Origin: Bacteroidota bacterium
GTDB taxonomy: Bacteria; Bacteroidota; Bacteroidia; Chitinophagales; LD1
Reading direction: 5' to 3'
DNA length: 64,000 nucleotides
Assembly: GCA_947479455.1 (NCBI GenBank)
Contig: CANJZE010000006.1
Span: forward strand, 2,871 to 66,870
Made by a program: the position numbers and the translations under genes. The notes under the pieces were generated by a model. That model saw nothing but the letters and a program-made list of their open reading frames with translations. It was not told where the DNA came from and did no database searches. Shown in pieces: positions 1-64,000 of this stretch (positions are counted from its first letter, which is position 1; the number at the start of each line of letters is the position of its first letter).

Positions 1-629
1 GATATTGCTAACATTTCTTCAAACCTGTTGAGCGAAATTACTTTCAATCGTTCTTGATAATGGTAGTTCTCACCATTGGTTAAAAAATCTACATCCTTTA
101 CTATAAAACCTTTCTCTAACTTCTTCTGAATATGAAATTGCGTTTCATTTCGTTGAACAATTTCTTTTGACTTTATATTCTTGACGGCCCATTCGCAGTT
201 GATGTAATCCAGTACTAAGGTGCCATGGTGTTTTAATGTTTCGGAAAATGCCTTTATCACCTTTAAATCTTCCAGTTCATTTTCAAAATATCCGAAACTG
301 CTGAATAGGTTGAAAACAAAATCGAACTGATTAGTGTGATAAGTTTCACGAATATCATGGACTGCAAAATGTAAGCGTTCAGATTCAAATTGTTTTGCAT
401 ACTCGATACTGTTTTTTGATAGGTCAATGCCTGTTACTTTAAAACCAAGATGGGCAAGCGTAAGTGAGTGGCGACCTTTGCCACAAGCCGCATCCAGAAT
501 CTTTGCATTTTGCGGAATATGAACTGAACCAGCTATTTTTTCAATAAAAATTTTTGCTTCCGCCTCATTACGGTTGCAATAAAGTTGATGATAGTAAGGG
601 GAATCAAACCACTCTTCGAACCAGTTCAT
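1..629 (-). CDS. class I SAM-dependent methyltransferase (C-terminal end runs off the window)
   Basis: Not in the ORF track because no stop lies in the window. My reverse translation from ATG at 629..627 gives MNWFEEWFDSPYYHQLY...AKILDAACGKGRHS (SAM motif I)...FDFVFNLFSSFGYF. The frame stays open to position 1. Confidence 0.75.
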   Translation of the reverse strand, partial: MNWFEEWFDSPYYHQLYCNRNEAEAKIFIEKIAGSVHIPQNAKILDAACGKGRHSLTLAHLGFKVTGIDLSKNSIEYAKQFESERLHFAVHDIRETYHTNQFDFVFNLFSSFGYFENELEDLKVIKAFSETLKHHGTLVLDYINCEWAVKNIKSKEIVQRNETQFHIQKKLEKGFIVKDVDFLTNGENYHYQERLKVISLNRFEEMLAI

Positions 630-871
630 GAGGTGAAGATTTTAAAAATTCAGGTAACGGTTTGTGATATTACAAACACGAAGCAAGAGTAGATTAAAAA
701 TTTTGTTGCCACTGTTTATCGACACTTAGATGGCAAAAAAATATTTCCCTTTTGTTTTTTAACTTATTGTTGTTTTGGTGCCAGTATTTAAATCTGGAAC
801 TTTTGAACCTTTTGAGAGAATAATACGTTAATATTGTAGCAACGATATAAAATGATGCATAGAGCGGCTAA

Positions 872-1336
872 ATGGAAAAATTAATTTCTTCAATTCTTGT
901 TCTCTTCGGTTCAATTGTAAAGTTTTCAATGGGCACTCTCACTGCCATTGCAGCTGATTTAGGTTTGGGCGGATCTCTGGCCAATATCATTGGCGGTATA
1001 ATAGGCATTGTTGTTTTCACTTATCTTGGAGGTTATATCCAAGAATATTTTGTAAAAAAATTTCCTGATTATTTCAATCGTAAGTTTACCCGTGGAAATC
1101 GTTTTTTGGTTCGTGTGAAACAACGGTTTGGGTTGAATGGCATTGCAGTACTTACGCCAATTGTACTTTCTATTCCGGTGGGCGTTCTTTTTGCTTTAGC
1201 CCTAACCAACGACAAAAAGAAAATTTTGATCTCCATGTTAGTGTCAATGTTCTTTTGGGCAACCGTTTTATTTCTTCCGTATTATCTTTTTGATATCAAT
1301 ATCATTGATTGGGTTCAGAAAATGTTTGAACGTTAA
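872..1336 (+). CDS. small integral membrane protein, family not recognised
   Basis: ORF track. Several hydrophobic helices (GGIIGIVVFTYLGG, LTPIVLSIPVGVLFALAL, VSMFFWATVLFLPYYLF). Confidence 0.55.
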   Translation: MEKLISSILVLFGSIVKFSMGTLTAIAADLGLGGSLANIIGGIIGIVVFTYLGGYIQEYFVKKFPDYFNRKFTRGNRFLVRVKQRFGLNGIAVLTPIVLSIPVGVLFALALTNDKKKILISMLVSMFFWATVLFLPYYLFDINIIDWVQKMFER

Positions 1337-2106
1337 TAGCGCAATACAAAATTTTCCTTCGCTAATTTTTCTTTTTTAAAAAAGCAAATTCCAAATTGAT
1401 ACACATCAAGGGAGAGTGTGATTTTAGGATGTGATTTAATCGCTTTCCAAGCCTCTGTCATTTCGACACTGTAATAAATATCATCAAAAACGAAAATTGA
1501 ATTTTCATTTGTATGTAATAAACACTGCTCAAAATACTTAAGTGTTGCTTCCTTCGTATGATTGCCATCAAAAAGAACGAAATCAACTAAAAATTTTTTT
1601 TGTAGAAAAATAGAAAGCGTTTCGTCAAAGTTTCCACAAATGAATTCTGTATTTGAAATGTTTAACGAGGCGTGATTTTTTTTCGCCTCTTCAATCAAAC
1701 ACTCGGAACCTTCGAAAGAAAAAATTTTTGCAGAAGGACTTCCAAACGCGAGGTAAGTGGAGCTAATACCGATATTAGTTCCGAGTTCCAAAATGTTTTT
1801 CGGTTGAAAATGTTTTACAAGGCGAAAAAGAAGCAACCCGTATTTTTCTTTTACAGCAACTTTTTTTTCGAGTTCGGTAATTATCCGTACGGCTGATTTT
1901 GCTGTTCCGAAATCTGCTACTTCAATCTCACGTACATCATTCCTAAGTTTTGTTCTCAATAAATTTATTGGTGTAAGCTCTGTTTCGACTCCACCTTCCA
2001 GCACGTTTAAATAAAACTGATATACGAAGGGAGAATGTAAATAGTATTTTGTGCTGGCAGTTAGCTGATATTTGAGGAATTGAAGAAAGCGGTAGATAAA
2101 AATCAT
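1333..2106 (-). CDS. class I SAM-dependent (O-)methyltransferase
   Basis: ILELGTNIGISSTYLA motif I-like segment and the acidic FVLFDGNH / FVFDDI pattern typical of family-3 O-methyltransferases. Confidence 0.7.
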   Translation of the reverse strand: MIFIYRFLQFLKYQLTASTKYYLHSPFVYQFYLNVLEGGVETELTPINLLRTKLRNDVREIEVADFGTAKSAVRIITELEKKVAVKEKYGLLLFRLVKHFQPKNILELGTNIGISSTYLAFGSPSAKIFSFEGSECLIEEAKKNHASLNISNTEFICGNFDETLSIFLQKKFLVDFVLFDGNHTKEATLKYFEQCLLHTNENSIFVFDDIYYSVEMTEAWKAIKSHPKITLSLDVYQFGICFFKKEKLAKENFVLRY

Positions 2107-2161
2107 TGGTAGTTAGCACAACTTTATGAAACTTTGAGCATCTTTCAAATAAACTTAAAAT

Positions 2162-2947
2162 ATGAAGAAGTACATCCTCGCAATTTTTGTTTTTGCTTTG
2201 AGTAAAACGCAGGCGCAGAAAGGTTTTCACATTGGCGCATCGGGAACTTTTGCCGGAACATTTATTTACACTCAAAATAATTACGGTACACTCGCTCCGT
2301 TTGAATTAGGTGTTGTGCGTACATCAGAAATGAATTACAAGTTTACTCTCGGTGGCAGAGGCGGTGTAGTGCTGGGGTACAATTTCAAACATAATTGGGG
2401 CATACAGGCTGAGGTGCAGTATCTCAGCACGGGGCAAAAATATGAAGACAACTTTACAGGCCCTGCTAATTTGCCGAGCGGAAAAGTTGGAACCGGTGGC
2501 GCGAGAGTAAATGTAAAACGTGAGATAAGACTCACTTATGTTCGTGTTCCTTTGATGGCAAAGTACATTAGTAATGGAGGACACGTAGCAAAATTCTATT
2601 GCGCATTAGGACCAGAGTTTGGTGTGCGAATATTGGCTAAGGAAGAAGTTAGAATTGCTAATCAAATTTACGAGGATGCTTTAGGTTTTACTCCCGACCA
2701 AAAATTTCAGCGTTTCGATTTAGGGGTAGCTTTGCAACTGGGTACTGAAATTTTTGCTACCGATAATTTATACTTCGACATTGGCATGTCAGGAGTTATT
2801 GGTGCATGGGACATTAACGGCAAAGCGTTAAAAAATATTGACTGGTATAGTAAAAATGATTTGAGTTATCAAAAAAGCTTCGTGACCAACATAGGAATTG
2901 TGATTGGCATACATTATATCATCGGTCAAGGGAGAGATTACTACTAA
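2162..2947 (+). CDS. outer-membrane beta-barrel (porin-family) protein
   Basis: Signal peptide MKKYILAIFVFALSKTQAQ. Alternating hydrophobic strand pattern and Gly/aromatic-rich sequence throughout. Confidence 0.7.
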   Translation: MKKYILAIFVFALSKTQAQKGFHIGASGTFAGTFIYTQNNYGTLAPFELGVVRTSEMNYKFTLGGRGGVVLGYNFKHNWGIQAEVQYLSTGQKYEDNFTGPANLPSGKVGTGGARVNVKREIRLTYVRVPLMAKYISNGGHVAKFYCALGPEFGVRILAKEEVRIANQIYEDALGFTPDQKFQRFDLGVALQLGTEIFATDNLYFDIGMSGVIGAWDINGKALKNIDWYSKNDLSYQKSFVTNIGIVIGIHYIIGQGRDYY

Positions 2948-2949
2948 AC

Positions 2950-3552
2950 TTATTTTCGTTTCTCCAGTGGAATAAAGTTTTGGACAAACGCGGCATTTAC
3001 ATTTACCTGTGGTAATAATTGTTTGAACGAGCCAATCGAATCAACGTTTAAAGGCAGAAATGCGAGAGAGGGATTTATCTTTTCGTAGATCGAACTCAGG
3101 AAAATAGATTGAAACGGGTCAGTGGCAATGGCTACTCTTGTAAATCCTAAACGATTTGCCATTTCTAATCCATAGGTAATATTCTCGGTACTATGCAATG
3201 CTTTTTCTTCTGAAAAAGTATGTGACGCAGGAATGCCAAGCGAATCGGCAATGATCTTCATATATCGTCCTTCAATAAATGGCGAGTGAACAGCCGAGCC
3301 CGAAAAAATAATGTTCTTCGTTACTCCTTTTTCGTAAAGCATTTTTGCCCAACGCAATCGCACATTCATCATTATTTCAGGATTCATGCTGTCATAAGGT
3401 ATTCCGGGAACAATAATGACATCGTAAGGAGCTTTGCTCACTCCTTCGTTGTAAATGCGAATGGTATTTCGCTTGATGTGGCAGGAACTGATGTAGAGAA
3501 CTACTCCAACTACCAAAGCGAATATGACAGTGATTTTCGAAAATGATTTCAT
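2950..3552 (-). CDS. YdcF/ElyC/SanA-type DUF218 protein
   Basis: N-terminal anchor ending SSC. YDVIIVPGIPY...IIFSGSAVHSP core is typical of DUF218. Confidence 0.7.
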   Translation of the reverse strand: MKSFSKITVIFALVVGVVLYISSCHIKRNTIRIYNEGVSKAPYDVIIVPGIPYDSMNPEIMMNVRLRWAKMLYEKGVTKNIIFSGSAVHSPFIEGRYMKIIADSLGIPASHTFSEEKALHSTENITYGLEMANRLGFTRVAIATDPFQSIFLSSIYEKINPSLAFLPLNVDSIGSFKQLLPQVNVNAAFVQNFIPLEKRK

Positions 3553-3556
3553 GCCA

Positions 3557-4567
3557 TCAAAGATTCATATTTTTCAATTCAACTAAAACAGTTTGTAACA
3601 TTTCTTCTGTAAAATCAAGATGCGTTACCATGCGTAATAAAACAGGAGAGAAGGGTTGTACTCTAATACTTTTTGCAGCCAACGCTTCTGCCGCTTTTGC
3701 GGAATCAGACACTTCAAAAATTACAATGTTGCTTTCTATAGGCAACACTTTTTTTACCCAACTACAGGTTTTCAAGATAGTTGCAATTTTCTGTGCGCGT
3801 TCGTGATCTTCATACAAACGCGCTATATTATTATCAAGCGCGTAAATGCATGCTGCAGCTAAAATTCCACTTTGCCGCATTCCCCCTCCCATAACTTTTC
3901 TGATTTTGCGGGAGCGTTTTATGAAATCTTTTTTGCCCACCAAAACACTTCCTACAGGTGCGCCTAATCCTTTGCTGATGCAAATTGAAATACTGTCGAA
4001 AATTCCTGAAAGATCAATTGGTTTTTTCTTTAACACAGTAAGTGCATTAAAAATGCGCGCACCATCTAAATGAATAATCAAATTTTTTTCCCTGCAGAAA
4101 TCTGAAATGCTTTTCATTTCTTCAATGGTGTAAACACTTCCACCGCCTTTGTTCACGGTGTTCTCAATGCATACCATTCTAGAATTTGGCAGCCAATCAA
4201 AATCGGGAAGAACAAGTTCTTCAATTTGTTTCACATTCATTTTTCCGTTCACTCCTTCGGTTAAGCGAATAGAAACTCCCGAGTGATAAGCCCATCCACC
4301 AGTTTCGTAATTGTAAATGTGTGATAGTTTATCGCAAATAATTTCATCGAGCGGTTGTGTGTGTGCTTTGATAGCTATTTGATTGGTCATGGTTCCCGAT
4401 GGACAAAACAATCCTGCTTCGGCACCAAACATTTGTGCAACCATTTCTTCCAATTTTTTTACGGTTGGGTCTTCTGCAAAAACATCATCGCCAAGTTCTG
4501 CATTGAACATGGCTTCTTTCATTTTAGCCGATGGCTTGGTAACGGTATCGCTTCGTAAATCAATCAT
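3557..4567 (-). CDS. ltaE: low-specificity L-threonine aldolase
   Basis: N-terminus MIDLRSDTVTKPS, GTMTNQIA, and 336 aa length are characteristic of PLP threonine aldolases. Confidence 0.9.
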   Translation of the reverse strand: MIDLRSDTVTKPSAKMKEAMFNAELGDDVFAEDPTVKKLEEMVAQMFGAEAGLFCPSGTMTNQIAIKAHTQPLDEIICDKLSHIYNYETGGWAYHSGVSIRLTEGVNGKMNVKQIEELVLPDFDWLPNSRMVCIENTVNKGGGSVYTIEEMKSISDFCREKNLIIHLDGARIFNALTVLKKKPIDLSGIFDSISICISKGLGAPVGSVLVGKKDFIKRSRKIRKVMGGGMRQSGILAAACIYALDNNIARLYEDHERAQKIATILKTCSWVKKVLPIESNIVIFEVSDSAKAAEALAAKSIRVQPFSPVLLRMVTHLDFTEEMLQTVLVELKNMNL

Positions 4568-4583
4568 GATAAAATTATTGTGA

Positions 4584-4650
4584 CACGAATTACACGAATT
4601 GCACGAAGAAAGAAAATGTCAATCGGTGTAATTTGTGAAATCCGTGTCTT
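4584..4650. repeat. two inverted arms of 9-nt-period degenerate tandem units (CACGAATTA CACGAATTG CACGAAGAA // CGGTGTAAT TTGTGAAAT CCGTGTCTT)
   Basis: Read directly. The arms at 4584..4610 and 4624..4650 are imperfect reverse complements. They lie between the rhomboid stop and the ltaE start. Confidence 0.75.
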
Positions 4651-4655
4651 GATTT

Positions 4656-5270
4656 TTAGTGATGAATTAATTGTTGCACAAATATTACCAGCAACTGCGG
4701 GGCAAATAGAACTGGAAAAAAGAAGCCAAAAATAGAACTTGTGAAATGCGCTATATGCCCAATATTATCGCTACCGCGCTTTGCCATATATCCGCAATAC
4801 AACAAATACAGTCCTCCAAAAACAAAAGCCGGAATATCAATAGGAATGAAAAAGATTTGAATGCCTCCAAATGGATTTAGTAAAATATAAGAGAACACAA
4901 TAGCCGATACGCCACCGCTTGCTCCCAAACTTCGATAGCTTTCATCATCGCGGTTTTTGAAAAGATGGTAAACATCTGCAGTGGCTACTGCCCCAAAATA
5001 CATGAGCACAAAAAGCGTATGCCCTTTTCCTGAAAAAATTTCATCGAAAGAATATTCGATGTATGAACCAAAACTATACAGGGCAAACATGTTGAAGAAC
5101 AGATGCCCCATGTCGGCATGAATAAAACTACACGATAGCAGGCGATGCCATTCGTTGTATCGCCATATTCTATAGGGCTGAAAAATTAAATTGTCCAGTA
5201 CCTGCCGGTTGTTGAAAGCCAAAAACGAAGTGATACAAGTGAGGACGATTATGAAGATGGTGATGTTCAT
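4656..5270 (-). CDS. rhomboid-family intramembrane serine protease
   Basis: Six hydrophobic helices. Has HxxxN-like FIHADMGHLFFNM, the catalytic GASGGVSAIVF motif and a downstream His (GHIAHF). Confidence 0.85.
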   Translation of the reverse strand: MNITIFIIVLTCITSFLAFNNRQVLDNLIFQPYRIWRYNEWHRLLSCSFIHADMGHLFFNMFALYSFGSYIEYSFDEIFSGKGHTLFVLMYFGAVATADVYHLFKNRDDESYRSLGASGGVSAIVFSYILLNPFGGIQIFFIPIDIPAFVFGGLYLLYCGYMAKRGSDNIGHIAHFTSSIFGFFFPVLFAPQLLVIFVQQLIHH

Positions 5271-5369
5271 ACGTAGTTAAGTTGTGCGAATTTATCAGGA
5301 GGATTGAAAACGCGAAGGAAAGGTTATCATCAACATTTTACTTTCACGCTTTATTATCTTTGGCACTCC

Positions 5370-7313
5370 ATGCAAAAACTCGTTTTTATTTTTTCACTTT
5401 TTCTTTTTTCGATTACTGTAAAAGCGCAGGAAGCATTGGATGATATTGTGGAAAGCGAGAAAAAGCATTTTCTGCATTTACATAAATCAACGAAAGGAGG
5501 AGCCGGTAATAGCGAGAATGTAACCTATCAGCGTTTAGAATTTCAAGTAAATCCGAATGTGAAATACATTGCCGGAAAAGTGACTACCTATTTTATTCCT
5601 GCCACTGCTTCAAATTTTATTGAGTTTGATTTAAGCGATTCACTGACTGTTGATAGCATCGTTTATCACCAAACTTCACTTTCATTTTCGCATGTAAACG
5701 AAATCATTCATGCAAATTTCCCTTCGACAATTTCTGCTTTGCAAACAGATTCAATTGCTGTTTATTATCATGGAGTACCTACAGGTTCGGGCTTTGGCTC
5801 ATTTGTGCAAAGTGTTCACGATTTTAATGCGCCTCAGGTTCCACCAAATAATACCCCAGTTATCTGGACTCTCTCCGAACCTTATGGAGCTAAAGACTGG
5901 TGGCCATGTAAACAGAATTTGAGTGATAAAATTGATTCGATTGATATTCTTGTTACTGCTCCAGATTCATTCCAGGTTGCCAGCAACGGATTAATAGTGC
6001 AAGAAATTATTAACGGAAATTTAAAAACAACCCATTGGAAACATCGCTATCCTATAGCGGCATATCTCGTTTGTTTTGCAGTAACAAACTATGCTACTTT
6101 CAACCACTACATACCTTTCAATGGCGACACTTTGTTGATGAGTGTTTATGCTTACCCCGAACATTTAGCCGATGCACAGTCACACATTCCCGATTACACT
6201 GCGTTCATGCAATTATATGATACACTCTTTGGTGCTTATCCGTTTTACGGGGAGAAATATGGTATTGCCGAGTTTGGATGGGGTGGAGGAATGGAACATC
6301 AAACCATGACTTTTCAAACCAGTTTTGGATTTGAGTTAACTGCACATGAGCTAGCGCATCATTGGTTTGGCGATAAATTGACTTGCAGCACCTGGAATGA
6401 TATATGGCTTAACGAGGGCTTTGCAACCTATTTGGCGGGTTTGTGCTATGAACATATCGGTCCGCAATGGTGGGAAATTTACAAATCGCAAAAGCGCGGT
6501 GCTGCTCTTGCCGAACCTCATGGTTCCGTTTGGTGTGATGATACTACGAGTGTTGGACGAATTTTTAATAGCCATTTATCGTATGCAAAGGGCGCTATGG
6601 TGTTGCATTCGCTGCGCTATGTTTTGGGCGATGAAATTTTTTATCAGTCGCTAAAAAAATATTTGAGCGATGTAAATCTTGCTTACGCATTTGCCTCCAC
6701 TTCCGATTTGCAAAAACATGTTGAAGCAGAAAGTGGAAAAGATTTATCGCAGTTTTTCAACGATTGGATTTACGGAAAAGGATTTCCTACGTATCAAATC
6801 TCGTGGTCCCAAAATTTTGATAATGTAATTACTGCCACGGTGAACCAAACGCAAAGCGACCCATCGGTTTCGTTTTTCGAAATGCCATTGCCGTTGCTCC
6901 TTAAAAATGGAAATCGCGACACCACGTTAATTCTCGAACATCATTTTTCAGGCGAAGCATTTTCGTTTCCAATTTCTTTTCTGGCTGATAGTTTAATTTT
7001 CGACCCGCATCAATTTATAATTTGGGACACCGCAAAGGTAACCCGACTGCCGGCTTATGATTTTTCTTTTTTCGTTTATCCAAATCCTGTGAAAGAACAA
7101 TTGCAACTGCGAGTAGAAGCGTTACAAGGCGGAAAAGCCGAAGTGCAAATTTATAATGCCCTTGGGCAACTTGTGTTGAACGGTACTCAGGAATTCACTG
7201 CGGGGCGAAATACTTTACAACTCGAGGTAAAGAATTTTTTAGCAGGAACTTACCAAATCAATATGAATGCTTTGGGTAAAAAAGTAAACTCCACCTTCGT
7301 AAAAGTGAATTGA
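5370..7313 (+). CDS. secreted M1-family metallopeptidase with T9SS C-terminal sorting domain
   Basis: GGMEH exopeptidase motif; HELAHHWFGD...WLNEGFA zinc site. Signal peptide begins at the internal ATG 5370 (the ORF track starts at TTG 5304). Last ~80 aa (FFVYPNPVKEQLQLRV...GTYQINM...FVKVN) look like a Por/T9SS CTD. Confidence 0.9.
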   Translation: MQKLVFIFSLFLFSITVKAQEALDDIVESEKKHFLHLHKSTKGGAGNSENVTYQRLEFQVNPNVKYIAGKVTTYFIPATASNFIEFDLSDSLTVDSIVYHQTSLSFSHVNEIIHANFPSTISALQTDSIAVYYHGVPTGSGFGSFVQSVHDFNAPQVPPNNTPVIWTLSEPYGAKDWWPCKQNLSDKIDSIDILVTAPDSFQVASNGLIVQEIINGNLKTTHWKHRYPIAAYLVCFAVTNYATFNHYIPFNGDTLLMSVYAYPEHLADAQSHIPDYTAFMQLYDTLFGAYPFYGEKYGIAEFGWGGGMEHQTMTFQTSFGFELTAHELAHHWFGDKLTCSTWNDIWLNEGFATYLAGLCYEHIGPQWWEIYKSQKRGAALAEPHGSVWCDDTTSVGRIFNSHLSYAKGAMVLHSLRYVLGDEIFYQSLKKYLSDVNLAYAFASTSDLQKHVEAESGKDLSQFFNDWIYGKGFPTYQISWSQNFDNVITATVNQTQSDPSVSFFEMPLPLLLKNGNRDTTLILEHHFSGEAFSFPISFLADSLIFDPHQFIIWDTAKVTRLPAYDFSFFVYPNPVKEQLQLRVEALQGGKAEVQIYNALGQLVLNGTQEFTAGRNTLQLEVKNFLAGTYQINMNALGKKVNSTFVKVN

Positions 7314-7319
7314 TATTTT

Positions 7320-8093
7320 ATGGAAAAAAAATTGGAAGCCTTTGCACGTATACTCAAAATTATGGACGAATTGCGAGAACAATGTCCATGGGATAGAAAA
7401 CAAACCTTCGAAACGCTTCGGCCGCTTACCATTGAAGAAACCTACGAACTGAGCGATGCAATTTTGAAGGGTGATATGAAAAACCTGAAAGAAGAGTTAG
7501 GAGATTTGCTTTTGCATTTAGTTTTTTATGCCAAAATAGGAGAGGAGAAAGGCGAGTTTGACATGGCACAAGTCATCAATGATTTGTGTGAGAAATTAAT
7601 TTATCGTCATCCGCATATTTATGCAGATGTAAAAGTGAATAACGAAGAAGATGTAAAGAAAAACTGGGAGCAGTTGAAAATGCGGGAAGGAAAAAAATCT
7701 GTTTTATCGGGCGTGCCAAACGGATTACCATCGCTAATTAAAGCCTTTCGCATACAAGACAAAGCAGCGCAAGTAAAATTTGAATGGGAAAATATTGAAG
7801 ATGTATGGAAGAAAGTTGAAGAGGAAATGCAGGAGTTGCAGTCCGAAGTCCGAAGTCCGAAGTCTGAAATTGCAGTTGAAGAAGAATTTGGCGATTTGCT
7901 TTTTGCACTTGTTAATTATTCGCGCTTTTTAAAGATAGATGCCGAAGCTGCCCTCGAAAGAACCAACATGAAATTCATTCGCAGATTTAAGTTTATTGAA
8001 GAAAAAGCAGAAGCCATGAACAAATCACTAAACGATATGACACTTGGTGAAATGGATGCAATCTGGAACGAAGCGAAGACGAAAGGGTTGTAG
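7320..8093 (+). CDS. mazG: nucleoside triphosphate pyrophosphohydrolase MazG
   Basis: Two MazG EExxE/D modules (TIEETYELSDAI...ELGDLLLHLVFY and EEEFGDLLFALVNY). 257 aa. Confidence 0.9.
   Translation: MEKKLEAFARILKIMDELREQCPWDRKQTFETLRPLTIEETYELSDAILKGDMKNLKEELGDLLLHLVFYAKIGEEKGEFDMAQVINDLCEKLIYRHPHIYADVKVNNEEDVKKNWEQLKMREGKKSVLSGVPNGLPSLIKAFRIQDKAAQVKFEWENIEDVWKKVEEEMQELQSEVRSPKSEIAVEEEFGDLLFALVNYSRFLKIDAEAALERTNMKFIRRFKFIEEKAEAMNKSLNDMTLGEMDAIWNEAKTKGL
7841..7868 (+). repeat. heptamer array GTCCGAA x3 + GTCTGAA inside mazG
   Basis: Read directly. Encodes SEVRSPKSE in the mazG frame. Confidence 0.9.
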
Positions 8094-8196
8094 CTTTTCA
8101 ATTCTCAAATCTAATTGGGTTACCATTCTTTAACATTACATTAGCTGGATTTACCAAGTATTTGTATAAACTCGCTGTCCCAATTTTACCCGCAGT

Positions 8197-9339
8197 ATGA
8201 TTATAGGTTTACTTAAAGAAACAGAAACAGAAAACCGCGTTTCTATTTTACCCGATGGTGTTGTCAATCTTATAAAACTTAAAACAGAAGTTTGGTTTGA
8301 AGGAGATGCCGGACTTAGGGCTTTGCAGCATGATGATGATTATCTTGCTTCGGGTGCTGTACTCAAATCTCGCAATGAAATTCTTTCGTCTGCCGATATC
8401 ATTCTTTGTATTCATCCACTTTCTTCTACTGATTTAGTTATTATAAAATTTACCACAGTTGTAGTAGGTGTTTATCAACCGCTATTTAATTTTATTTCTA
8501 TGACTCATTGGGCGGAAAAAGGTATGACCACCTTTTCTCTTGATATGTTGCCGCGCACTACGCGCGCGCAGGCAATGGATGTGTTAAGTTCACAAGCAAA
8601 CATTGCAGGTTATAAAGCTGTAGTGATGGCCGCTTCTGTTTTTCCAAAATATTTTCCAATGCTGATGACTGCTGCCGGAAGTATTTCTCCCGCAAAAGTT
8701 TTGGTGATAGGTGCCGGAGTAGCAGGATTGCAAGCGATTGCCACAGCAAAAAGATTAGGCGCGGTGGTGGAAGTGTTTGATACCCGTGCGGCTTCTAAGG
8801 AAGAGGTAATGAGTTTGGGTGCCAAGTTTGTGGAAGTTGAAGGCGCGGCCGATGCTTCAAAAGCTGGAGGTTACGCAGTAGAGCAAACCGAAGAATATAA
8901 ACTGAAACAGAAACAACGCATTCACGAAGCTATTGTGAAAGCAGATATTGTGATTACCACCGCGCAAATTCCCGGAAAGAGAGCTCCGTTGCTCATTACC
9001 AAAACAATGGTTGAAGAAATGAGAAAGGGTTCGGTGATTGTTGATTTAGCGGCTGCTACAGGTGGCAACTGTGAAGTGACGAAGAACAATGAAACAGTTG
9101 TTCATCATGGTGTAAGCATCATAGGCAATTCGAATCTTCCATCTACAATGCCGGCAGATGCCAGTAAGTTGTATGGAAAGAATGTTTTCAATTTTTTGAA
9201 ACTTGTTATTGATGCTGAAGGAAAGCTGAATCTGAATTTTGAAGATGATTTAGTGAAGGGTGCTTGTATTACTCACGGCAAAAAAATTGTGAACGATAGA
9301 GTAATTGAAATTGTAAAAAAAACGGCTGCTACAAACTAA
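8197..9339 (+). CDS. pntAA: Re/Si-specific NAD(P)+ transhydrogenase subunit alpha part 1
   Basis: AlaDH/PNT fold with Rossmann motif VLVIGAGVAGLQAIATAKRLGA. Gene order is pntAA-pntAB-pntB. Confidence 0.9.
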   Translation: MIIGLLKETETENRVSILPDGVVNLIKLKTEVWFEGDAGLRALQHDDDYLASGAVLKSRNEILSSADIILCIHPLSSTDLVIIKFTTVVVGVYQPLFNFISMTHWAEKGMTTFSLDMLPRTTRAQAMDVLSSQANIAGYKAVVMAASVFPKYFPMLMTAAGSISPAKVLVIGAGVAGLQAIATAKRLGAVVEVFDTRAASKEEVMSLGAKFVEVEGAADASKAGGYAVEQTEEYKLKQKQRIHEAIVKADIVITTAQIPGKRAPLLITKTMVEEMRKGSVIVDLAAATGGNCEVTKNNETVVHHGVSIIGNSNLPSTMPADASKLYGKNVFNFLKLVIDAEGKLNLNFEDDLVKGACITHGKKIVNDRVIEIVKKTAATN

Positions 9340-9370
9340 GTACAGCCGTTTTTCGTTTAATAAATGGATT

Positions 9371-9432
9371 TGTCATCCTGAGCTTGTCGAAGGATTGCTT
9401 TTCGAAAACGCTTCGACAAGCTGAGCGTGGCA
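9371..9432. repeat. REP-like hairpin element (TGTCATCCTGAGCTTGTCGAAGG ... CTTCGACAAGCTGAGCGTGGCA)
   Basis: Two ~22-nt inverted arms read directly. Located in the pntAA-pntAB spacer. Confidence 0.85.
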
Positions 9433-9465
9433 TAGTTTTTAGTTGACTAAATTAATAAGACTGTT

Positions 9466-9783
9466 ATGGAAGATACAATCAAAATGCTTACACACGCCAT
9501 CACCATTCAAACAGTGTATGTAGTGGTGCTCATGATTTTTTTGGGCATAGAAGTTATATCAAACGTTCCTTCCATTTTGCATACACCATTAATGAGTGGT
9601 GCCAATGCCATTCACGGAGTAATAGTTGTAGGAGCAATTATTGTTTTAGGTAAAGCCGAGCCTACAAATTACGCTGCTCTTGTTTTTGGCTTTCTCGCGG
9701 TCGTTCTGGGCACGCTGAATGTAGTAGGAGGTTTTGTGGTTACTGATAGAATGCTCGAAATGTTTAAGAAACGAACTAAATAA
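9466..9783 (+). CDS. pntAB: NAD(P) transhydrogenase subunit alpha part 2 (membrane)
   Basis: 105-aa hydrophobic protein (SGANAIHGVIVVGAI) between pntAA and pntB. Confidence 0.85.
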   Translation: MEDTIKMLTHAITIQTVYVVVLMIFLGIEVISNVPSILHTPLMSGANAIHGVIVVGAIIVLGKAEPTNYAALVFGFLAVVLGTLNVVGGFVVTDRMLEMFKKRTK

Positions 9784-9792
9784 ACTGACTGT

Positions 9793-11199
9793 ATGAATAT
9801 CTCCTCGTTCGAAATTCTTTCACTGCTGTACTTGATTGGTTCAGTTACATTTATTATGGGCTTGAAAATGCTGAGTCACCCCGACAGTGCCCGTAAAGGG
9901 AATACAATTGCGGCTGTGGGTATGGGCATCGTCATCTTCGGAACAATTTTTCTTTACAGTGAGAACGGAACTTTTCTTTCTAATAAACTTCTGATTTTTG
10001 TTGCTCTTCTTCTCGGAACTGTAGTAGGCACTCGCGCAGCAAAAGTGGTGCAGATGACGCAAATGCCTGAGATGGTTTCTATATTCAATGGCATGGGTGG
10101 TGCCTGTGCAGCACTAATAGGAATGATTGAAATTCATCACGTGCAAAGCGGAGAAACTTCGCGCTTAGTGGCTATTACTGCGGGCTTGATTATTGGTACA
10201 ATCTCTTTCAGTGGTTCAATGGTAGCCTGGGGAAAATTAAACGGCAGATTCAAAGACAAAACTTTTCCGTTTCAGCAATACATCAATATTGGAATGATGC
10301 TGGTGATTCTTGCACTGGGTGCTGTAATCATTTTCAGTCCAAACGTTCACCCTTCGGTGCTTTACATAGAATTAAATCTTTGCATCCTCTACGGAATTTT
10401 ATTTGTGTTGCCTATTGGCGGTGCTGATATGCCTGTGGTGATTTCGTTGCTGAACTCTTTTACCGGAGTTGCTGCTGCCTGCGGTGGTTTTCTTTACGAT
10501 AACAAAGCCATGCTCACCGGTGGAATTTTAGTGGGTTCCGCAGGAACTATTCTTACCATACTCATGTGCAAAGCAATGAATCGTTCACTTACGAATGTGT
10601 TGATTGGTGCGTTCTCATCCAACTCTGCCAGCAATACTTCATCACCCGATAATCCGGATGAGCATTACAAAGAAGTTTCTATGAATGATGTGGCGGTGAT
10701 GATGACTTACGCTAAGAAAGTTATGATTGTTCCGGGTTATGGTTTAGCGGTGGCTCAAGCGCAACACAGTTGCCACGATTTGGAAAAAACACTCGAAGAA
10801 AAAGGTGTAGAGGTGAGATATGCAATTCATCCGGTAGCTGGTAGAATGCCCGGACACATGAACGTGTTGCTGGCGGAAGCCGATGTAGATTATTCGAAGC
10901 TGCTGGAAATGGATGATGCCAACACACAGTTTTCAACTACTGATGTTGTGATGATTCTCGGAGCGAATGATGTGGTGAACCCTGCGGCAAAAAATGATAA
11001 GTCTTCTCCTATTTACGGCATGCCTATTCTGGAAGTGGAAACAGCCAAGAATGTAATCGTGAATAAACGCTCAATGAGCGCAGGCTATGCGGGTGTGAGC
11101 AACGGTTTGTTTTACCAACCTAAAACTTCGATGTTGTTTGGTGATGCCAAAACAGTATTGCAAGAGTTAGTGAATGAGATTAAGCACAACGTGAATTAA
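9793..11199 (+). CDS. pntB: NAD(P) transhydrogenase subunit beta
   Basis: Multi-TM N-terminal part plus dIII domain (VPGYGLAVAQAQH...HPVAGRMPGHMNVLLAEA...GANDVVNP). Confidence 0.95.
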   Translation: MNISSFEILSLLYLIGSVTFIMGLKMLSHPDSARKGNTIAAVGMGIVIFGTIFLYSENGTFLSNKLLIFVALLLGTVVGTRAAKVVQMTQMPEMVSIFNGMGGACAALIGMIEIHHVQSGETSRLVAITAGLIIGTISFSGSMVAWGKLNGRFKDKTFPFQQYINIGMMLVILALGAVIIFSPNVHPSVLYIELNLCILYGILFVLPIGGADMPVVISLLNSFTGVAAACGGFLYDNKAMLTGGILVGSAGTILTILMCKAMNRSLTNVLIGAFSSNSASNTSSPDNPDEHYKEVSMNDVAVMMTYAKKVMIVPGYGLAVAQAQHSCHDLEKTLEEKGVEVRYAIHPVAGRMPGHMNVLLAEADVDYSKLLEMDDANTQFSTTDVVMILGANDVVNPAAKNDKSSPIYGMPILEVETAKNVIVNKRSMSAGYAGVSNGLFYQPKTSMLFGDAKTVLQELVNEIKHNVN

Positions 11200-11263
11200 A
11201 AAAGAGAAGCCCGGATCGAGCGACCCGGACTTCCTTACACACTAACTAAAGGAAGAGAATTTT

Positions 11264-11298
11264 AAGAATGCGGAATGTAGAATTCGGATTACGGATTT
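11264..11298. repeat. heptamer array (AAGAATG CGGAATG TAGAATT CGGATTA CGGATTT)
   Basis: Read directly. Lies between the convergent pntB and clpB ends. Confidence 0.75.
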
Positions 11299-11302
11299 AA
11301 AA

Positions 11303-11326
11303 CCCTTCGACAAGCTCAGGGTGACA
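11303..11326. repeat. single arm of REP-like element (CCCTTCGACAAGCTCAGGGTGACA)
   Basis: Matches the arms at 9411..9432 and 46003..46025. Confidence 0.8.
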
Positions 11327-11338
11327 TATCGCTAACTG

Positions 11339-13936
11339 TTATTCAGTTCTAAACACCAATCCGCTTTCAAACGCATCTACAATTATTTTTTTGCCTTTTT
11401 CTACTTCACCCGAAAGAATCTTTTTAGAAAGTTCATTCACCAACTCTTTTTGAATAACCCGTTTCAACGGACGTGCACCATATTGCGGGTCGAAGCCTTG
11501 CTCGCCTAAATAGTCGAGAGCATCGGGAGTAATTTCTAAAGTGATTTCTTTTTGAAGTAATAGCTTCTTTAAATCGTTCAATTGTAAATCAACAATCTGT
11601 CGAATCTGTTTTTTCATTAAAGGATGGAACATTACTATTTCATCAATGCGATTCAGAAACTCGGGACGAACAGATTGTTTCAGCCTTTCCATTACTTCTA
11701 CCTTTGCTTTTTCGGAAACAGCTACTACATCTTTCTCCTTCAGGTTTTCGAATGCCGCCTGAATAATATCGGAGCCAATGTTCGAAGTCATGATGATGAG
11801 TGTGTTTTTGAAATTGACAGTGCGACCTTTGTTATCGGTTAATCTTCCATCATCCAACACCTGCAACAGAATATTGAAAACATCAGGGTGTGCTTTTTCA
11901 ATTTCATCGAAAAGGATAACACTGTAAGGTCTTCTGCGCACAGCTTCGGTCAACTGACCGCCTTCATCGTAACCCACATAACCCGGAGGCGAACCAACCA
12001 GGCGGCTCACCGAATGTTTTTCCTGATACTCGCTCATGTCAATTCGAATCATAGCGTGTTCATCGTTGAACAAAATAAAACTTAATGCCTTGCTCAATTC
12101 GGTTTTGCCAACGCCTGTGGTACCGAGAAACAAAAACGAACCAATAGGTTTGCGTTCATCCTGCAAGCCCGCGCGGCTTCTGCGGATAGCATCTGCCACT
12201 ACGGTAATTCCTTCGTCCTGTCCTTTCACGCGCTCTCGCAATCGGTCTTCAAGGTGAAGCAGTTTTTCTTTTTCGCCTTCGAGCATACGCGTTACCGGAA
12301 TGCCCGTCCACTTGGCTACGATTGCCGCAATGTCTTCGCTAGTTACTTCTTCCTGCAAAATTCTTTTATCGGCAGAAATTTTGTTGAGGTCACCTTCGAG
12401 TTTCTTGATAGCATCTTCAGTAGCTTTAATTTTTCCGTAACGAAGCTCAGCCACTTTACCGTAGTCGCCTTCGCGTTCGAAACGTTCGGCATCTGCTTTA
12501 AACGTTTCTATTTCGCGTTTGCGCGCGGTTATTTTATCTACAATTTCTTTTTCGCTTTGCCACTTCGCTTTAAACTCGGTTCTGCGCTCTTTCAAATTCG
12601 AAAGTTCTTCGTTGAGTTCGCTCAACTTCTTTTTATCGTTCTCGCGCTTGATGGCTTCAATTTCAATTTCAATCTGCATGATGCGTCTTTCAATTTCATC
12701 GAGCTCTTCGGGCATCGAATCCATTTCGAGGCGAAGTTTGGCTCCGGCTTCATCAATTAAATCAATCGCCTTGTCGGGCAGAAAACGCTCGGTGATATAT
12801 CGGCTGCTCAATGTAACCGCGCTGATAATAGCATCGTCTTTAATGCGCACCTTGTGGTGATTTTCGTAACGCTCTTTCAAGCCGCGCAAAATTGAAATAG
12901 CATCTTCCACACTCGGTTCATCTACAAATACTTTTTGGAAACGTCTTTCAAGCGCTTTGTCTTTCTCAAAATATTTTTGGTATTCGTTTAGTGTGGTTGC
13001 TCCCACAGCGCGGAGTTCCCCTCTTGCTAATTCGGGCTTAATAATATTTGCTGCATCCATTGCACCTTCAGTAGCACCGGCACCTATAAGCGTGTGAATT
13101 TCATCAATAAACAAAATGATTTTGCCGTTGCTCTCTTTCACTTCTTTCACCACGGCTTTCAAACGCTCTTCAAAATCGCCACGGTATTTGGCACCCGCCA
13201 TCAGCGCGCCCATGTCGAGCGCGTAAATCACTTTGCTCTTTAAGTTTTCGGGCACATCGCCTTTTACAATACGGTGTGCAATGCCTTCGGCAATGGCAGT
13301 TTTTCCCACACCAGGTTCGCCTACGAGAAGCGGATTGTTTTTTGTTTTGCGACTAAGTATGTGCATCACCCTGCGTATTTCTTCATCGCGACCAATAACC
13401 GGGTCGAGCTTTCCTGCTCGCGCACTAGCGTTTAAGTTGATCGCGTATTTATCAAGCGAATTGTATTTAGCATCCGCACCTTGCTCGGTCACCTTGGTTC
13501 CTTTGCGCAGTTCAATAATTGCCGCGCGCAGTTTCTTTTCTTCTACGCCTGCTTCTTTCAAAACCTTCGTAGCATCGTCATTCATCGCCAACATCGCGAG
13601 TAGCAGAATATCTACACCCACAAAGGTGTCTTCAAAATCTTTCATCACTTTGTTTGCCTGCAAAAGCAATTTGCCGAAATTGGGCGAAGGCACCACATCG
13701 GCATTGCCGCCCGAAACCTTCGGCAGAGCTTTTATTTTCTCTTCCACTTTGCCGAGCAAAATGTTTTTGTTGACACCCGCTTTTTCGAGCACAAAAGGCA
13801 AAGCATCTTCATCGGCAAGCAGCATACCCTTGAGCAGGTGAATGATTTCCATCTGCGGGTTTCCGTTGTTAAAAGCTTCTTGCTGCGCGGTGCTTAGCGC
13901 TTCAAGGGCTTTGGTGGTGAAATTGTTAGCGTTCAT
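11339..13936 (-). CDS. clpB: ATP-dependent chaperone/disaggregase ClpB
   Basis: Clp N-domain, two AAA+ modules ([13 protein letters not shown]; [13 protein letters not shown]), long coiled-coil M-domain. 865 aa. Confidence 0.97.
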
Positions 13937-13940
13937 TTTT

Positions 13941-13975
13941 TGAGTATTGACTAGTTAGTATTGAGTAATGAGAAA
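13941..13975. repeat. heptamer array (TGAGTAT TGACTAG TTAGTAT TGAGTAA TGAGAAA) abutting clpB start codon
   Basis: Read directly. Lies 4 nt upstream of the clpB ATG on the minus strand. Confidence 0.8.
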
Positions 13976-14299
13976 ATATAGAATGCAATGCGCATGCAAG
14001 GTGGCAAATCTCTGTCCACGCTTGTTATGATTACAATTTGGCAGGGGAATAAGCTGAATCAATGACAGAAAGGATGTTTAGATGGAAATGTGGCTGATAA
14101 TTTTGCAGGTAGAAAGGTTTACGGCTTTACAGTTTGAAATCGAATGAGTTCCCTGTTCAAACCTAGCGCAACGGACAAGCCACTTTATATTCCTCAAAAT
14201 CTTCCGCGCTCTTCCCTTCAAAATTTTACATTCGCGCCTCCTAAAAAGAACGGTTGATAGTTCAAAGGTAATGGTAAACAGAGAACTGAATTACCTTGA

Positions 14300-15955
<1,656 letters not shown>

Positions 15956-16080
15956 ATATAAGCACCCTTGTTTGCTTTTACTAAACGGTAATTTGTTTTA
16001 GAGCTAGCCTAGCTTTCGTATAAAACCGCGGAGTTTTTTTTGCTTTTTTCAAGGTTACATACGTTTCACTACTATTGCAC

Positions 16081-16872
16081 ATGCTCAATTTTATCTACTG
16101 GAATCCCTCTCCCGACTTTGTTACCATTGGCACATTCTCTATTAAATGGTATGGCGTTTTTTGGGGCATGTCGCTGTTGTCGTGCTTTTTTATTGGCCGC
16201 TATGTTTTCAAAAAGCTGAACTGGGACGATGAGAAAGTAACACTCCTTATTCAATATATGTTTGTTGGTGGATTGATTGGTGCACGATTGGCGCACATCG
16301 TTTTCTATCAACTCGATTTTTACATAGCGCATCCCGAAGACCTGATTGCCGTTTGGAAAGGTGGCTTGGCAAGTCACGGTGGTTTTGTAGGCGCAGCAAT
16401 TGGGTTGTGGTTGTTCTGCTATTACCACAAAGAGTTTAATTTCTTTCGATTGCTCGATGTGGGGGCAGTGAGTGTTATTGCTTTGGCGGCTCTAATTCGT
16501 TTGGGAAATTTGATGAACTCAGAACTTTACGGCAAAGAAACTTTTGTGCCTTGGGCGTTTGTGTTTGAGCAGGTAGATAATGTGCCGCGTCATGCGGTGG
16601 TATTGTATGAGAGTGTGGCATATTTCATTCTGCAAATAATAATTCTGCTTTTGTTCAACCGTTACAAACTTTCCAAGCCGGGAATGTATTTGGCGTTTTT
16701 CTTCACTACTGTTTTTGGGGTCCGGTTTCTGTTAGAGTTTTTTAAAGTGCCCGATGGACAAATGATTGGCTTCATCAGCAAAACGCAATTGCTCAACCTT
16801 CCTTTCATCATTACAGGTCTTGCATTAACTTATTTATCTGCTAACGATAAATTGAAGTACAGCAATGAATAG
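16081..16872 (+). CDS. lgt: prolipoprotein diacylglyceryl transferase
   Basis: Lgt-type N-terminus (WNPSPDF..IG.FSIKWYG) and GGLASHGG motif. I prefer ATG 16081 over TTG 16075. Confidence 0.9.
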   Translation: MLNFIYWNPSPDFVTIGTFSIKWYGVFWGMSLLSCFFIGRYVFKKLNWDDEKVTLLIQYMFVGGLIGARLAHIVFYQLDFYIAHPEDLIAVWKGGLASHGGFVGAAIGLWLFCYYHKEFNFFRLLDVGAVSVIALAALIRLGNLMNSELYGKETFVPWAFVFEQVDNVPRHAVVLYESVAYFILQIIILLLFNRYKLSKPGMYLAFFFTTVFGVRFLLEFFKVPDGQMIGFISKTQLLNLPFIITGLALTYLSANDKLKYSNE

Positions 16873-16886
16873 TTTTACTTTATTCC

Positions 16887-16918
16887 ATTCTCGCATTCTC
16901 GCATCCTCACCTTCTCAA
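16887..16918. repeat. octamer array (ATTCTCGC ATTCTCGC ATCCTCAC CTTCTCAA)
   Basis: Read directly, in the lgt-djlA-like spacer. Confidence 0.8.
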
Positions 16919-16929
16919 ATTGCTTTCTA

Positions 16930-17646
16930 ATGCGTTACGAAAAATGGTTGGGTGCAGGTTTAGGCTTTGCGTTTACCGGAAACCCCCTTGGTGGTTTGCT
17001 CGGCTTTATTGCGGGCACTTTAATTGAACGCGGAAACAAAAACGAAGCAGAAAAACTTGCGGATGGCGTTACCGAGTTTGAACTGAACTTGATAGTAATC
17101 GCCTCGCACCTCATTAAAATTGATGGAAAAGTTTCGCTAGCCGAAATAAATTTCCTTCAACATTTTCTTGATACACATTTCGATGAAAAGTTTTCTGCCA
17201 AGCGGCAACAAATAATTTCTCATTGCCTGACTAAGGAATACGATTTAGATGTAGCCTGCAATCAAATACGCATGAACACGCCTCATGCTACGCATATTCA
17301 AGTTGTTCGGTTTCTTCTCGACATGGCTTTATGCGATGGTGAACTGAACGAACGCGAGAATTATTTTGTGTTTCGCCTTGCAGGATATTTGAACGTGAAC
17401 GATGTTGATTTTAAGCGCTTAAAAACCGAGCACACCGAAGTAAAAGTTTCGGCTTACGAAGTTCTGGGGGTAAGAAGTGAAATGAGTTTTGAAGAAATTC
17501 GAATGGCTTACCGCAAATTAGTTTTGAAAGTTCACCCCGATAGAAATAAAGATGTAAGTGAAGAGGAACGCAAAAAATTAACCGCGCAGTTCCAAAAAAT
17601 TCAAGAGGCTTACGAGGTCGTTAAGCAGGAGAGAGGCGCGAAATAA
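16930..17646 (+). CDS. DjlA-like co-chaperone (TerB-like domain + C-terminal J domain)
   Basis: N-terminal Gly-rich membrane segment, TerB-like middle (DGKVSLAEINFL...LCDGELNERE), C-terminal J domain (YEVLGV...AYRKLVLKVHPDR). Confidence 0.75.
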   Translation: MRYEKWLGAGLGFAFTGNPLGGLLGFIAGTLIERGNKNEAEKLADGVTEFELNLIVIASHLIKIDGKVSLAEINFLQHFLDTHFDEKFSAKRQQIISHCLTKEYDLDVACNQIRMNTPHATHIQVVRFLLDMALCDGELNERENYFVFRLAGYLNVNDVDFKRLKTEHTEVKVSAYEVLGVRSEMSFEEIRMAYRKLVLKVHPDRNKDVSEEERKKLTAQFQKIQEAYEVVKQERGAK

Positions 17647-17757
17647 TCAATTACAAAAAATAATGTTCTGATAACAAAATGTGCGTTGTGAACAACAATG
17701 CCTAAAAACAAACATCTGTATTTAGCTGGCGTAAGATGTAGAAAATGATTTGACACC

Positions 17758-18249
17758 ATGCCTGCTTACAAAACAGATTACGAACACTACAACCTATCGC
17801 ACAGCAACTTTGTTGCGGCTTATAAATTGATCAACGAGTACGTTACCGATTTGTATATGATGCCGAAACATTTTTCGGAAGAAGCCGGAAAGGTGATGGA
17901 TGTAATTCATAGAGAGTATGCAATTCCACAAGCACCCGAAAAATCGAACGAAACTTTTCGTAGCGTGTTAGAATTTGTAAAACAGTTGGATGCGTTTACG
18001 CTTCACACCATCAATTTATTCAACGAACATAAAGCGCATTTAGACTGGTCAGAGGTATACATGAACAATGTGGAGCGAATGAAAAATGCCGGTGAAGTAA
18101 TTTCCGATTTGGAATATTCGGAATTGGCAGAAGAAGTGAATGAGCTTTTGAGCGGCTTGAGAATGATTAAAGAAAAAGCCGACAAGACTATTGAGTGGCT
18201 CGATCAATTGGATGTGCGTTGGGAAAGCATTAGAGAAAAATTAGGATAA
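17758..18249 (+). CDS. hypothetical helical protein, paralog A (163 aa)
   Basis: ORF track. Aligns without gaps to the 18410..18901 product. Confidence 0.6.
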   Translation: MPAYKTDYEHYNLSHSNFVAAYKLINEYVTDLYMMPKHFSEEAGKVMDVIHREYAIPQAPEKSNETFRSVLEFVKQLDAFTLHTINLFNEHKAHLDWSEVYMNNVERMKNAGEVISDLEYSELAEEVNELLSGLRMIKEKADKTIEWLDQLDVRWESIREKLG

Positions 18250-18409
18250 ATTTTGTTGGTGATAAAGCCAACTCGCTTTAACGAGCAGCAAAACAATGTG
18301 TTTCGAAAAGAAATTAAGATTTCACAAAACACGCGTTGTTCGTTACAAGAGGCAAAACATTGATAAGAGGCGGGGGGCAACATATATTGCATGTATAAAA
18401 TAACAACTT

Positions 18410-18901
18410 ATGCTGCAAACAGAAAATCCCCAAGACCGTTTTATGAATTTGCACCTTGAATTTGTGGAGCAGTTTAAAAGTGTGAACAGCGATATGAAAA
18501 CGCTATACGCTTTGCCACACAAATTTATTGAAGACAACGCTTCGGCTATTGATCAGTTTTTAGCCACCGCAAGTATTCCTGGTGCACCGGAAAGTTTTGA
18601 TCGTTCGGTAAAAGGAGTAAAGGATTTTTTGTATCAGATAGAGGATTTCAAATATCAAACGATGGAATTGTTTTTTGAGCATCGTTCGTATAGCGATAAA
18701 TGTGTGGAGTATTTGAGAAGATCGCAGGAGATTAGAAAAAGCAACCTCAGCGGAATTAAATCAACTAAAATGTTGAATGGTTTAATGGAAGAGTTGACCG
18801 CGTTGCGTTTTGGATTAACACGCTTGCGCGAAAAAGGTGGAGAGATGATGATTCAACTCAAAACCATACAAGGTAAATGGCAAAACATAAAGAGTAATTA
18901 A
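18410..18901 (+). CDS. hypothetical helical protein, paralog B (163 aa)
   Basis: ORF track. Same length as paralog A. Shared positions include H15, FV18-19, LY32-33, P36, F39, E41, D48, IP56-57, APE59-61. Confidence 0.6.
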   Translation: MLQTENPQDRFMNLHLEFVEQFKSVNSDMKTLYALPHKFIEDNASAIDQFLATASIPGAPESFDRSVKGVKDFLYQIEDFKYQTMELFFEHRSYSDKCVEYLRRSQEIRKSNLSGIKSTKMLNGLMEELTALRFGLTRLREKGGEMMIQLKTIQGKWQNIKSN

Positions 18902-18955
18902 GATAAGCCCCCGACACTAACAAAGAAAAGAAAGAGCATGGTGGTTCAAATGAGG

Positions 18956-18989
18956 CCTCTCTCGCGAAAGCGGAGGGGTTTCTTTTTTT
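18956..18989 (+). terminator. intrinsic terminator after paralog B
   Basis: CCTCTCTCGC-GAAA-GCGGAGGGG stem with a GNRA loop, followed by TTTCTTTTTTT. Confidence 0.8.
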
Positions 18990-19004
18990 GTATAAGTTGA
19001 GTCT

Positions 19005-21509
19005 CTAATTTATCTTCCTCCATACGGTTCCATCCGAAATAATTTGGAGCGGAGTGTCCACCGCCAAACTGCTAATGGTTGTAGCACTACCTACGGTAAC
19101 GCTAGATATATTCAGTGCCACGGTGCTATGATTGATGATGGTGTAAAGTCTTCCAACACTGCTACCAGCAGCTGGAATGGTAATTGTTTGGGAAGTGGTG
19201 CTACCGGTAAAAATAAGGCATTGATCATCGGTTGCAAGGGTAGTGCTTGCCGTAACGTTTCGAACTGCTAAAGCAATGGAGCCATTTACATGCAACATAC
19301 TGGTAGGAATATTTATTCCAATGCCAACATTGACGGTGGCAGTGGCACCGTTTACTCCATTCACACTTCCCAGCACCATACTATTACTTTGGTTTACCCT
19401 GGCATTCCATCCAATAGCAGTTGCGTTGATATGGTTCACCGCACTCACATCGGCACTATCGCCCAAGAAGGTATTTCTGCTTCCAATACCGTTAAAGGCA
19501 CCGGCTTTATAACCTACTGCGGTATTTGAATTGCCCGAAGTAGCTGGCAAAGCTTGTTGCCCAAAAGCAGAATTAAAACTACCCGATGAATTGGTAGTCA
19601 TGGAACTGCTGCCGTATGCTGTGTTACTACCACCGGTAGTGTTGTTAATTAAACTGAAATAACCATACGCTGTGTTATCGCTACCTGTTGAGTTGGATAA
19701 TAAAGGTCTATCACCCACACCGGTGTTTCTATTGCCGGTGCTGTTTGCTCCTAATGCAATATTTCCAACCGCAGTGTTAGATGCTCCCGTTGTATTTAAC
19801 TGCAAGCTTGTATAACCAACTGCTGTATTTAAATTGGCAAGGTTTCTTTCCAAAGCTTTGCTTCCTAAGGCCGTGTTTTGTGTGCCGGTAGCATTTAAGC
19901 GCAGCGCACTATCACCTATTGCTACATTGTTCGAAACGGTATTGGTATAAAGCGCCTTTGAGCCTACCGCTACATTGCTATTGCCGCTAACGTTGGTATA
20001 GAGAGCCTGGTACCCAAGGGCTGTATTTGCCCCGCCCGTTGTAGTAAAATAAAGTGTGTTTGTGCCAAAGCCGGCATTGTAACTTCCGGTGGTGTTGTTA
20101 AATAACGACTGGTTACCATAACCCGAGTTAAAAATTCCTGTTGTATTTACTCCTCCTGTTTGATACCCAAAAAAGGCATTAGCCAGCAAATGGTCAATAC
20201 GTCCAGCTTTTTGGTTGTTTACCTTAATGGCAAAAGGAATGTTATCGGTTGTTCCAATGAAATTAGTGCCGTCAACGGTGCCCGTATTACCGATAAGACC
20301 CCAAGCGCTGCTAACTCCATCGGCCCCGCTAGGTCCTGTGGCACCTGTAGCACCAGTTGTTCCTGTGCCCGTTGAACCAGTTACCCCTGTTCCTGCTGCT
20401 CCAGTGATACCGGTTGTTCCGTCTGCACCGGTAGCTCCAGTAGCTCCTGCTGCTCCTGTAGTACCTGCCGCTCCTGTTGTTCCTGCTGCTCCTGTGGCGC
20501 CTGCCGCTCCTGTTGGGCCAGTGTTAACAGCGTTAGAAGCTGCGGCTATCCAGCGGTTATCGGTAGCGTTGTAATGCAGGGTTACAGAACCAAATCCATT
20601 TACGGTTAGGTCGGTACTGTTACCACAGTAAATTCGGTTAGAAATGGTGGAAGAAGTGCTGTTATGAGTTAAGGTCATGTTGAAAGCAGTAGCGTTGTAA
20701 AGCACTAGTATTCTTCCATCCTGACCGCCTGTAAATCCGGTAATGTTGAATGCAGCAGTAGGACCAGTAATGCGATAGAAACTTTTGCCCGCAGGGAAAG
20801 GATTGTTGGCAGTAACTACGTTATTGTTTGCTCCGTTTGCCAAGGTGAGCGCGCCTTCGCGCAGAGCTAAATCTCCGTTAATATCCAGGTAGGTAAGGGG
20901 CGAGCCTCCAATACCTACCAAACCGTTTCTGTTGATACGCATACGCTCTACAGGAGTGGAGGTGGAGTTCCCCGGATTGGTTGAAAAAGCAATTCTGCCT
21001 GCCATATTACTTGTCCCAGAAGTGGAGTCAACAAGCATTTCAATTCGAGCGGCATTTATGTAAACAGAACCATCATAACCACGACCGTCAATACGGCCCA
21101 AAGAGCCAGCGCTACCAATAAGGGTTGGTGCCCCAATAGTGCCACCTGAACGCCTGAACCAAAATTCATTTGGATTACCATAATTGGTTGATATATAGGT
21201 TGGATTGCCATTTTTTGTGTTTGTTATTTCAAGCATGCCACTCAGAGAAGGAACGGTGGTACCAATACCCACTCTGCCACCGGTATCTATGGTCATTCTG
21301 CGAATATTATTGGTGCGGAAGCTGAGGTAATTTTGGTCGGTTGTGCCCACAAAATGTAGGGAAGTATCGATACCGCTATTGCCCTTAATTTTCCAAAAAG
21401 GAAAGGCAGGGTTTTGGGTTTCAGCCTGACCGAATACGCGGTTTGCAGATAAAAATAGAACGAGAACAAAATGGAGTAATGGTTTAAAACGAGCGCAAGA
21501 ATTCTTCAT
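19005..21509 (-). CDS. secreted repeat protein: tail-fibre-like modules + collagen-like GXY tract + NTAxG (Hep_Hag/YadA-head-like) repeats
   Basis: Signal peptide starts at the internal ATG 21509 ([28 protein letters not shown]). GXY triplets run over 20316..20519. There are at least 12 repeats of the ..NTA(V/L/Y)G..(A/S)L..N..G.. type over about 19365..20174. Confidence 0.8.
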
Positions 21510-21708
21510 AATTTTTGAAATGAAATAGAGCTCTTTCTTCGTGTGTGTAAAGAAATAAGCGGTGCAATGTACACCGAAGAATTGAGAAAACAGAATCAAG
21601 AAAGTATTGGTAATGAAGAAGGCTTAAGCTTTGCGTGAAAGTTTTGAATAGCAGGGGTTATCTCTCAATTGCCAGCACTTTTTTCTTCGCTGAACGAGGT
21701 GTGGGTAT

Positions 21709-22983
21709 TTACTCCACATGCAAAACTAATCCCTTTAAATAAAGTCCTTCGGGGTTGAAGATGCTAACGGGATGGTCCGCAGGTTGAGTGATATGGTGTA
21801 ACACTCGAATGTTTCTGCCGGATTCAATAGCAGCAGAAGTAACCGCACCAATAAACATTTCTTGATTGACCACTTGCGAACAAGAAAAAGTAAAAACAAT
21901 TCCCCCATGCTTAATTTTTTTAAATGCGGAAGCATTTAATCGCGTGTAAGCTTGAATGGCATGATGACGGGCTGATTGTGCTTTAGCAAAGGCTGGCGGG
22001 TCTAGGACAATTAAGTCGTACTGATTGGTCGATGCTTTTATAAAATCAAATACATCGGCTGTAAAAGCTTCGTGGCTTCCTGTAATGTTGTTTAGTCTTA
22101 CATTTTCGTTCGTCCAGTCTATAGCTTTTACGCTGCTATCCACGGAGTGAACGAGAGTAGCTCCAGCTTTTAAGGCATAAACTGAAAAGCCTCCTGAGTA
22201 ACAAAAAGTATTGAGTACGGTTTTGCCTTGTGCATAACGCGCCAGAAGATTTCTGTTATCGCGTTGGTCAATAAAGAAACCGGTCTTTTGCCCTAGCACC
22301 CAATCAACCTTAAAACGATGATTGTTTTCTAAAACTAATTTTTCTGACTCAGTTCCATATAAATATCCGTCTGTAGATTTCTGAATTTTCAATTCTCTAC
22401 TCTGAATTTCCTCCTCGCTCTTATCGTTTATGTCTTCCTTCTTTTCACTATCAAATTTATGATTCAACGTTGTCTCACTTTTATCATACACAGCTAAAAG
22501 CCGATCGCCATATCCTTCTTTTAATACCTGCACAAAATTTTCTTTCACAGTATTCATGCCTTTGCTATGGCATTGGATAACCGCAGTGCCATTATACCAA
22601 TCAACAATCAGTCCCGGCAGGCCATCACCTTCTACATTAATTAAACGATAAGCATTGGTAGTTGTGCTTTCTGTTAAACCTAAACTTCTTCGCAAAGCAA
22701 AAGCAGTTTTAAATTTTTCGCGCCACAAATCCTGTAGGTTAGTCACCTTTTTAAAACTAAAAATGCGCGCGCTCACACTGCCTGTGCCGAAATGCCCCAT
22801 GCCGAGGAACTCCCCGTCTTCAGAAAATATTTCTACTACATCGCCTTGGTCGGGGTTACCATTTTTACTTTTTACAGCTCCCGAAAACACCCACGGATGA
22901 AAACGTTTAATAGCGTGTGTTTTGGCGCGATGAAGTATAAGCGAGGGATAGGTTTGTTTAGATGCAGCCGGAGTTTCGTTCAT
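21709..22983 (-). CDS. rlmI: 23S rRNA m5C methyltransferase RlmI-like (PUA + class I MTase)
   Basis: N-terminal PUA-like part (HPWVFSGAV), MTase core (VLNTFCYSGGFSVYA...LDPPAFAK). Contains an acidic/Lys-rich insertion. Confidence 0.85.
   Translation of the reverse strand: MNETPAASKQTYPSLILHRAKTHAIKRFHPWVFSGAVKSKNGNPDQGDVVEIFSEDGEFLGMGHFGTGSVSARIFSFKKVTNLQDLWREKFKTAFALRRSLGLTESTTTNAYRLINVEGDGLPGLIVDWYNGTAVIQCHSKGMNTVKENFVQVLKEGYGDRLLAVYDKSETTLNHKFDSEKKEDINDKSEEEIQSRELKIQKSTDGYLYGTESEKLVLENNHRFKVDWVLGQKTGFFIDQRDNRNLLARYAQGKTVLNTFCYSGGFSVYALKAGATLVHSVDSSVKAIDWTNENVRLNNITGSHEAFTADVFDFIKASTNQYDLIVLDPPAFAKAQSARHHAIQAYTRLNASAFKKIKHGGIVFTFSCSQVVNQEMFIGAVTSAAIESGRNIRVLHHITQPADHPVSIFNPEGLYLKGLVLHVE
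22375..22409. repeat. heptamer array inside rlmI (minus-strand reading AAATTCA GAGTAGA GAATTGA AAATTCA GAAATCT)
   Basis: Read directly. Encodes EEIQSRELKIQKS within the rlmI insertion. Confidence 0.65.
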
Positions 22984-23149
22984 GTTCGGGTGGTTGCGCT
23001 TTTATTGAGCGCGATAAAAATATTGAAATGCGGCAGACTACATATTTACGGAAAAGAGGAAAAGGCGTTTATAACCAAGTTGAAAACTTGCGCCAAAAAT
23101 AATGGTTAAGCAAATTAGCTTACTTACCTTTATGCTTAAATAATAAGCT

Positions 23150-23500
23150 ATGAACTATATTCAACGTATCTCTGATTGTTTGGATCAGGAAGCCGAAAAT
23201 GTTGCCTTCCTTTCCTTCTTTACCACTTCAAAACTTGAAGAGAAACTTTTGTTAGTGCGCAATCAAATTGCAATTGCCACAAAGCACGAACATCAAGATG
23301 CACTTTCGCTTTTACAACTATGGGAAAAACAACTAACCGATGCGCAAGAATTAAAAATACAGTTTAAATCCGATGAGAATCCGCTACTTGATATGAACAT
23401 GCAATTGCCCGAAATAATGGCGTATGAATTACTTCAAAACCGTCAGAAACTTTTGAAAAACAAATTGTTGAAGGAAGAAAAGGTGAAAGAGAAACTGTGA
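23150..23500 (+). CDS. hypothetical protein (helical, Lys/Glu-rich C-terminus)
   Basis: ORF track only. Followed by a strong terminator. Confidence 0.5.
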   Translation: MNYIQRISDCLDQEAENVAFLSFFTTSKLEEKLLLVRNQIAIATKHEHQDALSLLQLWEKQLTDAQELKIQFKSDENPLLDMNMQLPEIMAYELLQNRQKLLKNKLLKEEKVKEKL

Positions 23501-23520
23501 TGTTGCTCAAAAGCAAAACA

Positions 23521-23558
23521 AAAAGCGCGACTCAAATTTGAATTTGAGTCGCGCTTTT
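23521..23558. terminator. bidirectional intrinsic terminator between convergent genes
   Basis: Perfect 18-nt arms AAAAGCGCGACTCAAATT / AATTTGAGTCGCGCTTTT, with A-rich and T-rich flanks. Confidence 0.9.
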
Positions 23559-23582
23559 GCTTTAGTGTGGTGTGCTGTTATC

Positions 23583-24125
23583 TTATTTTGCTTCTGAATT
23601 TGAAGTTACTGCTATGGTAATATTTTCAACAGTTCCTCTTATTCCTAAACTAGGAGTATATTCTTCCGAAGTTTTAACCCCTTCTACTTGGCATTTGAAA
23701 TCGGCAGATATGGTCATACTCTTATGATCGGCACTCCAAACGGCTTTCTTTATAGTAAGTTCGGTGGATTGCGGATTGCTGTAGAATTTTTCTTTGTTGA
23801 ATTCAAAACTCACTTTGCTTCCCGAAGCCAAGCCAATTACTCCGTCTTTTAAGGAAAACTCGACACCTATTTTTTGAGGATTGTAGTTGCCACTTTTATC
23901 CTTCACATCATTTCCGTATAGAATAACTTCTGCGGTAGTGCCATCTTTTATAGAAGCTTCGTATTTGTGGTCTTTGTGCGCATCAAAAGCAAATCCATCA
24001 ATGCGGGCTGCAAATGGACCTCCGTTTAATGAAGGTTCAAGTGGTTTGCGGGTTTCAATTCCTTTGAACGAACTGGCCATAATAATCACGGAGAACATGC
24101 TGGCGGTAAAAAACAACTTTTTCAT
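23583..24125 (-). CDS. secreted hypothetical protein
   Basis: Signal peptide MKKLFFTASMFSVIIMASS; beta-rich composition. Confidence 0.6.
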   Translation of the reverse strand: MKKLFFTASMFSVIIMASSFKGIETRKPLEPSLNGGPFAARIDGFAFDAHKDHKYEASIKDGTTAEVILYGNDVKDKSGNYNPQKIGVEFSLKDGVIGLASGSKVSFEFNKEKFYSNPQSTELTIKKAVWSADHKSMTISADFKCQVEGVKTSEEYTPSLGIRGTVENITIAVTSNSEAK

Positions 24126-24333
24126 AGTATTTTATTTTAGTTACATCTTCTTACGCACAAGTTGGTGAAAAGGTTCGTTTCATTGAATTAAACAATTCGA
24201 CTTGCCTCAAAAATTTCAACTCGCAGCTTGTAATAATTAAGTGAAAGGTTTCGGAACATAACTACAATACATGCGTAAGAATTACCAAGAGCCTTAACCG
24301 GCTTGCTTATTTACCACCCTAAAAGAATTTGAT

Positions 24334-24516
24334 ATGGCCACACAAGAAGCGAAAGATTATTATTATCAAAAAGGTCGTCAGGATTTTATGATTGGCTTTT
24401 ATGAACAACCTTTCCCAAGCCCAATGCTTATGGAACTGGATGAGTTTGAAATGAATTGCAATAAATCGTATAAAGGCGGTTATGGCGATGCGCAGGATGA
24501 ACTTAAAAGAAGATAA
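24334..24516 (+). CDS. small hypothetical protein (60 aa)
   Basis: ORF track. An intrinsic terminator lies 25 nt downstream. Confidence 0.4.
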   Translation: MATQEAKDYYYQKGRQDFMIGFYEQPFPSPMLMELDEFEMNCNKSYKGGYGDAQDELKRR

Positions 24517-24540
24517 GAAAACTGAATTTCTAAAAATGAA

Positions 24541-24570
24541 TGCCGCTCTACAATGAGCGGTATTTTTTTT
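24541..24570 (+). terminator. intrinsic terminator after the 60-aa ORF
   Basis: CCGCTC-TACAAT-GAGCGG followed by TATTTTTTTT. Confidence 0.75.
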
Positions 24571-24601
24571 GACCGATACACAACAAACGCAACAACCGGG
24601 T

Positions 24602-25351
24602 TTATTTGATTACAAACGTCTTCAAAATCTTCTGGGTAAAGTCTATGTATTCCTGGCGGTCTTCTTCATAAGGAAACATGCGCCATTCAAACAAATCTTC
24701 GGGGAAAGTGGTTTCGTAGTTGTAGTGGAAATAATTGATTTGCACAAAAGCAGTGGTGTTAGGAATATTACCGGGCACTACCAGCAACACTGTAAAATTC
24801 GATTGCAGTTTTTCAATATCGTTGATGTAGTAAATCACTCCTTCTTTTCCCTGCGCAGTTTTAAATTGTTCTGTTGAAAATACTGAAGCATTTACTTTCT
24901 CAGTAATTTCTTTCGGGTCAGCGGTCATGCCGGCTTCTTTGTAATAAGCCAACATGTGTTTTTTTACGTCAGCCAAAACCATTTGCTTTTTTTCCTCAAA
25001 AGTTTTTTTGATGGTGTTCATGTTAATGATTAAACCCTGCACTAACTTTTTTGACTGAAGCGGAAACGTAGAAACAAGCGGGTCGAAATCAGTCTTCTGC
25101 AATTTGTATTCAATAATAGACTGCAAACCTTTCTCCTTCCAAAGCGGATGGATAACAATCGAAAGATTGTCTTCCATCAACTTATTAGCATTGGTATCAA
25201 CGGCTGCTTCGGGTTGTGCTATCAGCATATCGGGCAGTTCTTTCAAAACTTCGCTTGCAGTTTTCTTGGGTTTTGTTTCTTCTTTTTTTTGTGCCGATAA
25301 AAAAGAAGAGCTGCATAACAGCAATAATAAAATCAGGTGAGATGTTTTCAT
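24602..25351 (-). CDS. secreted hypothetical protein
   Basis: Signal peptide MKTSHLILLLLLCSSSFLSAQ; no family recognised. Confidence 0.6.
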   Translation of the reverse strand: MKTSHLILLLLLCSSSFLSAQKKEETKPKKTASEVLKELPDMLIAQPEAAVDTNANKLMEDNLSIVIHPLWKEKGLQSIIEYKLQKTDFDPLVSTFPLQSKKLVQGLIINMNTIKKTFEEKKQMVLADVKKHMLAYYKEAGMTADPKEITEKVNASVFSTEQFKTAQGKEGVIYYINDIEKLQSNFTVLLVVPGNIPNTTAFVQINYFHYNYETTFPEDLFEWRMFPYEEDRQEYIDFTQKILKTFVIK

Positions 25352-25494
25352 GTATTTGTATTAATCGGTGAAATCAATTGTCGTTATCCGTGAAATCTTT
25401 GCGAAGCATTCTCAACCAATTGTATTAGCGAAGCAGTGCATTAAAAAAGCCACTGACGAATCAATGGCTTTGAATTTATTTTTTAGATTTTTTT

Positions 25495-25935
25495 TTAGTT
25501 CCAGTCTACCTGTTCATCATCGGTTATATCAGGAGTGGTATTAGGGGTAATGTTTTCACTTAGTTTATTCGCATCGGTATTAACAGGAGCAGCCGCTTTA
25601 ACGGTGTGATTGTTTTCTGAATGATTTGATTCAGTTGCATCGTGGGTCCTAGTTTGACGGTCTGCATCATAATCATAATCAGGCAACAATTCTGTTTTAA
25701 TGTAATCAACGGTTTCGTTTAAGGCTTCCAGAAATTTTTTGAAATCTTCCTTGTACAAAAAGATTTTGTGACTATCGTAACCTTCGCCTTCAAACTTTTT
25801 TTTGCTTTCGGTAATCGTCAAAAAGTAATCGCCTTGCTTTGTGCTTCTTACATCAAAGAAATATGTTCTTCTTTTTCCGGCTTTGAGTTTTTTGCTGAAA
25901 AATCCACTGAATTTTCCGCCATTGTTATTTTCCAC
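25495..25935 (-). CDS. DUF3276 / PUR-alpha-like nucleic-acid-binding protein
   Basis: KAGKRRTYFFDVRSTKQGDYFLTITESKK...KIFLYKEDFKKFLEAL is the typical Bacteroidota DUF3276 core. Disordered acidic tail. Confidence 0.8.
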   Translation of the reverse strand: MENNNGGKFSGFFSKKLKAGKRRTYFFDVRSTKQGDYFLTITESKKKFEGEGYDSHKIFLYKEDFKKFLEALNETVDYIKTELLPDYDYDADRQTRTHDATESNHSENNHTVKAAAPVNTDANKLSENITPNTTPDITDDEQVDWN

Positions 25936-25997
25936 GTTTCTTATTTTTTTGATTTAAAAATAGCTGTTCCCGAAATCTTATATGCTAAAATATATTT

Positions 25998-27809
25998 TTA
26001 TTCTACAAAGATTGTACCGCTCATCTCCGTTTTCTCATCGCGTTGTTCTTTCAATTGCTTTTCAAAAATTTCGGCATACAATCCCTTCGCTCTCAATAGT
26101 TCTTCGTGCGTTCCCTTTTCGGCAATTTTACCATCGTCTAATACTACTATATTATCAAAGTGTATTAAGGAGAATATACGGTGCGTAATAATAACAGCAG
26201 TTTTACCATGCAGCACTTCATCTAAATTTCGTTGAATCTGCTTTTCGGTAGCCGTATCAACAGCACTCAAACAATCGTCTAGCAAAAGAACATTCGGTTG
26301 CTTTATAAGAGCGCGAGCAATTGAAATGCGTTGCTTTTGTCCACCCGAGAGCGTAACGCCTCTTTCGCCCACAATAGTTTCGTAACCCTGAGGAAAACTT
26401 TCTATCTCATTGGCAATAACAGCATAGCCGGCAAACCGCGCGGCTTCTTCTTTCACAGCAGCCTTTACTCCAAAAGAGATATTCTGTGTAATGGTTTCCG
26501 AAAACAGAAACATATCCTGCGGCACAAAACCAATTTGTTTGCGTAGTGCACCTGTGTTGTATTCACTTACTTCGGTTCCGTCAATAAAAATTTTACCGCT
26601 TGTTACGTTGTACATCCGCAAAATCAAATCGGCTATAGTTGATTTGCCTGAACCTGTTCTGCCTATAATAGCTAACCGCTCACTTGCGCTCACCTTAAAC
26701 GAAACATCTTTCAACGCTTTGATTCCCGTGTCGGGATAAGTGAATGAAACATGCTCAAAAGTAATTTCACCTTTAATCTCTTTGACCACTCCCCCTTCGG
26801 TGGTAATGGATGGTTTGTAATTCAAAAATTCGCTAATTCTTCGTTGAGATATAGCCGCACGTTGAATCATTGAAACGGTAAAGCCGAGCGAACTCACCGG
26901 CCACATCAACATGTTGGTGTACATCAAAAAAGCGGTGATATCGCCCACCGTAACTTTTCCAGCAGAAACTTCTTTGCCGCCTACGTAAACCACAATGATG
27001 ATGCTACAGCCAACTAGAAAAGTAATAATGGGAAAGTAGAGTGAATCAATACGTGCTAGTTTCAATTGTAAGTTACGGTACTCTTCTGTTTCGCTTTCAA
27101 AAAAACCAAGCATTTCCTTTTCGCGCGCGTATGCCTGCACCACACGAATGCCGGAAAAAGTTTCCTGCGCATTCGTAGTAAGGTCTGAAAGCTTCGCCTG
27201 AATTTTTGCGCTGTATCTTCCTATAAAAGCATTGATGACATAAATGGTAACAGAAAGAAGCGGAAGCGGAATTAGAACTTTAAGGGTGAGCGATGGACTA
27301 ATCAACATCATAGAACCCAACGCAAATGTGATGGTAAAAAACAAGTTGACCGAATACATAATAGCAGGTCCAATATACATACGCACTTTACTTACGTCTT
27401 CTGTTATGCGATTCATTAAATCGCCCGTGTTATTTTTTCTGTAAAAGGCTAAATCTAGTTTTTGATAATGGTCATAGATTTCGTTTTTCATATCAAACTC
27501 TACCAATCGTGAAACCACGATAATACTTTGGCGCATCATGAATGTAAATCCTCCAGCCAGCATCGCTACTACTAAATAGCGCAGAAACAACCACAAAACA
27601 TCGGTGCTTATTTTGTTTCGAACCACATTATTGAATTCACTGGCGTTGTTCACATTTTTTAAATTACCAACAATAAGGTCAACCGCATTTTTGGTGATGA
27701 TAGGATTGTAAACACTTAGCGCATTGGCGCTTATGACAAACAGAATACCTGCCATGAAACGCCATTTATAACGGGCAAAATATTTATTAAGAGAGATGAG
27801 TTCTTTCAC
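25998..27809 (-). CDS. ABC exporter, fused permease/ATPase (MsbA-like)
   Basis: Six-TM N-terminal half. NBD with GRTGSGKST, LSGGQKQRISIARAL, LLLDD. Confidence 0.92.
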   Translation of the reverse strand: MKELISLNKYFARYKWRFMAGILFVISANALSVYNPIITKNAVDLIVGNLKNVNNASEFNNVVRNKISTDVLWLFLRYLVVAMLAGGFTFMMRQSIIVVSRLVEFDMKNEIYDHYQKLDLAFYRKNNTGDLMNRITEDVSKVRMYIGPAIMYSVNLFFTITFALGSMMLISPSLTLKVLIPLPLLSVTIYVINAFIGRYSAKIQAKLSDLTTNAQETFSGIRVVQAYAREKEMLGFFESETEEYRNLQLKLARIDSLYFPIITFLVGCSIIIVVYVGGKEVSAGKVTVGDITAFLMYTNMLMWPVSSLGFTVSMIQRAAISQRRISEFLNYKPSITTEGGVVKEIKGEITFEHVSFTYPDTGIKALKDVSFKVSASERLAIIGRTGSGKSTIADLILRMYNVTSGKIFIDGTEVSEYNTGALRKQIGFVPQDMFLFSETITQNISFGVKAAVKEEAARFAGYAVIANEIESFPQGYETIVGERGVTLSGGQKQRISIARALIKQPNVLLLDDCLSAVDTATEKQIQRNLDEVLHGKTAVIITHRIFSLIHFDNIVVLDDGKIAEKGTHEELLRAKGLYAEIFEKQLKEQRDEKTEMSGTIFVE

Positions 27810-27936
27810 AATTTTTCTTCTGAAAATTATTTATAAACGAAAACAATTCATGCTATTTTTTTGCGTTTGGTAAAGTCGAAATCCTTGTCAACTTTGCCGC
27901 GCTTTAAAACGGGGGCGAAGCTAAAAAAATCAAATT

Positions 27937-29034
27937 ATGAGCCGTGAATCAAATGTTATGAAGAGCGTAGAAAGAAAAAGTGCGCACATCTTTGAAATGA
28001 TAGAACCTATGGAACATGAACAGGTCATGTATTTCAACGATAAAGATACTGGGCTTAAAGGAATAATTGCCGTACACAACACGGTTCTCGGTCCTTCTTT
28101 GGGTGGTTGCCGAATCTGGAACTACGATAATGAAAGTGATGCACTATGGGATGTGCTGCGTCTTTCGCGCGGTATGACTTTCAAATCAAGTATCAGTGGA
28201 ATCAACTTAGGCGGTGGCAAAGCAGTTATCATAGGCAACCCGAAAGTGAAACGCGATGAAGCGTTTTGGCGTAGATTCGGAAAATTTGTAGACAGCTTAA
28301 ACGGGAAATATATTACAGCCGAAGATGTGGGCACCAGCACCGAAGTAATGAGCATTGTAATGCAGGAAACCAAACACGTTACGGGCAAACCAGTTTCAGC
28401 AGGAGGCACAGGCGACCCTTCGCCATTTACTGCTTACGGAGTTTTTCTTGGTTTAAAGGCAAGCGTAAAAGAATTGACGGGTAGTGATTCGCTGGAAGGA
28501 AAACGTGTGGCGGTGCAGGGAGTTGGTCATGTGGGACATAGTTTAGTGGGTCAGTTAACTGCCGCAGGTGCTAAAGTTTTTATTACAGACATCAACCAAA
28601 CTAATCTACAAAACACGGCTAAAGAATTTAACGCAACGATTGTCGGGACGCACGAAATTTATGATTTAGATGTGGATGTTTATTCCCCTTGTGCACTTGG
28701 TGCCACAATAAATTCCGATACTATTTCTACTCTCCGCTGTTCAATTATTGCTGGCGCGGCAAACAATCAGTTAGCCGATGAAAATTTGCACGGACAAATG
28801 CTATTGGATAAAGGGATTATCTATGCCCCAGATTTTTTGATTAACGCAGGCGGTGTCATCAATTGCTATCGCGAAGTTCATTCACTGGGAGAAGCTGACT
28901 CGAGTTTGCTGATTGAAAATATTTATGGTCGTACACTCGAAATTTTCAAAAAATCAAAGGCGGAAAATATTCCTACACAAGAAGCAGCTATACGAATAGC
29001 GGCTGATAGAATTGCAAAAGCCAAGTTGAATTAA
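27937..29034 (+). CDS. Leu/Phe/Val dehydrogenase family enzyme
   Basis: GGCRIWNY...LRLSRGMTFKSSISGINLGGGKAVIIG catalytic region and GVGHVGHSL Rossmann motif. Confidence 0.9.
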   Translation: MSRESNVMKSVERKSAHIFEMIEPMEHEQVMYFNDKDTGLKGIIAVHNTVLGPSLGGCRIWNYDNESDALWDVLRLSRGMTFKSSISGINLGGGKAVIIGNPKVKRDEAFWRRFGKFVDSLNGKYITAEDVGTSTEVMSIVMQETKHVTGKPVSAGGTGDPSPFTAYGVFLGLKASVKELTGSDSLEGKRVAVQGVGHVGHSLVGQLTAAGAKVFITDINQTNLQNTAKEFNATIVGTHEIYDLDVDVYSPCALGATINSDTISTLRCSIIAGAANNQLADENLHGQMLLDKGIIYAPDFLINAGGVINCYREVHSLGEADSSLLIENIYGRTLEIFKKSKAENIPTQEAAIRIAADRIAKAKLN

Positions 29035-29078
29035 GAGAAGGTTAATCGTATCAATCATAGTTCTTTAAAAAACTGTTC

Positions 29079-30020
29079 ATGCTCGGAAGAAGAAATTTGC
29101 GGATTAAGGTAATGCAGATATTGTATGCTTGGGAAATGGATCGCGACATTCCGCTCACCAAACTCGAAACTCATTTGAGCGAACAGATTCAAAAGTCGGT
29201 ACAATTGTATCTCACTAATTTGCTCTACCTGGTAGAGGTTTGCAACTATTCCATGGTTGACAAAGCTAAGCGCCTGGCAAAGTATATTCAAACAGAAGAA
29301 GACAATATTGCCAGCACTACCATTGCCGCCAATTCTATTATTCAGTATTTACAAAGCAATGATGCTTTTCTTGCGCTTGTAAAAAAAGAAGGCATTCGCC
29401 ACCACATTGCAACAGATGTGGTGAAAAAACTTTTTAATGAACTTTCTTCTAAACCTAAATATAAAGAGTATTCGGCTTTGGCTCAACCTACACTCGAACA
29501 AGACAAAGAAGTTATCGGCTTCATTCTCAAAAAAATATTTCAAAGCGAAAAAGATTTAGAGCATCATCTTGAAGAAATTTTCATCAACTACGATGACGAT
29601 AACACTTTGCTCATTCACGTTACTGGAAAATACATTGACACCTTTAGTGCTGACAAAGCCGACAACTTTTTTCAGGGCTTAGACCAATGGGAAGAGGAAA
29701 AAAAGTTTGCGATTCAACTGCTTATCAAAACCATTCAGAACAACGAAGAACTCACCGCCATTATCGAACCCAATTTGAAAAATTGGGAAATGGATCGCGT
29801 AGCAGTTCTCGATTTGATATTGATGAAGTTAGCCGTGTGTGAATTGAAATACTTCCCTACCATTCCAGTAAAGGTTTCTATCAACGAATACATTGATATT
29901 TCTAAACTATACAGCACTCCTAAGAGCAAAGATTTTGTAAACGGAGTTCTAGATAAAGTAAAAAATGGTTTGCTCGAACAGGGCGGCATCAAAAAACACG
30001 GAAGAGGATTGATGGAATAA
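29079..30020 (+). CDS. nusB: transcription antitermination factor NusB (long Bacteroidota form)
   Basis: N-terminal RRNLRIKVMQILYAWE and C-terminal WEMDRVAVLDLILMKLAVCEL...INEYIDISKLYSTPKSKDFVNGVLD NusB core. Confidence 0.85.
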   Translation: MLGRRNLRIKVMQILYAWEMDRDIPLTKLETHLSEQIQKSVQLYLTNLLYLVEVCNYSMVDKAKRLAKYIQTEEDNIASTTIAANSIIQYLQSNDAFLALVKKEGIRHHIATDVVKKLFNELSSKPKYKEYSALAQPTLEQDKEVIGFILKKIFQSEKDLEHHLEEIFINYDDDNTLLIHVTGKYIDTFSADKADNFFQGLDQWEEEKKFAIQLLIKTIQNNEELTAIIEPNLKNWEMDRVAVLDLILMKLAVCELKYFPTIPVKVSINEYIDISKLYSTPKSKDFVNGVLDKVKNGLLEQGGIKKHGRGLME

Positions 30021-30023
30021 TTG

Positions 30024-30129
30024 CAGACATTAGATGTTAGACTTTAGACAATAGACAACAACCGAGTATGTTGTTTTTTGAAAGTCAAATCTTCAAGTCT
30101 AACATCTATTGTCTAATATCTATAATCTT
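30024..30129. repeat. inverted heptamer arrays (CAGACAT TAGATGT TAGACTT TAGACAA TAGACAA ... AAGTCTA ACATCTA TTGTCTA ATATCTA TAATCTT)
   Basis: Left arm 30024..30058, right arm 30081..30129, reverse-complementary words. The right arm overlaps the last 8 codons of the LMW-PTP gene. Confidence 0.85.
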
Positions 30130-30567
30130 GTCAGTAGCTTCATCGAGCATTTCATAAACTTCTTCGTAATGCTTTTCGCTTTGTCCCCAAGGGTCAGGAA
30201 CGGGTTGGTTCATACCAGGATTTACTTCATTCATTATTAAATGCACCTTCGAAATTTCTTCTTCGCTTTTCGCCATGTCGGTTACATCTTTGTAGTTGCT
30301 GCTATCCATTACATAGATAACATCAAAGTGCTCTAAATCTTTTCTTCGCAAGGGGCGACTGCGCTGATAATTAATATCAATACCATGCTGCTTCATCACC
30401 TTAATTGATTTCTCATTCGGCAACTCGCCTTCGTGCCAATCGCTTGTGCCGGCCGAATCAATTTCCCAATCTAAATTTTTGAGTTCAGCTTTGTGTTTCA
30501 ACAAACCATGTGCAATAGGAGAACGACAAATGTTTCCAAGGCAAACGAACAGAATTTTTAAAGACAT
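30106..30567 (-). CDS. low-molecular-weight protein-tyrosine phosphatase
   Basis: P-loop LFVCLGNICRSP and DP (VPDPW) motif. 153 aa. Confidence 0.9.
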   Translation of the reverse strand: MSLKILFVCLGNICRSPIAHGLLKHKAELKNLDWEIDSAGTSDWHEGELPNEKSIKVMKQHGIDINYQRSRPLRRKDLEHFDVIYVMDSSNYKDVTDMAKSEEEISKVHLIMNEVNPGMNQPVPDPWGQSEKHYEEVYEMLDEATDKIIDIRQ

Positions 30568-30581
30568 AATTTCTGCAGCAC

Positions 30582-30947
30582 TTATTTATTAGAGTGAAGT
30601 GCCATACGATTTCCTTCGCTGTCGAGGAACAAAGCCATGTAACCATAGTCAGGAGAGATCTGACGTTTAGCTAATAAAATCTTTCCTCCGGCTGCCTCTA
30701 CTTTTGAAAGCACATCGTTCAAATCAGGATTCGCATTCAAGTAAATCAACGAACCTTCTGCCGAAGCTTTGTAATCAGGTCCGGCACAAATCGCTCCACT
30801 TACTTTGCCTTCATCGTAAGGAAAGAAAGCCATCTTGACTTCCATATTCATGGTTTGCATAGTTAAACCGAAAATGGTTTCATAAAATTTTTGAGCGCGG
30901 TCAAAATCGCTTGCAGCAATTTCAAACCAGTTGAGCATGTTCTTCAT
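30582..30947 (-). CDS. VOC/glyoxalase-family protein
   Basis: Size and the pattern WFEIAASDFDRAQKFYETIFG...ALFLDSEGNRMALHS are typical of VOC-fold proteins. Confidence 0.8.
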   Translation of the reverse strand: MKNMLNWFEIAASDFDRAQKFYETIFGLTMQTMNMEVKMAFFPYDEGKVSGAICAGPDYKASAEGSLIYLNANPDLNDVLSKVEAAGGKILLAKRQISPDYGYMALFLDSEGNRMALHSNK

Positions 30948-31027
30948 ATTGTAAATTTTGATGCAAATTAAAAATCATTTTACCGAACCAAACATTCTTC
31001 TTTACTTCGTTGTCTAAACCCTCAGCC

Positions 31028-31363
31028 ATGGCACAATTCATTTTACTCATTCGCGAAGACCTAACCCGTTATCCAATTCCAAAAGAAGAACTCGATGCAA
31101 TTATTGCTGCGCATATGAAATGGGCCCGTGACCTTACTGCACGCGGTATTTTCAAAGATGGTAACGGCATTCAAAGCGATGGTCGCCTCATTGAATTAAT
31201 AGGCGGAGATTTAGTGGTGCAACCTGTGCGCGATGTGCGTCAGGGCGTTGGCGGTTACTATATTATTGAAGCCGAAGATTTGCAAGCGGCTGTTGAAATT
31301 GCAAAGGAATGCCCAGCGTATAAGGATGGCGATTTAGTTGAAGTAAGACCTATTGGCGGATAG
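31028..31363 (+). CDS. YciI-family protein
   Basis: MAQFILLIRED...HMKWARDLTARGIF...GGYYIIEAEDLQAAVEIAKECP resembles YCII/DGPF-type proteins. ATG 31028 preferred over TTG 31010. Confidence 0.75.
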   Translation: MAQFILLIREDLTRYPIPKEELDAIIAAHMKWARDLTARGIFKDGNGIQSDGRLIELIGGDLVVQPVRDVRQGVGGYYIIEAEDLQAAVEIAKECPAYKDGDLVEVRPIGG

Positions 31364-31420
31364 ACGTTTAGGTTGTGCTGACTAAACTATTTGAATTACA
31401 TTTGAGCCAAAGAACAGATT

Positions 31421-31663
31421 ATGGCAATTGTTATTGACGATAAAATTTTAATGGCAGCGAATATTACTGAGCGCGAAATGCTCATTGAGATTGCTTTTAT
31501 ACTTTATGAAAAAAATGTTTTTGGGCTTGGAAAGGCAAGGGAGTTCTGCGGACTTTCATTAATGGATTTTGAAGAAGAAATGTATAAGCGCAACATCTCC
31601 AGATTTTCAGAGGAGAGTGTGTTGCAGGATATTCAAACCATGAATAAACTTTTTCCGAAATGA
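31421..31663 (+). CDS. UPF0175-family antitoxin
   Basis: 80 aa. EMLIEIAFILYEKNVFGLGKAREFCGLSLMDFEEEMYKRNI is the UPF0175 pattern. Overlaps the next gene by 4 nt (ATGA). Confidence 0.7.
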   Translation: MAIVIDDKILMAANITEREMLIEIAFILYEKNVFGLGKAREFCGLSLMDFEEEMYKRNISRFSEESVLQDIQTMNKLFPK

Positions 31664-32142
31664 TTGTTGTTTCAGACACTTCGCCAATTACATATCTTTT
31701 CCAAATACAACAGCTTCACTTACTGAAATCACTTTTCGAAACGGTAATTATTCCGCCAAATGTTTATGATGAATTACTGGAAATTCCCGAGCAGAAGGCT
31801 TGGCTAAAAGAGAACTCATCCAATTGGATTCTGGTGAAATCCGTTTCTGACAAATCAGTTGTGGCAGAATTTCAAAAATTATTGGATAAAGGCGAATCAG
31901 AAGCCATTGCCCTAGCAAAGGAATTGCATGCTGATACTTTGTTGATTGACGAAACAAGAGGTAGGGCTATAGCAGAAAAAGAAGGATTGCAGGTAACCGG
32001 TGTAGTAGGTGTTTTGCTCCGAGCGAAACAGCAAAACCTTGTTTCCGCAGTTAAACCATTATTAGATATTCTTATTGAAAAGCGGTTCAGAATTTCTGAC
32101 AAAGTGTATCACGTAGTTTTAAAATCCGCTAACGAACTTTGA
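31660..32142 (+). CDS. DUF3368 PIN-like nuclease toxin
   Basis: MIVVSDTSPITYL...VIIPPNVYDEL...GESEAIALA...LLIDE carries the acidic residues of a PIN-like fold. Confidence 0.75.
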   Translation: MIVVSDTSPITYLFQIQQLHLLKSLFETVIIPPNVYDELLEIPEQKAWLKENSSNWILVKSVSDKSVVAEFQKLLDKGESEAIALAKELHADTLLIDETRGRAIAEKEGLQVTGVVGVLLRAKQQNLVSAVKPLLDILIEKRFRISDKVYHVVLKSANEL

Positions 32143-33548
32143 TTTCCTCTGATACCATCGTGGCGCTCGCCACACCACACGGAGTTGGAGCCATAGGTGT
32201 TATTCGTTTGTCGGGAAGCGAAGCCATTCAAATTACAACGAAAGTTTTTCGTGGTAAAAATTTAGAGAAGCAAGCAAGCCACACCATTCATTATGGTCAT
32301 GTTGTGGATGGAGAGAAAGTAATTGACGAAGTAATGGTTGCGCTTTTTCGCGCACCAAAAAGTTTTACTACCGAAGATGTGGTGGAAATTTCCTGCCACG
32401 GTTCTCCATTTATTGCTGAGCAAATTATTCAGTTGCTGATTCAAAACGGAGCGCGTTCGGCTAAGCCTGGTGAATTTACGTTGCGTGCTTTCATCAATGG
32501 CAGAATTGATTTATCGCAAGCCGAAGCAGTAGCAGATTTAATTGCGAGTGATTCGGCCGCTTCACTTGATTTAGCATTGAAACAAATGCGCGGTGGTTTT
32601 TCTAACGACATAAAAATTCTTCGCACCGAACTCGTCAACTTCGCTTCGCTCATTGAATTGGAATTAGATTTTGGTGAAGAGGATGTAGAATTTGCCGACC
32701 GTAAAAAACTTATAGAACTGATTGATGCTATTCAATCAAAACTGAAACCGCTGATTGAATCTTTCAAACTCGGCAACGTAATTAAGAACGGAGTAAACAC
32801 TGTAATTGCAGGAAAACCGAATGCCGGAAAATCAACTTTGCTCAATGCTTTGCTCAACGAAGAGCGCGCCATTGTTTCCGAAATTCCCGGCACTACACGC
32901 GACACAATTGAAGAAATACTCAACATCAACGGCATTCAATTCCGATTCATTGATACTGCAGGAATAAGAACTACAGAAGATGTAATTGAAAAATTAGGTG
33001 TGGCAAAAACAATGGAGAAGTTGAAGCAAAGCTCCGTTTACATTTATCTGTTTGATGTAAACTCCAGTACACCCGAAGAATTGGTAAAAGAAATTCACGA
33101 ACTCGAATTGCTCGGCTTCAGTGGAATTATTGTTGGAAATAAAATTGACAAAGCCAGTTGGAAAGCCACTGCTCCTTTTTATAAAGTGATGGAAAAGACG
33201 ATAGACAATAGACAAGAGACTATAGACAACCCGGAACTCCTTTTTATTTCATCAAGTACTCAATACAACATTCCATTGCTGAAACAAAAACTTTACGATT
33301 TGGTTTTTCAATCGTCAATCGTCAATCGTCAATCGTCAATCATAACCAATGCTCGACACTACGAAGCTCTTTTAAAAGCAAGCGAAGCATTGAACGAAGT
33401 GATGGTTGGAATCGAAAACCAAAACACAGGTGATTTGGTGGCACTGGATATTAAGCGCTCCTTAGAATACCTCGGACAGATCTCAGGTGAGGTAACTAAT
33501 GATGAGATACTTGGAAACATTTTCTCCAAGTTTTGCATTGGGAAATAA
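32139..33548 (+). CDS. mnmE: tRNA uridine-5-carboxymethylaminomethyl modification GTPase MnmE
   Basis: DTIVALATPHGVGAIGVIRLSG, G-domain GKPNAGKSTLLN / DTAGIR / GNKIDK, C-terminal FCIGK. The apparent TTG start overlaps the toxin stop. Confidence 0.93.
   Translation: MISSDTIVALATPHGVGAIGVIRLSGSEAIQITTKVFRGKNLEKQASHTIHYGHVVDGEKVIDEVMVALFRAPKSFTTEDVVEISCHGSPFIAEQIIQLLIQNGARSAKPGEFTLRAFINGRIDLSQAEAVADLIASDSAASLDLALKQMRGGFSNDIKILRTELVNFASLIELELDFGEEDVEFADRKKLIELIDAIQSKLKPLIESFKLGNVIKNGVNTVIAGKPNAGKSTLLNALLNEERAIVSEIPGTTRDTIEEILNINGIQFRFIDTAGIRTTEDVIEKLGVAKTMEKLKQSSVYIYLFDVNSSTPEELVKEIHELELLGFSGIIVGNKIDKASWKATAPFYKVMEKTIDNRQETIDNPELLFISSSTQYNIPLLKQKLYDLVFQSSIVNRQSSIITNARHYEALLKASEALNEVMVGIENQNTGDLVALDIKRSLEYLGQISGEVTNDEILGNIFSKFCIGK
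33193..33227 (+). repeat. heptamer array inside mnmE (AAAAGAC GATAGAC AATAGAC AAGAGAC TATAGAC)
   Basis: Read directly. Encodes KTIDNRQETIDN. The word is a cyclic permutation of TAGACAA seen at 30024..30058. Confidence 0.85.
33308..33342 (+). repeat. heptamer array inside mnmE (TCAATCG x4 perfect + TCAATCA)
   Basis: Read directly. Encodes QSSIVNRQSSII. Confidence 0.92.
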
Positions 33549-33617
33549 AATCCACAAAACCTTTTTTAGTTTCACGATTGCAACTCCCAATTCAATAGTT
33601 CATTTAAAATATCCTCA

Positions 33618-34199
33618 ATGAAATATTTTCAATTAATTTTCTTTCTACTCTTTTTTTCTTCTGCTTTCTGCCAAGACACCACAAAAACAAAATTAGAGCA
33701 GTATAAAGAATGGCACGACAAAGGTTTAATTAATGATGAAGAATATGGCTCAAGCAAAGCAAAATTATTGGGCATATCACAATCTAAACCAGAAGTTGCA
33801 ACCCAATCTATAAAACAAACTACAGTGGTATCTTCAGCACGAATTTTTAGACGAGATACTATGGATTTAAAAGATTTAAGAAAAGAATATAAATCTGATT
33901 TTGCTTCATGTGCAGTAGTTTTCTCAATGGGCTCTGTACTCCTTATAAGCGATATGATTTATGCCATCGCAATGAGTAATGCCACATATACCGGAACTTA
34001 TGACCAACAAGAATTTAAAAAAAAATCCATAGCAATTAATGAAAAAGTTATAGCAGGATTTGGGGGTCTACTTGTCGTTGCGGGGTTTATACCTCTTGGT
34101 TTTGGAATAAAAGAAAAGACGGTTTATCTAAATCGTAAAAAACAAGCCCTGTCACTTAATATCCTTCCATCCAAAGTCGGTTTGGCATATGATTTCTAA
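33618..34199 (+). CDS. membrane protein with SHOCT-like motif
   Basis: Signal peptide, LEQYKEWHDKGLINDEEYGSSKAKLLG (SHOCT-like), two C-terminal TM helices. Confidence 0.55.
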   Translation: MKYFQLIFFLLFFSSAFCQDTTKTKLEQYKEWHDKGLINDEEYGSSKAKLLGISQSKPEVATQSIKQTTVVSSARIFRRDTMDLKDLRKEYKSDFASCAVVFSMGSVLLISDMIYAIAMSNATYTGTYDQQEFKKKSIAINEKVIAGFGGLLVVAGFIPLGFGIKEKTVYLNRKKQALSLNILPSKVGLAYDF

Positions 34200-34209
34200 A
34201 GTTCCCTAT

Positions 34210-35040
34210 TCAAAACTCTTCATTCAACTCCACTCCCAACTTCTTCAAATCATCTCTGGTCTCAAAAGGAATCATGCGTTTCAAACCAAGCAAATTTTCT
34301 TTCGACACAGGAAATGTCAAATGCAGTAGTTCTACTAATCCAATCGCAATATCTGCAACAAAATACGGAACAGGAATAAACAACGGTGTTCTTCCGCTTT
34401 GTTTTGCAGCGCGTAAAAAAATTTCTTTCAATGTGTAAGTTCTGTGCGATGCCAGACAATAGATTCCTGTAGTTTTCCTTTCAATACAAAGCGCAATTGT
34501 TTTCACTACATCACTTACTAAAACAATTTGTTCGGGTTGATTACCGCCACCTATCATTGGAATGATTCGTGATTTTGCTACAATGCTTTTAATACGACTG
34601 TAGAGTCCTTTAGCACCAATCACCAATCCCAATTTCAAAATCAAGACCTTAGTTGTGTCTAACTTTTTTTCGAGTTCGTATTTGTGCTTACCGTATTCTG
34701 AAAGCGCAGTTTCATGAGCAGAAAGAGTGGAGAAGAAAATAAACTGCACGTTATGCTTTATGCATTCTTCACTTAAAGCAAACGTTTGCTCTACATTCTT
34801 TTTCGAAGAATCATTTCCATTTTCATAGGGCACGAAAGCCGTATGAATCAATACATCAAGTTTCGAAACATCAAGAACCGTGGAAGAATCATTCAAATCG
34901 AAATGAACAAATGATGAGTTCGCTTGAAGCGTTTCGGGTTTTCTGCGTTGGTATAACACCACTTCATTTCCCTGCGAAACAAAGTGCTTCAGCAATTCAC
35001 TGCCTATAAAACCATTCGAACCCGTAATTCCTACACGCAT
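34210..35040 (-). CDS. NAD-dependent epimerase/dehydratase-family SDR
   Basis: MRVGITGSNGFIGSEL Rossmann motif and YGKHK (YxxxK) catalytic motif. Confidence 0.85.
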   Translation of the reverse strand: MRVGITGSNGFIGSELLKHFVSQGNEVVLYQRRKPETLQANSSFVHFDLNDSSTVLDVSKLDVLIHTAFVPYENGNDSSKKNVEQTFALSEECIKHNVQFIFFSTLSAHETALSEYGKHKYELEKKLDTTKVLILKLGLVIGAKGLYSRIKSIVAKSRIIPMIGGGNQPEQIVLVSDVVKTIALCIERKTTGIYCLASHRTYTLKEIFLRAAKQSGRTPLFIPVPYFVADIAIGLVELLHLTFPVSKENLLGLKRMIPFETRDDLKKLGVELNEEF

Positions 35041-35102
35041 TTGTGGTTAATTATTTCAACGCTAACAAAGAAAGTATTTTTAAGAATTCTATTTTTAGCG
35101 CA

Positions 35103-35813
35103 ATGAATCAAACTATTCGCGTAGCGGTTATCATTCCGGCATATAACGAAGAAGCAAGTATTGCTTCGGTGGTTACTGCCGTGCATGCGGCAAGCAGCGA
35201 TAGCATACAACTTACGCCTGTGGTGGTGAACGATTGTTCTAAAGATTCCACTAAAGAAATTATCTGGTCATTGAATTGCGTGGCGCTGAATCTCCCTATC
35301 AACCTCGGAATTGGTGGTGCGGTGCAAACAGGAATTAAATATGCTTTTGATAATGGTTTCGATTTTTGCGTGCAGATAGATGGAGACGGTCAGCACCCGC
35401 CACAATTTATTCCCGTGTTGGAAAAAGAGTTAGTAGCAAATGGATGGGACGTGGCTATTGGTTCGCGGTATATTGAGAAGGAAGGTTTTCAATCTACCTT
35501 CATGCGCAGAACGGGCATTCAGTATTTTCAGTTTCTGCTTAAACTCATTACCGGTGAAAACGTAACCGACTCTACTTCGGGTATGCGCATGATGAATCGC
35601 AAAACCATGAAATTGCTTTATGCTTATTACCCCGATGAATATCCCGAACCCGAAGCATTGATTATTTACAACCGCAATGGGTTGAAGTTTGGCGAAGTTC
35701 CTGTGCTAATGAACGAACGCATGGGCGGACAATCATCTATTCGCGGACTGGGTGCTGTGTATTATATGTTCAAAGTAACCATAGCCATTATTTTTACTTA
35801 TCTAAGACAATAA
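35103..35813 (+). CDS. family-2 glycosyltransferase, polyprenyl-phosphate sugar synthase-like
   Basis: VAVIIPAYNEE...VVNDCSKD...VQIDGDGQH DXD-type core. ATG 35103 preferred over GTG 35043. Confidence 0.88.
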   Translation: MNQTIRVAVIIPAYNEEASIASVVTAVHAASSDSIQLTPVVVNDCSKDSTKEIIWSLNCVALNLPINLGIGGAVQTGIKYAFDNGFDFCVQIDGDGQHPPQFIPVLEKELVANGWDVAIGSRYIEKEGFQSTFMRRTGIQYFQFLLKLITGENVTDSTSGMRMMNRKTMKLLYAYYPDEYPEPEALIIYNRNGLKFGEVPVLMNERMGGQSSIRGLGAVYYMFKVTIAIIFTYLRQ

Positions 35814-35815
35814 GC

Positions 35816-36163
35816 ATGGAACGAATTCAAATCATTGCCATTATCGGAAGTCTTTGTTTTCTCGGCTATGTAATGTGGCAAATCAAAAAAGGGAAACTGC
35901 GCGAGGAATACGCGTTCATTTGGATTCTCTCCACTTTTGTTTTGATAGTTCTTTCAGTATGGCGCAACGCACTTGAAATACTGGCGCACAGCTTTGGCGT
36001 AATTGCTCCGCCCAATTTACTTTTTGCAGGAGCTTTGTTTGCTGTGCTTATCTATTTACTTCATCTGTCGCTTACCGTTTCAAAACTGCAATACGAAAAC
36101 AAAACACTGGCACAGGAACTTGCTTTGCTCAAACAGAAAATTGACAAGAAAGAAAAAGTATGA
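35816..36163 (+). CDS. DUF2304-type small membrane protein
   Basis: Three or four TM helices plus a C-terminal coiled tail. The position directly after a GT2 gene matches the usual GT2/DUF2304 pairing. Confidence 0.7.
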   Translation: MERIQIIAIIGSLCFLGYVMWQIKKGKLREEYAFIWILSTFVLIVLSVWRNALEILAHSFGVIAPPNLLFAGALFAVLIYLLHLSLTVSKLQYENKTLAQELALLKQKIDKKEKV

Positions 36164-36561
36164 GCGAGTATTCGATTAGCCGGCAAGAGATGAACTGCTA
36201 CACGAATTATTTGCTCGGCAAGAATGCCGATGAACAATCGCTTTCTTTATTTGAACGCGCTATAAAACAAGAAGCCACTATTTTAAATGAAGAAGAGGAA
36301 AGGCTGCTACGTTTCATGCTGAACAATTTATGGACTGTTACTTTGCTTGATGCTGCCTTCGGAATGTTTTTGCCTAAACACAAATTGCGCAAGCGAATGA
36401 TTATTGCTTTCGCTATTCTCGAAACTAATCCGCTCTACTTTGATTTCTTCGAGCCGAAACAATTTTCCGTTTTACATTTTTTCAGTTTAACCCTTCGCGC
36501 ATTCTTTCAATCACTGAAAGCATTTGCTGGAAGCATCATTCTACTTTTCTTTCTGGATTAG
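36160..36561 (+). CDS. hypothetical protein (133 aa), translationally coupled to DUF2304 gene
   Basis: ORF track. 4-nt ATGA overlap with the upstream gene. Hydrophobic C-terminal half. Confidence 0.5.
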   Translation: MSEYSISRQEMNCYTNYLLGKNADEQSLSLFERAIKQEATILNEEEERLLRFMLNNLWTVTLLDAAFGMFLPKHKLRKRMIIAFAILETNPLYFDFFEPKQFSVLHFFSLTLRAFFQSLKAFAGSIILLFFLD

Positions 36562-36589
36562 GTGTTTAAAAAATCCAAACAACTTCGTT

Positions 36590-36664
36590 GATGATTACGC
36601 AGATAACAGCCAAAGATTTTAAAGATTTAATCCAAAAATCAATGTATTTATCTGCGTAATCATC
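36590..36664. repeat. perfect 17-bp inverted repeat GATGATTACGCAGATAA / TTATCTGCGTAATCATC with 41-nt loop
   Basis: Arms 36590..36606 and 36648..36664 read directly. The loop contains AAAGATTT twice. Confidence 0.9.
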
Positions 36665-36741
36665 CGTCAGGTAATAGTTTTGTATTTATGTGTTTAACCC
36701 TATTTTCCTTTAACTCGATTGAACAAAAACATATTCCATAA

Positions 36742-38355
36742 ATGGAAACAGCCGACTACATCATTATTGGTTCGGGATGCACGGGAGCAATGGCAGCACA
36801 AACGCTCGTAGAAAAAGGTGTGCAGGTGCTTATGCTCGATGGAGGAATTACCGATTCAAAATATGCAGGCACAATTCCTGATGATGATTTTTTATCGGTA
36901 AGAAAAAATGAAACCGCACAACACGAATTTTTTATCGGGAAAGATTTTGAAGGCATTCCGTTTGGCGATGTAAAAACGGGTGAGCACTTAACGCCTCCGC
37001 GTAAATTCATGATTCAAGAAGTCAATCGCTGGATGCCGATGTTGTCGAAAAATTTCTCTCCGCTCGAATCGCTTTCTCTCGGTGGATTAGGAAACGGATG
37101 GGGATTGGGTTGTTGTGTTTTTTCGAATGAAGAATTAAAAGCTGCGGGTTTAGATGCGGCACAAATGAACTCCGCCTATCAAACTGTGGCTAATCGCATT
37201 GGCATCAGCGGAACAAAGGATGATGCAGAGAACTACACTGCTTCTTCTTTGAACAACTTATTGCCTACGATTCATTTTGATTCAAACGGAAAAAATCTTT
37301 TTGAAAATTATTCGAAGAAGAAAGGGAAGTTGAACGCGAATGGTTTTTACATGGGCCGCCCTTCATTGGCTTTGCTTACACAGCAAAAAGATTCGCGGAA
37401 GGCGTATCAATACAAAGACCTCGATTTTTATTGTGACCAAGACAAGAGTGCATATCGTCCTTCTCTTACGGTGGAGGAGTTGAAGAAGAAAAACAATTTC
37501 AGTTATCGAGGAGGTTTGATTGCAATGAAGTTTGAAGAGACAGATGGTTTTGTAACCATTGAATGCAAAGCCATTTACACCAACGAAACCATTTTATTCC
37601 GTTGTAAGAAATTGATTTTGGCTGCGAGTTGTTTAAGCACTGCGCGCATTGTGCTGCGCTCGTTTAACGCTTATGATGTCAAGCTACCCGTTATCTCAAA
37701 TCCTTATAGTTACCTACCTGCTATTCAACCTTACCTTCTAGGTAAAGATGCCGATGCACGCAAAATTGGTTTCGCACAACTTTCGCTTTTTCATGACCCG
37801 CAGAAAAATAATATGGATGTGGCAATGGGTTCTGTTTACAGTTACCGTTCGCTTATGGCGTTTCATATTTTGAAAGAAACACCGATGGGTGTAAAAGACG
37901 CTTATCGTTTTCTACAATGGATGATGCCTGCGTTTACTATCGTTGGTTTGTTTCATCCGGAACGTGGCAGCGAACTGAAATATCTTTCGCTTAAAAAAGA
38001 TACCGCGCAACTTAGTGGCGATTCGCTATTTGTAAATTACGAACAGAATAATTTAGAGCAGAAAAAAATAAATGAGAACGAGAGATTGTTCTCCAGCGCA
38101 CTGCGTCAGCTTAATTGTTTTGTGCTTAAGAAAATAAACCCCGGCAATGGTTCGGGTATTCACTACGCAGGCACTTTGCCTTTTGCCGAAACCAATGCGC
38201 GCTTTACTATTCACAAGAATGGTTTATTGGGTGACACTAAAAATGTGTTTGTTGCCGATGGCTCAGGAATAAATTATCTGCCTGGTAAAGGACTCACGCT
38301 TTCGCTAATGGCAAATGCGCATAATGTAGCGGAGAGTGTTTTAGTAAATCATTAG
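36742..38355 (+). CDS. FAD-dependent GMC-family oxidoreductase
   Basis: N-terminal ADYIIIGSGCTGAMAA...MLDGG dinucleotide fold. C-terminal GIHYAGT...VADGS region typical of GMC enzymes. Confidence 0.8.
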   Translation: METADYIIIGSGCTGAMAAQTLVEKGVQVLMLDGGITDSKYAGTIPDDDFLSVRKNETAQHEFFIGKDFEGIPFGDVKTGEHLTPPRKFMIQEVNRWMPMLSKNFSPLESLSLGGLGNGWGLGCCVFSNEELKAAGLDAAQMNSAYQTVANRIGISGTKDDAENYTASSLNNLLPTIHFDSNGKNLFENYSKKKGKLNANGFYMGRPSLALLTQQKDSRKAYQYKDLDFYCDQDKSAYRPSLTVEELKKKNNFSYRGGLIAMKFEETDGFVTIECKAIYTNETILFRCKKLILAASCLSTARIVLRSFNAYDVKLPVISNPYSYLPAIQPYLLGKDADARKIGFAQLSLFHDPQKNNMDVAMGSVYSYRSLMAFHILKETPMGVKDAYRFLQWMMPAFTIVGLFHPERGSELKYLSLKKDTAQLSGDSLFVNYEQNNLEQKKINENERLFSSALRQLNCFVLKKINPGNGSGIHYAGTLPFAETNARFTIHKNGLLGDTKNVFVADGSGINYLPGKGLTLSLMANAHNVAESVLVNH

Positions 38356-38370
38356 AACAAAGAAATCATT

Positions 38371-38441
38371 ACACAAAGACACGAAGACGCTAAGTTTGAA
38401 AACCTATTTCTGGTTTTCTTTGCGTCTTTGCGCCTTCGTGT
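38371..38441. repeat. inverted octamer arrays (ACACAAAG ACACGAAG ACGCTAAG ... CTTTGCGT CTTTGCGC CTTCGTGT)
   Basis: Arms 38371..38394 and 38418..38441. They lie between the convergent GMC oxidoreductase and DUF4159 genes. Confidence 0.8.
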
Positions 38442-38455
38442 AAACTGAATTTGAA

Positions 38456-39112
38456 TTAATTACTAAAAACGTAGCGCAAAATATTCGCGCCCATCTTCAA
38501 CGCTTTCTCGCGCACTTCGGTTGGGTCTTTGTGAACGCTTTGGTCTTCCCATCCGTCACCTAAGTCGCACTCATAAGTGTATAGGGCTACTAATCTTCCT
38601 TCGTGAAATAATCCAAATGCCTGTGGTGTGGTACCATCGTGCTCGTGAATTTTAGGAAGGCCGTTAGCGAAATCAAATTTTTGATGAAACACAGAATGCG
38701 AAAAAGGAAGTTCAATCAGTTTGCTGCCGGGGAAAAGTTTTTCGAGTTGTACGCGAATGAATTTATCCATGCCGTAATTATCATCGGCATGAAGGAAACC
38801 ACCACCAATTAAATACGCGCGCAAATTATCGAGTTCCTGTTCGTTGAACACCACATTACCGTGACCCGTCATGTGCACAAACGGATAGTTGAACAAATCG
38901 GCACTGCCTACTTCCACCGTTGGAATATCGGTTTCAATATTCATGTTCAAATTTTGATTGCAATACTTGGCAAGATTTGGAAGTGAAGTTGGATTCGCAT
39001 ACCAGTCGCCTCCACCATTATATTTCAGCAAGGCAATCTTTAACGGTTTATCAGCAGGAGTAAACGAGGAAACGAGAATAAAAAAAGAAAAAAGAAAAAT
39101 TATTTTTTTCAT
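38456..39112 (-). CDS. DUF4159 domain protein (secreted)
   Basis: Signal peptide. KIALLKYNGGGDWYANPTSLPNL...HMTGHGN is the DUF4159 signature region. Confidence 0.75.
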   Translation of the reverse strand: MKKIIFLFSFFILVSSFTPADKPLKIALLKYNGGGDWYANPTSLPNLAKYCNQNLNMNIETDIPTVEVGSADLFNYPFVHMTGHGNVVFNEQELDNLRAYLIGGGFLHADDNYGMDKFIRVQLEKLFPGSKLIELPFSHSVFHQKFDFANGLPKIHEHDGTTPQAFGLFHEGRLVALYTYECDLGDGWEDQSVHKDPTEVREKALKMGANILRYVFSN

Positions 39113-39126
39113 GCAGAGCTAAACTA

Positions 39127-39831
39127 TTATTCGTTTGCCAAATTAAAAACCGAAGCGGCAAATATACCCGCGGTTTCTAAACGCAAACGACTTTTACCGA
39201 GTGATACTGTTTCAAATTTATGTTGAGTTGCCAGCAAAACTTCTTCCTTGGTAAAATCACCTTCGGGTCCAATCATTACTATGGCATCAATGTTTCCGCG
39301 GTAAGCATTTTTTAAATGAATAGATTTTTCATCGCAGTAAGCAATGTATTTATGTGCATCATTTTTTTGCTGCGCAAAAAAATCTTGGACATTAGTCATG
39401 GGATTCAAACTTGGTAAGCGAAGTTTTAAACTTTGCTTACATGCGCCTAACAAAATTTTTTCGATTCTATCGGCTCGTATTTCTTTACGTTCTGAATGCT
39501 TACACAAGAGCGGAGTAATTTCGTTTATACCAAGCTCAGTTACTTTTTCGGCAAACCATTCAAAGCGTTCAATATTTTTTGGCGGAGCAATAGCAATATG
39601 AAGTTTTGGTTTTTCTATTTCTGTGTTTTCCATCAACCGCACCACATGCACCATTACTTCTTTTTTGCCAATGCTTTGAATACGCGCATCATACAAATTT
39701 CCACGACCGTCAAAAACAAAAAGTTCTTCGCCTTCACGCTTGCGCAACACATTGGCTATGTGCCGCGACTCGGTTTCGTCAAGTGCGCAGTATTCATCGA
39801 GGGTAGCTAATGGGCAGTAGAAGATGTTCAT
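39127..39831 (-). CDS. rsmE: 16S rRNA (uracil1498-N3)-methyltransferase
   Basis: RsmE layout: N-terminal PUA-like H(I/V)xxVLR, C-terminal IGPEGDFTKEE...LGKSRLRLETA. Confidence 0.88.
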   Translation of the reverse strand: MNIFYCPLATLDEYCALDETESRHIANVLRKREGEELFVFDGRGNLYDARIQSIGKKEVMVHVVRLMENTEIEKPKLHIAIAPPKNIERFEWFAEKVTELGINEITPLLCKHSERKEIRADRIEKILLGACKQSLKLRLPSLNPMTNVQDFFAQQKNDAHKYIAYCDEKSIHLKNAYRGNIDAIVMIGPEGDFTKEEVLLATQHKFETVSLGKSRLRLETAGIFAASVFNLANE

Positions 39832-39842
39832 TTTAAATTAGC

Positions 39843-41996
39843 TTAAAACTTCACCACCTTAAATTCTGTTCTTCTATTAACAGCATGTTCAGCATCGGAA
39901 CATTCAACTTTATCAGTACAACTATTTTTCAATTTTTCTTCACCAAAGCCAATGGCAATTAAATGTGTTTTGTCCACCCCTTGCTTAGCCAGATATTCCA
40001 CACACGCATTTGCTCTAAACGCAGAGAGCATGTAATTATATTTTGCTTTTCCTCGGCTGTCGGTATACGAACTCATTTCTACTTCCAATTCAGGGTTAGC
40101 CCTCATAACTGCGGCTACTTTATCGAGTTCCTTTTTAGCTGAGGTATTTAAATCCCAACTACTATACTCAAAATAAATATTTGGTAAATCGAAGCTTGCT
40201 AAAATTTCGGCATAAGTAAGTGTTACATTTTCGCTAAGCTTTTGTCCTTGCGTTAAACCAACGGTTGAAATAGTTTTTACGAACTTATCGAAAGCACCTT
40301 CCTTGGTAGTCAACGGTTTTGTCACCTTCAAATCATAATCCTTATTACTATACAAATCGAACTTTGTTTTGCCAACCGAATCAGTTTTTTGCTCAACCGT
40401 TTCGCCCGTTTGTTTGTCAATTACAAACACAGTTGCGCCTTCCAATTTGCTTCCATCTTTTTGAGCAACATCAACTATTAAATCAATTCCGCCTCTCGGT
40501 TCGAGAGAAATTATTTTGTTTTCGTTTTTAGCTGACTGAACTTCTAAATTGGTTTCAAAACTTCCGTAGCCATCTTTCGAAGCTTCAATTTTATAGTTGG
40601 CATTTGGAGTAAGATTGAAACAGAAATCGCCTTTCAAATTTGTTTTGCCTTTGGCAGTATCGCCTTGCGAAGAAACAATAACGATATTCACATCCTCCAC
40701 TTCTTTTTTTGTTTTTGCATCAACTACTGTTCCGCAAATACTTTCAGTTTTCTTTAGGAACTTGTAAATATCATCGTCACCTAAACCACCTGGGCGGTTC
40801 GAAACCAAAAAACCATTTCGCAAGGTTTCGTCACTTACATAACCAAAATCATCGTGTGCCGAATTTACAGGTGCGCCTAAATTACGCACGTTAATGAATT
40901 TGTTGCCTGAAGCATTTGCTGAATAAATATCGAGGGCACCAAGACCAACACGTGAATCTGTAGAAAAATAAAGAGAGCCGTCATCGGCAATAAACGGGAA
41001 CATTTCTCTGCCCGGTGTATTGATTTCTTTGCCAAGGTTCACGGGGTTTTCCCAGGTAGTTCCGTTCTTTGCCGAAACATAAATATCTGTTTCGCCAAAA
41101 CCATTTGGCATATCGCTAATGAAATAAAGTTTGTTTCCGGTTTTAGAAAGAGCAGGATGCGCAGTGTTGTAATCAGTGCTATTGAACGGAAGCGGCTGAA
41201 TATTGGTCCAACCTTTCTTTTCGTTCCAATCAGCATGATACAATCCTAAGCTGCGCACTCCGTCAATCCCTTTCTTCTTATAATTCGTGCGTGTAAAAAA
41301 CATTTCGTTTCCATTGGCACTAAAAGTGGCGGGACCTTCATTGAATCTTCGATTAATTTTTCCTTTTAGCTTTTCCACGGGCAACAGATCGCCCGGTGTA
41401 CCGGGTTTTATGCCATACAAATCGTAGTAACCTCTGCCGCTCCACAAGTCAGAAATTTTGATGCCATGCCCCTCTGCCCGATTTGAAGAAAAAATCATAT
41501 TACCATTCCAATAAGCAGGACCAATATCAGATGCATCCGAATTTTCGGGCACGTTGCTGAGTTCATACGTTTTCAAATCTGCAATTAGCGGCATAACATC
41601 TTCACCAAAATTTTCGAATTCATTAGCGCGTGAATCATTGGGAGAAGCAAGCGCGAAGTCTTTATATGCTTTTCCTGCTTCATCATATTTGCCATTGATG
41701 CGAAGCACTTGACCCAAATAAAATTTATTGATTGGCGAAGAAATTGGATTGGCTACAATGGCTTTGTAAATAGCTTCAGCACTGGTGTAATCTTCTTGCA
41801 TCATTAAAGCCATACCCAACTTTTGCCAGGCAGCAGTATCTTTTGTATCAAGATCTACTGCTTTCTTATAACTGGCCGCGGCTTTGCCAAATTTTGAATT
41901 ATGCATTTGCCTATCGCCACGCATGATAAAATCTTGTGCGCTCGCTACACAAACAAGACAAGTAAAAACGAGTAGGATTGAAAATTTTTTCTTCAT
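39843..41996 (-). CDS. OmpA-family protein with TPR, TolB-like beta-propeller and CarboxypepD_reg-like modules
   Basis: Signal peptide, TPR-like N-terminus, WD40/TolB-like repeats (YFSSNR, FFTRTN, YFISDM, YFSTDS). C-terminal OmpA domain (TDSRG...NRRTEFKVV). Confidence 0.88.
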   Translation of the reverse strand: MKKKFSILLVFTCLVCVASAQDFIMRGDRQMHNSKFGKAAASYKKAVDLDTKDTAAWQKLGMALMMQEDYTSAEAIYKAIVANPISSPINKFYLGQVLRINGKYDEAGKAYKDFALASPNDSRANEFENFGEDVMPLIADLKTYELSNVPENSDASDIGPAYWNGNMIFSSNRAEGHGIKISDLWSGRGYYDLYGIKPGTPGDLLPVEKLKGKINRRFNEGPATFSANGNEMFFTRTNYKKKGIDGVRSLGLYHADWNEKKGWTNIQPLPFNSTDYNTAHPALSKTGNKLYFISDMPNGFGETDIYVSAKNGTTWENPVNLGKEINTPGREMFPFIADDGSLYFSTDSRVGLGALDIYSANASGNKFINVRNLGAPVNSAHDDFGYVSDETLRNGFLVSNRPGGLGDDDIYKFLKKTESICGTVVDAKTKKEVEDVNIVIVSSQGDTAKGKTNLKGDFCFNLTPNANYKIEASKDGYGSFETNLEVQSAKNENKIISLEPRGGIDLIVDVAQKDGSKLEGATVFVIDKQTGETVEQKTDSVGKTKFDLYSNKDYDLKVTKPLTTKEGAFDKFVKTISTVGLTQGQKLSENVTLTYAEILASFDLPNIYFEYSSWDLNTSAKKELDKVAAVMRANPELEVEMSSYTDSRGKAKYNYMLSAFRANACVEYLAKQGVDKTHLIAIGFGEEKLKNSCTDKVECSDAEHAVNRRTEFKVVKF

Positions 41997-42022
41997 GAAA
42001 ATTATTTAAACCAATACAAGAT

Positions 42023-42056
42023 CCTTCACTTCGCAAAACTTGCGTTCAGGATGACA
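42023..42056. repeat. variant REP-like element (CCTTCACTTCGCAAAACTTGCGTTCAGGATGACA)
   Basis: Shares the CCTTC...TCAGGATGACA ends with the other copies. Has an internal CGCAA/TTGCG mini-hairpin. Confidence 0.7.
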
Positions 42057-42065
42057 AAACTCCGT

Positions 42066-43076
42066 TTAAAAATATTTTACTTGTCGTGGACTTACAATTT
42101 TTCCTTTGCTAAAATCGAAATCGAAACTGGCCATTATTTCATGTGAACCCGATGTATATTTATTGAGCGTTGAAACCGTAAGGTCGTAGCAATATCCAAT
42201 GCGCAATTGTTTGGTAACGTTTGCGGCCAGCATAAAACCGTAAGAATCGTTTAAACGATAACCCGCACCCAGCCAGATTCTGTCAACAAAAATAAAAGCC
42301 ACATTAAAATCAAAAGTGATAGGCGCATGAACCGGTACATACTTCATTAACACCGAAGGAACAAACTTCACTTTTTTACCAATGCTGAAAACATAGCCAC
42401 CGGTAAACAGCAAATGATAATACTGCCGCGCCACGGTGGTTGACATGGAGAAAACAGAATTGCTTCCGTTGAGTTTGTTAGCGAGAATATGCGGAACAGA
42501 AACGCCCACAAAAAATTTTTCGTTGTAAGCATAAATGCCGAAACCAACATTTGGTAGCCAGCGGTTTACATTACCTGTGAAATTAGGATCGTTGGCATCG
42601 GTGGTAGCTACATCATTTAAATTGCTGCTGTAATTTGTAACACCGGCAGAAATGCCGATGCACAAACGTACTTTCTTTTTCTTACCAATAGGAATTCGAT
42701 ATGCAAAATCTGCATTCACCGAATGGGTTTGCGTAACACCAATGCGGTCGTAACTATAAATCATTCCCAAACCTATTTTTTCGTTCTTCAAAGGCGAGTG
42801 AATAGCAAACGAACCCGACTGCGGCATGCCGGGCATCTTTACCCATTGTGCGCGGTAAATAACCATAGTGTTCAACACCTCGTGACTGCCCGCATAAGCA
42901 GGATTAATATACAAACCGTTGAAACGATACATGCTGTATTCAGCATCCTGCTGCGCATAAGAAAAAGTAGCGGATGATAGAATGAAGAGGAGAAGATTGA
43001 ATCGCAGGGTCTTCACAAAGCCGATAGACGCTACGTTGACAAAAATATAGAAGATAGAAAGTAGAAATTTCCTCAT
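42066..43076 (-). CDS. type IX secretion system membrane protein PorP/SprF family
   Basis: AQQDAEYSMYRFNGLYINPAYAGS N-terminal signature and beta-barrel pattern. Paired with the OmpA-family gene downstream. Confidence 0.85.
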   Translation of the reverse strand: MRKFLLSIFYIFVNVASIGFVKTLRFNLLLFILSSATFSYAQQDAEYSMYRFNGLYINPAYAGSHEVLNTMVIYRAQWVKMPGMPQSGSFAIHSPLKNEKIGLGMIYSYDRIGVTQTHSVNADFAYRIPIGKKKKVRLCIGISAGVTNYSSNLNDVATTDANDPNFTGNVNRWLPNVGFGIYAYNEKFFVGVSVPHILANKLNGSNSVFSMSTTVARQYYHLLFTGGYVFSIGKKVKFVPSVLMKYVPVHAPITFDFNVAFIFVDRIWLGAGYRLNDSYGFMLAANVTKQLRIGYCYDLTVSTLNKYTSGSHEIMASFDFDFSKGKIVSPRQVKYF

Positions 43077-43190
43077 GCTGCTATTTGAAACCGAACAAAG
43101 ATAAACGCAGAAAATTGAGAGCGAAAAAATTTATCTACAACACTCCATCAAATCGTTTTACGTCAATTGCAAAAGAGTTGTTCAGAAACT

Positions 43191-43198
43191 TATTTTTG
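43191..43198 (+). promoter_or_regulatory. candidate -7 box TATTTTTG upstream of hisS
   Basis: Matches TAnnTTTG. A TTG lies about 21 nt upstream. The motif ends 4 nt before the hisS ATG, implying a very short or absent leader. Confidence 0.3.
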
Positions 43199-43202
43199 AG
43201 CC

Positions 43203-44561
43203 ATGAGTGATGTGAAACGAATTAAACCGAGCTTAAGCAAAGGCACCCGCGATTTTTTGCCAAGTGAAGTGGCAAAGCGCAATTATATTTTCAATACAAT
43301 TAAGAGCGTGTTGCGCAAATACGGTTTTGAAGAAATTGAAACACCCGCTATTGAAAAGTTAGAAACACTTACAGGAAAGTATGGTGAGGAAGGAGATAAA
43401 TTGTTGTTTAAGATTTTGAACAGCGGAGATTACCTAACCGAAATACGTAACGGGAAATACGAAATACGAAATTTAGATCCTAAAGAAATTACTCCCCTCA
43501 TAGCTGAAAAAGGTTTGCGTTACGACCTCACTGTTCCTCTTGCTCGCTATGTGGTGCAACATCAGGATGATTTAGCTTTCCCTTTCAAGCGCTTTCATAT
43601 TGGTCCGGTTTGGAGAGCTGATAGACCACAAAAAGGACGCTATCAAGAATTTTATCAGTGCGATGCAGATGTAATTGGAAGTAATTCGCTTTTGAATGAA
43701 GTGGAGTTAACAAAAATTTATGTGGAGGTTCTTTCACAATTGCGAATTGCCAATTGCAAGATTCGAATTAATAGCCGTAAAATTCTTGAGGCTTTAGCCG
43801 AGTATGCCAACTGCAAAGATTTGATTACAGTTATAACTGTGGTGATTGATAAACTTGACAAGATTGGCATAGAGGGAGTAAAAACAGAGTTAAACAAGCT
43901 GAATCTTTCGCAAGTTCAACAGGAAAAAATTTTAGCTCTTCTTCAAACGAAAACATTAACAGAGCTGAGTTCTGTTTTAGGCAACATTGAAAAAGGCAAA
44001 AAGGGTATTGAAGAACTGAATCTAACTTTCAAAAACGTAAACTCTAAAAATTTATTTTTTGACATTACCCTTGCGAGAGGATTGAACTATTACACCGGAA
44101 TTATTTGGGAAGTAGTTTGTAACGATGTTCAAATCGGTTCCCTCGGTGGTGGAGGGCGTTATGATAACCTGACCGAAATGTTTGGCGCACAAAATATGAG
44201 CGGAGTGGGTATTTCATTCGGCATTGAACGCATTTACGATGTCCTTGAAGAACTACAACTGTTTCCTGAAAATATTACACAAGGCGTAAAAGTATTGTTC
44301 GTACCGCGCGAAGAATCAGTTGAGGAATTTACTTTTCAACAAGTACAGCTACTACGCGATGCTGGCATAGCAGCCGAAATTTTTCTCGGCAACGTTAAGA
44401 AGCAGAAACAATTCAATTATGTAGAGCAAAAACACATTGCCTACCTAGTAGAAATAGGCGGTAATGAAGTGCAATCGGGCAAGTTCCGTTTGCGCAATTC
44501 GCAAACACGCGACACCGAAGTTGATCTCACCACCGATGATATAATCAGCCGACTTTCCTGA
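43203..44561 (+). CDS. hisS: histidine--tRNA ligase
   Basis: Class II motifs (GTRDFLP, LRYDLTVPLARY, FHIGPVWRADRPQKGRYQEFYQCD, GGGRYD..., GISFGIER). Confidence 0.95.
   Translation: MSDVKRIKPSLSKGTRDFLPSEVAKRNYIFNTIKSVLRKYGFEEIETPAIEKLETLTGKYGEEGDKLLFKILNSGDYLTEIRNGKYEIRNLDPKEITPLIAEKGLRYDLTVPLARYVVQHQDDLAFPFKRFHIGPVWRADRPQKGRYQEFYQCDADVIGSNSLLNEVELTKIYVEVLSQLRIANCKIRINSRKILEALAEYANCKDLITVITVVIDKLDKIGIEGVKTELNKLNLSQVQQEKILALLQTKTLTELSSVLGNIEKGKKGIEELNLTFKNVNSKNLFFDITLARGLNYYTGIIWEVVCNDVQIGSLGGGGRYDNLTEMFGAQNMSGVGISFGIERIYDVLEELQLFPENITQGVKVLFVPREESVEEFTFQQVQLLRDAGIAAEIFLGNVKKQKQFNYVEQKHIAYLVEIGGNEVQSGKFRLRNSQTRDTEVDLTTDDIISRLS
43439..43473 (+). repeat. heptamer array inside hisS (CGAAATA CGTAACG GGAAATA CGAAATA CGAAATT)
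   Basis: Read directly. Encodes EIRNGKYEIRN. Confidence 0.8.
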
Positions 44562-44727
44562 AATAATCAGACCGCGATTAAACTATTATCAAAAAAATCG
44601 CGTCTTGGTATAAACATTGTTTAAACAATGACTTGACTTTGGTTCTCATAGGATTTAAATTGCGTAGCATTTTGATTCGAACCACCAGTTGAAACGTAAT
44701 TTACTAATTGACCTTTTCATCCTGAAC

Positions 44728-45954
44728 ATGAAAAAAATCGGATTGTTATTCTTACTGATTTCCTATTTTTCTAACAGCACTTTTGCAAATGTTGGAAAGA
44801 AACAAATTCGATTAAGGCTGCTCGATACACTGAGCACTGTATATGACGAAACCAATATTTATCTCGATTTAGGTTCAACCCCGGCATACTTATATCCAGA
44901 AGACGGACAAAAAATTGTTGACACTTCTTCGGGTGCTCCTTATATATATTCTTTCACTTCTAATAATGTTACTTGCTTTTCTAACAGCTACGGAAGCTTT
45001 ACAGGACCTGTGAATATTCCAATAGGATTCCGAGTAGGAACAAGCGGCACTTTTCGTTTTATGACTACGCTGCTCGATAATTTTGACCAAACAAGTATTA
45101 TCCAGTTAGAAGATAAAACACTTGGCATTTTTCATGATTTGCGACTCGGAGATTTTGAGCTTGATTTTACACAGGCTCAAACAGACGACAACAGATTTGT
45201 TTTGCACATCTCCTACCCGGCAATAATTACAACAGCCGATGCAGATTGTAATAACGCAAATGCAATCATCACGGTTACTCAAGATACCAGCATAGCTTGG
45301 TCGCTTTGCGCCTTGTATGATGACAGCTTGAATCAATTGGGTTCTTTTACAAACATTAATGGCGTGTTCAATTTTTCATTGTTGCCCGAAGGCGACTACA
45401 ATCTTGTTTTTGGATTTGGCGTTTATAGCACCATCGTTCCGGTTTCGGTAAGTGGGCATCAAATTTTAGTGAATGCTACAGCGTCTAAATACTACGCCAA
45501 TGTGAACGAGTTCATACATTTCTCTGCCTTTACGTCACATGTGAACGACTACGTTTGGGATTTTGGTGATGGAACTATTATTACTGGTGTAGCCAATACT
45601 GATAATTATTACCCAACAGCTGGAGAATATTTAGTGAGTGTTACTTGTTCCAATTCTTATGGCTGTTCTGCTGAGGATACATTTAGTGTTTTCATAGCAA
45701 CATCAACAGGAGCTACTACACTGAATGGAGATTTGATTTCGATTAACGCGGAAGGGAAACATCTTACCGTTATAAATAGAAGTGATGAAGAATTGACAAT
45801 TCAAATTTTCAATACCGCAGGAAGTTTGCTTGATTGCAGAATGATTACAACTTCTACTTTGGATATCAACTTACCTTCTCTTGCATCCGGTGTGTATATC
45901 GTGCAATTGAAAAGCACTAACAGAAATTTGACGAAAAGAGTTTTTCTAGATTGA
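44728..45954 (+). CDS. secreted PKD-domain protein with T9SS C-terminal sorting domain
   Basis: Signal peptide from ATG 44728. PKD-like WDFGDGT...Y..AGEY.V. C-terminal CTD (LTIQIFNTAGSLL...GVYIVQLKS...KRVFLD). Confidence 0.8.
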   Translation: MKKIGLLFLLISYFSNSTFANVGKKQIRLRLLDTLSTVYDETNIYLDLGSTPAYLYPEDGQKIVDTSSGAPYIYSFTSNNVTCFSNSYGSFTGPVNIPIGFRVGTSGTFRFMTTLLDNFDQTSIIQLEDKTLGIFHDLRLGDFELDFTQAQTDDNRFVLHISYPAIITTADADCNNANAIITVTQDTSIAWSLCALYDDSLNQLGSFTNINGVFNFSLLPEGDYNLVFGFGVYSTIVPVSVSGHQILVNATASKYYANVNEFIHFSAFTSHVNDYVWDFGDGTIITGVANTDNYYPTAGEYLVSVTCSNSYGCSAEDTFSVFIATSTGATTLNGDLISINAEGKHLTVINRSDEELTIQIFNTAGSLLDCRMITTSTLDINLPSLASGVYIVQLKSTNRNLTKRVFLD

Positions 45955-45963
45955 TTGATTATG

Positions 45964-46025
45964 TGTCACGCTGAACTTGTCGAAGCGTATTCTCACAAAT
46001 ATCCTTCGACAAGCTCAGGATGACA
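45964..46025. repeat. REP-like hairpin element (TGTCACGCTGAACTTGTCGAAGC ... CCTTCGACAAGCTCAGGATGACA)
   Basis: Two inverted arms read directly, upstream of hutH. Confidence 0.85.
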
Positions 46026-46108
46026 TTTTTCACTCAATTTTCCTTTCGATGTTTCTTCTGCATTATTTCAAAGAAGAGATACATTTGGCCCCTATTACTT
46101 AAAGCTGA

Positions 46109-47599
46109 ATGAGCACTTTTACCATTACCAACCAACCTATTAGTTTAAATGACCTTCGCAATTTTCTTGCGGATGGAAATCAAATTAAACTGAGTGACGA
46201 ATCGAAGAAGAAAATTGATTCGTGTCGCAAATTTTTAGAAAAGAAAATTGGAGAGCCGGGAGCTAGATATTACGGAATCAATACAGGTTTTGGAGCTTTG
46301 TGCGATGTGGAGATTGCACCTGACCAACTCGAACAATTACAAGAAAATTTAGTAATGAGCCATGCCTGCGGCATGGGCGATGAAGTAAAAAATGAAGTAG
46401 TGAAACTGATGTTACTTCTAAAAATGAAAGGTCTTGCACAGGGGCATTCGGGAGTAACAGTTGAAACGGTTGAAAAAATTGCCGAGCTTTTCAATGCAGA
46501 AATTTTCCCCATCATTTGGGAAGTAGGTTCGCTTGGTGCCAGTGGTGATTTAGCTCCGTTGGCACATCTTACTCTTCCGCTTATTGGTAAAGGCACTGTT
46601 CGTTACAAAGGCGAAAAGAGAAATGCCGCTGAAGTATTAACAGAGAAAAATATTTCTCCAATAAAATTGAAAGCAAAGGAAGGACTTGCACTATTGAACG
46701 GAACACAATTCATGAGCGCGTGGGGGTGCTACTCACTTATAGAGGCAGAGCGTGTGGAGAGATTGGCAGACTTTACAGCAGCAGTTTCGGTCGATGCTTT
46801 TGACGCGCAAACAAATCCGTTTCATCCGGCTATTCAACAGGTAAGAAATCACCAAGGGCAAATTGAAAGCGCGCAGAATGTTTTAAAATTTTTAGAAGGA
46901 AGCGAAATTTCCAATCAAGCCAAGGACAATGTGCAGGACCCTTATTCGTTTCGTTGCGTGCCTCAAGTTCATGGTGCAGTGAAATATGCCATTACTCAAG
47001 TGCGCGATGTTTTTGAAAGAGAAATAAATGCGGTGACCGATAATCCATTAATTTTTGAAGAAGAAAATTTAATTCTGAGCGGTGGAAATTTTCATGGCGA
47101 ACCCTTGGCAATTGGCTTAGACTATTTAGGAATAGCGATGAGTGAATTGGCGAGTATTTCTGAGCGAAGAACGTTTCAATTGATTTCAGGCAAAAGAAAT
47201 TTGCCTAAATTTTTGGTGAATGATTCGGGTTTAAATTCCGGATTAATGATTCCGCAATACACCGCTGCTTCTATTGTTTCTATGAATAAACAATTGGCTA
47301 CTCCTGCCAGTGTAGATACGATTACTTCAAGCGATGGACAAGAAGACCACGTAAGCATGGGTGCAAATGCCGCAGTAAAAACTTACAAGATTGTTTACAA
47401 CATTGAAAAAGTTTTAGCCATCGAGTTTATGACGGCTATGCAGGCACTTGACTTTCGCAAACCTTTAAAAAGTTCCCCGTTGATTGAAAAAATAAAATCT
47501 GATTATCGTAAGGTTGTTCCCTTCTACGACAAAGACAGAATTATTTACGATGACATTCAGATGACCGTAGACTTTATGCGTGGATTAACTTTGGCTTGA
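46109..47599 (+). CDS. hutH: histidine ammonia-lyase
   Basis: MIO-forming GSLGASGDLAPLAH motif; NGTQ and FHGEP regions. 496 aa. Confidence 0.95.
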   Translation: MSTFTITNQPISLNDLRNFLADGNQIKLSDESKKKIDSCRKFLEKKIGEPGARYYGINTGFGALCDVEIAPDQLEQLQENLVMSHACGMGDEVKNEVVKLMLLLKMKGLAQGHSGVTVETVEKIAELFNAEIFPIIWEVGSLGASGDLAPLAHLTLPLIGKGTVRYKGEKRNAAEVLTEKNISPIKLKAKEGLALLNGTQFMSAWGCYSLIEAERVERLADFTAAVSVDAFDAQTNPFHPAIQQVRNHQGQIESAQNVLKFLEGSEISNQAKDNVQDPYSFRCVPQVHGAVKYAITQVRDVFEREINAVTDNPLIFEEENLILSGGNFHGEPLAIGLDYLGIAMSELASISERRTFQLISGKRNLPKFLVNDSGLNSGLMIPQYTAASIVSMNKQLATPASVDTITSSDGQEDHVSMGANAAVKTYKIVYNIEKVLAIEFMTAMQALDFRKPLKSSPLIEKIKSDYRKVVPFYDKDRIIYDDIQMTVDFMRGLTLA

Positions 47600-48136
47600 A
47601 CCTGCTGAAGAGAGATAATATTTTTTTATCGTTTCTAAGTGATGTCCATTGTGATGTATGGTGAAGTAAGCCAACTCGCGAACGGTAAGCAATCCTAAAA
47701 TAGGATGCGAAATTTGATAATGGTCGAGTTGTTCATCGTTCCATTTTTCGGCAATAGCACGAATTAAATTTTCGCCTTCGGCTTGCAGTTTATTATTCAG
47801 CTTTTCTTTTTCGTAGTTGGTTTTTTTGGGCACATAAACTCCTGTTGCCTTTGCTCCGCCTTCCAATTTTTTCTCATAGTTCTCTACAATTTTTAAATAG
47901 CTATGTGAGGCGTGACCTGGTTTTCCATAGAGTAGAACAGGAAGAAATTTAGGCAACACAAAAGCCATCGTGGTCATTTTTGTTGCTCGAACCAGATGTG
48001 AAATGTTTTCTGCTGTTGTCCATTTGTTTTCTTTCGAGATGTTGAACATTTCGTTGCTCACTGCCGATGAAGCAGCAATAAGCGAATCGAAATTATCTTT
48101 CAACTCGTTAATGATTTGGTCTTTTGATTTTCGCAT
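47585..48136 (-). CDS. DinB-family protein
   Basis: Four-helix DinB pattern with His triad candidates (ISHLV..., ...HPILG..., HHNGHHLETI). Confidence 0.8.
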   Translation of the reverse strand: MRKSKDQIINELKDNFDSLIAASSAVSNEMFNISKENKWTTAENISHLVRATKMTTMAFVLPKFLPVLLYGKPGHASHSYLKIVENYEKKLEGGAKATGVYVPKKTNYEKEKLNNKLQAEGENLIRAIAEKWNDEQLDHYQISHPILGLLTVRELAYFTIHHNGHHLETIKKYYLSSAGSSQS

Positions 48137-48182
48137 TTGTCTATGAATTAATAAAGAGACTTCTTGTGTGAAGGTTTATTGT

Positions 48183-49349
48183 TTAAAGTTTCTGCTCATC
48201 CCAATACCAGCTAAAGGCATCAAGAAATTTTTTCATTTCGTTTGCGTCCGTTAACAATGCGATTTTAAAACTTGGACGTGCATTAATTTTGCTCTCAGGT
48301 ATTGATACCCCTTTTATAGAATTAAGTTTATCTAGTAGTTCCATACGCCTTTCTTCCTTGTCAAAAGGCGGTCTGCCTTTCATGTGCTGAAAATAAATTT
48401 CAACTATTCCATTCGTCCAAATTGCAAAACAAAATCTACTTAAATCTTTTGTTTTAAGAATTGGTGCAAACGAACCTTGTTTACCAACGCCATAATAGAA
48501 ATAAGTCACTTTGGGTTTTATCCAATCAAAAATTTTACGTGCAGCTTCTGTTTCTTTTTGACCTTGTTGGCGCACCAATTCAGCAAAGAACGTTTCCTCA
48601 GTCCAATGCTCCTCTGCACCTTGTTGCTTACCCTTAACTATTTGAGCATTTGAAGTCATACCAATTACTCTTGGCACCAGCGTCTTGAGGTCTTGTCCAA
48701 TAAACTGTTTTATCTCAACCCCTAATATTTCAGCCGGTGTCATTTGCTCGTTCAAAAACTCAATGATGCGCTGAAGTTCTTTCGGTATAACATCAGCAAT
48801 AATCAGCAATCGAATTTTACCAGCTTTGAGATTTGTTTTTGTGGTTTCCCAAAAAGCTGTTGGTTCTGTTTCATTTCTTAAAAATTCACTAAGAGTAGTT
48901 TCTGAATCAAGATTGTTTTCCTTACAACTTTCTTCAAAACGAAATTTTATCTCTTCAATTGTCCAATATGAAACTGCGTTTGCGGCATAATCAAAAATTT
49001 GACCAATTACTTCTCTCCTAATTCTTGTATCCGTACTTCTTTTTACTTCTACCAAAGTTGGTATTCCATCTTGATCAATAAATAAATGATCCAAACTCCA
49101 ACGATGTCCGTTATCTTTTTCATCTGGCACACCAAACTCACGCGAAATCAAAAGCCATCTTCTCGGTCGCTCAGGGTTTATTTGACTTCCTGAAATAAGT
49201 GAGGGATAATCAGCAAGAAGCTTCTGAAGCAAATCTTCTGTTAGATACGTAGCCTCGTTCATCTCTACGAGTTGCCCATTGCTGTTAAGCAGAAAAATAG
49301 TTTCGTTCACGGTTGTTGTTTTTGTGATTATCAAATATATGAACAGCAA
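48183..49349 (-). CDS. PD-(D/E)xK (RecB/Cas4-like) nuclease-fold protein with uncharacterised C-terminal domain
   Basis: SLDHLFIDQDGIPTLVEVKRSTD (D...ExK) followed by GQIFDYAA (QxxxY). The true start is uncertain (a GTG giving VNETIFLL is possible). Confidence 0.55.
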   Translation of the reverse strand: MLFIYLIITKTTTVNETIFLLNSNGQLVEMNEATYLTEDLLQKLLADYPSLISGSQINPERPRRWLLISREFGVPDEKDNGHRWSLDHLFIDQDGIPTLVEVKRSTDTRIRREVIGQIFDYAANAVSYWTIEEIKFRFEESCKENNLDSETTLSEFLRNETEPTAFWETTKTNLKAGKIRLLIIADVIPKELQRIIEFLNEQMTPAEILGVEIKQFIGQDLKTLVPRVIGMTSNAQIVKGKQQGAEEHWTEETFFAELVRQQGQKETEAARKIFDWIKPKVTYFYYGVGKQGSFAPILKTKDLSRFCFAIWTNGIVEIYFQHMKGRPPFDKEERRMELLDKLNSIKGVSIPESKINARPSFKIALLTDANEMKKFLDAFSWYWDEQKL

Positions 49350-49372
49350 CTTCGAAAAACATTTATTTTAAG

Positions 49373-50524
49373 TCAACGGTCTGACCTTCGGTGCAGACTA
49401 CGTTCGCAACTGCTCCAAAGTTTTTGAGCAGTCAAATCCCAACTGAATTTTTTGATTTGTGCTTTTCCTTTTTCTATCAGAGAATTTCGAAGAGCATAGT
49501 CTTCTACTATTCTTTTCATAGACGCAGAAATTTCTTCTACTGAATTTGGATTCACTAACAAAGCAGCATCACCCCCAGCTTCGGGCATTGAAGTAATGTT
49601 CGAAGCAATCACCGGCACTTCGCAACTCATAGCTTCTACAATAGGAATTCCGAAACCCTCGAAAAGTGAAACGTAAACCATGGCATAAGCACTTGCCACA
49701 ATTTCACCGAGTTCATTTGGGAGAATGTGTCCAAGGAATTTCACATCTGCCTTAAACTTCATCTGCAAATGAGTTTCATTCACATCAGTAAAGTCCCATG
49801 CTTTTCTTCCAACTATTAAAAGTTTGAAATCAGAATTAGTGGCTTGTTTGAATTGCTCGAACGCCAACAACAACCGCTTCACATTTTTGCGCGGATGAAT
49901 AGAGCCTACATACACGAAATAACGTTTACCATAGGCATATTTCTGTTCTACAGATTCTTTAACCGTATTGTTTGCAGGTTTGTAAACTTCTTTAGCTCCA
50001 TTATAAACCACATCAATCTTCTCGGCCGAAACAGGATAGTGTGAAACAATATCTTGTTTCGAAAATTCGGAAACGGTAGCTATGCGATTTGCTTTTGCGG
50101 CAAAACGCGGCATAAAGTATTGATAGTATTTTCTGGTAAGAAACGATACATGCTCAGGAAAATGTTCGAAGGCTATGTCATGAATAACGAGCACTTGAGG
50201 AACACTACTATTTAAACATCCATAGCCGTCAGTAGATAAAAACAAATCAGGTTTGTTTTTATTGAGCCAACGAGCTACTGAAATTTCGAACCACCAATAC
50301 CAAAGAAAAGGATGGCGTGCCTGCGGAAATAAAACAACAGGATGAACATTTTCAGAGAAGATAAATTCCTGGTCAAACTTCCTGTCGAACAAAAAGTAGA
50401 AATCAATTTCAGGATGCGCTTGTGTAATTCGCTTGAGCGATTCATAGGTAAACAAGCCAATACCTTCCAATTTGTTTTTAATCAGAAACCGTGTGTTGAC
50501 AGCTATTGCTTTGCGTTTGCTCAC
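49373..50524 (-). CDS. GT4-family (GT-B) glycosyltransferase
   Basis: C-terminal EGFGIPIVEAMSCEVPVIASN...E motif (EX7E type). Confidence 0.88.
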   Translation of the reverse strand: MSKRKAIAVNTRFLIKNKLEGIGLFTYESLKRITQAHPEIDFYFLFDRKFDQEFIFSENVHPVVLFPQARHPFLWYWWFEISVARWLNKNKPDLFLSTDGYGCLNSSVPQVLVIHDIAFEHFPEHVSFLTRKYYQYFMPRFAAKANRIATVSEFSKQDIVSHYPVSAEKIDVVYNGAKEVYKPANNTVKESVEQKYAYGKRYFVYVGSIHPRKNVKRLLLAFEQFKQATNSDFKLLIVGRKAWDFTDVNETHLQMKFKADVKFLGHILPNELGEIVASAYAMVYVSLFEGFGIPIVEAMSCEVPVIASNITSMPEAGGDAALLVNPNSVEEISASMKRIVEDYALRNSLIEKGKAQIKKFSWDLTAQKLWSSCERSLHRRSDR

Positions 50525-50561
50525 CCGACAATAATATTACTTTTAGCCGTTGTAGTTCACG

Positions 50562-52010
50562 ATGCGGAAAAAATTTGCCACCAACCTTATTTTCCTTTTT
50601 GCGATTAACCTTATAGTTAAGCCGTTTTGGATTTTTGGTATTGACCGTGTAGTGCAAAACAAAATAGGCACAGTTGATTATGGTCTTTACTTCGCGCTTT
50701 TCAATTACTCTTTCCTCTTCAATATCATTCTCGATTTCGGTATCAACAATTTTAATAATCGAGCAGTTTCAAGAAACTCAAAACGCTTAGACGAATATTT
50801 TTTGAATCTTGTAGTGATAAAGTTTTTTCTCGCCATAATTTATTTCTCGCTCACTTTCTTATCAGCTTACTGGAGTGGCTACAACGAGTTGCAATTAAAA
50901 ATGTTGTTGGCGTTGGTGGTAAATCAAATTCTGCTTTCGGCTATCCTATACTTCCGTTCTAACATTGCGGCACTGCAACTTTTTAAAACTGATTCTGTCG
51001 TTTCAGTTCTCGACCGCTTGCTAACGATTGTATTTTGTCTTGCATTGCTTTATTATCCTGCTTTCAAAGATTCGTTCAACATTATGTATTTCATTTATGC
51101 GCAAACTGCTGCACTCTTTATTACCGCACTTGTTGCTGCATTCATTGTTGGCAATAGAGTTGTAGTGCGTGTAAAAATTTGGCAACTGAAACTCACGCGA
51201 AAAATTTTACTCAAAAGCGCACCCTTCGCTTTACTCGCATTACTCATGGGAATTTATTATCGAATTGACGGAGTAATGATTGAACGAATGTTACCCGATG
51301 GGAAAAATGAAGCAGGCATTTATGCGGCTTCATTTCGTTTGCTCGATGCAGCAAATCAATTCGGATTTCTGTTTGCCACTTTGTTGTTGCCTTTGTTTGC
51401 TTCTATGATTAGGAAGAAAGAAAACATCAATGAATTAGTAAAGTTCAGTTCAGAATTGATGCTTGTGCTATCCATCATTGCATCAGGTAATTGCTATTTC
51501 TTCCGCAATGAAATAATGAGTTTGTTGTATCAGCATTCAACAGCTTACTGGGCAGAAATTTTCGGATGGCTGATGATTACGTTTGTGCCCATGAGCAGCG
51601 TTTACATTTTTGGAACCTTGCTAACTGCACATGGGAATTTGAAAATTTTAAACAGCATCGCAGTTGTGGGAATGTTGTTGAATGTGTGTCTTAATCTCTT
51701 TTTCATTCCCGCATACGGAGCGTTGGGCGCAACATACGCTACGCTCATAACCCAATTGTTAGCTGCAGTCATTCATTTCATTGTAGCGCATCGTCAGTTT
51801 AATCTAAGCTACGACAGAACCGATGCGTTAAAGATTTCTGGCTTTATCATCGGCTCAGTAGTTGTCATTTTTACATCACTAAAAATCCCCGTTGGATGGC
51901 TTGCTGAGTTAATGATTTCTATAACAGGTTGTTTGCTTATTGCGGTTGCATTTAAACTCATTCCAATATCAAAACTCACTGCCCTTATCCGTACAAAAGC
52001 CGCTTCATAA
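50562..52010 (+). CDS. Wzx-like oligosaccharide flippase (MOP superfamily)
   Basis: About 12-14 TM helices. Polysaccharide-biosynthesis-protein pattern. Neighbours are glycosyltransferase and Wzy-like genes. Confidence 0.85.
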   Translation: MRKKFATNLIFLFAINLIVKPFWIFGIDRVVQNKIGTVDYGLYFALFNYSFLFNIILDFGINNFNNRAVSRNSKRLDEYFLNLVVIKFFLAIIYFSLTFLSAYWSGYNELQLKMLLALVVNQILLSAILYFRSNIAALQLFKTDSVVSVLDRLLTIVFCLALLYYPAFKDSFNIMYFIYAQTAALFITALVAAFIVGNRVVVRVKIWQLKLTRKILLKSAPFALLALLMGIYYRIDGVMIERMLPDGKNEAGIYAASFRLLDAANQFGFLFATLLLPLFASMIRKKENINELVKFSSELMLVLSIIASGNCYFFRNEIMSLLYQHSTAYWAEIFGWLMITFVPMSSVYIFGTLLTAHGNLKILNSIAVVGMLLNVCLNLFFIPAYGALGATYATLITQLLAAVIHFIVAHRQFNLSYDRTDALKISGFIIGSVVVIFTSLKIPVGWLAELMISITGCLLIAVAFKLIPISKLTALIRTKAAS

Positions 52011-52065
52011 ATTATTTTACTTTAGCGCGCTTTCGAAGCAAAAACATCATTCTTAAAAATTAAAC

Positions 52066-53007
52066 ATGGATAAAGAATTTAATTTACTTACGGCTATTCG
52101 CACACTCCTTAAATGGAAGAAACACATTCTCACATTAACTATTTTTTCTGGTTTAAGTGCGGGTCTGTTTTCGGTGTTTGTTATGGATGAATGGTATTTT
52201 TCTTATGCTACTTTTTATCCAAACAATATGTCGCTTTCAGACCGCGGAGTTTTGTTTGGTGAAATTGCCACTTACATTGAATACTTCGGAGGAAAGGCCG
52301 ATGTGAATCGCATACTTACCATTGCCAACTCAAATCCTGTACTCGATTACGTGATTGATTCGTTTCAGATTGCCGAACATTATAAGGTAGACAAAAGCAA
52401 ACCTTATTGGCGAACCATGGTTCGCAAAAAATTTGAAAAAAAATACGAAGCCATAAAAACAGAGCGTGATGCCATTCAAATTTCTCTCTACGATACCGAC
52501 CCAAAATTGGCTGCTGATATCATTAATACTGTTGTACATCGTGTGGATGAAATAAACAAACAGCATGCTAAGGATGCCAAAGCGAAACAATACGAAGCCA
52601 TCAAATTACAGACAAAAAAATTGCAACTTGATGTTACAGTTTACAGCGACTCGCTTGCACGTGTGGGAGAGCACTATAATATTAAGGTATCATCTGGCGC
52701 TGATGGCACAGTAATTATTGACGGCAAGGACTATAAGGCGGTGCAACTTTACAAACAGATTATGTCAAAACAGAGCAACGCAACCCGTGAGTTGAACAAC
52801 CTGAATAACATCATCGGACAAATTGAAGTAGCTAATCTTGGAAGCGAATCGTCACTTTATGTTTTGGAAAGCGCATTTCCTGCGGATAGAAGAGAAAAAC
52901 CTGTGCGCTCTTTAGTGGTGTTGGTTACGGTAATGATTACGCTTTTTATTGCTTTAATAAGCGCGCTTCTGTTTGAACAAATTACTGAAATTAGAAAACA
53001 ACTTTAG
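52066..53007 (+). CDS. Wzz-like chain-length determinant protein
   Basis: TM helix near the N-terminus and one at the extreme C-terminus, flanking a coiled-coil-rich region. Sits in a polysaccharide locus. Confidence 0.6.
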   Translation: MDKEFNLLTAIRTLLKWKKHILTLTIFSGLSAGLFSVFVMDEWYFSYATFYPNNMSLSDRGVLFGEIATYIEYFGGKADVNRILTIANSNPVLDYVIDSFQIAEHYKVDKSKPYWRTMVRKKFEKKYEAIKTERDAIQISLYDTDPKLAADIINTVVHRVDEINKQHAKDAKAKQYEAIKLQTKKLQLDVTVYSDSLARVGEHYNIKVSSGADGTVIIDGKDYKAVQLYKQIMSKQSNATRELNNLNNIIGQIEVANLGSESSLYVLESAFPADRREKPVRSLVVLVTVMITLFIALISALLFEQITEIRKQL

Positions 53008-54454
53008 TTTGAACCGCGCTATAGATAAAGTTCAAACAGGAGCGTTTACTTTTTTAGGAGCAGCTACTATTCTATCGGTGTTGGCAGCTTTCTTCGCTGA
53101 GCTTTATTACCTCGCGCTTATTCCTTTCGGGCTTATTGTTGTCTATCTCGGCATTACTAATTTTCGAATTCTGTATTACCTGCTGCTTTTTTCTATTCCC
53201 ATTTCAATAGAATTTAGTTTCTCCAATTCTCTTGCCACGGATTTACCCGATGAACCACTCATGATTGGCTTGATGTTGATTACGTTTGTCTTTATTTTTT
53301 CGAATTACAAATCTATTCCTACCAGTTTTTTAACACAGGTGATTGTACTTGCTTTAGTTGCTCATTTGTTTTGGATTTTTGTAACCTCCTTTACTTCCAT
53401 CAACGTTTTGGTTTCGTTTAAAATTTTTGCAGCAAAAATTTGGTATGCTACCACGTTCTGTTTACTCACCGCCATTGTTATAAAAACAAAGGAAGATTTA
53501 AAACAGGCCTTCTGGTCTATTTACATTCCGCTTACCTTGCTCATCATTCAAGTTATCATTCGCCATGGGTTACTCGGTTTTTCGTTCGATGAGATTAACG
53601 AACCCATGACTCCGTTTTTTAGAAATCACGTGAACTACGCGGCTATAGTTTCTATTTTTTTCCCTTTCATTTTGCTGGCAAGAACCTGGTATGAAAAAAA
53701 ATCCATTAAAATACGGCTACTCAATTTTTCAGTTCTGCTGTACATAGCAGCTATTTATTTGTCGTATACCCGCACTTGCTATTTAGCCTTGTTGGCAATA
53801 GTGCCCTGTTATTATGTTGTTCGTTTCAAATTGATGAAACCGGCTATTACCATTTTTGCAATGGCTATAACAACCCTCATGCTTTTCCTTTTTACCAACA
53901 ATAATTACCTGAGATTTTCTCCTACGTTTGAACAAACTATTTTACATGACGGTTTGGGCGATCATCTTTCCTCCACCTTTGAAGGAAAAGATGTTTCGAG
54001 TATGGAGCGCGTATACAGATGGGTAGCAGCCGCCCGTATGTTTCAAGATAAGCCCTTACTAGGTTTTGGTTCAGGAACCTTTTACCCTACTTACAAACGC
54101 TATACGGTTACCAGTTTTGAAACGTATGTAAGCGATAATCCCGAGCGTTCATCGGCACACAATCAAGCGTTACTCATTTTAACCGAACAAGGAATTATAG
54201 GACTCGCCATCTTTTTAATTTTATATGCCATCATTTTCATTCAGGGCGAAAAAATTTATCACCGTACGAAGAACGAAGATTCGAAACGTACGATCATGAT
54301 GTTGATACTTATGATGGCCATGGTGTTTGTAAATCTTACGCTCAGCGATATGCTCGAGAGCGACAAAGTAGGGCCTTTCTTTTTTATGGGAATTGCGTTG
54401 CTAGCAGCAATAGATATTCGCGAGCGCGGCTTACTTAAAGCGGAGACTAAGTAG
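52973..54454 (+). CDS. O-antigen ligase/polymerase (Wzy_C) family membrane protein
   Basis: Many TM helices and a large loop with RVYRW...GFGSGTF...AHNQAL motif. No ATG near the 5' end; the start may be TTG 52973 or TTG 53009. Confidence 0.8.
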   Translation: MNKLLKLENNFSLNRAIDKVQTGAFTFLGAATILSVLAAFFAELYYLALIPFGLIVVYLGITNFRILYYLLLFSIPISIEFSFSNSLATDLPDEPLMIGLMLITFVFIFSNYKSIPTSFLTQVIVLALVAHLFWIFVTSFTSINVLVSFKIFAAKIWYATTFCLLTAIVIKTKEDLKQAFWSIYIPLTLLIIQVIIRHGLLGFSFDEINEPMTPFFRNHVNYAAIVSIFFPFILLARTWYEKKSIKIRLLNFSVLLYIAAIYLSYTRTCYLALLAIVPCYYVVRFKLMKPAITIFAMAITTLMLFLFTNNNYLRFSPTFEQTILHDGLGDHLSSTFEGKDVSSMERVYRWVAAARMFQDKPLLGFGSGTFYPTYKRYTVTSFETYVSDNPERSSAHNQALLILTEQGIIGLAIFLILYAIIFIQGEKIYHRTKNEDSKRTIMMLILMMAMVFVNLTLSDMLESDKVGPFFFMGIALLAAIDIRERGLLKAETK

Positions 54455-55699
54455 AGTTATATCGTCATCAAAATCGGTGCCTTCCATAAAGGTAACCACC
54501 TCATCTAACAGTTGTGTATTGAAGGTATCGAGCGGGAGCGCGTGATTTCTGTTGGTATAGTCAACAATGCCTTCCATTTCAAACAGCGTTCCAGCTTTGT
54601 TGCTGGCTTCCGATAAACCATCGGTATAGGTTATCAAAATACTTCCTGGCTCTACTTTTACCTCGCCCGAGGTAATGTAGGGCAGGGTATCGAACATGCC
54701 CAAAATGGTGCAACCTAAATCGAGTAGTTGTACCGTTCCGTTCGAATATAAAATAGATGGGTTGTGACCTGCACTTACATACGAAAGCATTCGAGTGGTG
54801 TAATTGTAAGTGGCTACAAAAAGTGTAATGAATTTTTCGCCCTTTGTAATTTCAATCACCTTGGTGTTGAGTATATCAATAAACTGCTGTAATGAATATT
54901 TGCGGGTGAGCAAAATGCGCATGTTGGCCTGAAAGTTCGCCATTAAAATTGCAGCCGGAATTCCTTTTCCTGAAATATCGCTAATGCAGAAACCGACTTC
55001 GTTTTCATTAATGGTGATGAAATCATAGTAATCGCCTCCCACATTTTTGTGTGGTTTATAAAAAGCAGCTACTTCAATTTGTTCATTGTTTGGAAGTTTA
55101 GAAGGAACCAACATGTTTTGCATATCGGCAGCCAGTTTCAATTCCTTCTGCATGACCAATTGATCTAACTGGTTTTTGAAAAGTTTTTTGTTTTCATTGG
55201 CCACTACAATTACGTTAGTAATGGTTTGAATGAATTTTAGCTTTTCTTCTTTGGTATCGCTGGAGTCGTTACCAAATGCACCAATCAAAACAAAACCAAT
55301 GGGCTCTTTTTTGTGCATTACCGGAATCAGAAAATCAAAATCGTTCAGCACTTCATCATTCATGGCTTTAACCGGTGTGGTAAAAGTAAAGAGTGAAAAT
55401 TTAACTCCTACATCGTACTTTAAAATTTCAGGCGCGAGACCATCAGGGGTAATACACTCCCAGGTATCTTCTGTTTCTTTAATAAACAACGCCATTTGTT
55501 TTACACCTAACTGTGAATGCAAAATGTTTTCGTAGATACGGGCAAGCGCACTAATAGGCATGTTATTATTTACCGCGCGCGTAATTTCTAAGAGCGAATC
55601 AATTTGCTGCTGCTTAACGGCTAATAAACGCTCGGTAGAACCAAGACGTTTTTTAAAGAAATCGAGTTCAGAAAATTGTGGTTGTTGCGGTTCGGCCAT
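54431..55699 (-). CDS. GAF-domain PP2C/SpoIIE-family serine phosphatase
   Basis: N-terminal GAF-like region. C-terminal PP2C motifs (VGGDYYDF, ISDISGKGIPAA, YVSAGHNP, TDGLSEA, DDDITLL). Confidence 0.85.
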   Translation of the reverse strand: MAEPQQPQFSELDFFKKRLGSTERLLAVKQQQIDSLLEITRAVNNNMPISALARIYENILHSQLGVKQMALFIKETEDTWECITPDGLAPEILKYDVGVKFSLFTFTTPVKAMNDEVLNDFDFLIPVMHKKEPIGFVLIGAFGNDSSDTKEEKLKFIQTITNVIVVANENKKLFKNQLDQLVMQKELKLAADMQNMLVPSKLPNNEQIEVAAFYKPHKNVGGDYYDFITINENEVGFCISDISGKGIPAAILMANFQANMRILLTRKYSLQQFIDILNTKVIEITKGEKFITLFVATYNYTTRMLSYVSAGHNPSILYSNGTVQLLDLGCTILGMFDTLPYITSGEVKVEPGSILITYTDGLSEASNKAGTLFEMEGIVDYTNRNHALPLDTFNTQLLDEVVTFMEGTDFDDDITLLSLRFK

Positions 55700-55804
55700 T
55701 TTTTAATACTACGCGATTGAAATTACAATTTGCAAAGTATAAAATCTTACGCAGCTAATATGGTTTTGTTTTGCCTATAGTAAAACACAGCGTTTTGCTT
55801 GTGC

Positions 55805-55837
55805 AAAAAAAATCCCGAAAGGCTAACGCTTTCGGGA
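55805..55837 (-). terminator. intrinsic terminator after the SRPBCC/GyrI-like gene
   Basis: Minus strand reads TCCCGAAAG-CGTTAGC-CTTTCGGGA followed by TTTTTTTT. Confidence 0.88.
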
Positions 55838-55863
55838 ATTGAGAAAGAAGTTAAAATCAAGAT

Positions 55864-56880
55864 TTATTTAGCTGCGGCAGCATTGTTCACAAAGAAATAA
55901 ATCTTGGTGTTCCACTTGGTCGTATCTGTTTCGCTCATGGGGTCGCTAACATATTCTTCTACTACCATGTCGGGGTTCTCTCTACCAAGCGTTTTCAACT
56001 TTTCATTCATAGCATCGTAAGCAGGTTTCATTTTTTGATAATCGCCAAAGTAATTTATCAAGTATGCTTTTGATGCGGGCAAATTCAAATTGCTGTAGCC
56101 TTTTGCCAAAACATTTTTGTCTTCAAAAGGAATTGCCGCTGCTACATCGGCATTCATTGCTTTTTCATCGTACTTGTAAAATACGCCAAGAGGTATGCTA
56201 GGTTTTGCACCAGCTTTTAAAATGGCTTCATACATTTTACCGTAATGCTCACCAAAGAATTTCGGCATTTCAGCAAAGCCTACAACCTTACGAACAGCTA
56301 AGCAATTTTTTGCAGGCCAATCTACTTCCGTGATGTCATATTTAGGAGCGGCTTCACACATGGCTTTTAAGTTTGCTAAACCTTCTTCATAATCTTTACC
56401 GCCTGCTTTATCCATATTCATAAACAGCATCATAGCATTCATTGGAAAAGGCATGGTTCCTTTCATACCCCAAGTTAGTTTTTGTGCGCCTTCAACACTT
56501 TCCATAGTCATGTAAGCTTGGTTATGCGCTTCAAACGGAGTTAAAAAATCGAGCGCCCATTCCACACGGGCGTTGGGTTCAATTTTAGTAATGGTCATAG
56601 AACCTGCGCCTACTTTCTTGTTTCCTTTCCAGGTATGTTTAGCACCTATGGTTCCATCAATACCTTCTTCGGTTACTACCATGGTAGAATCTAATTTACT
56701 CCACGGGTTCCACTGGTTAAATGCTGCAAAGTGGCTGATGTTTTTAAAGACTGTTTCGGCAGGGGCGTTTATTACAATGCTTCGGCTGATATCAAATTTT
56801 TTGGGCGCAATAAGACCAGCTACTAAAACTAGAACCACTAGCACGGCTACGATGATTCCAATAATTTTTAAAATTTTCAT
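55864..56880 (-). CDS. membrane-anchored SRPBCC + GyrI-like ligand-binding protein
   Basis: N-terminal TM. SRPBCC-like (SIVINAPAETVFKNISHFAAFNQWNPW) followed by a GyrI-like/AraC-effector-binding-like C-terminal half. Confidence 0.7.
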   Translation of the reverse strand: MKILKIIGIIVAVLVVLVLVAGLIAPKKFDISRSIVINAPAETVFKNISHFAAFNQWNPWSKLDSTMVVTEEGIDGTIGAKHTWKGNKKVGAGSMTITKIEPNARVEWALDFLTPFEAHNQAYMTMESVEGAQKLTWGMKGTMPFPMNAMMLFMNMDKAGGKDYEEGLANLKAMCEAAPKYDITEVDWPAKNCLAVRKVVGFAEMPKFFGEHYGKMYEAILKAGAKPSIPLGVFYKYDEKAMNADVAAAIPFEDKNVLAKGYSNLNLPASKAYLINYFGDYQKMKPAYDAMNEKLKTLGRENPDMVVEEYVSDPMSETDTTKWNTKIYFFVNNAAAAK

Positions 56881-56958
56881 GGTGATGTGAATTTGGTTGG
56901 TTGTAAACCTAGAATTAAAATTCCTTTTGAAGAAACTTATTGTTTTCTCTGTGCTGAA

Positions 56959-57010
56959 GCACAGAGCAATTCATGACGCAATACAAGGAAAAAGCAGAGA
57001 GCAATTCATG
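56959..57010 (-). promoter_or_regulatory. 17-nt direct repeat (GCACAGAGCAATTCATG / GCAGAGAGCAATTCATG) upstream of SRPBCC/GyrI-like gene
   Basis: Copies at 56959..56975 and 56994..57010, 16/17 identical. Each carries an ATG on the minus strand. Confidence 0.6.
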
Positions 57011-57028
57011 GCTGATTAAAACAAATCA

Positions 57029-57065
57029 CAAAAAAAACAAAAGCCACTCTTGCGGGTGGCTTTTG
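57029..57065 (-). terminator. intrinsic terminator after the DUF5689 gene
   Basis: Minus strand reads CAAAAGCCAC-CCGCAAGA-GTGGCTTTTG followed by a T-run. Confidence 0.88.
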
Positions 57066-57090
57066 CTTGAATAAAGATTTTGAAGTTTAA

Positions 57091-58515
57091 TTATTGCACA
57101 TCGCTGAGTGAGCGTATTGAAAGTTGATATCCTGTTGTAAAATTTCCTAACACACCGGTATACGATTTGGGGCCAGAAGGAATGGCTGTTCCTGCAAAAC
57201 TTGCACCAGTAATTGTGCGATGTGTCAGTGTTCCTGTAGGATCAGTTAAAGTCAAATTTCCAGTATAAGTAGCACCGCCACTTATGCTAGCTGCATCTAT
57301 TTTAAGAAGGGTAGATTCCCATGCAGTACCATTAGCTTGCACTTGTGCGCAAGTGGCTGTGCGTGGTGTAATAGTACCACTGCCGGTAACTGTTGCATTT
57401 GCCAAAGGCACACCATACGGTGATGTTGATTTATCTATTTCCAAAAGTCCGCTGTAGGATTTGAGGGTTAAGCCCTCTACATTAATGGCTACTACATCGC
57501 CCAGATTTAAACTGTGAGCCGCGGCAAAACGAACAACAATACCTCCCGTAGAATCTTGAATGATTACGTTTTTAGAATCGGTGTTGCCATTTACTCGGTC
57601 TGAAATAACGGTGCCTCGCGCAATGGTTCCGGCAGGCAGGGTAACATCGCTGCCCACATACAAATTTCTGATAGCCATTAAACCGGTTCCACTTACTACA
57701 CCACCACCGCAACGAACACTATCTAAATGTAAATCCATTGCTGGGTCGCGGAGCAAGAGTTGCGCGCTAGAACCATACACACTGTAAATGCAGGTAATAG
57801 AACCATTTCCTGAAGGTGTAAGATCGTAAGCAAAATTAGCGAAACCGCTATTGTACGTTGCCAGCGAATGACCGCTGCAATCTTTAATGCTACGCGAAAG
57901 TGAAAACTTATTGAAACCATCGGCAAATGGTTTGCTAGCATCGCTCAATTGGTATTCTATATTTTTAATGAGGATTAAGCGGTTTTGATAATACAAACTG
58001 CTTGTGTTTAGTTGGGTAATACTTACCGTATCGGGAGCCACTTCATGATAGTAACTTCCTTTGATAATAAATTTATCGAAAAGCGAAGAAGGAATACCAT
58101 TGAAAGAACCATCTTCGGCAATGGAGCCGGCTATTTGAATAAGGTTTTTATACTGCGCCACCCAAAGCCCTTTTAGTTTAATAGCAATTCTTCTTCCAAT
58201 AGGATAGCTGGTGTAAATGGAACTTCCATCCAACAACAATACAATACCACCGGTAGAATCCTGCACTACAATTTGCTTGTAGAAATTTCCCGATTTATCA
58301 TCGGCTGTTACAATACCTACAATAGTTTTGTCTTCGGTAAACTGATAGTTAACACCGGAAGAAACAAAACGGCCCTTAACTGAATCAATCGAAAAGTTGA
58401 CGACCACGTTAGGGTCTTTTCCGCCATAAGGGGGGGTGTCGAAATTATCTTTTACACAAGAAGAAATTCCGGTGATGAAGAAGAAGGCGATTAGAATGCT
58501 GCTAATTTTATTCAT
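57091..58515 (-). CDS. DUF5689-like lipoprotein with two OB-fold-like modules
   Basis: Lipobox ITGISSC. Duplicated module with (V/I)QDSTGGIV(L/V) at two positions. Lies immediately downstream of the TonB-dependent receptor. Confidence 0.7.
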   Translation of the reverse strand: MNKISSILIAFFFITGISSCVKDNFDTPPYGGKDPNVVVNFSIDSVKGRFVSSGVNYQFTEDKTIVGIVTADDKSGNFYKQIVVQDSTGGIVLLLDGSSIYTSYPIGRRIAIKLKGLWVAQYKNLIQIAGSIAEDGSFNGIPSSLFDKFIIKGSYYHEVAPDTVSITQLNTSSLYYQNRLILIKNIEYQLSDASKPFADGFNKFSLSRSIKDCSGHSLATYNSGFANFAYDLTPSGNGSITCIYSVYGSSAQLLLRDPAMDLHLDSVRCGGGVVSGTGLMAIRNLYVGSDVTLPAGTIARGTVISDRVNGNTDSKNVIIQDSTGGIVVRFAAAHSLNLGDVVAINVEGLTLKSYSGLLEIDKSTSPYGVPLANATVTGSGTITPRTATCAQVQANGTAWESTLLKIDAASISGGATYTGNLTLTDPTGTLTHRTITGASFAGTAIPSGPKSYTGVLGNFTTGYQLSIRSLSDVQ

Positions 58516-58529
58516 GATTACTTGTTTGA

Positions 58530-58585
58530 GATTTATTGACTGTTCATTATTTACGATTAACTATTGCCTATTCACTTCTTACTAA
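58530..58585. repeat. weak 7-nt periodic tract (GATTTAT TGACTGT TCATTAT TTACGAT TAACTAT TGCCTAT TCACTTC TTACTAA)
   Basis: The TnnnnAT pattern recurs with period 7 between the TBDR and DUF5689 genes. More degenerate than the other arrays. Confidence 0.4.
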
Positions 58586-61356
58586 TTCATTCTAAACGCT
58601 ATGCTGAAATAATAGCTGGCACCAGGTGCGTAAGAATATTTAGAAGGAAATTTATCGACTACATTGTTTCTGTAATCGAATCGCTGTTGTTCGAATCCTC
58701 CGGTAACAAAGTTTTTATTGTTACTAATATTGGTAACAGTGGCATTAAACACTAAGAAATAACGCTTCTTCAAATTCTTGAAATTGTTGTTCAACAACCA
58801 AGAGTAACCCGCGTGAAAGTCCATGGTGAATTGTCCTTTCAAGCGCTGTTGGTCAATGGTATTATCCCAATTTGAGGTGCCGGGTTCCAGTAAGTCAATA
58901 CCCTGTGCCGTTCTGCGGGCAGGGTTAACGGCTAGCCACATCCAATCGTAATAATTAAAGTTTACTCCGGCAAACCAAAACTGGGGCGAGCGGTAATTGA
59001 TACCAACGGTAGTAGCCAATTGCGGAGCGCCGGCTATGTTGAAGTTCTTAAGATATACTTTTTCGTTTTGCGCAATGAGTGATGCAGTATTATCTTGTGT
59101 AATAGTCAAACTAGGGCGCGATGAATATGTGTAACGGCCAAATGATGCAGCTGCTGTAGCACTAAAACCTTTGTAAATTTTTGCTTCTAATCCCAACTCA
59201 AAACCCCAGTGGCGTTGGTTAATACCGGTCATGGTATAGTTAACAAAGCTTCGGTAGTCATCGTGATAGAAAGTGGTGTTCGTAGTTTTGTTTACGAACT
59301 GCGTAAAGTAACCGGTCAATTTCAATTTTACATTGGGCATTACGAGTTTATAACCGGCTTCGACCGAGTAAACGCTTTCGCTCTTTAAATTGTCAACTAC
59401 ATCGTTTCGGCCGCGAGGCGATACATAAGCGTTCTCAAAGTAAGGGGCGTAGGTTTCATAGGCTCCGTTTACATACAAATAGTTTCTGCCGTTTGCTTTG
59501 TAGGTAAGGCCTCCCTTAATTCCGTAGTTGATAAAATTTTGAACTTCGCTTTTACCAAAACTGCGGGTAGGAAATAAACCGTTGACCATTTTGCCTTCGC
59601 GCCAAAAGCCAGTGTAAGAAAGTTGAGCAGCAACAAAAAAGTCAACCTTGTTATAGGTAAAAACCGATTGTAACCAAGCCGTAGCGCGGTGCACGTTTAC
59701 CAAATAGTTATATCCAAACTTATCGCCAGTGTACAAAATGTGATTGGGATGCAGCAAATCGTTTTGTCCAATGTTGAAGCTATCGGGAAAATCGCGCACG
59801 GCAAATTGATTGACATCCAAATAAAAATCGGCACCCAATAAATCTTCTACACGCTTGTAGAAATTATTAATCACAAACTGATATGTTAAACCCGTGGAAA
59901 CGGCTATATGACTATTGATAGCATTGTTATAAGTAGTGGCAAAGTCAAGTTTTTTAATATCCTGAATTCTGTTCTCCAGAATGTAGCGGGCTCGCTTTCC
60001 AGTAATGGTGTTACCTGCAAAACCATCGGCACTGTCAATAGTTTCGTGGCTCATATCATTGGCTTCGTAAAACTTATTCCAGTTTACTTGGCGCATATAT
60101 TCGTTTTCACGAAAGGCGCGTTGCGATACGGCTTGCAAAGTTGAATCTTCTATATAGCTCGGTAAATATTTGTAATAATCGGGGCGAGGGTCGGGAGCGT
60201 TGTTCCAATCAATGGAAGTATACCCTCTTTGCCCAAAAGCAAAACCAACAGCGGTAATCATGCTTTCGTGATTGTTGAATTTGTAGTCGTGGGTTAAAAT
60301 AAAGTTGGGGATGTTGCTGGTACGTTTGTGCACATTTCGTTTTATGCCGTGGTCGTAGCCCCAGTTGGGGTTGTAATAATTTGAGCCGGCTAGGTTGAAC
60401 GATTCCATAGTGGCAGCGGAAGTTCCCGAGGAGGCTGTAGGTGAACCGAGGATAGTAAGATTGAGTGATTGGTTGCTGCCGAAATATTTTTGAACGGCAA
60501 GAAAATAAGAATAACCATCGTAGAAAGTGCCGGGCACGTAACCTTCTTTTGCCCATCTACGCGATGCCGAAACGGATACGGCCCAACCATGTGCCAATAT
60601 ACCGGTGGAATAAGTAGCCATAACCCGGTGACGGTAATTTCTGTTGGCCGTAGCATACGAAACCTGTAATTGTTTACGCTGCGTGGCCGCACGAGTGTCG
60701 AGAGACTGCACTCCTCCAACACCGCCAAAGGCAAAGGTTACGGGTGAAAGTCCAAAACTTAAATCGCGGTTGCGGAATACATCGTTTAATCCTGCCCATT
60801 CGTTTGTAGGCGTATTGCCTCGTTCTAAATCATTTACCGGAACACCATTGAGGTAGGTTTCAAACTCATCGCCTTCATAACCTCGAACTCTAAATCGAGC
60901 TTGGCTAAAGGTGTAAGAGGCAGCTGAAATAAAAGGGTCGCGCGAGGCACCGAGTACGCTCGACACATTTTGGGAGGCATCGTCCTTCGTATCATCTTCG
61001 GCTAGCGTAATGGTGGGTAAATTGTCGGTGGTGCTAGCGGTTGTTTCACCTGTTAAACCTTCGTATTTAAATTCCCCTAAAGTGGTTGCCTCGCTAGTAA
61101 CTGCTGTTTCTTTTTCAAAACTGTTATCGTTAGTACTGTATTTAGCTTGGTAAGTGCCGTATGGTACTTCGAGGGTAAACTTTCCATCCGCATCGGTATG
61201 GGTAGAAAAAACGTTTTGCTCGTGTGTAAAAAATACCTGTATACCTTCTAAAGCATTTCCGGCATCATCTACTAATTTACCGGTAACCACCGAATTTTGA
61301 GAAAAGACAAATACAGGCAAAGCAAGGGCAAGGAGAAGTATGATATTTCGAAACAT
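58582..61356 (-). CDS. TonB-dependent receptor with CarboxypepD_reg-like N-terminal domain
   Basis: Signal peptide, VVTGKLVDDAGNALEGIQVFF regulatory-like domain, plug region, long beta-barrel. 924 aa. Confidence 0.9.
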   Translation of the reverse strand: MFRNIILLLALALPVFVFSQNSVVTGKLVDDAGNALEGIQVFFTHEQNVFSTHTDADGKFTLEVPYGTYQAKYSTNDNSFEKETAVTSEATTLGEFKYEGLTGETTASTTDNLPTITLAEDDTKDDASQNVSSVLGASRDPFISAASYTFSQARFRVRGYEGDEFETYLNGVPVNDLERGNTPTNEWAGLNDVFRNRDLSFGLSPVTFAFGGVGGVQSLDTRAATQRKQLQVSYATANRNYRHRVMATYSTGILAHGWAVSVSASRRWAKEGYVPGTFYDGYSYFLAVQKYFGSNQSLNLTILGSPTASSGTSAATMESFNLAGSNYYNPNWGYDHGIKRNVHKRTSNIPNFILTHDYKFNNHESMITAVGFAFGQRGYTSIDWNNAPDPRPDYYKYLPSYIEDSTLQAVSQRAFRENEYMRQVNWNKFYEANDMSHETIDSADGFAGNTITGKRARYILENRIQDIKKLDFATTYNNAINSHIAVSTGLTYQFVINNFYKRVEDLLGADFYLDVNQFAVRDFPDSFNIGQNDLLHPNHILYTGDKFGYNYLVNVHRATAWLQSVFTYNKVDFFVAAQLSYTGFWREGKMVNGLFPTRSFGKSEVQNFINYGIKGGLTYKANGRNYLYVNGAYETYAPYFENAYVSPRGRNDVVDNLKSESVYSVEAGYKLVMPNVKLKLTGYFTQFVNKTTNTTFYHDDYRSFVNYTMTGINQRHWGFELGLEAKIYKGFSATAAASFGRYTYSSRPSLTITQDNTASLIAQNEKVYLKNFNIAGAPQLATTVGINYRSPQFWFAGVNFNYYDWMWLAVNPARRTAQGIDLLEPGTSNWDNTIDQQRLKGQFTMDFHAGYSWLLNNNFKNLKKRYFLVFNATVTNISNNKNFVTGGFEQQRFDYRNNVVDKFPSKYSYAPGASYYFSIAFRMN

Positions 61357-61386
61357 GAAAGCAGTTTGTGTGTCTTAATTTTAAGA

Positions 61387-61403
61387 GGCGGCAAATGTAG
61401 AAG
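61387..61403 (-). promoter_or_regulatory. left arm of inverted repeat, containing candidate -7 box TACATTTG for the TonB-dependent receptor
   Basis: GGCGGCAAATGTAGAAG. On the minus strand it reads CTTCTACATTTGCCGCC, 35 nt upstream of the TBDR ATG. Matches the Bacteroidota TAnnTTTG consensus. Confidence 0.4.
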
Positions 61404-61603
61404 AATTCGGTTCTGGTTAGTTACGGCAGTGTTAAGAATGAAATAAGGTGGATGGGAAATACCATACCCTCCCCACTCCGCTGCGCGGAGCAGAGGCTGT
61501 CTCAAAAACTGAATAAATAACACAGCCGCACAATTCTTTCCCAAGAAAAAGGCAGGGTTGATTTAGCGAAGCGGAATCGGGGCGCGAAAAAACATTCTCA
61601 AGT

Positions 61604-61620
61604 CTTCTATATTTGCCGCC
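61604..61620 (+). promoter_or_regulatory. right arm of inverted repeat, containing candidate -7 box TATATTTG for the SIS isomerase gene
   Basis: CTTCTATATTTGCCGCC; 16/17 complementary to the left arm. It ends 3 nt before ATG 61624. Confidence 0.4.
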
Positions 61621-61623
61621 CTT

Positions 61624-62613
61624 ATGTATGAACTAATAAAAACTTTTCCAGAACAATTAATTAAAGCCCTCGAAATAGGAGAGAAGGCTAGTTTTAAAAC
61701 GCAGTTCGATACGCCCATCAAGAACGTGGTGTTAGCAGGGTTAGGGGCTTCGGGTTTTGGGGGAAATATACTGGCCGAACTTTTTCGTGAGGAACTGAAA
61801 GTGCCTGTGCTGGTGAACAAAAGTTATTTCCTTCCGGCTTTTGTTGATTCTTCAACGCTACTAATTCTTTCTTCCTATAGTGGCAATACCGAAGAAACAA
61901 TTTCATGTGCAAAGCAGGCATTGCAAAAGGGTCTCCGTCCCATTTGCGTTACATCGGGTGGCAAACTCGAAGACTTTGCCAAACAAAACAAGCTAGACCT
62001 GATTACTATTCCTTCGGGTTTTCCTCCGCGCACTTGTTTGGGCTACTCTACCCTTCAACTTTTTTTTATTGCTAATCATTTCGGTTTAATTAATGATTCG
62101 TTCAAAGCATCGGTGCTTAGAGTTGTTGAATTGCTCCAAAACGAGCAACAAAAAATAATAGACGACACACAGTTTCTTTCAGCTAAACTCGCTAGAAAAG
62201 TTTTGGTACTTTATAGCGAAGATAAATACGAAAGCACTTTGCTACGACTTAAACAGCAGATCAACGAAAACTCAAAAATGCACTGTTGGTATAATGTAAT
62301 TCCGGAAATGAATCACAATGAGTTGGTAGGCTGGCGTGAAGAAAATGATGCCCTGGCTATTCTTATTTTTAGAGCCGATGATGAATATGAACGAAACACA
62401 CACCGCATTCTTTTTAAGAAAGATGTGATTGAAGGCATTTCGAAAAACGTTTTTGAAATTCATGGCAAGGGTGTTAACAGCTTCGAGAAACATTTCTACT
62501 TCATTCACTTTGGCGATTGGCTTTCTTATCAACTGGGCGTGCTGCAAGGTTACGACCCCACCGAAATTGATGTGCTCAATAAACTAAAAGGGCATATGGG
62601 CTCTATTAAATAG
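61624..62613 (+). CDS. bifunctional phosphoglucose/phosphomannose isomerase (SIS domain)
   Basis: SIS motif VVLAGLGASGFGG...SYSGNTEET and C-terminal PGI/PMI-family region (NHNELVGW). Confidence 0.85.
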   Translation: MYELIKTFPEQLIKALEIGEKASFKTQFDTPIKNVVLAGLGASGFGGNILAELFREELKVPVLVNKSYFLPAFVDSSTLLILSSYSGNTEETISCAKQALQKGLRPICVTSGGKLEDFAKQNKLDLITIPSGFPPRTCLGYSTLQLFFIANHFGLINDSFKASVLRVVELLQNEQQKIIDDTQFLSAKLARKVLVLYSEDKYESTLLRLKQQINENSKMHCWYNVIPEMNHNELVGWREENDALAILIFRADDEYERNTHRILFKKDVIEGISKNVFEIHGKGVNSFEKHFYFIHFGDWLSYQLGVLQGYDPTEIDVLNKLKGHMGSIK

Positions 62614-62616
62614 TTT

Positions 62617-62651
62617 AAAGTTAGAAGACCGAAGCCGGAAGTCCGAAGTAA
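62617..62651. repeat. heptamer array (AAAGTTA GAAGACC GAAGCCG GAAGTCC GAAGTAA)
   Basis: Read directly, in the SIS-rluD spacer. GAAGTCC is a cyclic permutation of the GTCCGAA word inside mazG. Confidence 0.85.
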
Positions 62652-62682
62652 AAGCATCGTTTAGTTCGATTATAATTTCCCT

Positions 62683-63747
62683 ATGAAAAAAGAAATAGAA
62701 GATGACGATGAATTGATAATTGCTGCTGATAGTGGCGATGAACTAGTAGAGGAAGTAAAATTTACAGTAGATAAAGGGCAAAGCGCCATTCGCATTGATA
62801 AATTTATTCAGGCACATTTGGGTAACAACGTCAGCCGAACTAAAATTCAAACGGCTGCCGGTGCAGGTAATATTTCGGTAAACGGCAAGCCGGTAAAATC
62901 CAATTATAAAGTTCGTCCGCTCGATGAAGTTTCGCTTTTGCTGCCTAAGCACGAACAGAATTACGACTTAGTTCCTGAAAATATTCCTATCGATATTGTA
63001 TATGAAGATGATGATGTTATCGTCATCAATAAGGCTCCCGAAATGGTGGTGCATCCCGGCTTGGGAAATTATAGAGGCACGTTAATCAATGCTGTGCTTT
63101 ATCATTTCAATAATCTACCAAAATCTAAAGAAGAATTTCGTCCCGGCCTGGTACATCGCCTAGATAAAGGCACCAGTGGTTTAATTGTGTTGGGCAAAAC
63201 AGATCATGCCTTATCGCATTTAGCCAAACAGTTTTTTCAGCGCACTACAAAAAGAAAATATCTGGCTTTGGTTTGGGGAAGCGTAGAAAATGATTCAGGC
63301 ACGGTGGAAGGAAACATTGGTCGTCACTCTCGCGAGCGGATGCAGTTTGAGGTTTTTCCAGAAGGTGATTTTGGTAAACATGCCATTACACATTACCGGG
63401 TACTGGAGCGCTTGAATTATGTAACACTGGTTGAATGCAAATTAGAAACCGGGCGTACACATCAAATTCGCGTGCACATGAAATACATAGGACACACCTT
63501 ATTTAACGATGCGCGTTATGGTGGCAATAGAATTTTAAAAGGAACTATTTATTCCAAATACAAACAGTTTATCGAAAACTGTTTTGAACTTTTACCACGG
63601 CAGGCACTGCATGCGGCCACGCTTGGTTTTGTACATCCGGTTACCGGAAAGGAAATGTTTTTTGAATCGCCTCTTCCTCCCGATTTTAAGGCGGTGATTG
63701 ATAAATGGAAAAAATATTGGATTAGCCCCAATGTGGTGGAAGAGTAG
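62683..63747 (+). CDS. rluD: RluA-family 23S rRNA pseudouridine synthase RluD
   Basis: S4 domain (RIDKFI...SRTKIQ), catalytic HRLDKGTSGLIV, GRTHQIRVH motif. Confidence 0.92.
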   Translation: MKKEIEDDDELIIAADSGDELVEEVKFTVDKGQSAIRIDKFIQAHLGNNVSRTKIQTAAGAGNISVNGKPVKSNYKVRPLDEVSLLLPKHEQNYDLVPENIPIDIVYEDDDVIVINKAPEMVVHPGLGNYRGTLINAVLYHFNNLPKSKEEFRPGLVHRLDKGTSGLIVLGKTDHALSHLAKQFFQRTTKRKYLALVWGSVENDSGTVEGNIGRHSRERMQFEVFPEGDFGKHAITHYRVLERLNYVTLVECKLETGRTHQIRVHMKYIGHTLFNDARYGGNRILKGTIYSKYKQFIENCFELLPRQALHAATLGFVHPVTGKEMFFESPLPPDFKAVIDKWKKYWISPNVVEE

Positions 63748-64000
63748 CCGTCTTTCTAATTGGTGTATCTGATGGGTAAATATCGATTAGTAATTCTTTG
63801 AATTTACGAGCGGTTATCAGACACTTATGTTTGAGGTTGGCATCTAAACAGTTAAAACACAAATCCTATTTGCAATGCAAAAGGAAACTGTAGTTCATAG
63901 CAACAATACCCGCTTGCCATCTCTATTAATCTGATTTTTGTTAATCTATTCATCACGCTATCGTAACTAAAAATACTTTCATTTGCGCCTCGATAAAATT

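Follow-up and report, generated by a model that had tools for sequence, protein, structure and literature searches.

How does a bacterial genome come to carry many short, degenerate tandem arrays, both at the ends of genes and in frame inside them? The initial annotation of the window (the whole 64-kb stretch of Bacteroidota DNA analysed here) had claimed at least 13 such micro-arrays, and the first issue is whether they exceed chance. TRF was run on the window together with two other scans: a lag-p self-match scan (28 comparisons, threshold of at least 18 matches, local shuffles as background) and a scan for a 4-mer core recurring four times at a fixed period. The lag-7 scan found 16 loci against 0.8 expected from local shuffles (maximum 3), a frequency far above composition; periods 4-6 and 8-13 gave 0-5 loci each. 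TRF agreed, reporting period-7 arrays at 7840, 13940, 30025, 33196, 33308, 43439, 43738 and 62624 (all of 3.7-4.9 copies, none longer) and period 8-9 arrays at 4583, 16886 and 38417. Three tracts lay beyond those annotated initially (14298-14332, 43732-43769 and 21578-21602).

We regard it as next to impossible that chance, base composition, codon structure or an assembly artefact produced this pattern. It is true that the tracts at 11264, 22375 and 58530 lie near the noise threshold when taken singly, but 22375, the weakest, is real because relatives carry an array at the same codons. Chance was rejected on the excess over shuffles and on the control, since 100 kb of E. coli K-12 held no period-7 locus by either scan. 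The same tracts were recovered in relatives' independent assemblies and are thus not assembly artefacts. Setting aside multiples of 3, only periods 7 and 8 are enriched. The micro-arrays are therefore a real, non-chance feature: about 35 nt long, mostly of period 7, at gene ends and in frame in housekeeping genes.

They are not peculiar to this window. In 1.24 Mb of other Bacteroidota loci the period-7 excess was the same, with the 4-mer-core scan giving 0 loci at period 5, 3 at period 6, 43 at period 7, 14 at period 8, 15 at period 9, 6 at period 10, 0 at period 11 and 2 at period 12. Period-7 array length in those loci has its mode at 30-34 nt (about five units), and period-8 arrays have the same median (31 nt) as period 7; some arrays are shorter (3.5 units) or longer (8-10 units). 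Coding sequence makes up about 85% of the DNA, yet 53 arrays are intergenic and 25 coding; of 49 intergenic arrays, 28 are no more than 10 nt from a gene boundary, where 12.7 were expected. The tracts themselves are lineage-specific rather than unchanged across distant Bacteroidota. They fall into three settings: G-poor, unstructured tracts at start codons; inverted pairs that form hairpins; and in-frame tracts in variable protein linkers.

The single arrays at gene starts, stops and spacers are as follows.

11262..11296, no strand assigned: weak array AAGAATG CGGAATG TAGAATT CGGATTA CGGATTT in a convergent spacer before the clpB stop (lag-7 score 18 of 28 at 11264)
13938..13972, minus strand: clpB leader array, sense strand CTCATTA CTCAATA CTAACTA GTCAATA CTCAAAA (TRF; lag-7 score 20 at 13941; gene identified from Pfam)
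14298..14332, plus strand: ABC-F leader array AACCGCC AACCAAG AACCGTC AACTGTA AACTCT (lag-7 score 19)
16886..16921, plus strand: period-8 leader array CATTCTCG x4 (TRF; lag-8 score 22 at 16887)
21578..21602, minus strand: short heptamer tract where ORF 19005-21599 is predicted to start, sense strand TTCTTGA TTCTGTT TTCTCAA (4-mer core four times at period 7)
58536..58587, minus strand: weak heptamer tract between two minus-strand genes (lag-7 score 19 of 28 at 58530/58549)
62612..62653, plus strand: AAG-N4 x6 array, units AGTTTAA AGTTAGA AGACCGA AGCCGGA AGTCCGA AGTAAAA (TRF; lag-7 score 19 at 62617; core recurring at period 7)

These arrays press closely against their genes. The clpB array is G-poor and abuts the start codon, the ABC-F array leads straight into the gene's ATG, the period-8 array has a stop codon 13 nt before it and the start of a TerB/DnaJ-domain gene 8 nt after it, and the array at 62612 begins on the stop codon of a SIS-domain isomerase. 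Single leader arrays do not fold, unlike the paired arrays: the array portions of the clpB and ABC-F leaders are unpaired, the tract at 58536 is unstructured, and that at 16886 is essentially so (-1.0 kcal/mol). There is also a strand polarity (p 0.003), with sense-strand G of.25 and C of.11 in arrays after stops and G of.10 and C of.20 in arrays before starts. Bacteroidota make little use of Shine-Dalgarno pairing, and G-poor single arrays may serve as unstructured leaders before start codons. Among relatives, the ABC-F leader holds 0, 3, 4.7 or 5 units, depending on lineage (TCAACYG x4.7 in L092, about three units in L090 and L091, none in L089), and in L090 codons 2-4 of the gene repeat the leader unit AACCGTC.

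Boundary position and polarity could also be read as signs of a binding site. Arrays might act in cis as sites where an oligomeric or multi-domain protein binds single-stranded nucleic acid, reading a core of 3-4 nt once per 7 nt (each unit holding, for example, one ribosomal protein S1 OB-fold or one cold-shock protein), with about five units matching the size of the binding surface. The HutP site, NAG-N4, has period 7, and the TRAP site consists of (G/U)AG cores at fixed spacing; HutP on (NAG-N4)x3 and TRAP on (G/U)AG repeats thus resemble the short conserved cores and non-conserved spacers seen here (UAGA-NNN x5, AAG-N4 x6 at 62612 and AAC-N4 x5 at 14298). Some cores are invariant: across four lineages the TAGAYNN spacer array shows variation in 0 of 20 core unit-columns but in 11 of 15 spacer ones, and the mnmE AGAC core is unchanged in all units of the three lineages compared. 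The number of units also stays at five while their sequence drifts, and S1, Csp or CsrA have been suggested for TAACTGA repeats (MacGregor, 2015; PMC4679880). However, the core changes from locus to locus (UAGA, AAG, AAC, GAAU, CUCA, TCAATCG), so that no single sequence-specific protein fits. Similar tracts lie within coding linkers of unrelated housekeeping genes, individual arrays are missing in close relatives (the L089 ABC-F leader; both convergent-spacer hairpins in L081), and no candidate protein was identified, with no homologue of HutP or TRAP known in or near the window. We consider a binding-site origin unlikely.

The second setting comprises three inverted pairs.

4580..4655, minus strand: inverted period 8-9 pair, CACGAATTA x2.8 and its complement (TRF; lag-9 scores 18 at 4584 and 15 at 4624)
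30024..30129, no strand assigned: inverted arrays between nusB and an LMW phosphatase gene (TRF; inverted repeats I3 and I4; lag-7 scores 21 at 30024 and 18 at 30081/30093)
38359..38442, no strand assigned: inverted period-8 pair forming a hairpin between convergent genes, arms ACACAAAG ACACGAAG ACGCTAAG / CTTTGCGT CTTTGCGC CTTCGTGT (TRF; lag-8 scores 17 at 38371 and 18 at 38418)

The long hairpins that the initial annotation placed often between convergent genes are borne out as strong by folding (z -4.3 to -5.7), but one of them, 4584/4624, separates two minus-strand genes, where it occupies an 88-nt spacer on the ORF map as a transcript hairpin (-22.4 kcal/mol, z -4.32); its arm at 4624 is weak by itself but is the inverted arm of 4584. 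At 30024 the nusB stop is followed by TAGAYNN x5, a small stem-loop that has a run of Ts, and an inverted array that extends into the last codons of the phosphatase gene, the whole making a long hairpin (-34.9 kcal/mol, z -5.66). The pair at 38359 folds at -30.7 kcal/mol (z -4.85), and the left edge of its spacer, at 38356, is a 17-nt duplicate of the gene's own 3' end. Such pairs may act as long intergenic hairpins, either terminators or stabilisers of transcript ends. Relatives differ at both convergent spacers. The nusB spacer measures 27, 41, 55 or 85-98 nt and holds, depending on lineage, 3.5 units, five of another word, TAGAYNN x5, or TAGAYNN x5 with the inverted arm. At the 38359 junction the genes overlap in L081 and L082 (taatta), L084 and L086 carry the same hairpin, and L083 has an unrelated insert. 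L081 lacks both hairpins.

In two convergent spacers the gain over sister lineages is 70-100 nt, which raises the possibility that each tract derives from a small element, mobile or spread horizontally (of MITE, REP or STRR type), whose copies insert at gene ends and in frame within genes. Words are indeed shared, as the initial annotation had noticed between coding and intergenic tracts: the exact 14-mer TAGACAATAGACAA occurs at both 30045 and 33202, 3 kb apart, AGTCCGA is a rotation of GAAGTCC, and TAGACAT and CACAAAG recur in the distant genomes L051 and L042 respectively. A true REP-like hairpin family (CTTCGACAAGCTCAGGATGACA) is present in the window alongside the arrays, and half a copy of it (11305-11326) adjoins the array at 11262. 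Still, array hairpins at different loci have no common sequence, ends or target duplications, their units resemble the local flanks, and unit identity shifts in place among relatives. The notion of one family defined by shared sequence finds no support either, as units differ between loci. Nor are the coding tracts insertions, and their empty sites in relatives differ by no clean element-sized gap. A mobile origin is accordingly improbable. The L083 insert is itself a hairpin possibly related to the REP-like family.

The third setting is coding sequence.

7836..7870, plus strand: mazG in-frame array AGTCCGA x4.1, encoding QSEVRSPKSE (TRF; lag-7 score 23 of 28 at 7841; Pfam MazG)
22369..22403, minus strand: decayed five-unit in-frame array in a linker of an RlmI-like methyltransferase (lag-7 score 17 at 22375)
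33193..33229, plus strand: mnmE array 1, (xxxAGAC) x5, encoding KTIDNRQETIDN (TRF; lag-7 score 22)
33308..33342, plus strand: mnmE array 2, perfect TCAATCG x4.9, encoding FQSSIVNRQSSII (TRF score 68; lag-7 score 27 of 28)
43438..43472, plus strand: hisS array 1, CGAAATA x4.9, encoding TEIRNGKYEIRN (TRF; lag-7 score 19 at 43439)
43732..43769, plus strand: hisS array 2, AATTGCG AATTGCC AATTGCA AGATTCG AATTAAT (TRF)

These tracts had been taken for inserts that survive in frame through selection on total length. Alignment to orthologues speaks against this: they are not clean inserts but sit in pre-existing variable linkers, with length changes of -1 to +6 residues. The mazG segment is one residue shorter than that of E. 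coli MazG (3cra), and so is not an insert. Array 1 of mnmE, confined to the window, L084 and L083, brings a net +6 codons compared with relatives. Array 2 (net 0 to +2) is a perfect x5 in L084, carries two synonymous changes in L083 and consists of five degenerate units in L085; it is absent from L081, L086, L087 and L001, which have TCCAACC TTCAACC... at that site. The second hisS array, found in no lineage other than the window's (net +1 codon), terminates in the conserved IRIN codons, ATT CGA ATT AAT. The RlmI and first hisS arrays have five units in three lineages, without gaps and with lineage-specific unit variants. For RlmI, L086 (GAAATTC AGAATTC AGAATTC AAAATTC AGAAATC) and L084 have clearer five-unit arrays at the same codons, distinguished by four parallel T/A differences at unit position 5. 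In hisS array 1, L084 and L086 match the window in length but carry other variants (GAAGCAA/GAAGTAA, GAAATAA); the lineages differ at 14 of 39 nt, against about 11% background divergence, and GAAATAC x3 is confined to the window. Different unit variants at exactly equal length in sister lineages point to overwriting, not insertion.

Could a dedicated enzyme write such tracts, about 32 nt in one event, replacing DNA base for base? Examples would be a 7-nt template copied reiteratively in a gap of fixed size, or a reverse-transcriptase- or telomerase-like activity. Essential genes do show replacement with little length change, perfect 34-35-nt arrays exist at several unrelated loci, and the length mode together with the period-8 median suggests that total length, not copy number, is constant. 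Yet replacement with a net +1, +2 or +6 codons is not base-for-base, the 3.5-unit and 8-10-unit arrays depart from one size, degenerate intermediates among relatives fit gradual evolution, and the window contains no candidate enzyme. We know of no bacterial repair gap of about 32 nt. We give this idea very little credence.

We think it probable that arrays arise by misaligned copying in situ from local seeds and pass through a filter of selection, and that some have been recruited as leaders or hairpins. In this reading a handful of local bases would be miscopied in place into hepta- (sometimes octa-) nucleotide arrays, through replication slippage where length is free and through slip-copy-realign (template switching) where it is constrained. 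Selection would set survival, keeping arrays where any sequence is tolerated, in spacers and in protein linkers; arrays would press against start and stop codons and end at conserved codons because only sequence-tolerant DNA keeps them. The cap near five units might, as a guess, reflect deletion by recombination when the misaligned homology grows past some 25-30 bp. Units like their flanking sequence (hisS array 2, the ABC-F leader, the mnmE array 2 site and the 38356 spacer) support local seeds, and the gain, loss and unit turnover seen among close relatives in the nusB spacer and ABC-F leader support copying in place. The copying itself is inferred rather than directly observed, and some findings run contrary to it. 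Two 99.94%-identical strains show no indels, so that no event was caught in the act, and arrays share identical words in 7 pairs versus 1.4 for random heptamers. Plain slippage predicts copy-number differences and decaying lengths, contrary to five units in most lineages and a distinct length mode; neutral decay should strike all positions alike, contrary to the invariant TAGAYNN and mnmE cores.

How do these arrays compare with known systems? Cyanobacterial STRR sequences are also tandem heptamers, mainly intergenic and in many copies per genome of heterocystous species, but their families have a few fixed consensus units genome-wide and often longer arrays; here units are locus-specific and capped near five. 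Rickettsia palindromic elements, mobile palindromes of 100-150 nt that lie in frame in genes and add residues, likewise show repetitive DNA tolerated in surface segments of housekeeping proteins, but the present tracts are direct repeats of about 32 nt, which take the place of a linker and leave its length almost unaltered. Like REP/BIME hairpins, the inverted pairs fill spacers between convergent genes; unlike them, they have a common architecture and not a common sequence, and their tandem-repeat arms can pair in several registers.

Nearer parallels have been published, although the initial annotation knew of no equivalent family described in Bacteroidota. Heptamer tandem repeats are over-represented in Bacteroidetes, one of few phyla over-represented for heptamers repeated three or more times (Huang and Mrazek, 2014; PMC4060949, Table 2). 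TAACTGA repeats (2-6 copies) occur in Beggiatoaceae, cyanobacteria and five Bacteroidetes, where they and other heptamer direct repeats lie mostly just 5' of start codons, with some after stop codons and a few inside ORFs; relatives' spacers are shorter and repeat-free, and Gramella, Aequorivita and Elizabethkingia spacers hold other heptamers (MacGregor, 2015; PMC4679880). The arrays described here share these properties but use many words rather than one, and a search here for two TAACTGA units, allowing up to 2 mismatches, gave 0 matches. Long simple sequence repeats have units of 5-11 nt, heptanucleotides foremost (Mrazek, Guo and Shah, 2007, as summarized in PMC4679880), and polymerase slippage is the cause put forward in the accounts given by PMC4679880 and PMC4060949. 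As in those surveys, head-to-tail heptamers here are far above chance, mostly non-coding and patchy by phylum. The surveys stop at genome-wide statistics; the present loci add the five-unit mode, the close fit against starts and stops, the strand polarity, the inverted-pair hairpins and the length-preserving unit turnover in essential genes. What we read as a lineage-wide copying bias, formerly known only as a statistic and common in Bacteroidota if our reading holds, is now resolved in anatomical detail.

The initial annotation held that short degenerate tandem arrays, mostly of 7-nt period, recur along this DNA, and the recurrence proved to be real. In a lag-p scan (self-matches at lag p counted over 28-nt windows, with 18/28 as the threshold and local shuffles as the null), the window holds 16 period-7 loci against a mean of 0.8 and a maximum of 3 in the shuffles. 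Periods 4-6 and 8-13 give 0-5 loci each, and stricter thresholds leave periods 7 and 8 only, together with 14, which is twice 7. The sites first listed score 17-27/28 at their periods, except for the arm at 4624, the complement of 4584, which scores 15; that list lacks three further tracts of the window, at 14298, 43732 and 21578. A core-recurrence scan, which requires four occurrences of a 4-mer core at one constant period and is independent of degenerate-match thresholds, finds seven loci in the window at period 7 and none at periods 5, 6, 8 or 10-12. Two 50-kb stretches of E. coli K-12 gave zero period-7 loci by both scans.

Arrays called in the window by Tandem Repeats Finder
7840, 13940, 30025, 33196, 33308, 43439, 43738, 62624: period-7 arrays, 3.7-4.9 copies each
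4583, 16886, 38417: period 8-9 arrays, about 2.5-4.5 copies (four rows)

The initial annotation knew of no equivalent in Bacteroidota, but heptamer repeats had already been reported there (Huang and Mrazek, 2014, PMC4060949; MacGregor, 2015, PMC4679880). Heptamers repeated at least three times are over-represented in Bacteroidetes (0.75), Chloroflexi, Verrucomicrobia, Deferribacteres and Planctomycetes and neutral in other phyla (PMC4060949). According to the summary in PMC4679880 of work by Mrazek and colleagues, heptanucleotides are the commonest long repeat unit, and polymerase slippage has been suggested. TAACTGA repeats, in 2-6 copies, immediately precede start codons (of 14 sets in Flexibacter litoralis, 12 are 1-43 nt ahead of one), and other heptamer repeats are found in spacers of Gramella, Aequorivita and Elizabethkingia and are missing in relatives (PMC4679880). 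The arrays of the window have the three or more head-to-tail copies of a 5-11-nt unit that define a heptanucleotide LSSR, and they are commoner than composition predicts, as LSSRs are. Their leader members share with the TAACTGA repeats a start-codon-proximal upstream position and forward orientation, but the unit sequence differs: a search of the window for TAACTGATAACTGA with up to 2 mismatches gave 0 matches. Cyanobacterial STRR repeats use a few fixed consensus heptamers common to many loci and belong to heterocystous cyanobacteria. The window, in contrast, has at least 10 different units in 64 kb with only two word coincidences, and its closest relatives are Chitinophagales/Bacteroidota MAGs. 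The phenomenon is of a known kind; what is new is the five-unit mode, the hugging of gene boundaries with strand polarity, the spacer-creating hairpins with tandem arms, and length-preserving concerted change in housekeeping genes.

The sequence of the window is identical to contig CANJRE010000016.1 of MAG GCA_947476565.1, its nearest species-level representatives are uncultured Bacteroidota/Chitinophagales MAGs with 72-83% MnmE identity, and the best mnmE identity among GTDB representative genomes is 83%. Run on 80 mnmE loci of diverse Bacteroidota (1.24 Mb), the core-recurrence scan found 43 loci at period 7, against 0 at period 5, 3 at 6, 14 at 8, 15 at 9, 6 at 10, 0 at 11 and 2 at 12. The window is about three times richer in period-7 loci than the survey average (2.3 versus 0.75 per 10 kb). 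Among period-7 arrays of three or more copies, the median length is 31 nt (IQR 27-34), with 9 arrays at 20-24 nt, 11 at 25-29, 26 at 30-34, 5 at 35-39 and 5 at 40 nt or more. The period-8 arrays have the same median length. The distribution thus shows a real mode near five heptamers. In a locus from a Haliscomenobacter MAG (L042, 2639-18911), seven period-8 arrays lie in 21 kb, several as inverted pairs, with units AGTTGAGA/CTCAACTC and CACAAAGG/TGTCTTTG; that lineage seems to favour period 8 rather than 7. Period-9 arrays are many in three other fetched loci (L002, L003, L004), and a short stretch of L004 aligns to 20323-20519 of the window, where an ORF on the minus strand (19005-21599, 864 residues) carries long coding repeats of period 9/18/36 (GCTCCTGCT and similar). 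All of these are protein repeats of the ordinary codon-phased sort and have no relation to the heptamer tracts.

Placement was examined in a pooled 1.49 Mb with crude ORF-based gene calls. First, arrays are about 12 times denser in spacers than in coding sequence (53 intergenic versus 25 coding, with about 85% of the DNA coding). Second, of 49 intergenic arrays, 28 are no more than 10 nt from a gene boundary, where 12.7 were expected (P < 2e-4). Third, sense-strand composition depends on the side of the gene: arrays after stops have G.25 and C.11, and those before starts G.10 and C.20 (Mann-Whitney p 0.003). The idea that a stop-containing heptamer repeated three times serves to block all frames past a gene was rejected, with 10 of 23 after-stop arrays qualifying on the sense strand and 9 on the antisense.

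Within the window, the intergenic arrays take two forms, single leader arrays and inverted pairs (an array and a complementary array in one spacer).

Leader arrays and inverted pairs
13938-13972, minus: single leader array at the clpB start codon
14298-14332: single leader array running into the ATG of the ABC-F gene
16886-16921: single leader array near a start codon
21578-21602, minus: single leader array at a start codon
4580-4655, 30024-30129 and 38359-38442: inverted pairs, fold -22 to -35 kcal/mol, z -4.3 to -5.7

All four leader arrays abut or nearly abut start codons and are G-poor on the sense strand, and their array parts do not fold (about 0 to -1.5 kcal/mol). Bacteroidota are not known to make much use of Shine-Dalgarno pairing. 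Inside the hairpin at 30024-30129 lies a small stem followed by a T run, and the right arm of the hairpin supplies the last codons of the phosphatase gene. Consensus scans of the window for promoters and for intrinsic terminators (a G+C-rich stem and then a T run at a gene end) gave counts equal to those of shuffles and are uninformative, and an Rfam 15 search of the whole window returned 0 matches at the gathering score. It is from position, composition and predicted folding that we infer putative leader and terminator roles for these arrays.

Array hairpins could be taken for mobile elements, and that reading was rejected. MITE/REP-like elements share sequence, termini or target-site duplications, whereas the three array hairpins have unrelated arms with no sequence common to the different loci; by contrast, a true REP-like family in the window, distinct from the heptamer arrays, gives 4 matches against 0 expected. 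A mobile-element origin of the arrays in general is unlikely, the coding tracts not being insertions either. The REP-like family consists of dispersed hairpins with arms CTTCGACAAGCTCAGGATGACA (9371-9432, 11305-11326 and 45964-46025).

Comparison with relatives shows how the spacer arrays turn over. A graded series of MnmE homologues (94, 93, 90, 89 and 87% identity) with syntenic loci was used, and the nusB/phosphatase spacer, which holds the TAGAYNN array at 30024-30129, differs among them in both length and content.

The nusB/phosphatase spacer in the window and in syntenic loci of relatives
L081: 27 nt, TGCGGAA TGCAGAA TGCAGAA
L087: 41 nt, five units ending in GAAT
L086: 55 nt, five TAGAYNN units, without the inverted arm
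Window, L084 and L083: 85-98 nt, five units, inner stem-loop and inverted arm

At the second convergent pair (hairpin site 38359-38442), the genes overlap (taatta) in L081 and L082; the window, L084 and L086 have a 100-nt array hairpin, and L083 has an unrelated 120-nt hairpin insert resembling the REP-like family of the window (GTCATTCCGAGC...CAGGATGAC, about 20960-21060 of that locus). Relatives were also chosen through the ABC-F protein; their synteny is broken, which confines the comparison there to the leader, and the mazG, clpB and 4584 tracts stand without a close-relative comparison. The ABC-F leader has 5 units in the window, 4.7 in L092, about 3 in L090 and L091, and none in L089. 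Taken as a series, the spacers imply rapid gain, loss and exchange of arrays, which can create spacers between formerly abutting genes. Slippage would be expected to make unit number vary among close relatives. Such variation is seen in two spacers (3.5 versus 5; 0/3/4.7/5), with five units kept in most lineages and in every coding array. L081 and L082 (99.94% identical) differ by zero indels, and L090 and L091 show messy small indels around one array only.

The same loci differ in other elements. A 186-nt insertion in the window (36553-36738; fold z -3.35), between genes that directly abut in L081, L083, L084 and L086, contains a perfect 17-bp inverted repeat, GATGATTACGCAGATAA, unique in the window, with arms 41 nt apart. 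Closely upstream of mnmE, two small genes with UPF0175 and DUF3368 domains form a toxin-antitoxin-like pair (31363-32153) found in the window and in L088 and missing from every fetched relative. Between mnmE and an epimerase gene, a 193-residue ORF (33618-34199) has a counterpart only in L086 (184 residues, same position) and is missing in L081 and L084. Tyrosine-integrase islands lie right downstream of mnmE in L083 (11547-16900) and L087 (4577-13400), one with Phage_CRI and HTH_17 genes and the other with RteC and AAA_25 genes, which points to the mnmE 3' end as an integration hot spot of this clade.

In-frame tracts lie in mazG, mnmE (two), hisS (two) and an RlmI-like methyltransferase gene. 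Here the initial interpretation stands in part: the arrays are not chance, but the coding tracts are not the inserts it took them for, as length is nearly preserved relative to orthologues, with net changes of -1 to +6 residues although the tracts are about 12 residues long. RPE-like in-frame elements, in contrast, add their own length. In mazG, the segment falls one residue short of its counterpart in E. coli MazG. The perfect TCAATCG array of mnmE (array 2) occupies the site of an 11-13-codon linker in relatives with a net change of 0 to +2 codons, and in the nearest array-free relatives this site already reads TCCAACC TTCAACC. Array 1 of mnmE adds 6 codons, and the hisS arrays add 2 and 1. 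A model of 7-residue (21-nt) steps is not supported by these net changes. The end of hisS array 2 coincides with conserved IRIN codons, which look like its seed. For the perfect mnmE array, compared in three lineages, lower divergence is not significant (1-2 changes versus about 4 expected; hand estimate, P ~0.1). Repeats also concentrate in Saprospiraceae in the MnmE loop that follows the NKxD motif, a hot spot where loop expansions of up to about 40 residues contain TTCATCA x4.3 (L066, 4850-4879) and AACCTTTC x3.4 (L073, 11099-11125).

Two coding comparisons tell the most. The five units of hisS array 1 align without gaps in the window, L084 and L086, and the unit variants differ (GAAATAC x3 in the window, GAAGCAA/GAAGTAA in L084, GAAATAA-type in L086), with divergence of 14/39 nt against a background of about 11%. 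The RlmI linkers of L086 and L084 likewise align without a gap, and four parallel T/A changes separate them at unit position 5. Together these point to units that change in concert in each lineage at constant length and frame. Given that gain or loss of one unit in a gene such as hisS, which we take to be essential, would be a frameshift, the simplest route would be a misalign-copy-realign event that overwrites a neighbouring unit.

We think it probable that misaligned copying of local seeds produces the tracts in situ and that selection filters the products. A misaligned-copying bias would be common in Bacteroidota, and its products would survive in spacers and tolerant linkers; G-poor arrays would survive ahead of start codons, and complementary pairs would be retained as hairpins between genes. 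Plain slippage does not account for three observations: a length mode at five units, a unit number that stays at five in lineages with drifted unit sequences, and the invariant cores. In the TAGAYNN array of four lineages, 0 of 20 core columns vary versus 11 of 15 spacer columns, and in mnmE array 1 all units of the three lineages compared have the same AGAC core. Identical word pairs between arrays number 7, against 1.4 for random heptamers under a generous null. These misfits and the excess word sharing keep two rivals alive. HutP/TRAP-type RNA sites have a short conserved core at a fixed period with a non-conserved spacer, and the UAGA, AAG-N4 and AAC-N4 arrays share that pattern at the level of sequence; by this analogy the arrays may be predicted periodic-core binding sites for an RNA-binding protein, a reading we regard as doubtful. 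Ten ORFs scanned with Pfam yielded no candidate for such a protein. A dedicated process that writes the tracts is very improbable. The broader proposal, that the arrays are the product or target of a specific system and not merely slippage debris (a length-preserving copy-over of about 32 nt, even in essential genes, or periodic-core sites for an oligomeric or multi-OB-fold RNA-binding protein), strikes us as unlikely.

The invariant-core pattern and the five-unit mode, for which plain slippage gives no explanation, are both directly checkable on whole genomes. Should the periodic-core version be true, a 3-4-nt core every 7 nt over about five units would constitute a layer of post-transcriptional control at Bacteroidota gene boundaries. 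For marker genes such as mnmE and hisS, the tracts will be a source of error in alignment and phylogeny, and they are natural test cases for translation start without Shine-Dalgarno pairing. If misaligned copying is the true source, a copying bias would continuously supply spacers, unstructured leaders and hairpins at gene boundaries and would also rewrite linkers of conserved proteins at constant length, explaining part of the fast turnover of intergenic and loop sequence in a major bacterial phylum.

Follow-up and report, generated by a model that had tools for sequence, protein, structure and literature searches.

Two In-Frame Heptamer Arrays in a Bacteroidota mnmE Gene, Probably Tolerated Simple Sequence Repeats

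Introduction

In the literature on long simple sequence repeats (long SSRs), heptanucleotide repeats are described as the most abundant class in most genomes (PMC4679880, PMC4692102), and the survey of Mrazek, Guo & Shah (2007) is credited with the observation that SSRs in coding regions most often have units in multiples of three (PMC4679880, PMC4692102). For the 7-nt register, a polymerase footprint was proposed by Mrazek (2007). Two arrays in the mnmE gene of a Chitinophagales bacterium resemble these heptanucleotide repeats in their head-to-tail 7-nt units beyond chance, in period 7 being the most frequent and in a presumed origin by replication slippage. Compared with that survey, however, they are distinguished by the dominance of period 7 inside a conserved essential gene, by a number of units fixed at five and by a unit sequence which turns over between lineages.

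Further similarities exist to the STRRs of cyanobacteria (Calothrix/Nostoc) and to the GGGAATC and GGGGAYT repeats of Xanthomonas and Nostoc, which are likewise genome-specific heptamers found at many loci, form convergent inverted pairs capable of hairpin formation and vary in length and sequence between close relatives at a given intergenic site (PMC4692102). These repeats are described as intergenic, often G-rich and quadruplex-forming (PMC4692102), whereas the units described here are AT-rich, belong to several families and lie in frame in housekeeping genes of a Chitinophagales host. The TAACTGA repeats of Beggiatoaceae, Cyanobacteria and five Bacteroidetes (MacGregor, 2015; PMC4679880) are also heptamers, present in 2–6 (up to 43) copies, with many located directly upstream of start codons and few in ORFs, where stop codons limit their orientation. 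They consist of a single unit and are mostly intergenic, the ORF cases being found at protein termini or in hypothetical proteins, and other heptamer repeats occur in Gramella and Aequorivita spacers (PMC4679880). In contrast to TAACTGA, the present arrays have diverse units and occupy internal loops of MnmE, HisRS and MazG.

Repetitive DNA that survives in conserved coding genes by occupying surface loops and keeping the frame also recalls the Rickettsia palindromic elements (RPEs), whose in-frame insertion into conserved genes was reportedly described by Ogata et al. in 2000. RPEs are dispersed and palindromic, measure about 100–150 bp and have a shared consensus, whereas the present tracts are 35-nt tandem heptamers that have no shared flanks and are separated by native MnmE sequence. 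Finally, phase-variable contingency loci carry an SSR within an ORF, where a change of one unit causes a frameshift (PMC4692102, PMC2651432). The arrays in mnmE share this arrangement but differ in that no copy-number variation is seen among assembled alleles, in that a short array in a housekeeping gene is concerned and in that decayed alleles have been retained.

The mnmE Gene and Its Two Arrays

Both arrays are located in one gene of the window, i.e., the whole stretch of 64,000 nucleotides that was analysed. This gene is a bona fide mnmE, as its product scores 397.4 bits against the equivalog model TIGR00450 (cutoff 252.6) over residues 11-469, has the MnmE structures 3GEE, 1XZP, 3GEH and 9HIP as best PDB matches and contains the motifs G1 (GKPNAGKS, aa 225-232), G3 (DTAG, 272-275), G4 (NKID, 334-337) and CIGK (466-469). 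Throughout the homologue alignment, the G1, G3, G4 and C-terminal C(I/V)GK motifs are invariant. The gene and its landmarks are:

32139-33548, plus strand: mnmE, tRNA U34 carboxymethylaminomethyl-synthesis GTPase, 469 aa
33138-33149, plus strand: G4 motif NKID, upstream of array 1
33196-33230, plus strand: array 1, (AGACNNN)x5, with the units AGACGAT AGACAAT AGACAAG AGACTAT AGACAAC, encoding KTIDNRQETIDN, aa 353-364
33193-33229, plus strand: 21-nt (7-codon) higher-order repeat inside array 1, 33193-33208 being 88% identical to 33214-33229
33243-33257, plus strand: FISSS of the G5 region, native conserved MnmE sequence between both arrays
33308-33342, plus strand: array 2, TCAATCG x4 followed by TCAATCA, encoding QSSIVNRQSSII, (Q)SSIVNRQSSII, aa 391-402
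aa 403-407: TNARH, directly after array 2

Tandem Repeats Finder reports array 1 at 33196-33229 (period 7, 4.9 copies, 81% matches, consensus AGACAAT) and array 2 at 33308-33341 (period 7, 4.9 copies, 100%, TCAATCG), and reading the tracts in register returns the peptides named in the original prediction, so that both arrays and their translations are confirmed. By chance, 27 consecutive period-7 matches are expected to occur about 1e-11 times in 64 kb, and 30 dinucleotide shuffles of the window contained no period-7 array of at least 3.5 copies, as opposed to nine in the window itself. The 21-nt repeat within array 1 suggests an in-frame duplication of three units.

An AF2 model of the window MnmE (pLDDT 69; TM 0.36-0.44 to MnmE structures, i.e., of moderate confidence) was used solely for local secondary structure and confidence. 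In this model, array 1 covers the last part of helix 341-356 together with the loop preceding the strand into G5, and array 2 forms the linker from the last G-domain helix (378-391) to the C-terminal helical domain, just 5' of TNARH. The pLDDT is below 50 at aa 359-362 and 394-403, and both tracts lie in segments that are variable in the alignment, in line with the earlier assumption of surface or linker regions.

Comparison With Related Alleles

In the MnmE alignment, conservation of the array-encoded residues ends outside the immediate clade, and the proposal that they do not represent conserved MnmE sequence is thereby upheld. Among the relatives compared, array 1 is present in the window, L001 and L002 only, where 36 nt stand in place of the 18 nt (ESGKNF) of sister alleles. 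These 12 residues for 6 make the loop 6 aa longer than in the 90%-identical sister alleles and face a 9-aa gap in the Chlorobium tepidum MnmE 3GEE. Array 2 occurs in the same three genomes, is decayed in P0009/L006, which is without array 1, and is absent from L003-5; it aligns without gaps to 3GEE and to Nostoc MnmE and adds 2 aa relative to sister alleles. The original view of both tracts as lineage-specific loop insertions consequently survives for one of them: array 1 is a lineage-specific lengthening of the G4-G5 loop, whereas array 2 is an overwritten linker of conserved length and not an insertion. Array 2 is also the older of the two, because the more distant relative L006 has a decayed array 2 without array 1.

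Array 2 is perfect in the window and L001 and decayed in L002 and L006. In the assembled sequences, all four of these lineages have five units, a copy number kept across lineages with 25-38% silent codon change. Silent changes are found in 2/10 and 2/9 codons of array 1, matching expectation, and in 0/12 (P 0.03), 2/12 and 1/9 codons of array 2; drift in the arrays is about as fast as silent substitution. DNA-level purifying selection was considered and is not established by these counts, array 2 being marginally low in one of the three comparisons. The differences in array 1 among the three genomes all fall in unit positions 5-7, while the AGAC core is invariant in 15/15 units, which hints at a DNA-level constraint or homogenisation. 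At the array 2 site of relatives, the period-7 self-match amounts to 0.43 in L003 and 0.47 in L007. Super-periods measure 14 nt in L001 and 21 nt in the window.

Since the mnmE gene of L001 is 92-98% identical to that of L003 over the first ~900 nt and window-like over nt 900-1200, the array-bearing segment has been exchanged among related populations by homologous recombination. The G-domain loops of MnmE exhibit exceptional indel tolerance. Their weak 7-nt periodicity departs from control regions only in its strong tail, and the arrays are therefore sporadic events and not a general property of these loops.

Heptamer Arrays in the Window and Across Bacteroidota

Additional heptamer arrays are distributed over genes and spacers of the window:

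7840-7868, plus strand: (AGTCCGA)x4.1 inside a MazG-domain gene, the unit recurring at 62624
13940-13972, minus strand: (TTGAGTA)x4.7, preceding the minus-strand gene clpB by 4 nt (distance to its start codon)
30025-30057, plus strand: nusB/PTP spacer array AGACATT AGATGTT AGACTTT AGACAAT AGACA, of the unit family of array 1, left arm of a hairpin
30097-30123, plus strand: complementary array GTCTAAC ATCTATT GTCTAAT ATCTAT, right arm of the nusB/PTP hairpin
43439-43472, plus strand: (CGAAATA)x4.9 inside hisS, the orthologous site of L001 having equal length and (GAAGCAA)n
43738-43769, plus strand: (AATTGCG)x4.6, second hisS array
62624-62649, plus strand: (GAAGTCC)x3.7, a rotation of AGTCCGA, in the intergenic spacer that separates a PGI-like from a pseudouridine synthase gene

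The AGACATT-type units at 30025-30057 and their complement at 30097-30123 corroborate the earlier remark that the word of array 1 is common to the nusB/PTP spacer. This spacer forms a strong hairpin (dG -34.9, z -5.6), and its right-arm array reaches into the 3' end of the phosphatase gene on the minus strand, to which it provides the TAG stop codon. Units turn over while length remains constant: at the hisS site, the window has GAAATAC where L001 has GAAGCAA. The unit of the nusB-PTP spacer is AGAYNNN in the window, L001 and L002 and AATGCAG in L003.

Period 7 accounts for nine arrays of the window, as opposed to three at period 8 and one at period 9. The phylum background comprises 80 Bacteroidota loci taken from at least 600 candidate stretches, with the closest locus among the matches listed being 71% identical. 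In 1.3 Mb of other Bacteroidota loci, 59 arrays have period 7, 17 have period 8, the next most frequent, and at most six are found for periods 6 and 9. The four-copy arrays in 85 Bacteroidota mnmE genes follow the same pattern (12 at period 7 and 0-3 at any other period from 4 to 11), also with regard to multiples of three (one at period 6, none at period 9). Both mnmE arrays of the window are heptanucleotide long SSRs by definition, being head-to-tail, beyond chance and of the dominant period 7. Although ORFs make up 82% of the bases, 19 arrays lie inside ORFs and 49 outside, and copy numbers reach a maximum of 6.1 in coding and 15.7 in noncoding arrays; coding arrays are a selected minority. 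The presence of two arrays in one conserved gene had been regarded as unusual, which does not hold within Bacteroidota, where seven independent four-copy heptamer arrays are found in 85 mnmE genes. A second, shorter mnmE array is present in Flavobacterium L052 and L070 (3.1-3.3 copies each), and hisS in the window also has two heptamer arrays.

Tolerated Heptanucleotide Repeats as the Preferred Explanation

Because the arrays exceed chance, period 7 is in excess, the sites are variable and of low pLDDT, and inheritance, drift, frame constraint, unit turnover and recombination can all be traced, both tracts are likely, though well short of certain, to be tolerated in-frame heptanucleotide SSRs (long SSRs), i.e., passengers and not functional modules. 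Replication or repair in Bacteroidota would make and re-homogenise tandem arrays mainly in a 7-nt register. Coding arrays are subject to three filters. First, the sense orientation has to be stop-free, as a 7-nt array cycles through all three frames per 21 nt. No stop codon arises from TCAATCG; AGACAAT gives a TAG, and the third unit therefore reads AAG or AAC instead. Second, the net length change has to be a multiple of three, with only steps of +/-3 units retaining the C-terminal CIGK; slippage by +/-1 or 2 units is computed to truncate MnmE before this catalytic motif. Third, the encoded peptide has to sit in a flexible surface segment. Array 2 arose first, at a linker whose decayed 7-nt periodicity is still visible in relatives, and array 1 later, in the G4-G5 loop. 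Each lineage subsequently reshuffled its units, giving the 14-nt super-period of L001 and the 21-nt super-period of the window while five units were kept in total, and the array-bearing segment spread between related populations by homologous recombination.

The birth of a 7-nt array inside an essential gene is not easily explained by simple local slippage, because every single-unit step is a frameshift. Furthermore, slippage does not explain that both mnmE tracts look like replacements and not like pure insertions, that the recurrence of a unit at unrelated sites is about 15-fold higher within one genome than between species, and that arrays are enriched 38-fold in mnmE over neighbouring genes.

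Taken alone, two tolerated SSRs would change little in MnmE biology. They do provide a natural experiment on the old question of why tandem repeats in bacteria are dominated by 7-nt units. Because mnmE is universally conserved, the array sites can be compared between orthologues of different lineages, and they reveal units that turn over while length stays constant, a filter set by stop codons and reading frame, and recombinational spread. The lineage-specific, 7-residue-periodic peptides which such arrays yield in housekeeping proteins can mislead alignment, annotation and phylogeny.

Dispersed Units and Possible Templated Copying

Identical units located more than 1 kb apart in one locus make up 5% of array pairs, compared with 0.32% between species (~15-fold), and units with at most one mismatch make up 14% of pairs within a locus and 4.2% between species, a contrast which is inflated by base-composition differences between species. 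In the window, AGACAWT is found at 30025, 30097 and 33196 and AGTCCGA at 7840 and 62624, while in L052 the unit of the mnmE arrays is common to large arrays 8 kb upstream. Such recurrence could reflect genome-specific dispersed heptamer families comparable to the cyanobacterial STRRs, seeded or overwritten from same-unit arrays via ectopic gene conversion or template switching, in which case array 1 would derive from the AGACAAT arrays 3 kb upstream. This explanation is unlikely but carries some weight, as both mnmE tracts are replacements with length change of the kind template switching would yield, orthologous sites have different units at equal length, and inverted partners are found near arrays (11 vs 1 in controls, at >=17/21 matches). 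However, same-unit arrays are without flanking similarity, neither terminal repeats nor duplicated target sites were observed, and the array 2 unit has no second copy in the 64-kb window. The decayed periodicity at the same site in relatives favours evolution in place, and the dispersed families are viewed through 64 kb of genome, with two to three loci visible per unit. An in-frame palindromic mobile element (RPE/MITE-like) is not supported, given the missing shared flanks, the non-insertional nature of array 2 and the conserved MnmE sequence between the arrays.

Enrichment of Arrays in and Upstream of mnmE

The enrichment of arrays was analysed in 80 loci chosen by MnmE homology alone, with the window clade excluded. 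Intragenic arrays number five in 110 kb of mnmE and one in 838 kb of other ORFs (38-fold, P 1.1e-4). Arrays in the 200 nt preceding the start are found for 9/80 mnmE genes and 11/774 other genes (odds ratio 8.8, P 2.6e-5), and the density per kb of spacer is 0.79 upstream of mnmE and 0.18 elsewhere (about 4-fold, P 5.8e-5). It is conceivable, albeit improbable, that mnmE in Bacteroidota is a preferred target of a process which writes and rewrites tandem heptamers of differing units, independently in many lineages, with the leader, the start codon and three G-domain loops as the affected sites and the window arrays as one visible instance. If true, this would point to a locus-specific mutational mechanism, or to a functional coupling of arrays which read identically in all three frames with an enzyme that safeguards reading-frame maintenance.

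A mechanistic or regulatory tie specific to mnmE, such as translation-start tuning or an array-prone locus of which the window would again be one instance, has a low probability. It is in keeping with the excess both inside and upstream of the ORF across 80 independent loci, with the differing units of mnmE-associated arrays in several lineages (among the record titles are Flavobacteriaceae, Cytophagaceae, Roseivirgaceae and Mucilaginibacter) and with arrays that adjoin the ATG or make an N-terminal extension. On the other hand, comparison of the arrays yielded no common motif, the window mnmE itself is without an upstream array, and codons dependent on MnmE-modified tRNAs are not enriched in arrays (6/24 vs ~29% gene-wide, a rough estimate). 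The indel tolerance of the G-domain loops could alone account for the intragenic excess, and the hypothesis was framed after seeing the data, though the test set is independent of the window clade. Proximity to the origin of replication was rejected as a cause of an mnmE hot spot, as the window has no GC-skew switch and three complete genomes have mnmE at 8%, 64% and 75% of chromosome length. Should the enrichment hold genome-wide, it would point to a previously undescribed locus-specific process or function.

Possible Hairpin Formation, Contingency Switching or Misassembly

The segments 33197-33232 and 33302-33337 are 72% complementary over 36 nt, and the two arrays might thus be the arms of an imperfect inverted repeat forming a hairpin, in mRNA or DNA, that encloses the G5-encoding segment, as in the nusB/PTP spacer. 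The two mnmE arrays of L052 and, more weakly, L070 are also roughly complementary, and inverted partners are generally enriched near arrays. The array 1/array 2 duplex has a dG of -18.7 kcal/mol, but 8.5% of random array pairs reach this value, and folding of 33185-33350 gives a z of -0.82, with 40/200 shuffles folding equally well; fold and duplex energy largely rule out the hairpin, which we consider very unlikely. Additionally, the arrays of L001 are less complementary (dG -12.4, 19.5% of the null being as good), L006 has array 2 without array 1, and two random heptamers are estimated to be 5/7 complementary in some rotation with a chance of ~13%. No Rfam family reached the gathering threshold in the window or in seven array-rich loci.

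Equally slim are the prospects of the perfect array 2 as a contingency locus, in which gain or loss of one unit would turn MnmE off in a reversible manner and thereby change the translational fidelity of a subpopulation. Heptamer SSRs are in principle slippage-prone (PMC4692102), array 2 has retained its perfect form in two genomes, and the truncation described above would provide the switch. Nevertheless, the constant five units in all lineages with array 2 are few for a switch, an identical protein is encoded on 14 contigs, decayed and non-slippery versions persist in L002 and L006, and no frameshifted mnmE allele is seen among the homologues. Exact matches to (TCAATCG)x3 in metagenome contigs amount to at least 120 stretches, mostly high-GC (median 57%), with no window-clade mnmE allele among the matches listed.

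Short perfect repeats can in principle mis-assemble, and an assembly artefact at array 2 had been named as a possible objection; for either array this is practically ruled out, as the 35-nt arrays are shorter than a sequencing read, the 14 independent contigs with the identical protein measure 20-200 kb, another assembly (L207) shows 0 differences over 1410 nt, and the same arrays appear with independent point differences in ENA and Logan assemblies of related populations.

Two Heptanucleotide Arrays in mnmE

The two arrays of mnmE are most likely tolerated heptanucleotide simple-sequence repeats (SSRs) which derive from a 7-nt-biased process and were filtered, inherited and recombined. According to this reading, which we consider probable, 7-nt-biased slippage and homogenisation would generate the arrays, reading frame, stop codons and loop tolerance would filter them, and those retained would be inherited and also handed on by recombination. 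The features concerned are the following.

32139–33548, plus strand: mnmE ORF (1410 nt, 469-aa product)
33196–33229, plus strand: array 1 (Tandem Repeats Finder: period 7, 4.9 copies, 81% matches)
33308–33341, plus strand: array 2 (Tandem Repeats Finder: period 7, 4.9 copies, 100% matches)

The product scores 397 bits with the MnmE equivalog model TIGR00450 (cutoff 252.6), contains the GTPase motifs G1, G3, and G4 as well as the C-terminal CIGK motif, and has as its closest solved structures 3GEE, 1XZP, 3GEH, and 9HIP, all of them MnmE. Read in register, array 1 consists of AGACGAT, AGACAAT, AGACAAG, AGACTAT, and AGACAAC and encodes KTIDNRQETIDN (aa 353–364), and array 2 consists of four TCAATCG units followed by TCAATCA and encodes QSSIVNRQSSII (aa 391–402). 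The original prediction described the arrays correctly: units and peptides were recovered, and the window holds nine period-7 arrays of at least 3.5 copies, as opposed to none in any dinucleotide shuffle. It was also right that the word of array 1 recurs in the nusB/phosphatase spacer. An assembly artefact is ruled out, as 14 contigs of 20–200 kb code for the identical MnmE protein, mnmE on a contig from another assembly shows 0 differences to the window over 1410 nt, and independently assembled related populations have these arrays too, with point differences specific to them.

Array 1 is located between G4 (NKID, aa 334–337) and the G5 strand, opposite a 9-residue gap in the alignment with 3GEE (Chlorobium tepidum MnmE). 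Array 2 aligns without gaps to 3GEE and to Nostoc MnmE; Thermotoga MnmE is 1 residue shorter. An AlphaFold model built from 37 relatives, of moderate quality (pLDDT 69), agrees in fold with MnmE structures and places array 1 at the end of helix 341–356 and in the following loop (pLDDT <50 at aa 359–362) and array 2 at the junction after helix 378–391 (pLDDT <50 at aa 394–403). From these alignments and positions it follows that array 1 lengthens a loop and array 2 overwrites a length-conserved linker with no insertion. The proposal that both are lineage-specific loop insertions is thus borne out for array 1 and has to be replaced by linker overwriting for array 2.

Distribution and Recombination

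Among 37 aligned MnmE proteins from Chitinophagales, the array 1 peptide is limited to the window, P0002 (94% identity), and P0003 (93%). Five further relatives (P0004–P0008, 90% identity) carry ESGKNF-PH at this site, 6 aa shorter. The array 2 peptide is found in the same three proteins and, in the decayed form FQSPMVNGQSSIV, in P0009 (87% identity), which is without array 1; (QLA)TSNLQPDSTVV, 2 aa shorter, stands here in most of the other relatives. On the DNA level, (TCAATCG)5 is perfect in the related locus L001, is mismatched at two positions in L002 and at about eight in L006, the locus encoding P0009, and is absent from L003–L005. Because a decayed array 2 is present in a relative without array 1, array 2 predates array 1.

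Sliding-window identity further shows that L001 mnmE (L001:10001–11407) is a recombinant mosaic of an L003-like backbone and a window-like array-bearing segment: its first ~900 nt are 92–98% identical to L003, and nt ~900–1200, carrying both arrays, are window-like. Homologous recombination has thus exchanged the array-bearing segment, which explains the patchy array distribution. Sample ERZ28612979 holds both window-type and L003-type mnmE alleles.

Unit Turnover and Coding Constraints

All four lineages with array 2 have five units, and no copy-number variant of the mnmE arrays was found in assembled sequences. Units are reshuffled inside lineages: array 1 shows a 14-nt super-period in L001 (90% matches vs. 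78% at period 7) and a 21-nt super-period in the window (88%). Alleles without array 2 retain an elevated 7-nt self-match at its site (0.43 in L003, where CAAC occurs four times, every 7 nt, and 0.47 in L007; ~0.2–0.3 in more distant relatives). The nusB–phosphatase spacer has AGAYNNN units in the window, L001, and L002 and AATGCAG in L003. Two further in-frame arrays lie in hisS.

43439–43472: first hisS array (L001 counterpart, L001:20359–20383)
43738–43769: second hisS array

The first hisS site plainly shows that units can be exchanged at unchanged length, with (GAAATAC)n in the window and (GAAGCAA)n in L001 at equal position and length. Taken together, super-periods, residual self-match and unit swaps in hisS and the spacer indicate long-lived array sites at which units turn over and total length stays constant. 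Measured against the 25–38% of identical-amino-acid codons that carry silent changes in the remainder of mnmE, array 1 is as expected (2/10 and 2/9 codons) and array 2 at most slightly low (0/12, P 0.03; 2/12; 1/9).

Within each 21 nt, a 7-nt array is read in all three frames. TCAATCG is stop-free in sense orientation. AGACAAT includes TAG, and the third array 1 unit ends in G or C, not T, in all three genomes; the phosphatase gene, too, takes its TAG stop (30106) from this word. If slippage adds or removes one or two units, MnmE ends prematurely, before CIGK; the frame survives only steps of three units. In all loci combined, ORFs make up 82% of bases yet contain 19 arrays, with 49 outside; copy number reaches 6.1 in coding and 15.7 in noncoding arrays.

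Period 7 Across Bacteroidota

Among arrays of at least 3.5 copies in a further 80 Bacteroidota loci (1.3 Mb), 59 have period 7, 17 have period 8, and six each have periods 6 and 9. Similarly, a count of four-copy arrays (at least 80% self-match, periods 4–11) in 85 mnmE genes gave 12 at period 7 vs. 0–3 at each other period. Seven of the 12 are independent, and all are confined to the linker or to loops of the G domain, with a different unit each time (ATACCTC, GTACAAA, AGATCTC, AGATTTA, AACCAAC); in a further relative, P0022, the G4–G5 loop carries (AAAGNNN)x6. Heptanucleotide repeats are described as the commonest long-SSR class in most genomes, with a polymerase footprint put forward as explanation, and heptamer arrays from a few Bacteroidetes and inverted heptamer pairs in Xanthomonas are known (PMC4679880, PMC4692102); period-7 abundance, Bacteroidetes arrays, and inverted pairs are therefore already in the literature.

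That the units have a templated or dispersed origin is a reading which we regard as doubtful. In its favour, pairs with identical units make up 5% within one locus (over 1 kb apart) vs. 0.32% between species, and inverted partners near arrays number 11 vs. 1 in controls at 17/21 matches or more, mostly as intergenic hairpins. Heptamer units are genome-specific.

TCAATCG itself is widespread far outside the window's lineage: at least 120 contigs from metagenomes contain exact (TCAATCG)x3, most of them GC-rich (median 57%), and the unit reaches 16 perfect copies among the matches listed, none of which is an mnmE allele. Some contigs, e.g., L130 and L090, have matches on opposite strands.

Array Excess at mnmE

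Arrays around mnmE (which lies near position 10001 throughout) were counted in the 80 loci L007–L086, chosen by MnmE homology only and leaving out the window's clade. Ten arrays begin 30–152 nt before the mnmE start codon, and nine are intragenic or follow the gene closely; ~1.7 are expected per 500-nt bin. An upstream array is present at 9/80 mnmE genes vs. 11/774 other genes (odds ratio 8.8, P 2.6e-5), and array density per kb of spacer is 0.79 upstream of mnmE vs. 0.18 elsewhere (P 5.8e-5). Intragenic density is 0.046 per kb in mnmE vs. 0.0012 in other ORFs (38-fold, P 1.1e-4), with a concentration in the G domain, and exceptional indel tolerance of the G-domain loops may account for this excess. 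A gene-specific link between heptamer arrays and mnmE, to which these densities could point, is improbable in our estimate. The unit differs in every lineage. Neither a common motif nor a codon-usage link was found for the mnmE arrays. Origin proximity left no sign in the window and three complete genomes. Tolerated SSRs from a 7-nt-biased process remain the preferred reading. Some mnmE arrays adjoin the ATG or extend the protein at its N terminus.

In the 10-kb flanks of mnmE, 26 array clusters lie upstream vs. 4 downstream (14 vs. 4 by locus, P 0.03), which may reflect gene content.

Hairpins and Other Sites in the Window

Arrays 1 and 2 are 72% complementary over 36 nt. A hairpin between them was rejected, as the fold is no better than shuffles (z = -0.82), the duplex energy is ordinary compared with random array pairs and weaker in L001, and L006 has one arm only; Rfam families gave no match. 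The spacer of the convergent nusB and phosphatase genes (30021–30130) forms a strong hairpin (dG -34.9, z -5.6), with complementary heptamer arrays as outer stem and, nested inside, a terminator-like stem that has a U-tract; its right-arm array supplies the phosphatase stop codon.

(TTGAGTA)x4.7 at 13940–13972 ends 4 nt upstream of the minus-strand clpB start codon and resembles start-proximal heptamer repeats of Beggiatoaceae and Flexibacter (PMC4679880). AGTCCGA arrays occur at 7840–7868 (in frame, MazG-domain gene) and, 55 kb apart, at 62624–62649 (intergenic), with no similarity between their flanks.

Upstream of mnmE, a UPF0175/DUF3368 gene pair (31421–32142), likely toxin-antitoxin-like, is inserted after the YCII gene; in L001, L002, and L003 the pair is missing and YCII and mnmE overlap at their stop and start, respectively. 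The 3′ junction of mnmE is variable, with an extra 193-aa ORF (33618–34199, weak SHOCT match) in the window, an island of ~5 kb that includes a tyrosine integrase in L002 (L002:11547–16879), and neither in L001 and L003. Finally, a 9/18/36-nt periodic tract, GCTCCTGYN..., at 20434–20515 (plus strand) is the Gly-Ala/Thr triplet-repeat (collagen-like) part of an 864-aa minus-strand ORF (19005–21599) and looks like an in-frame repeat of the ordinary kind.
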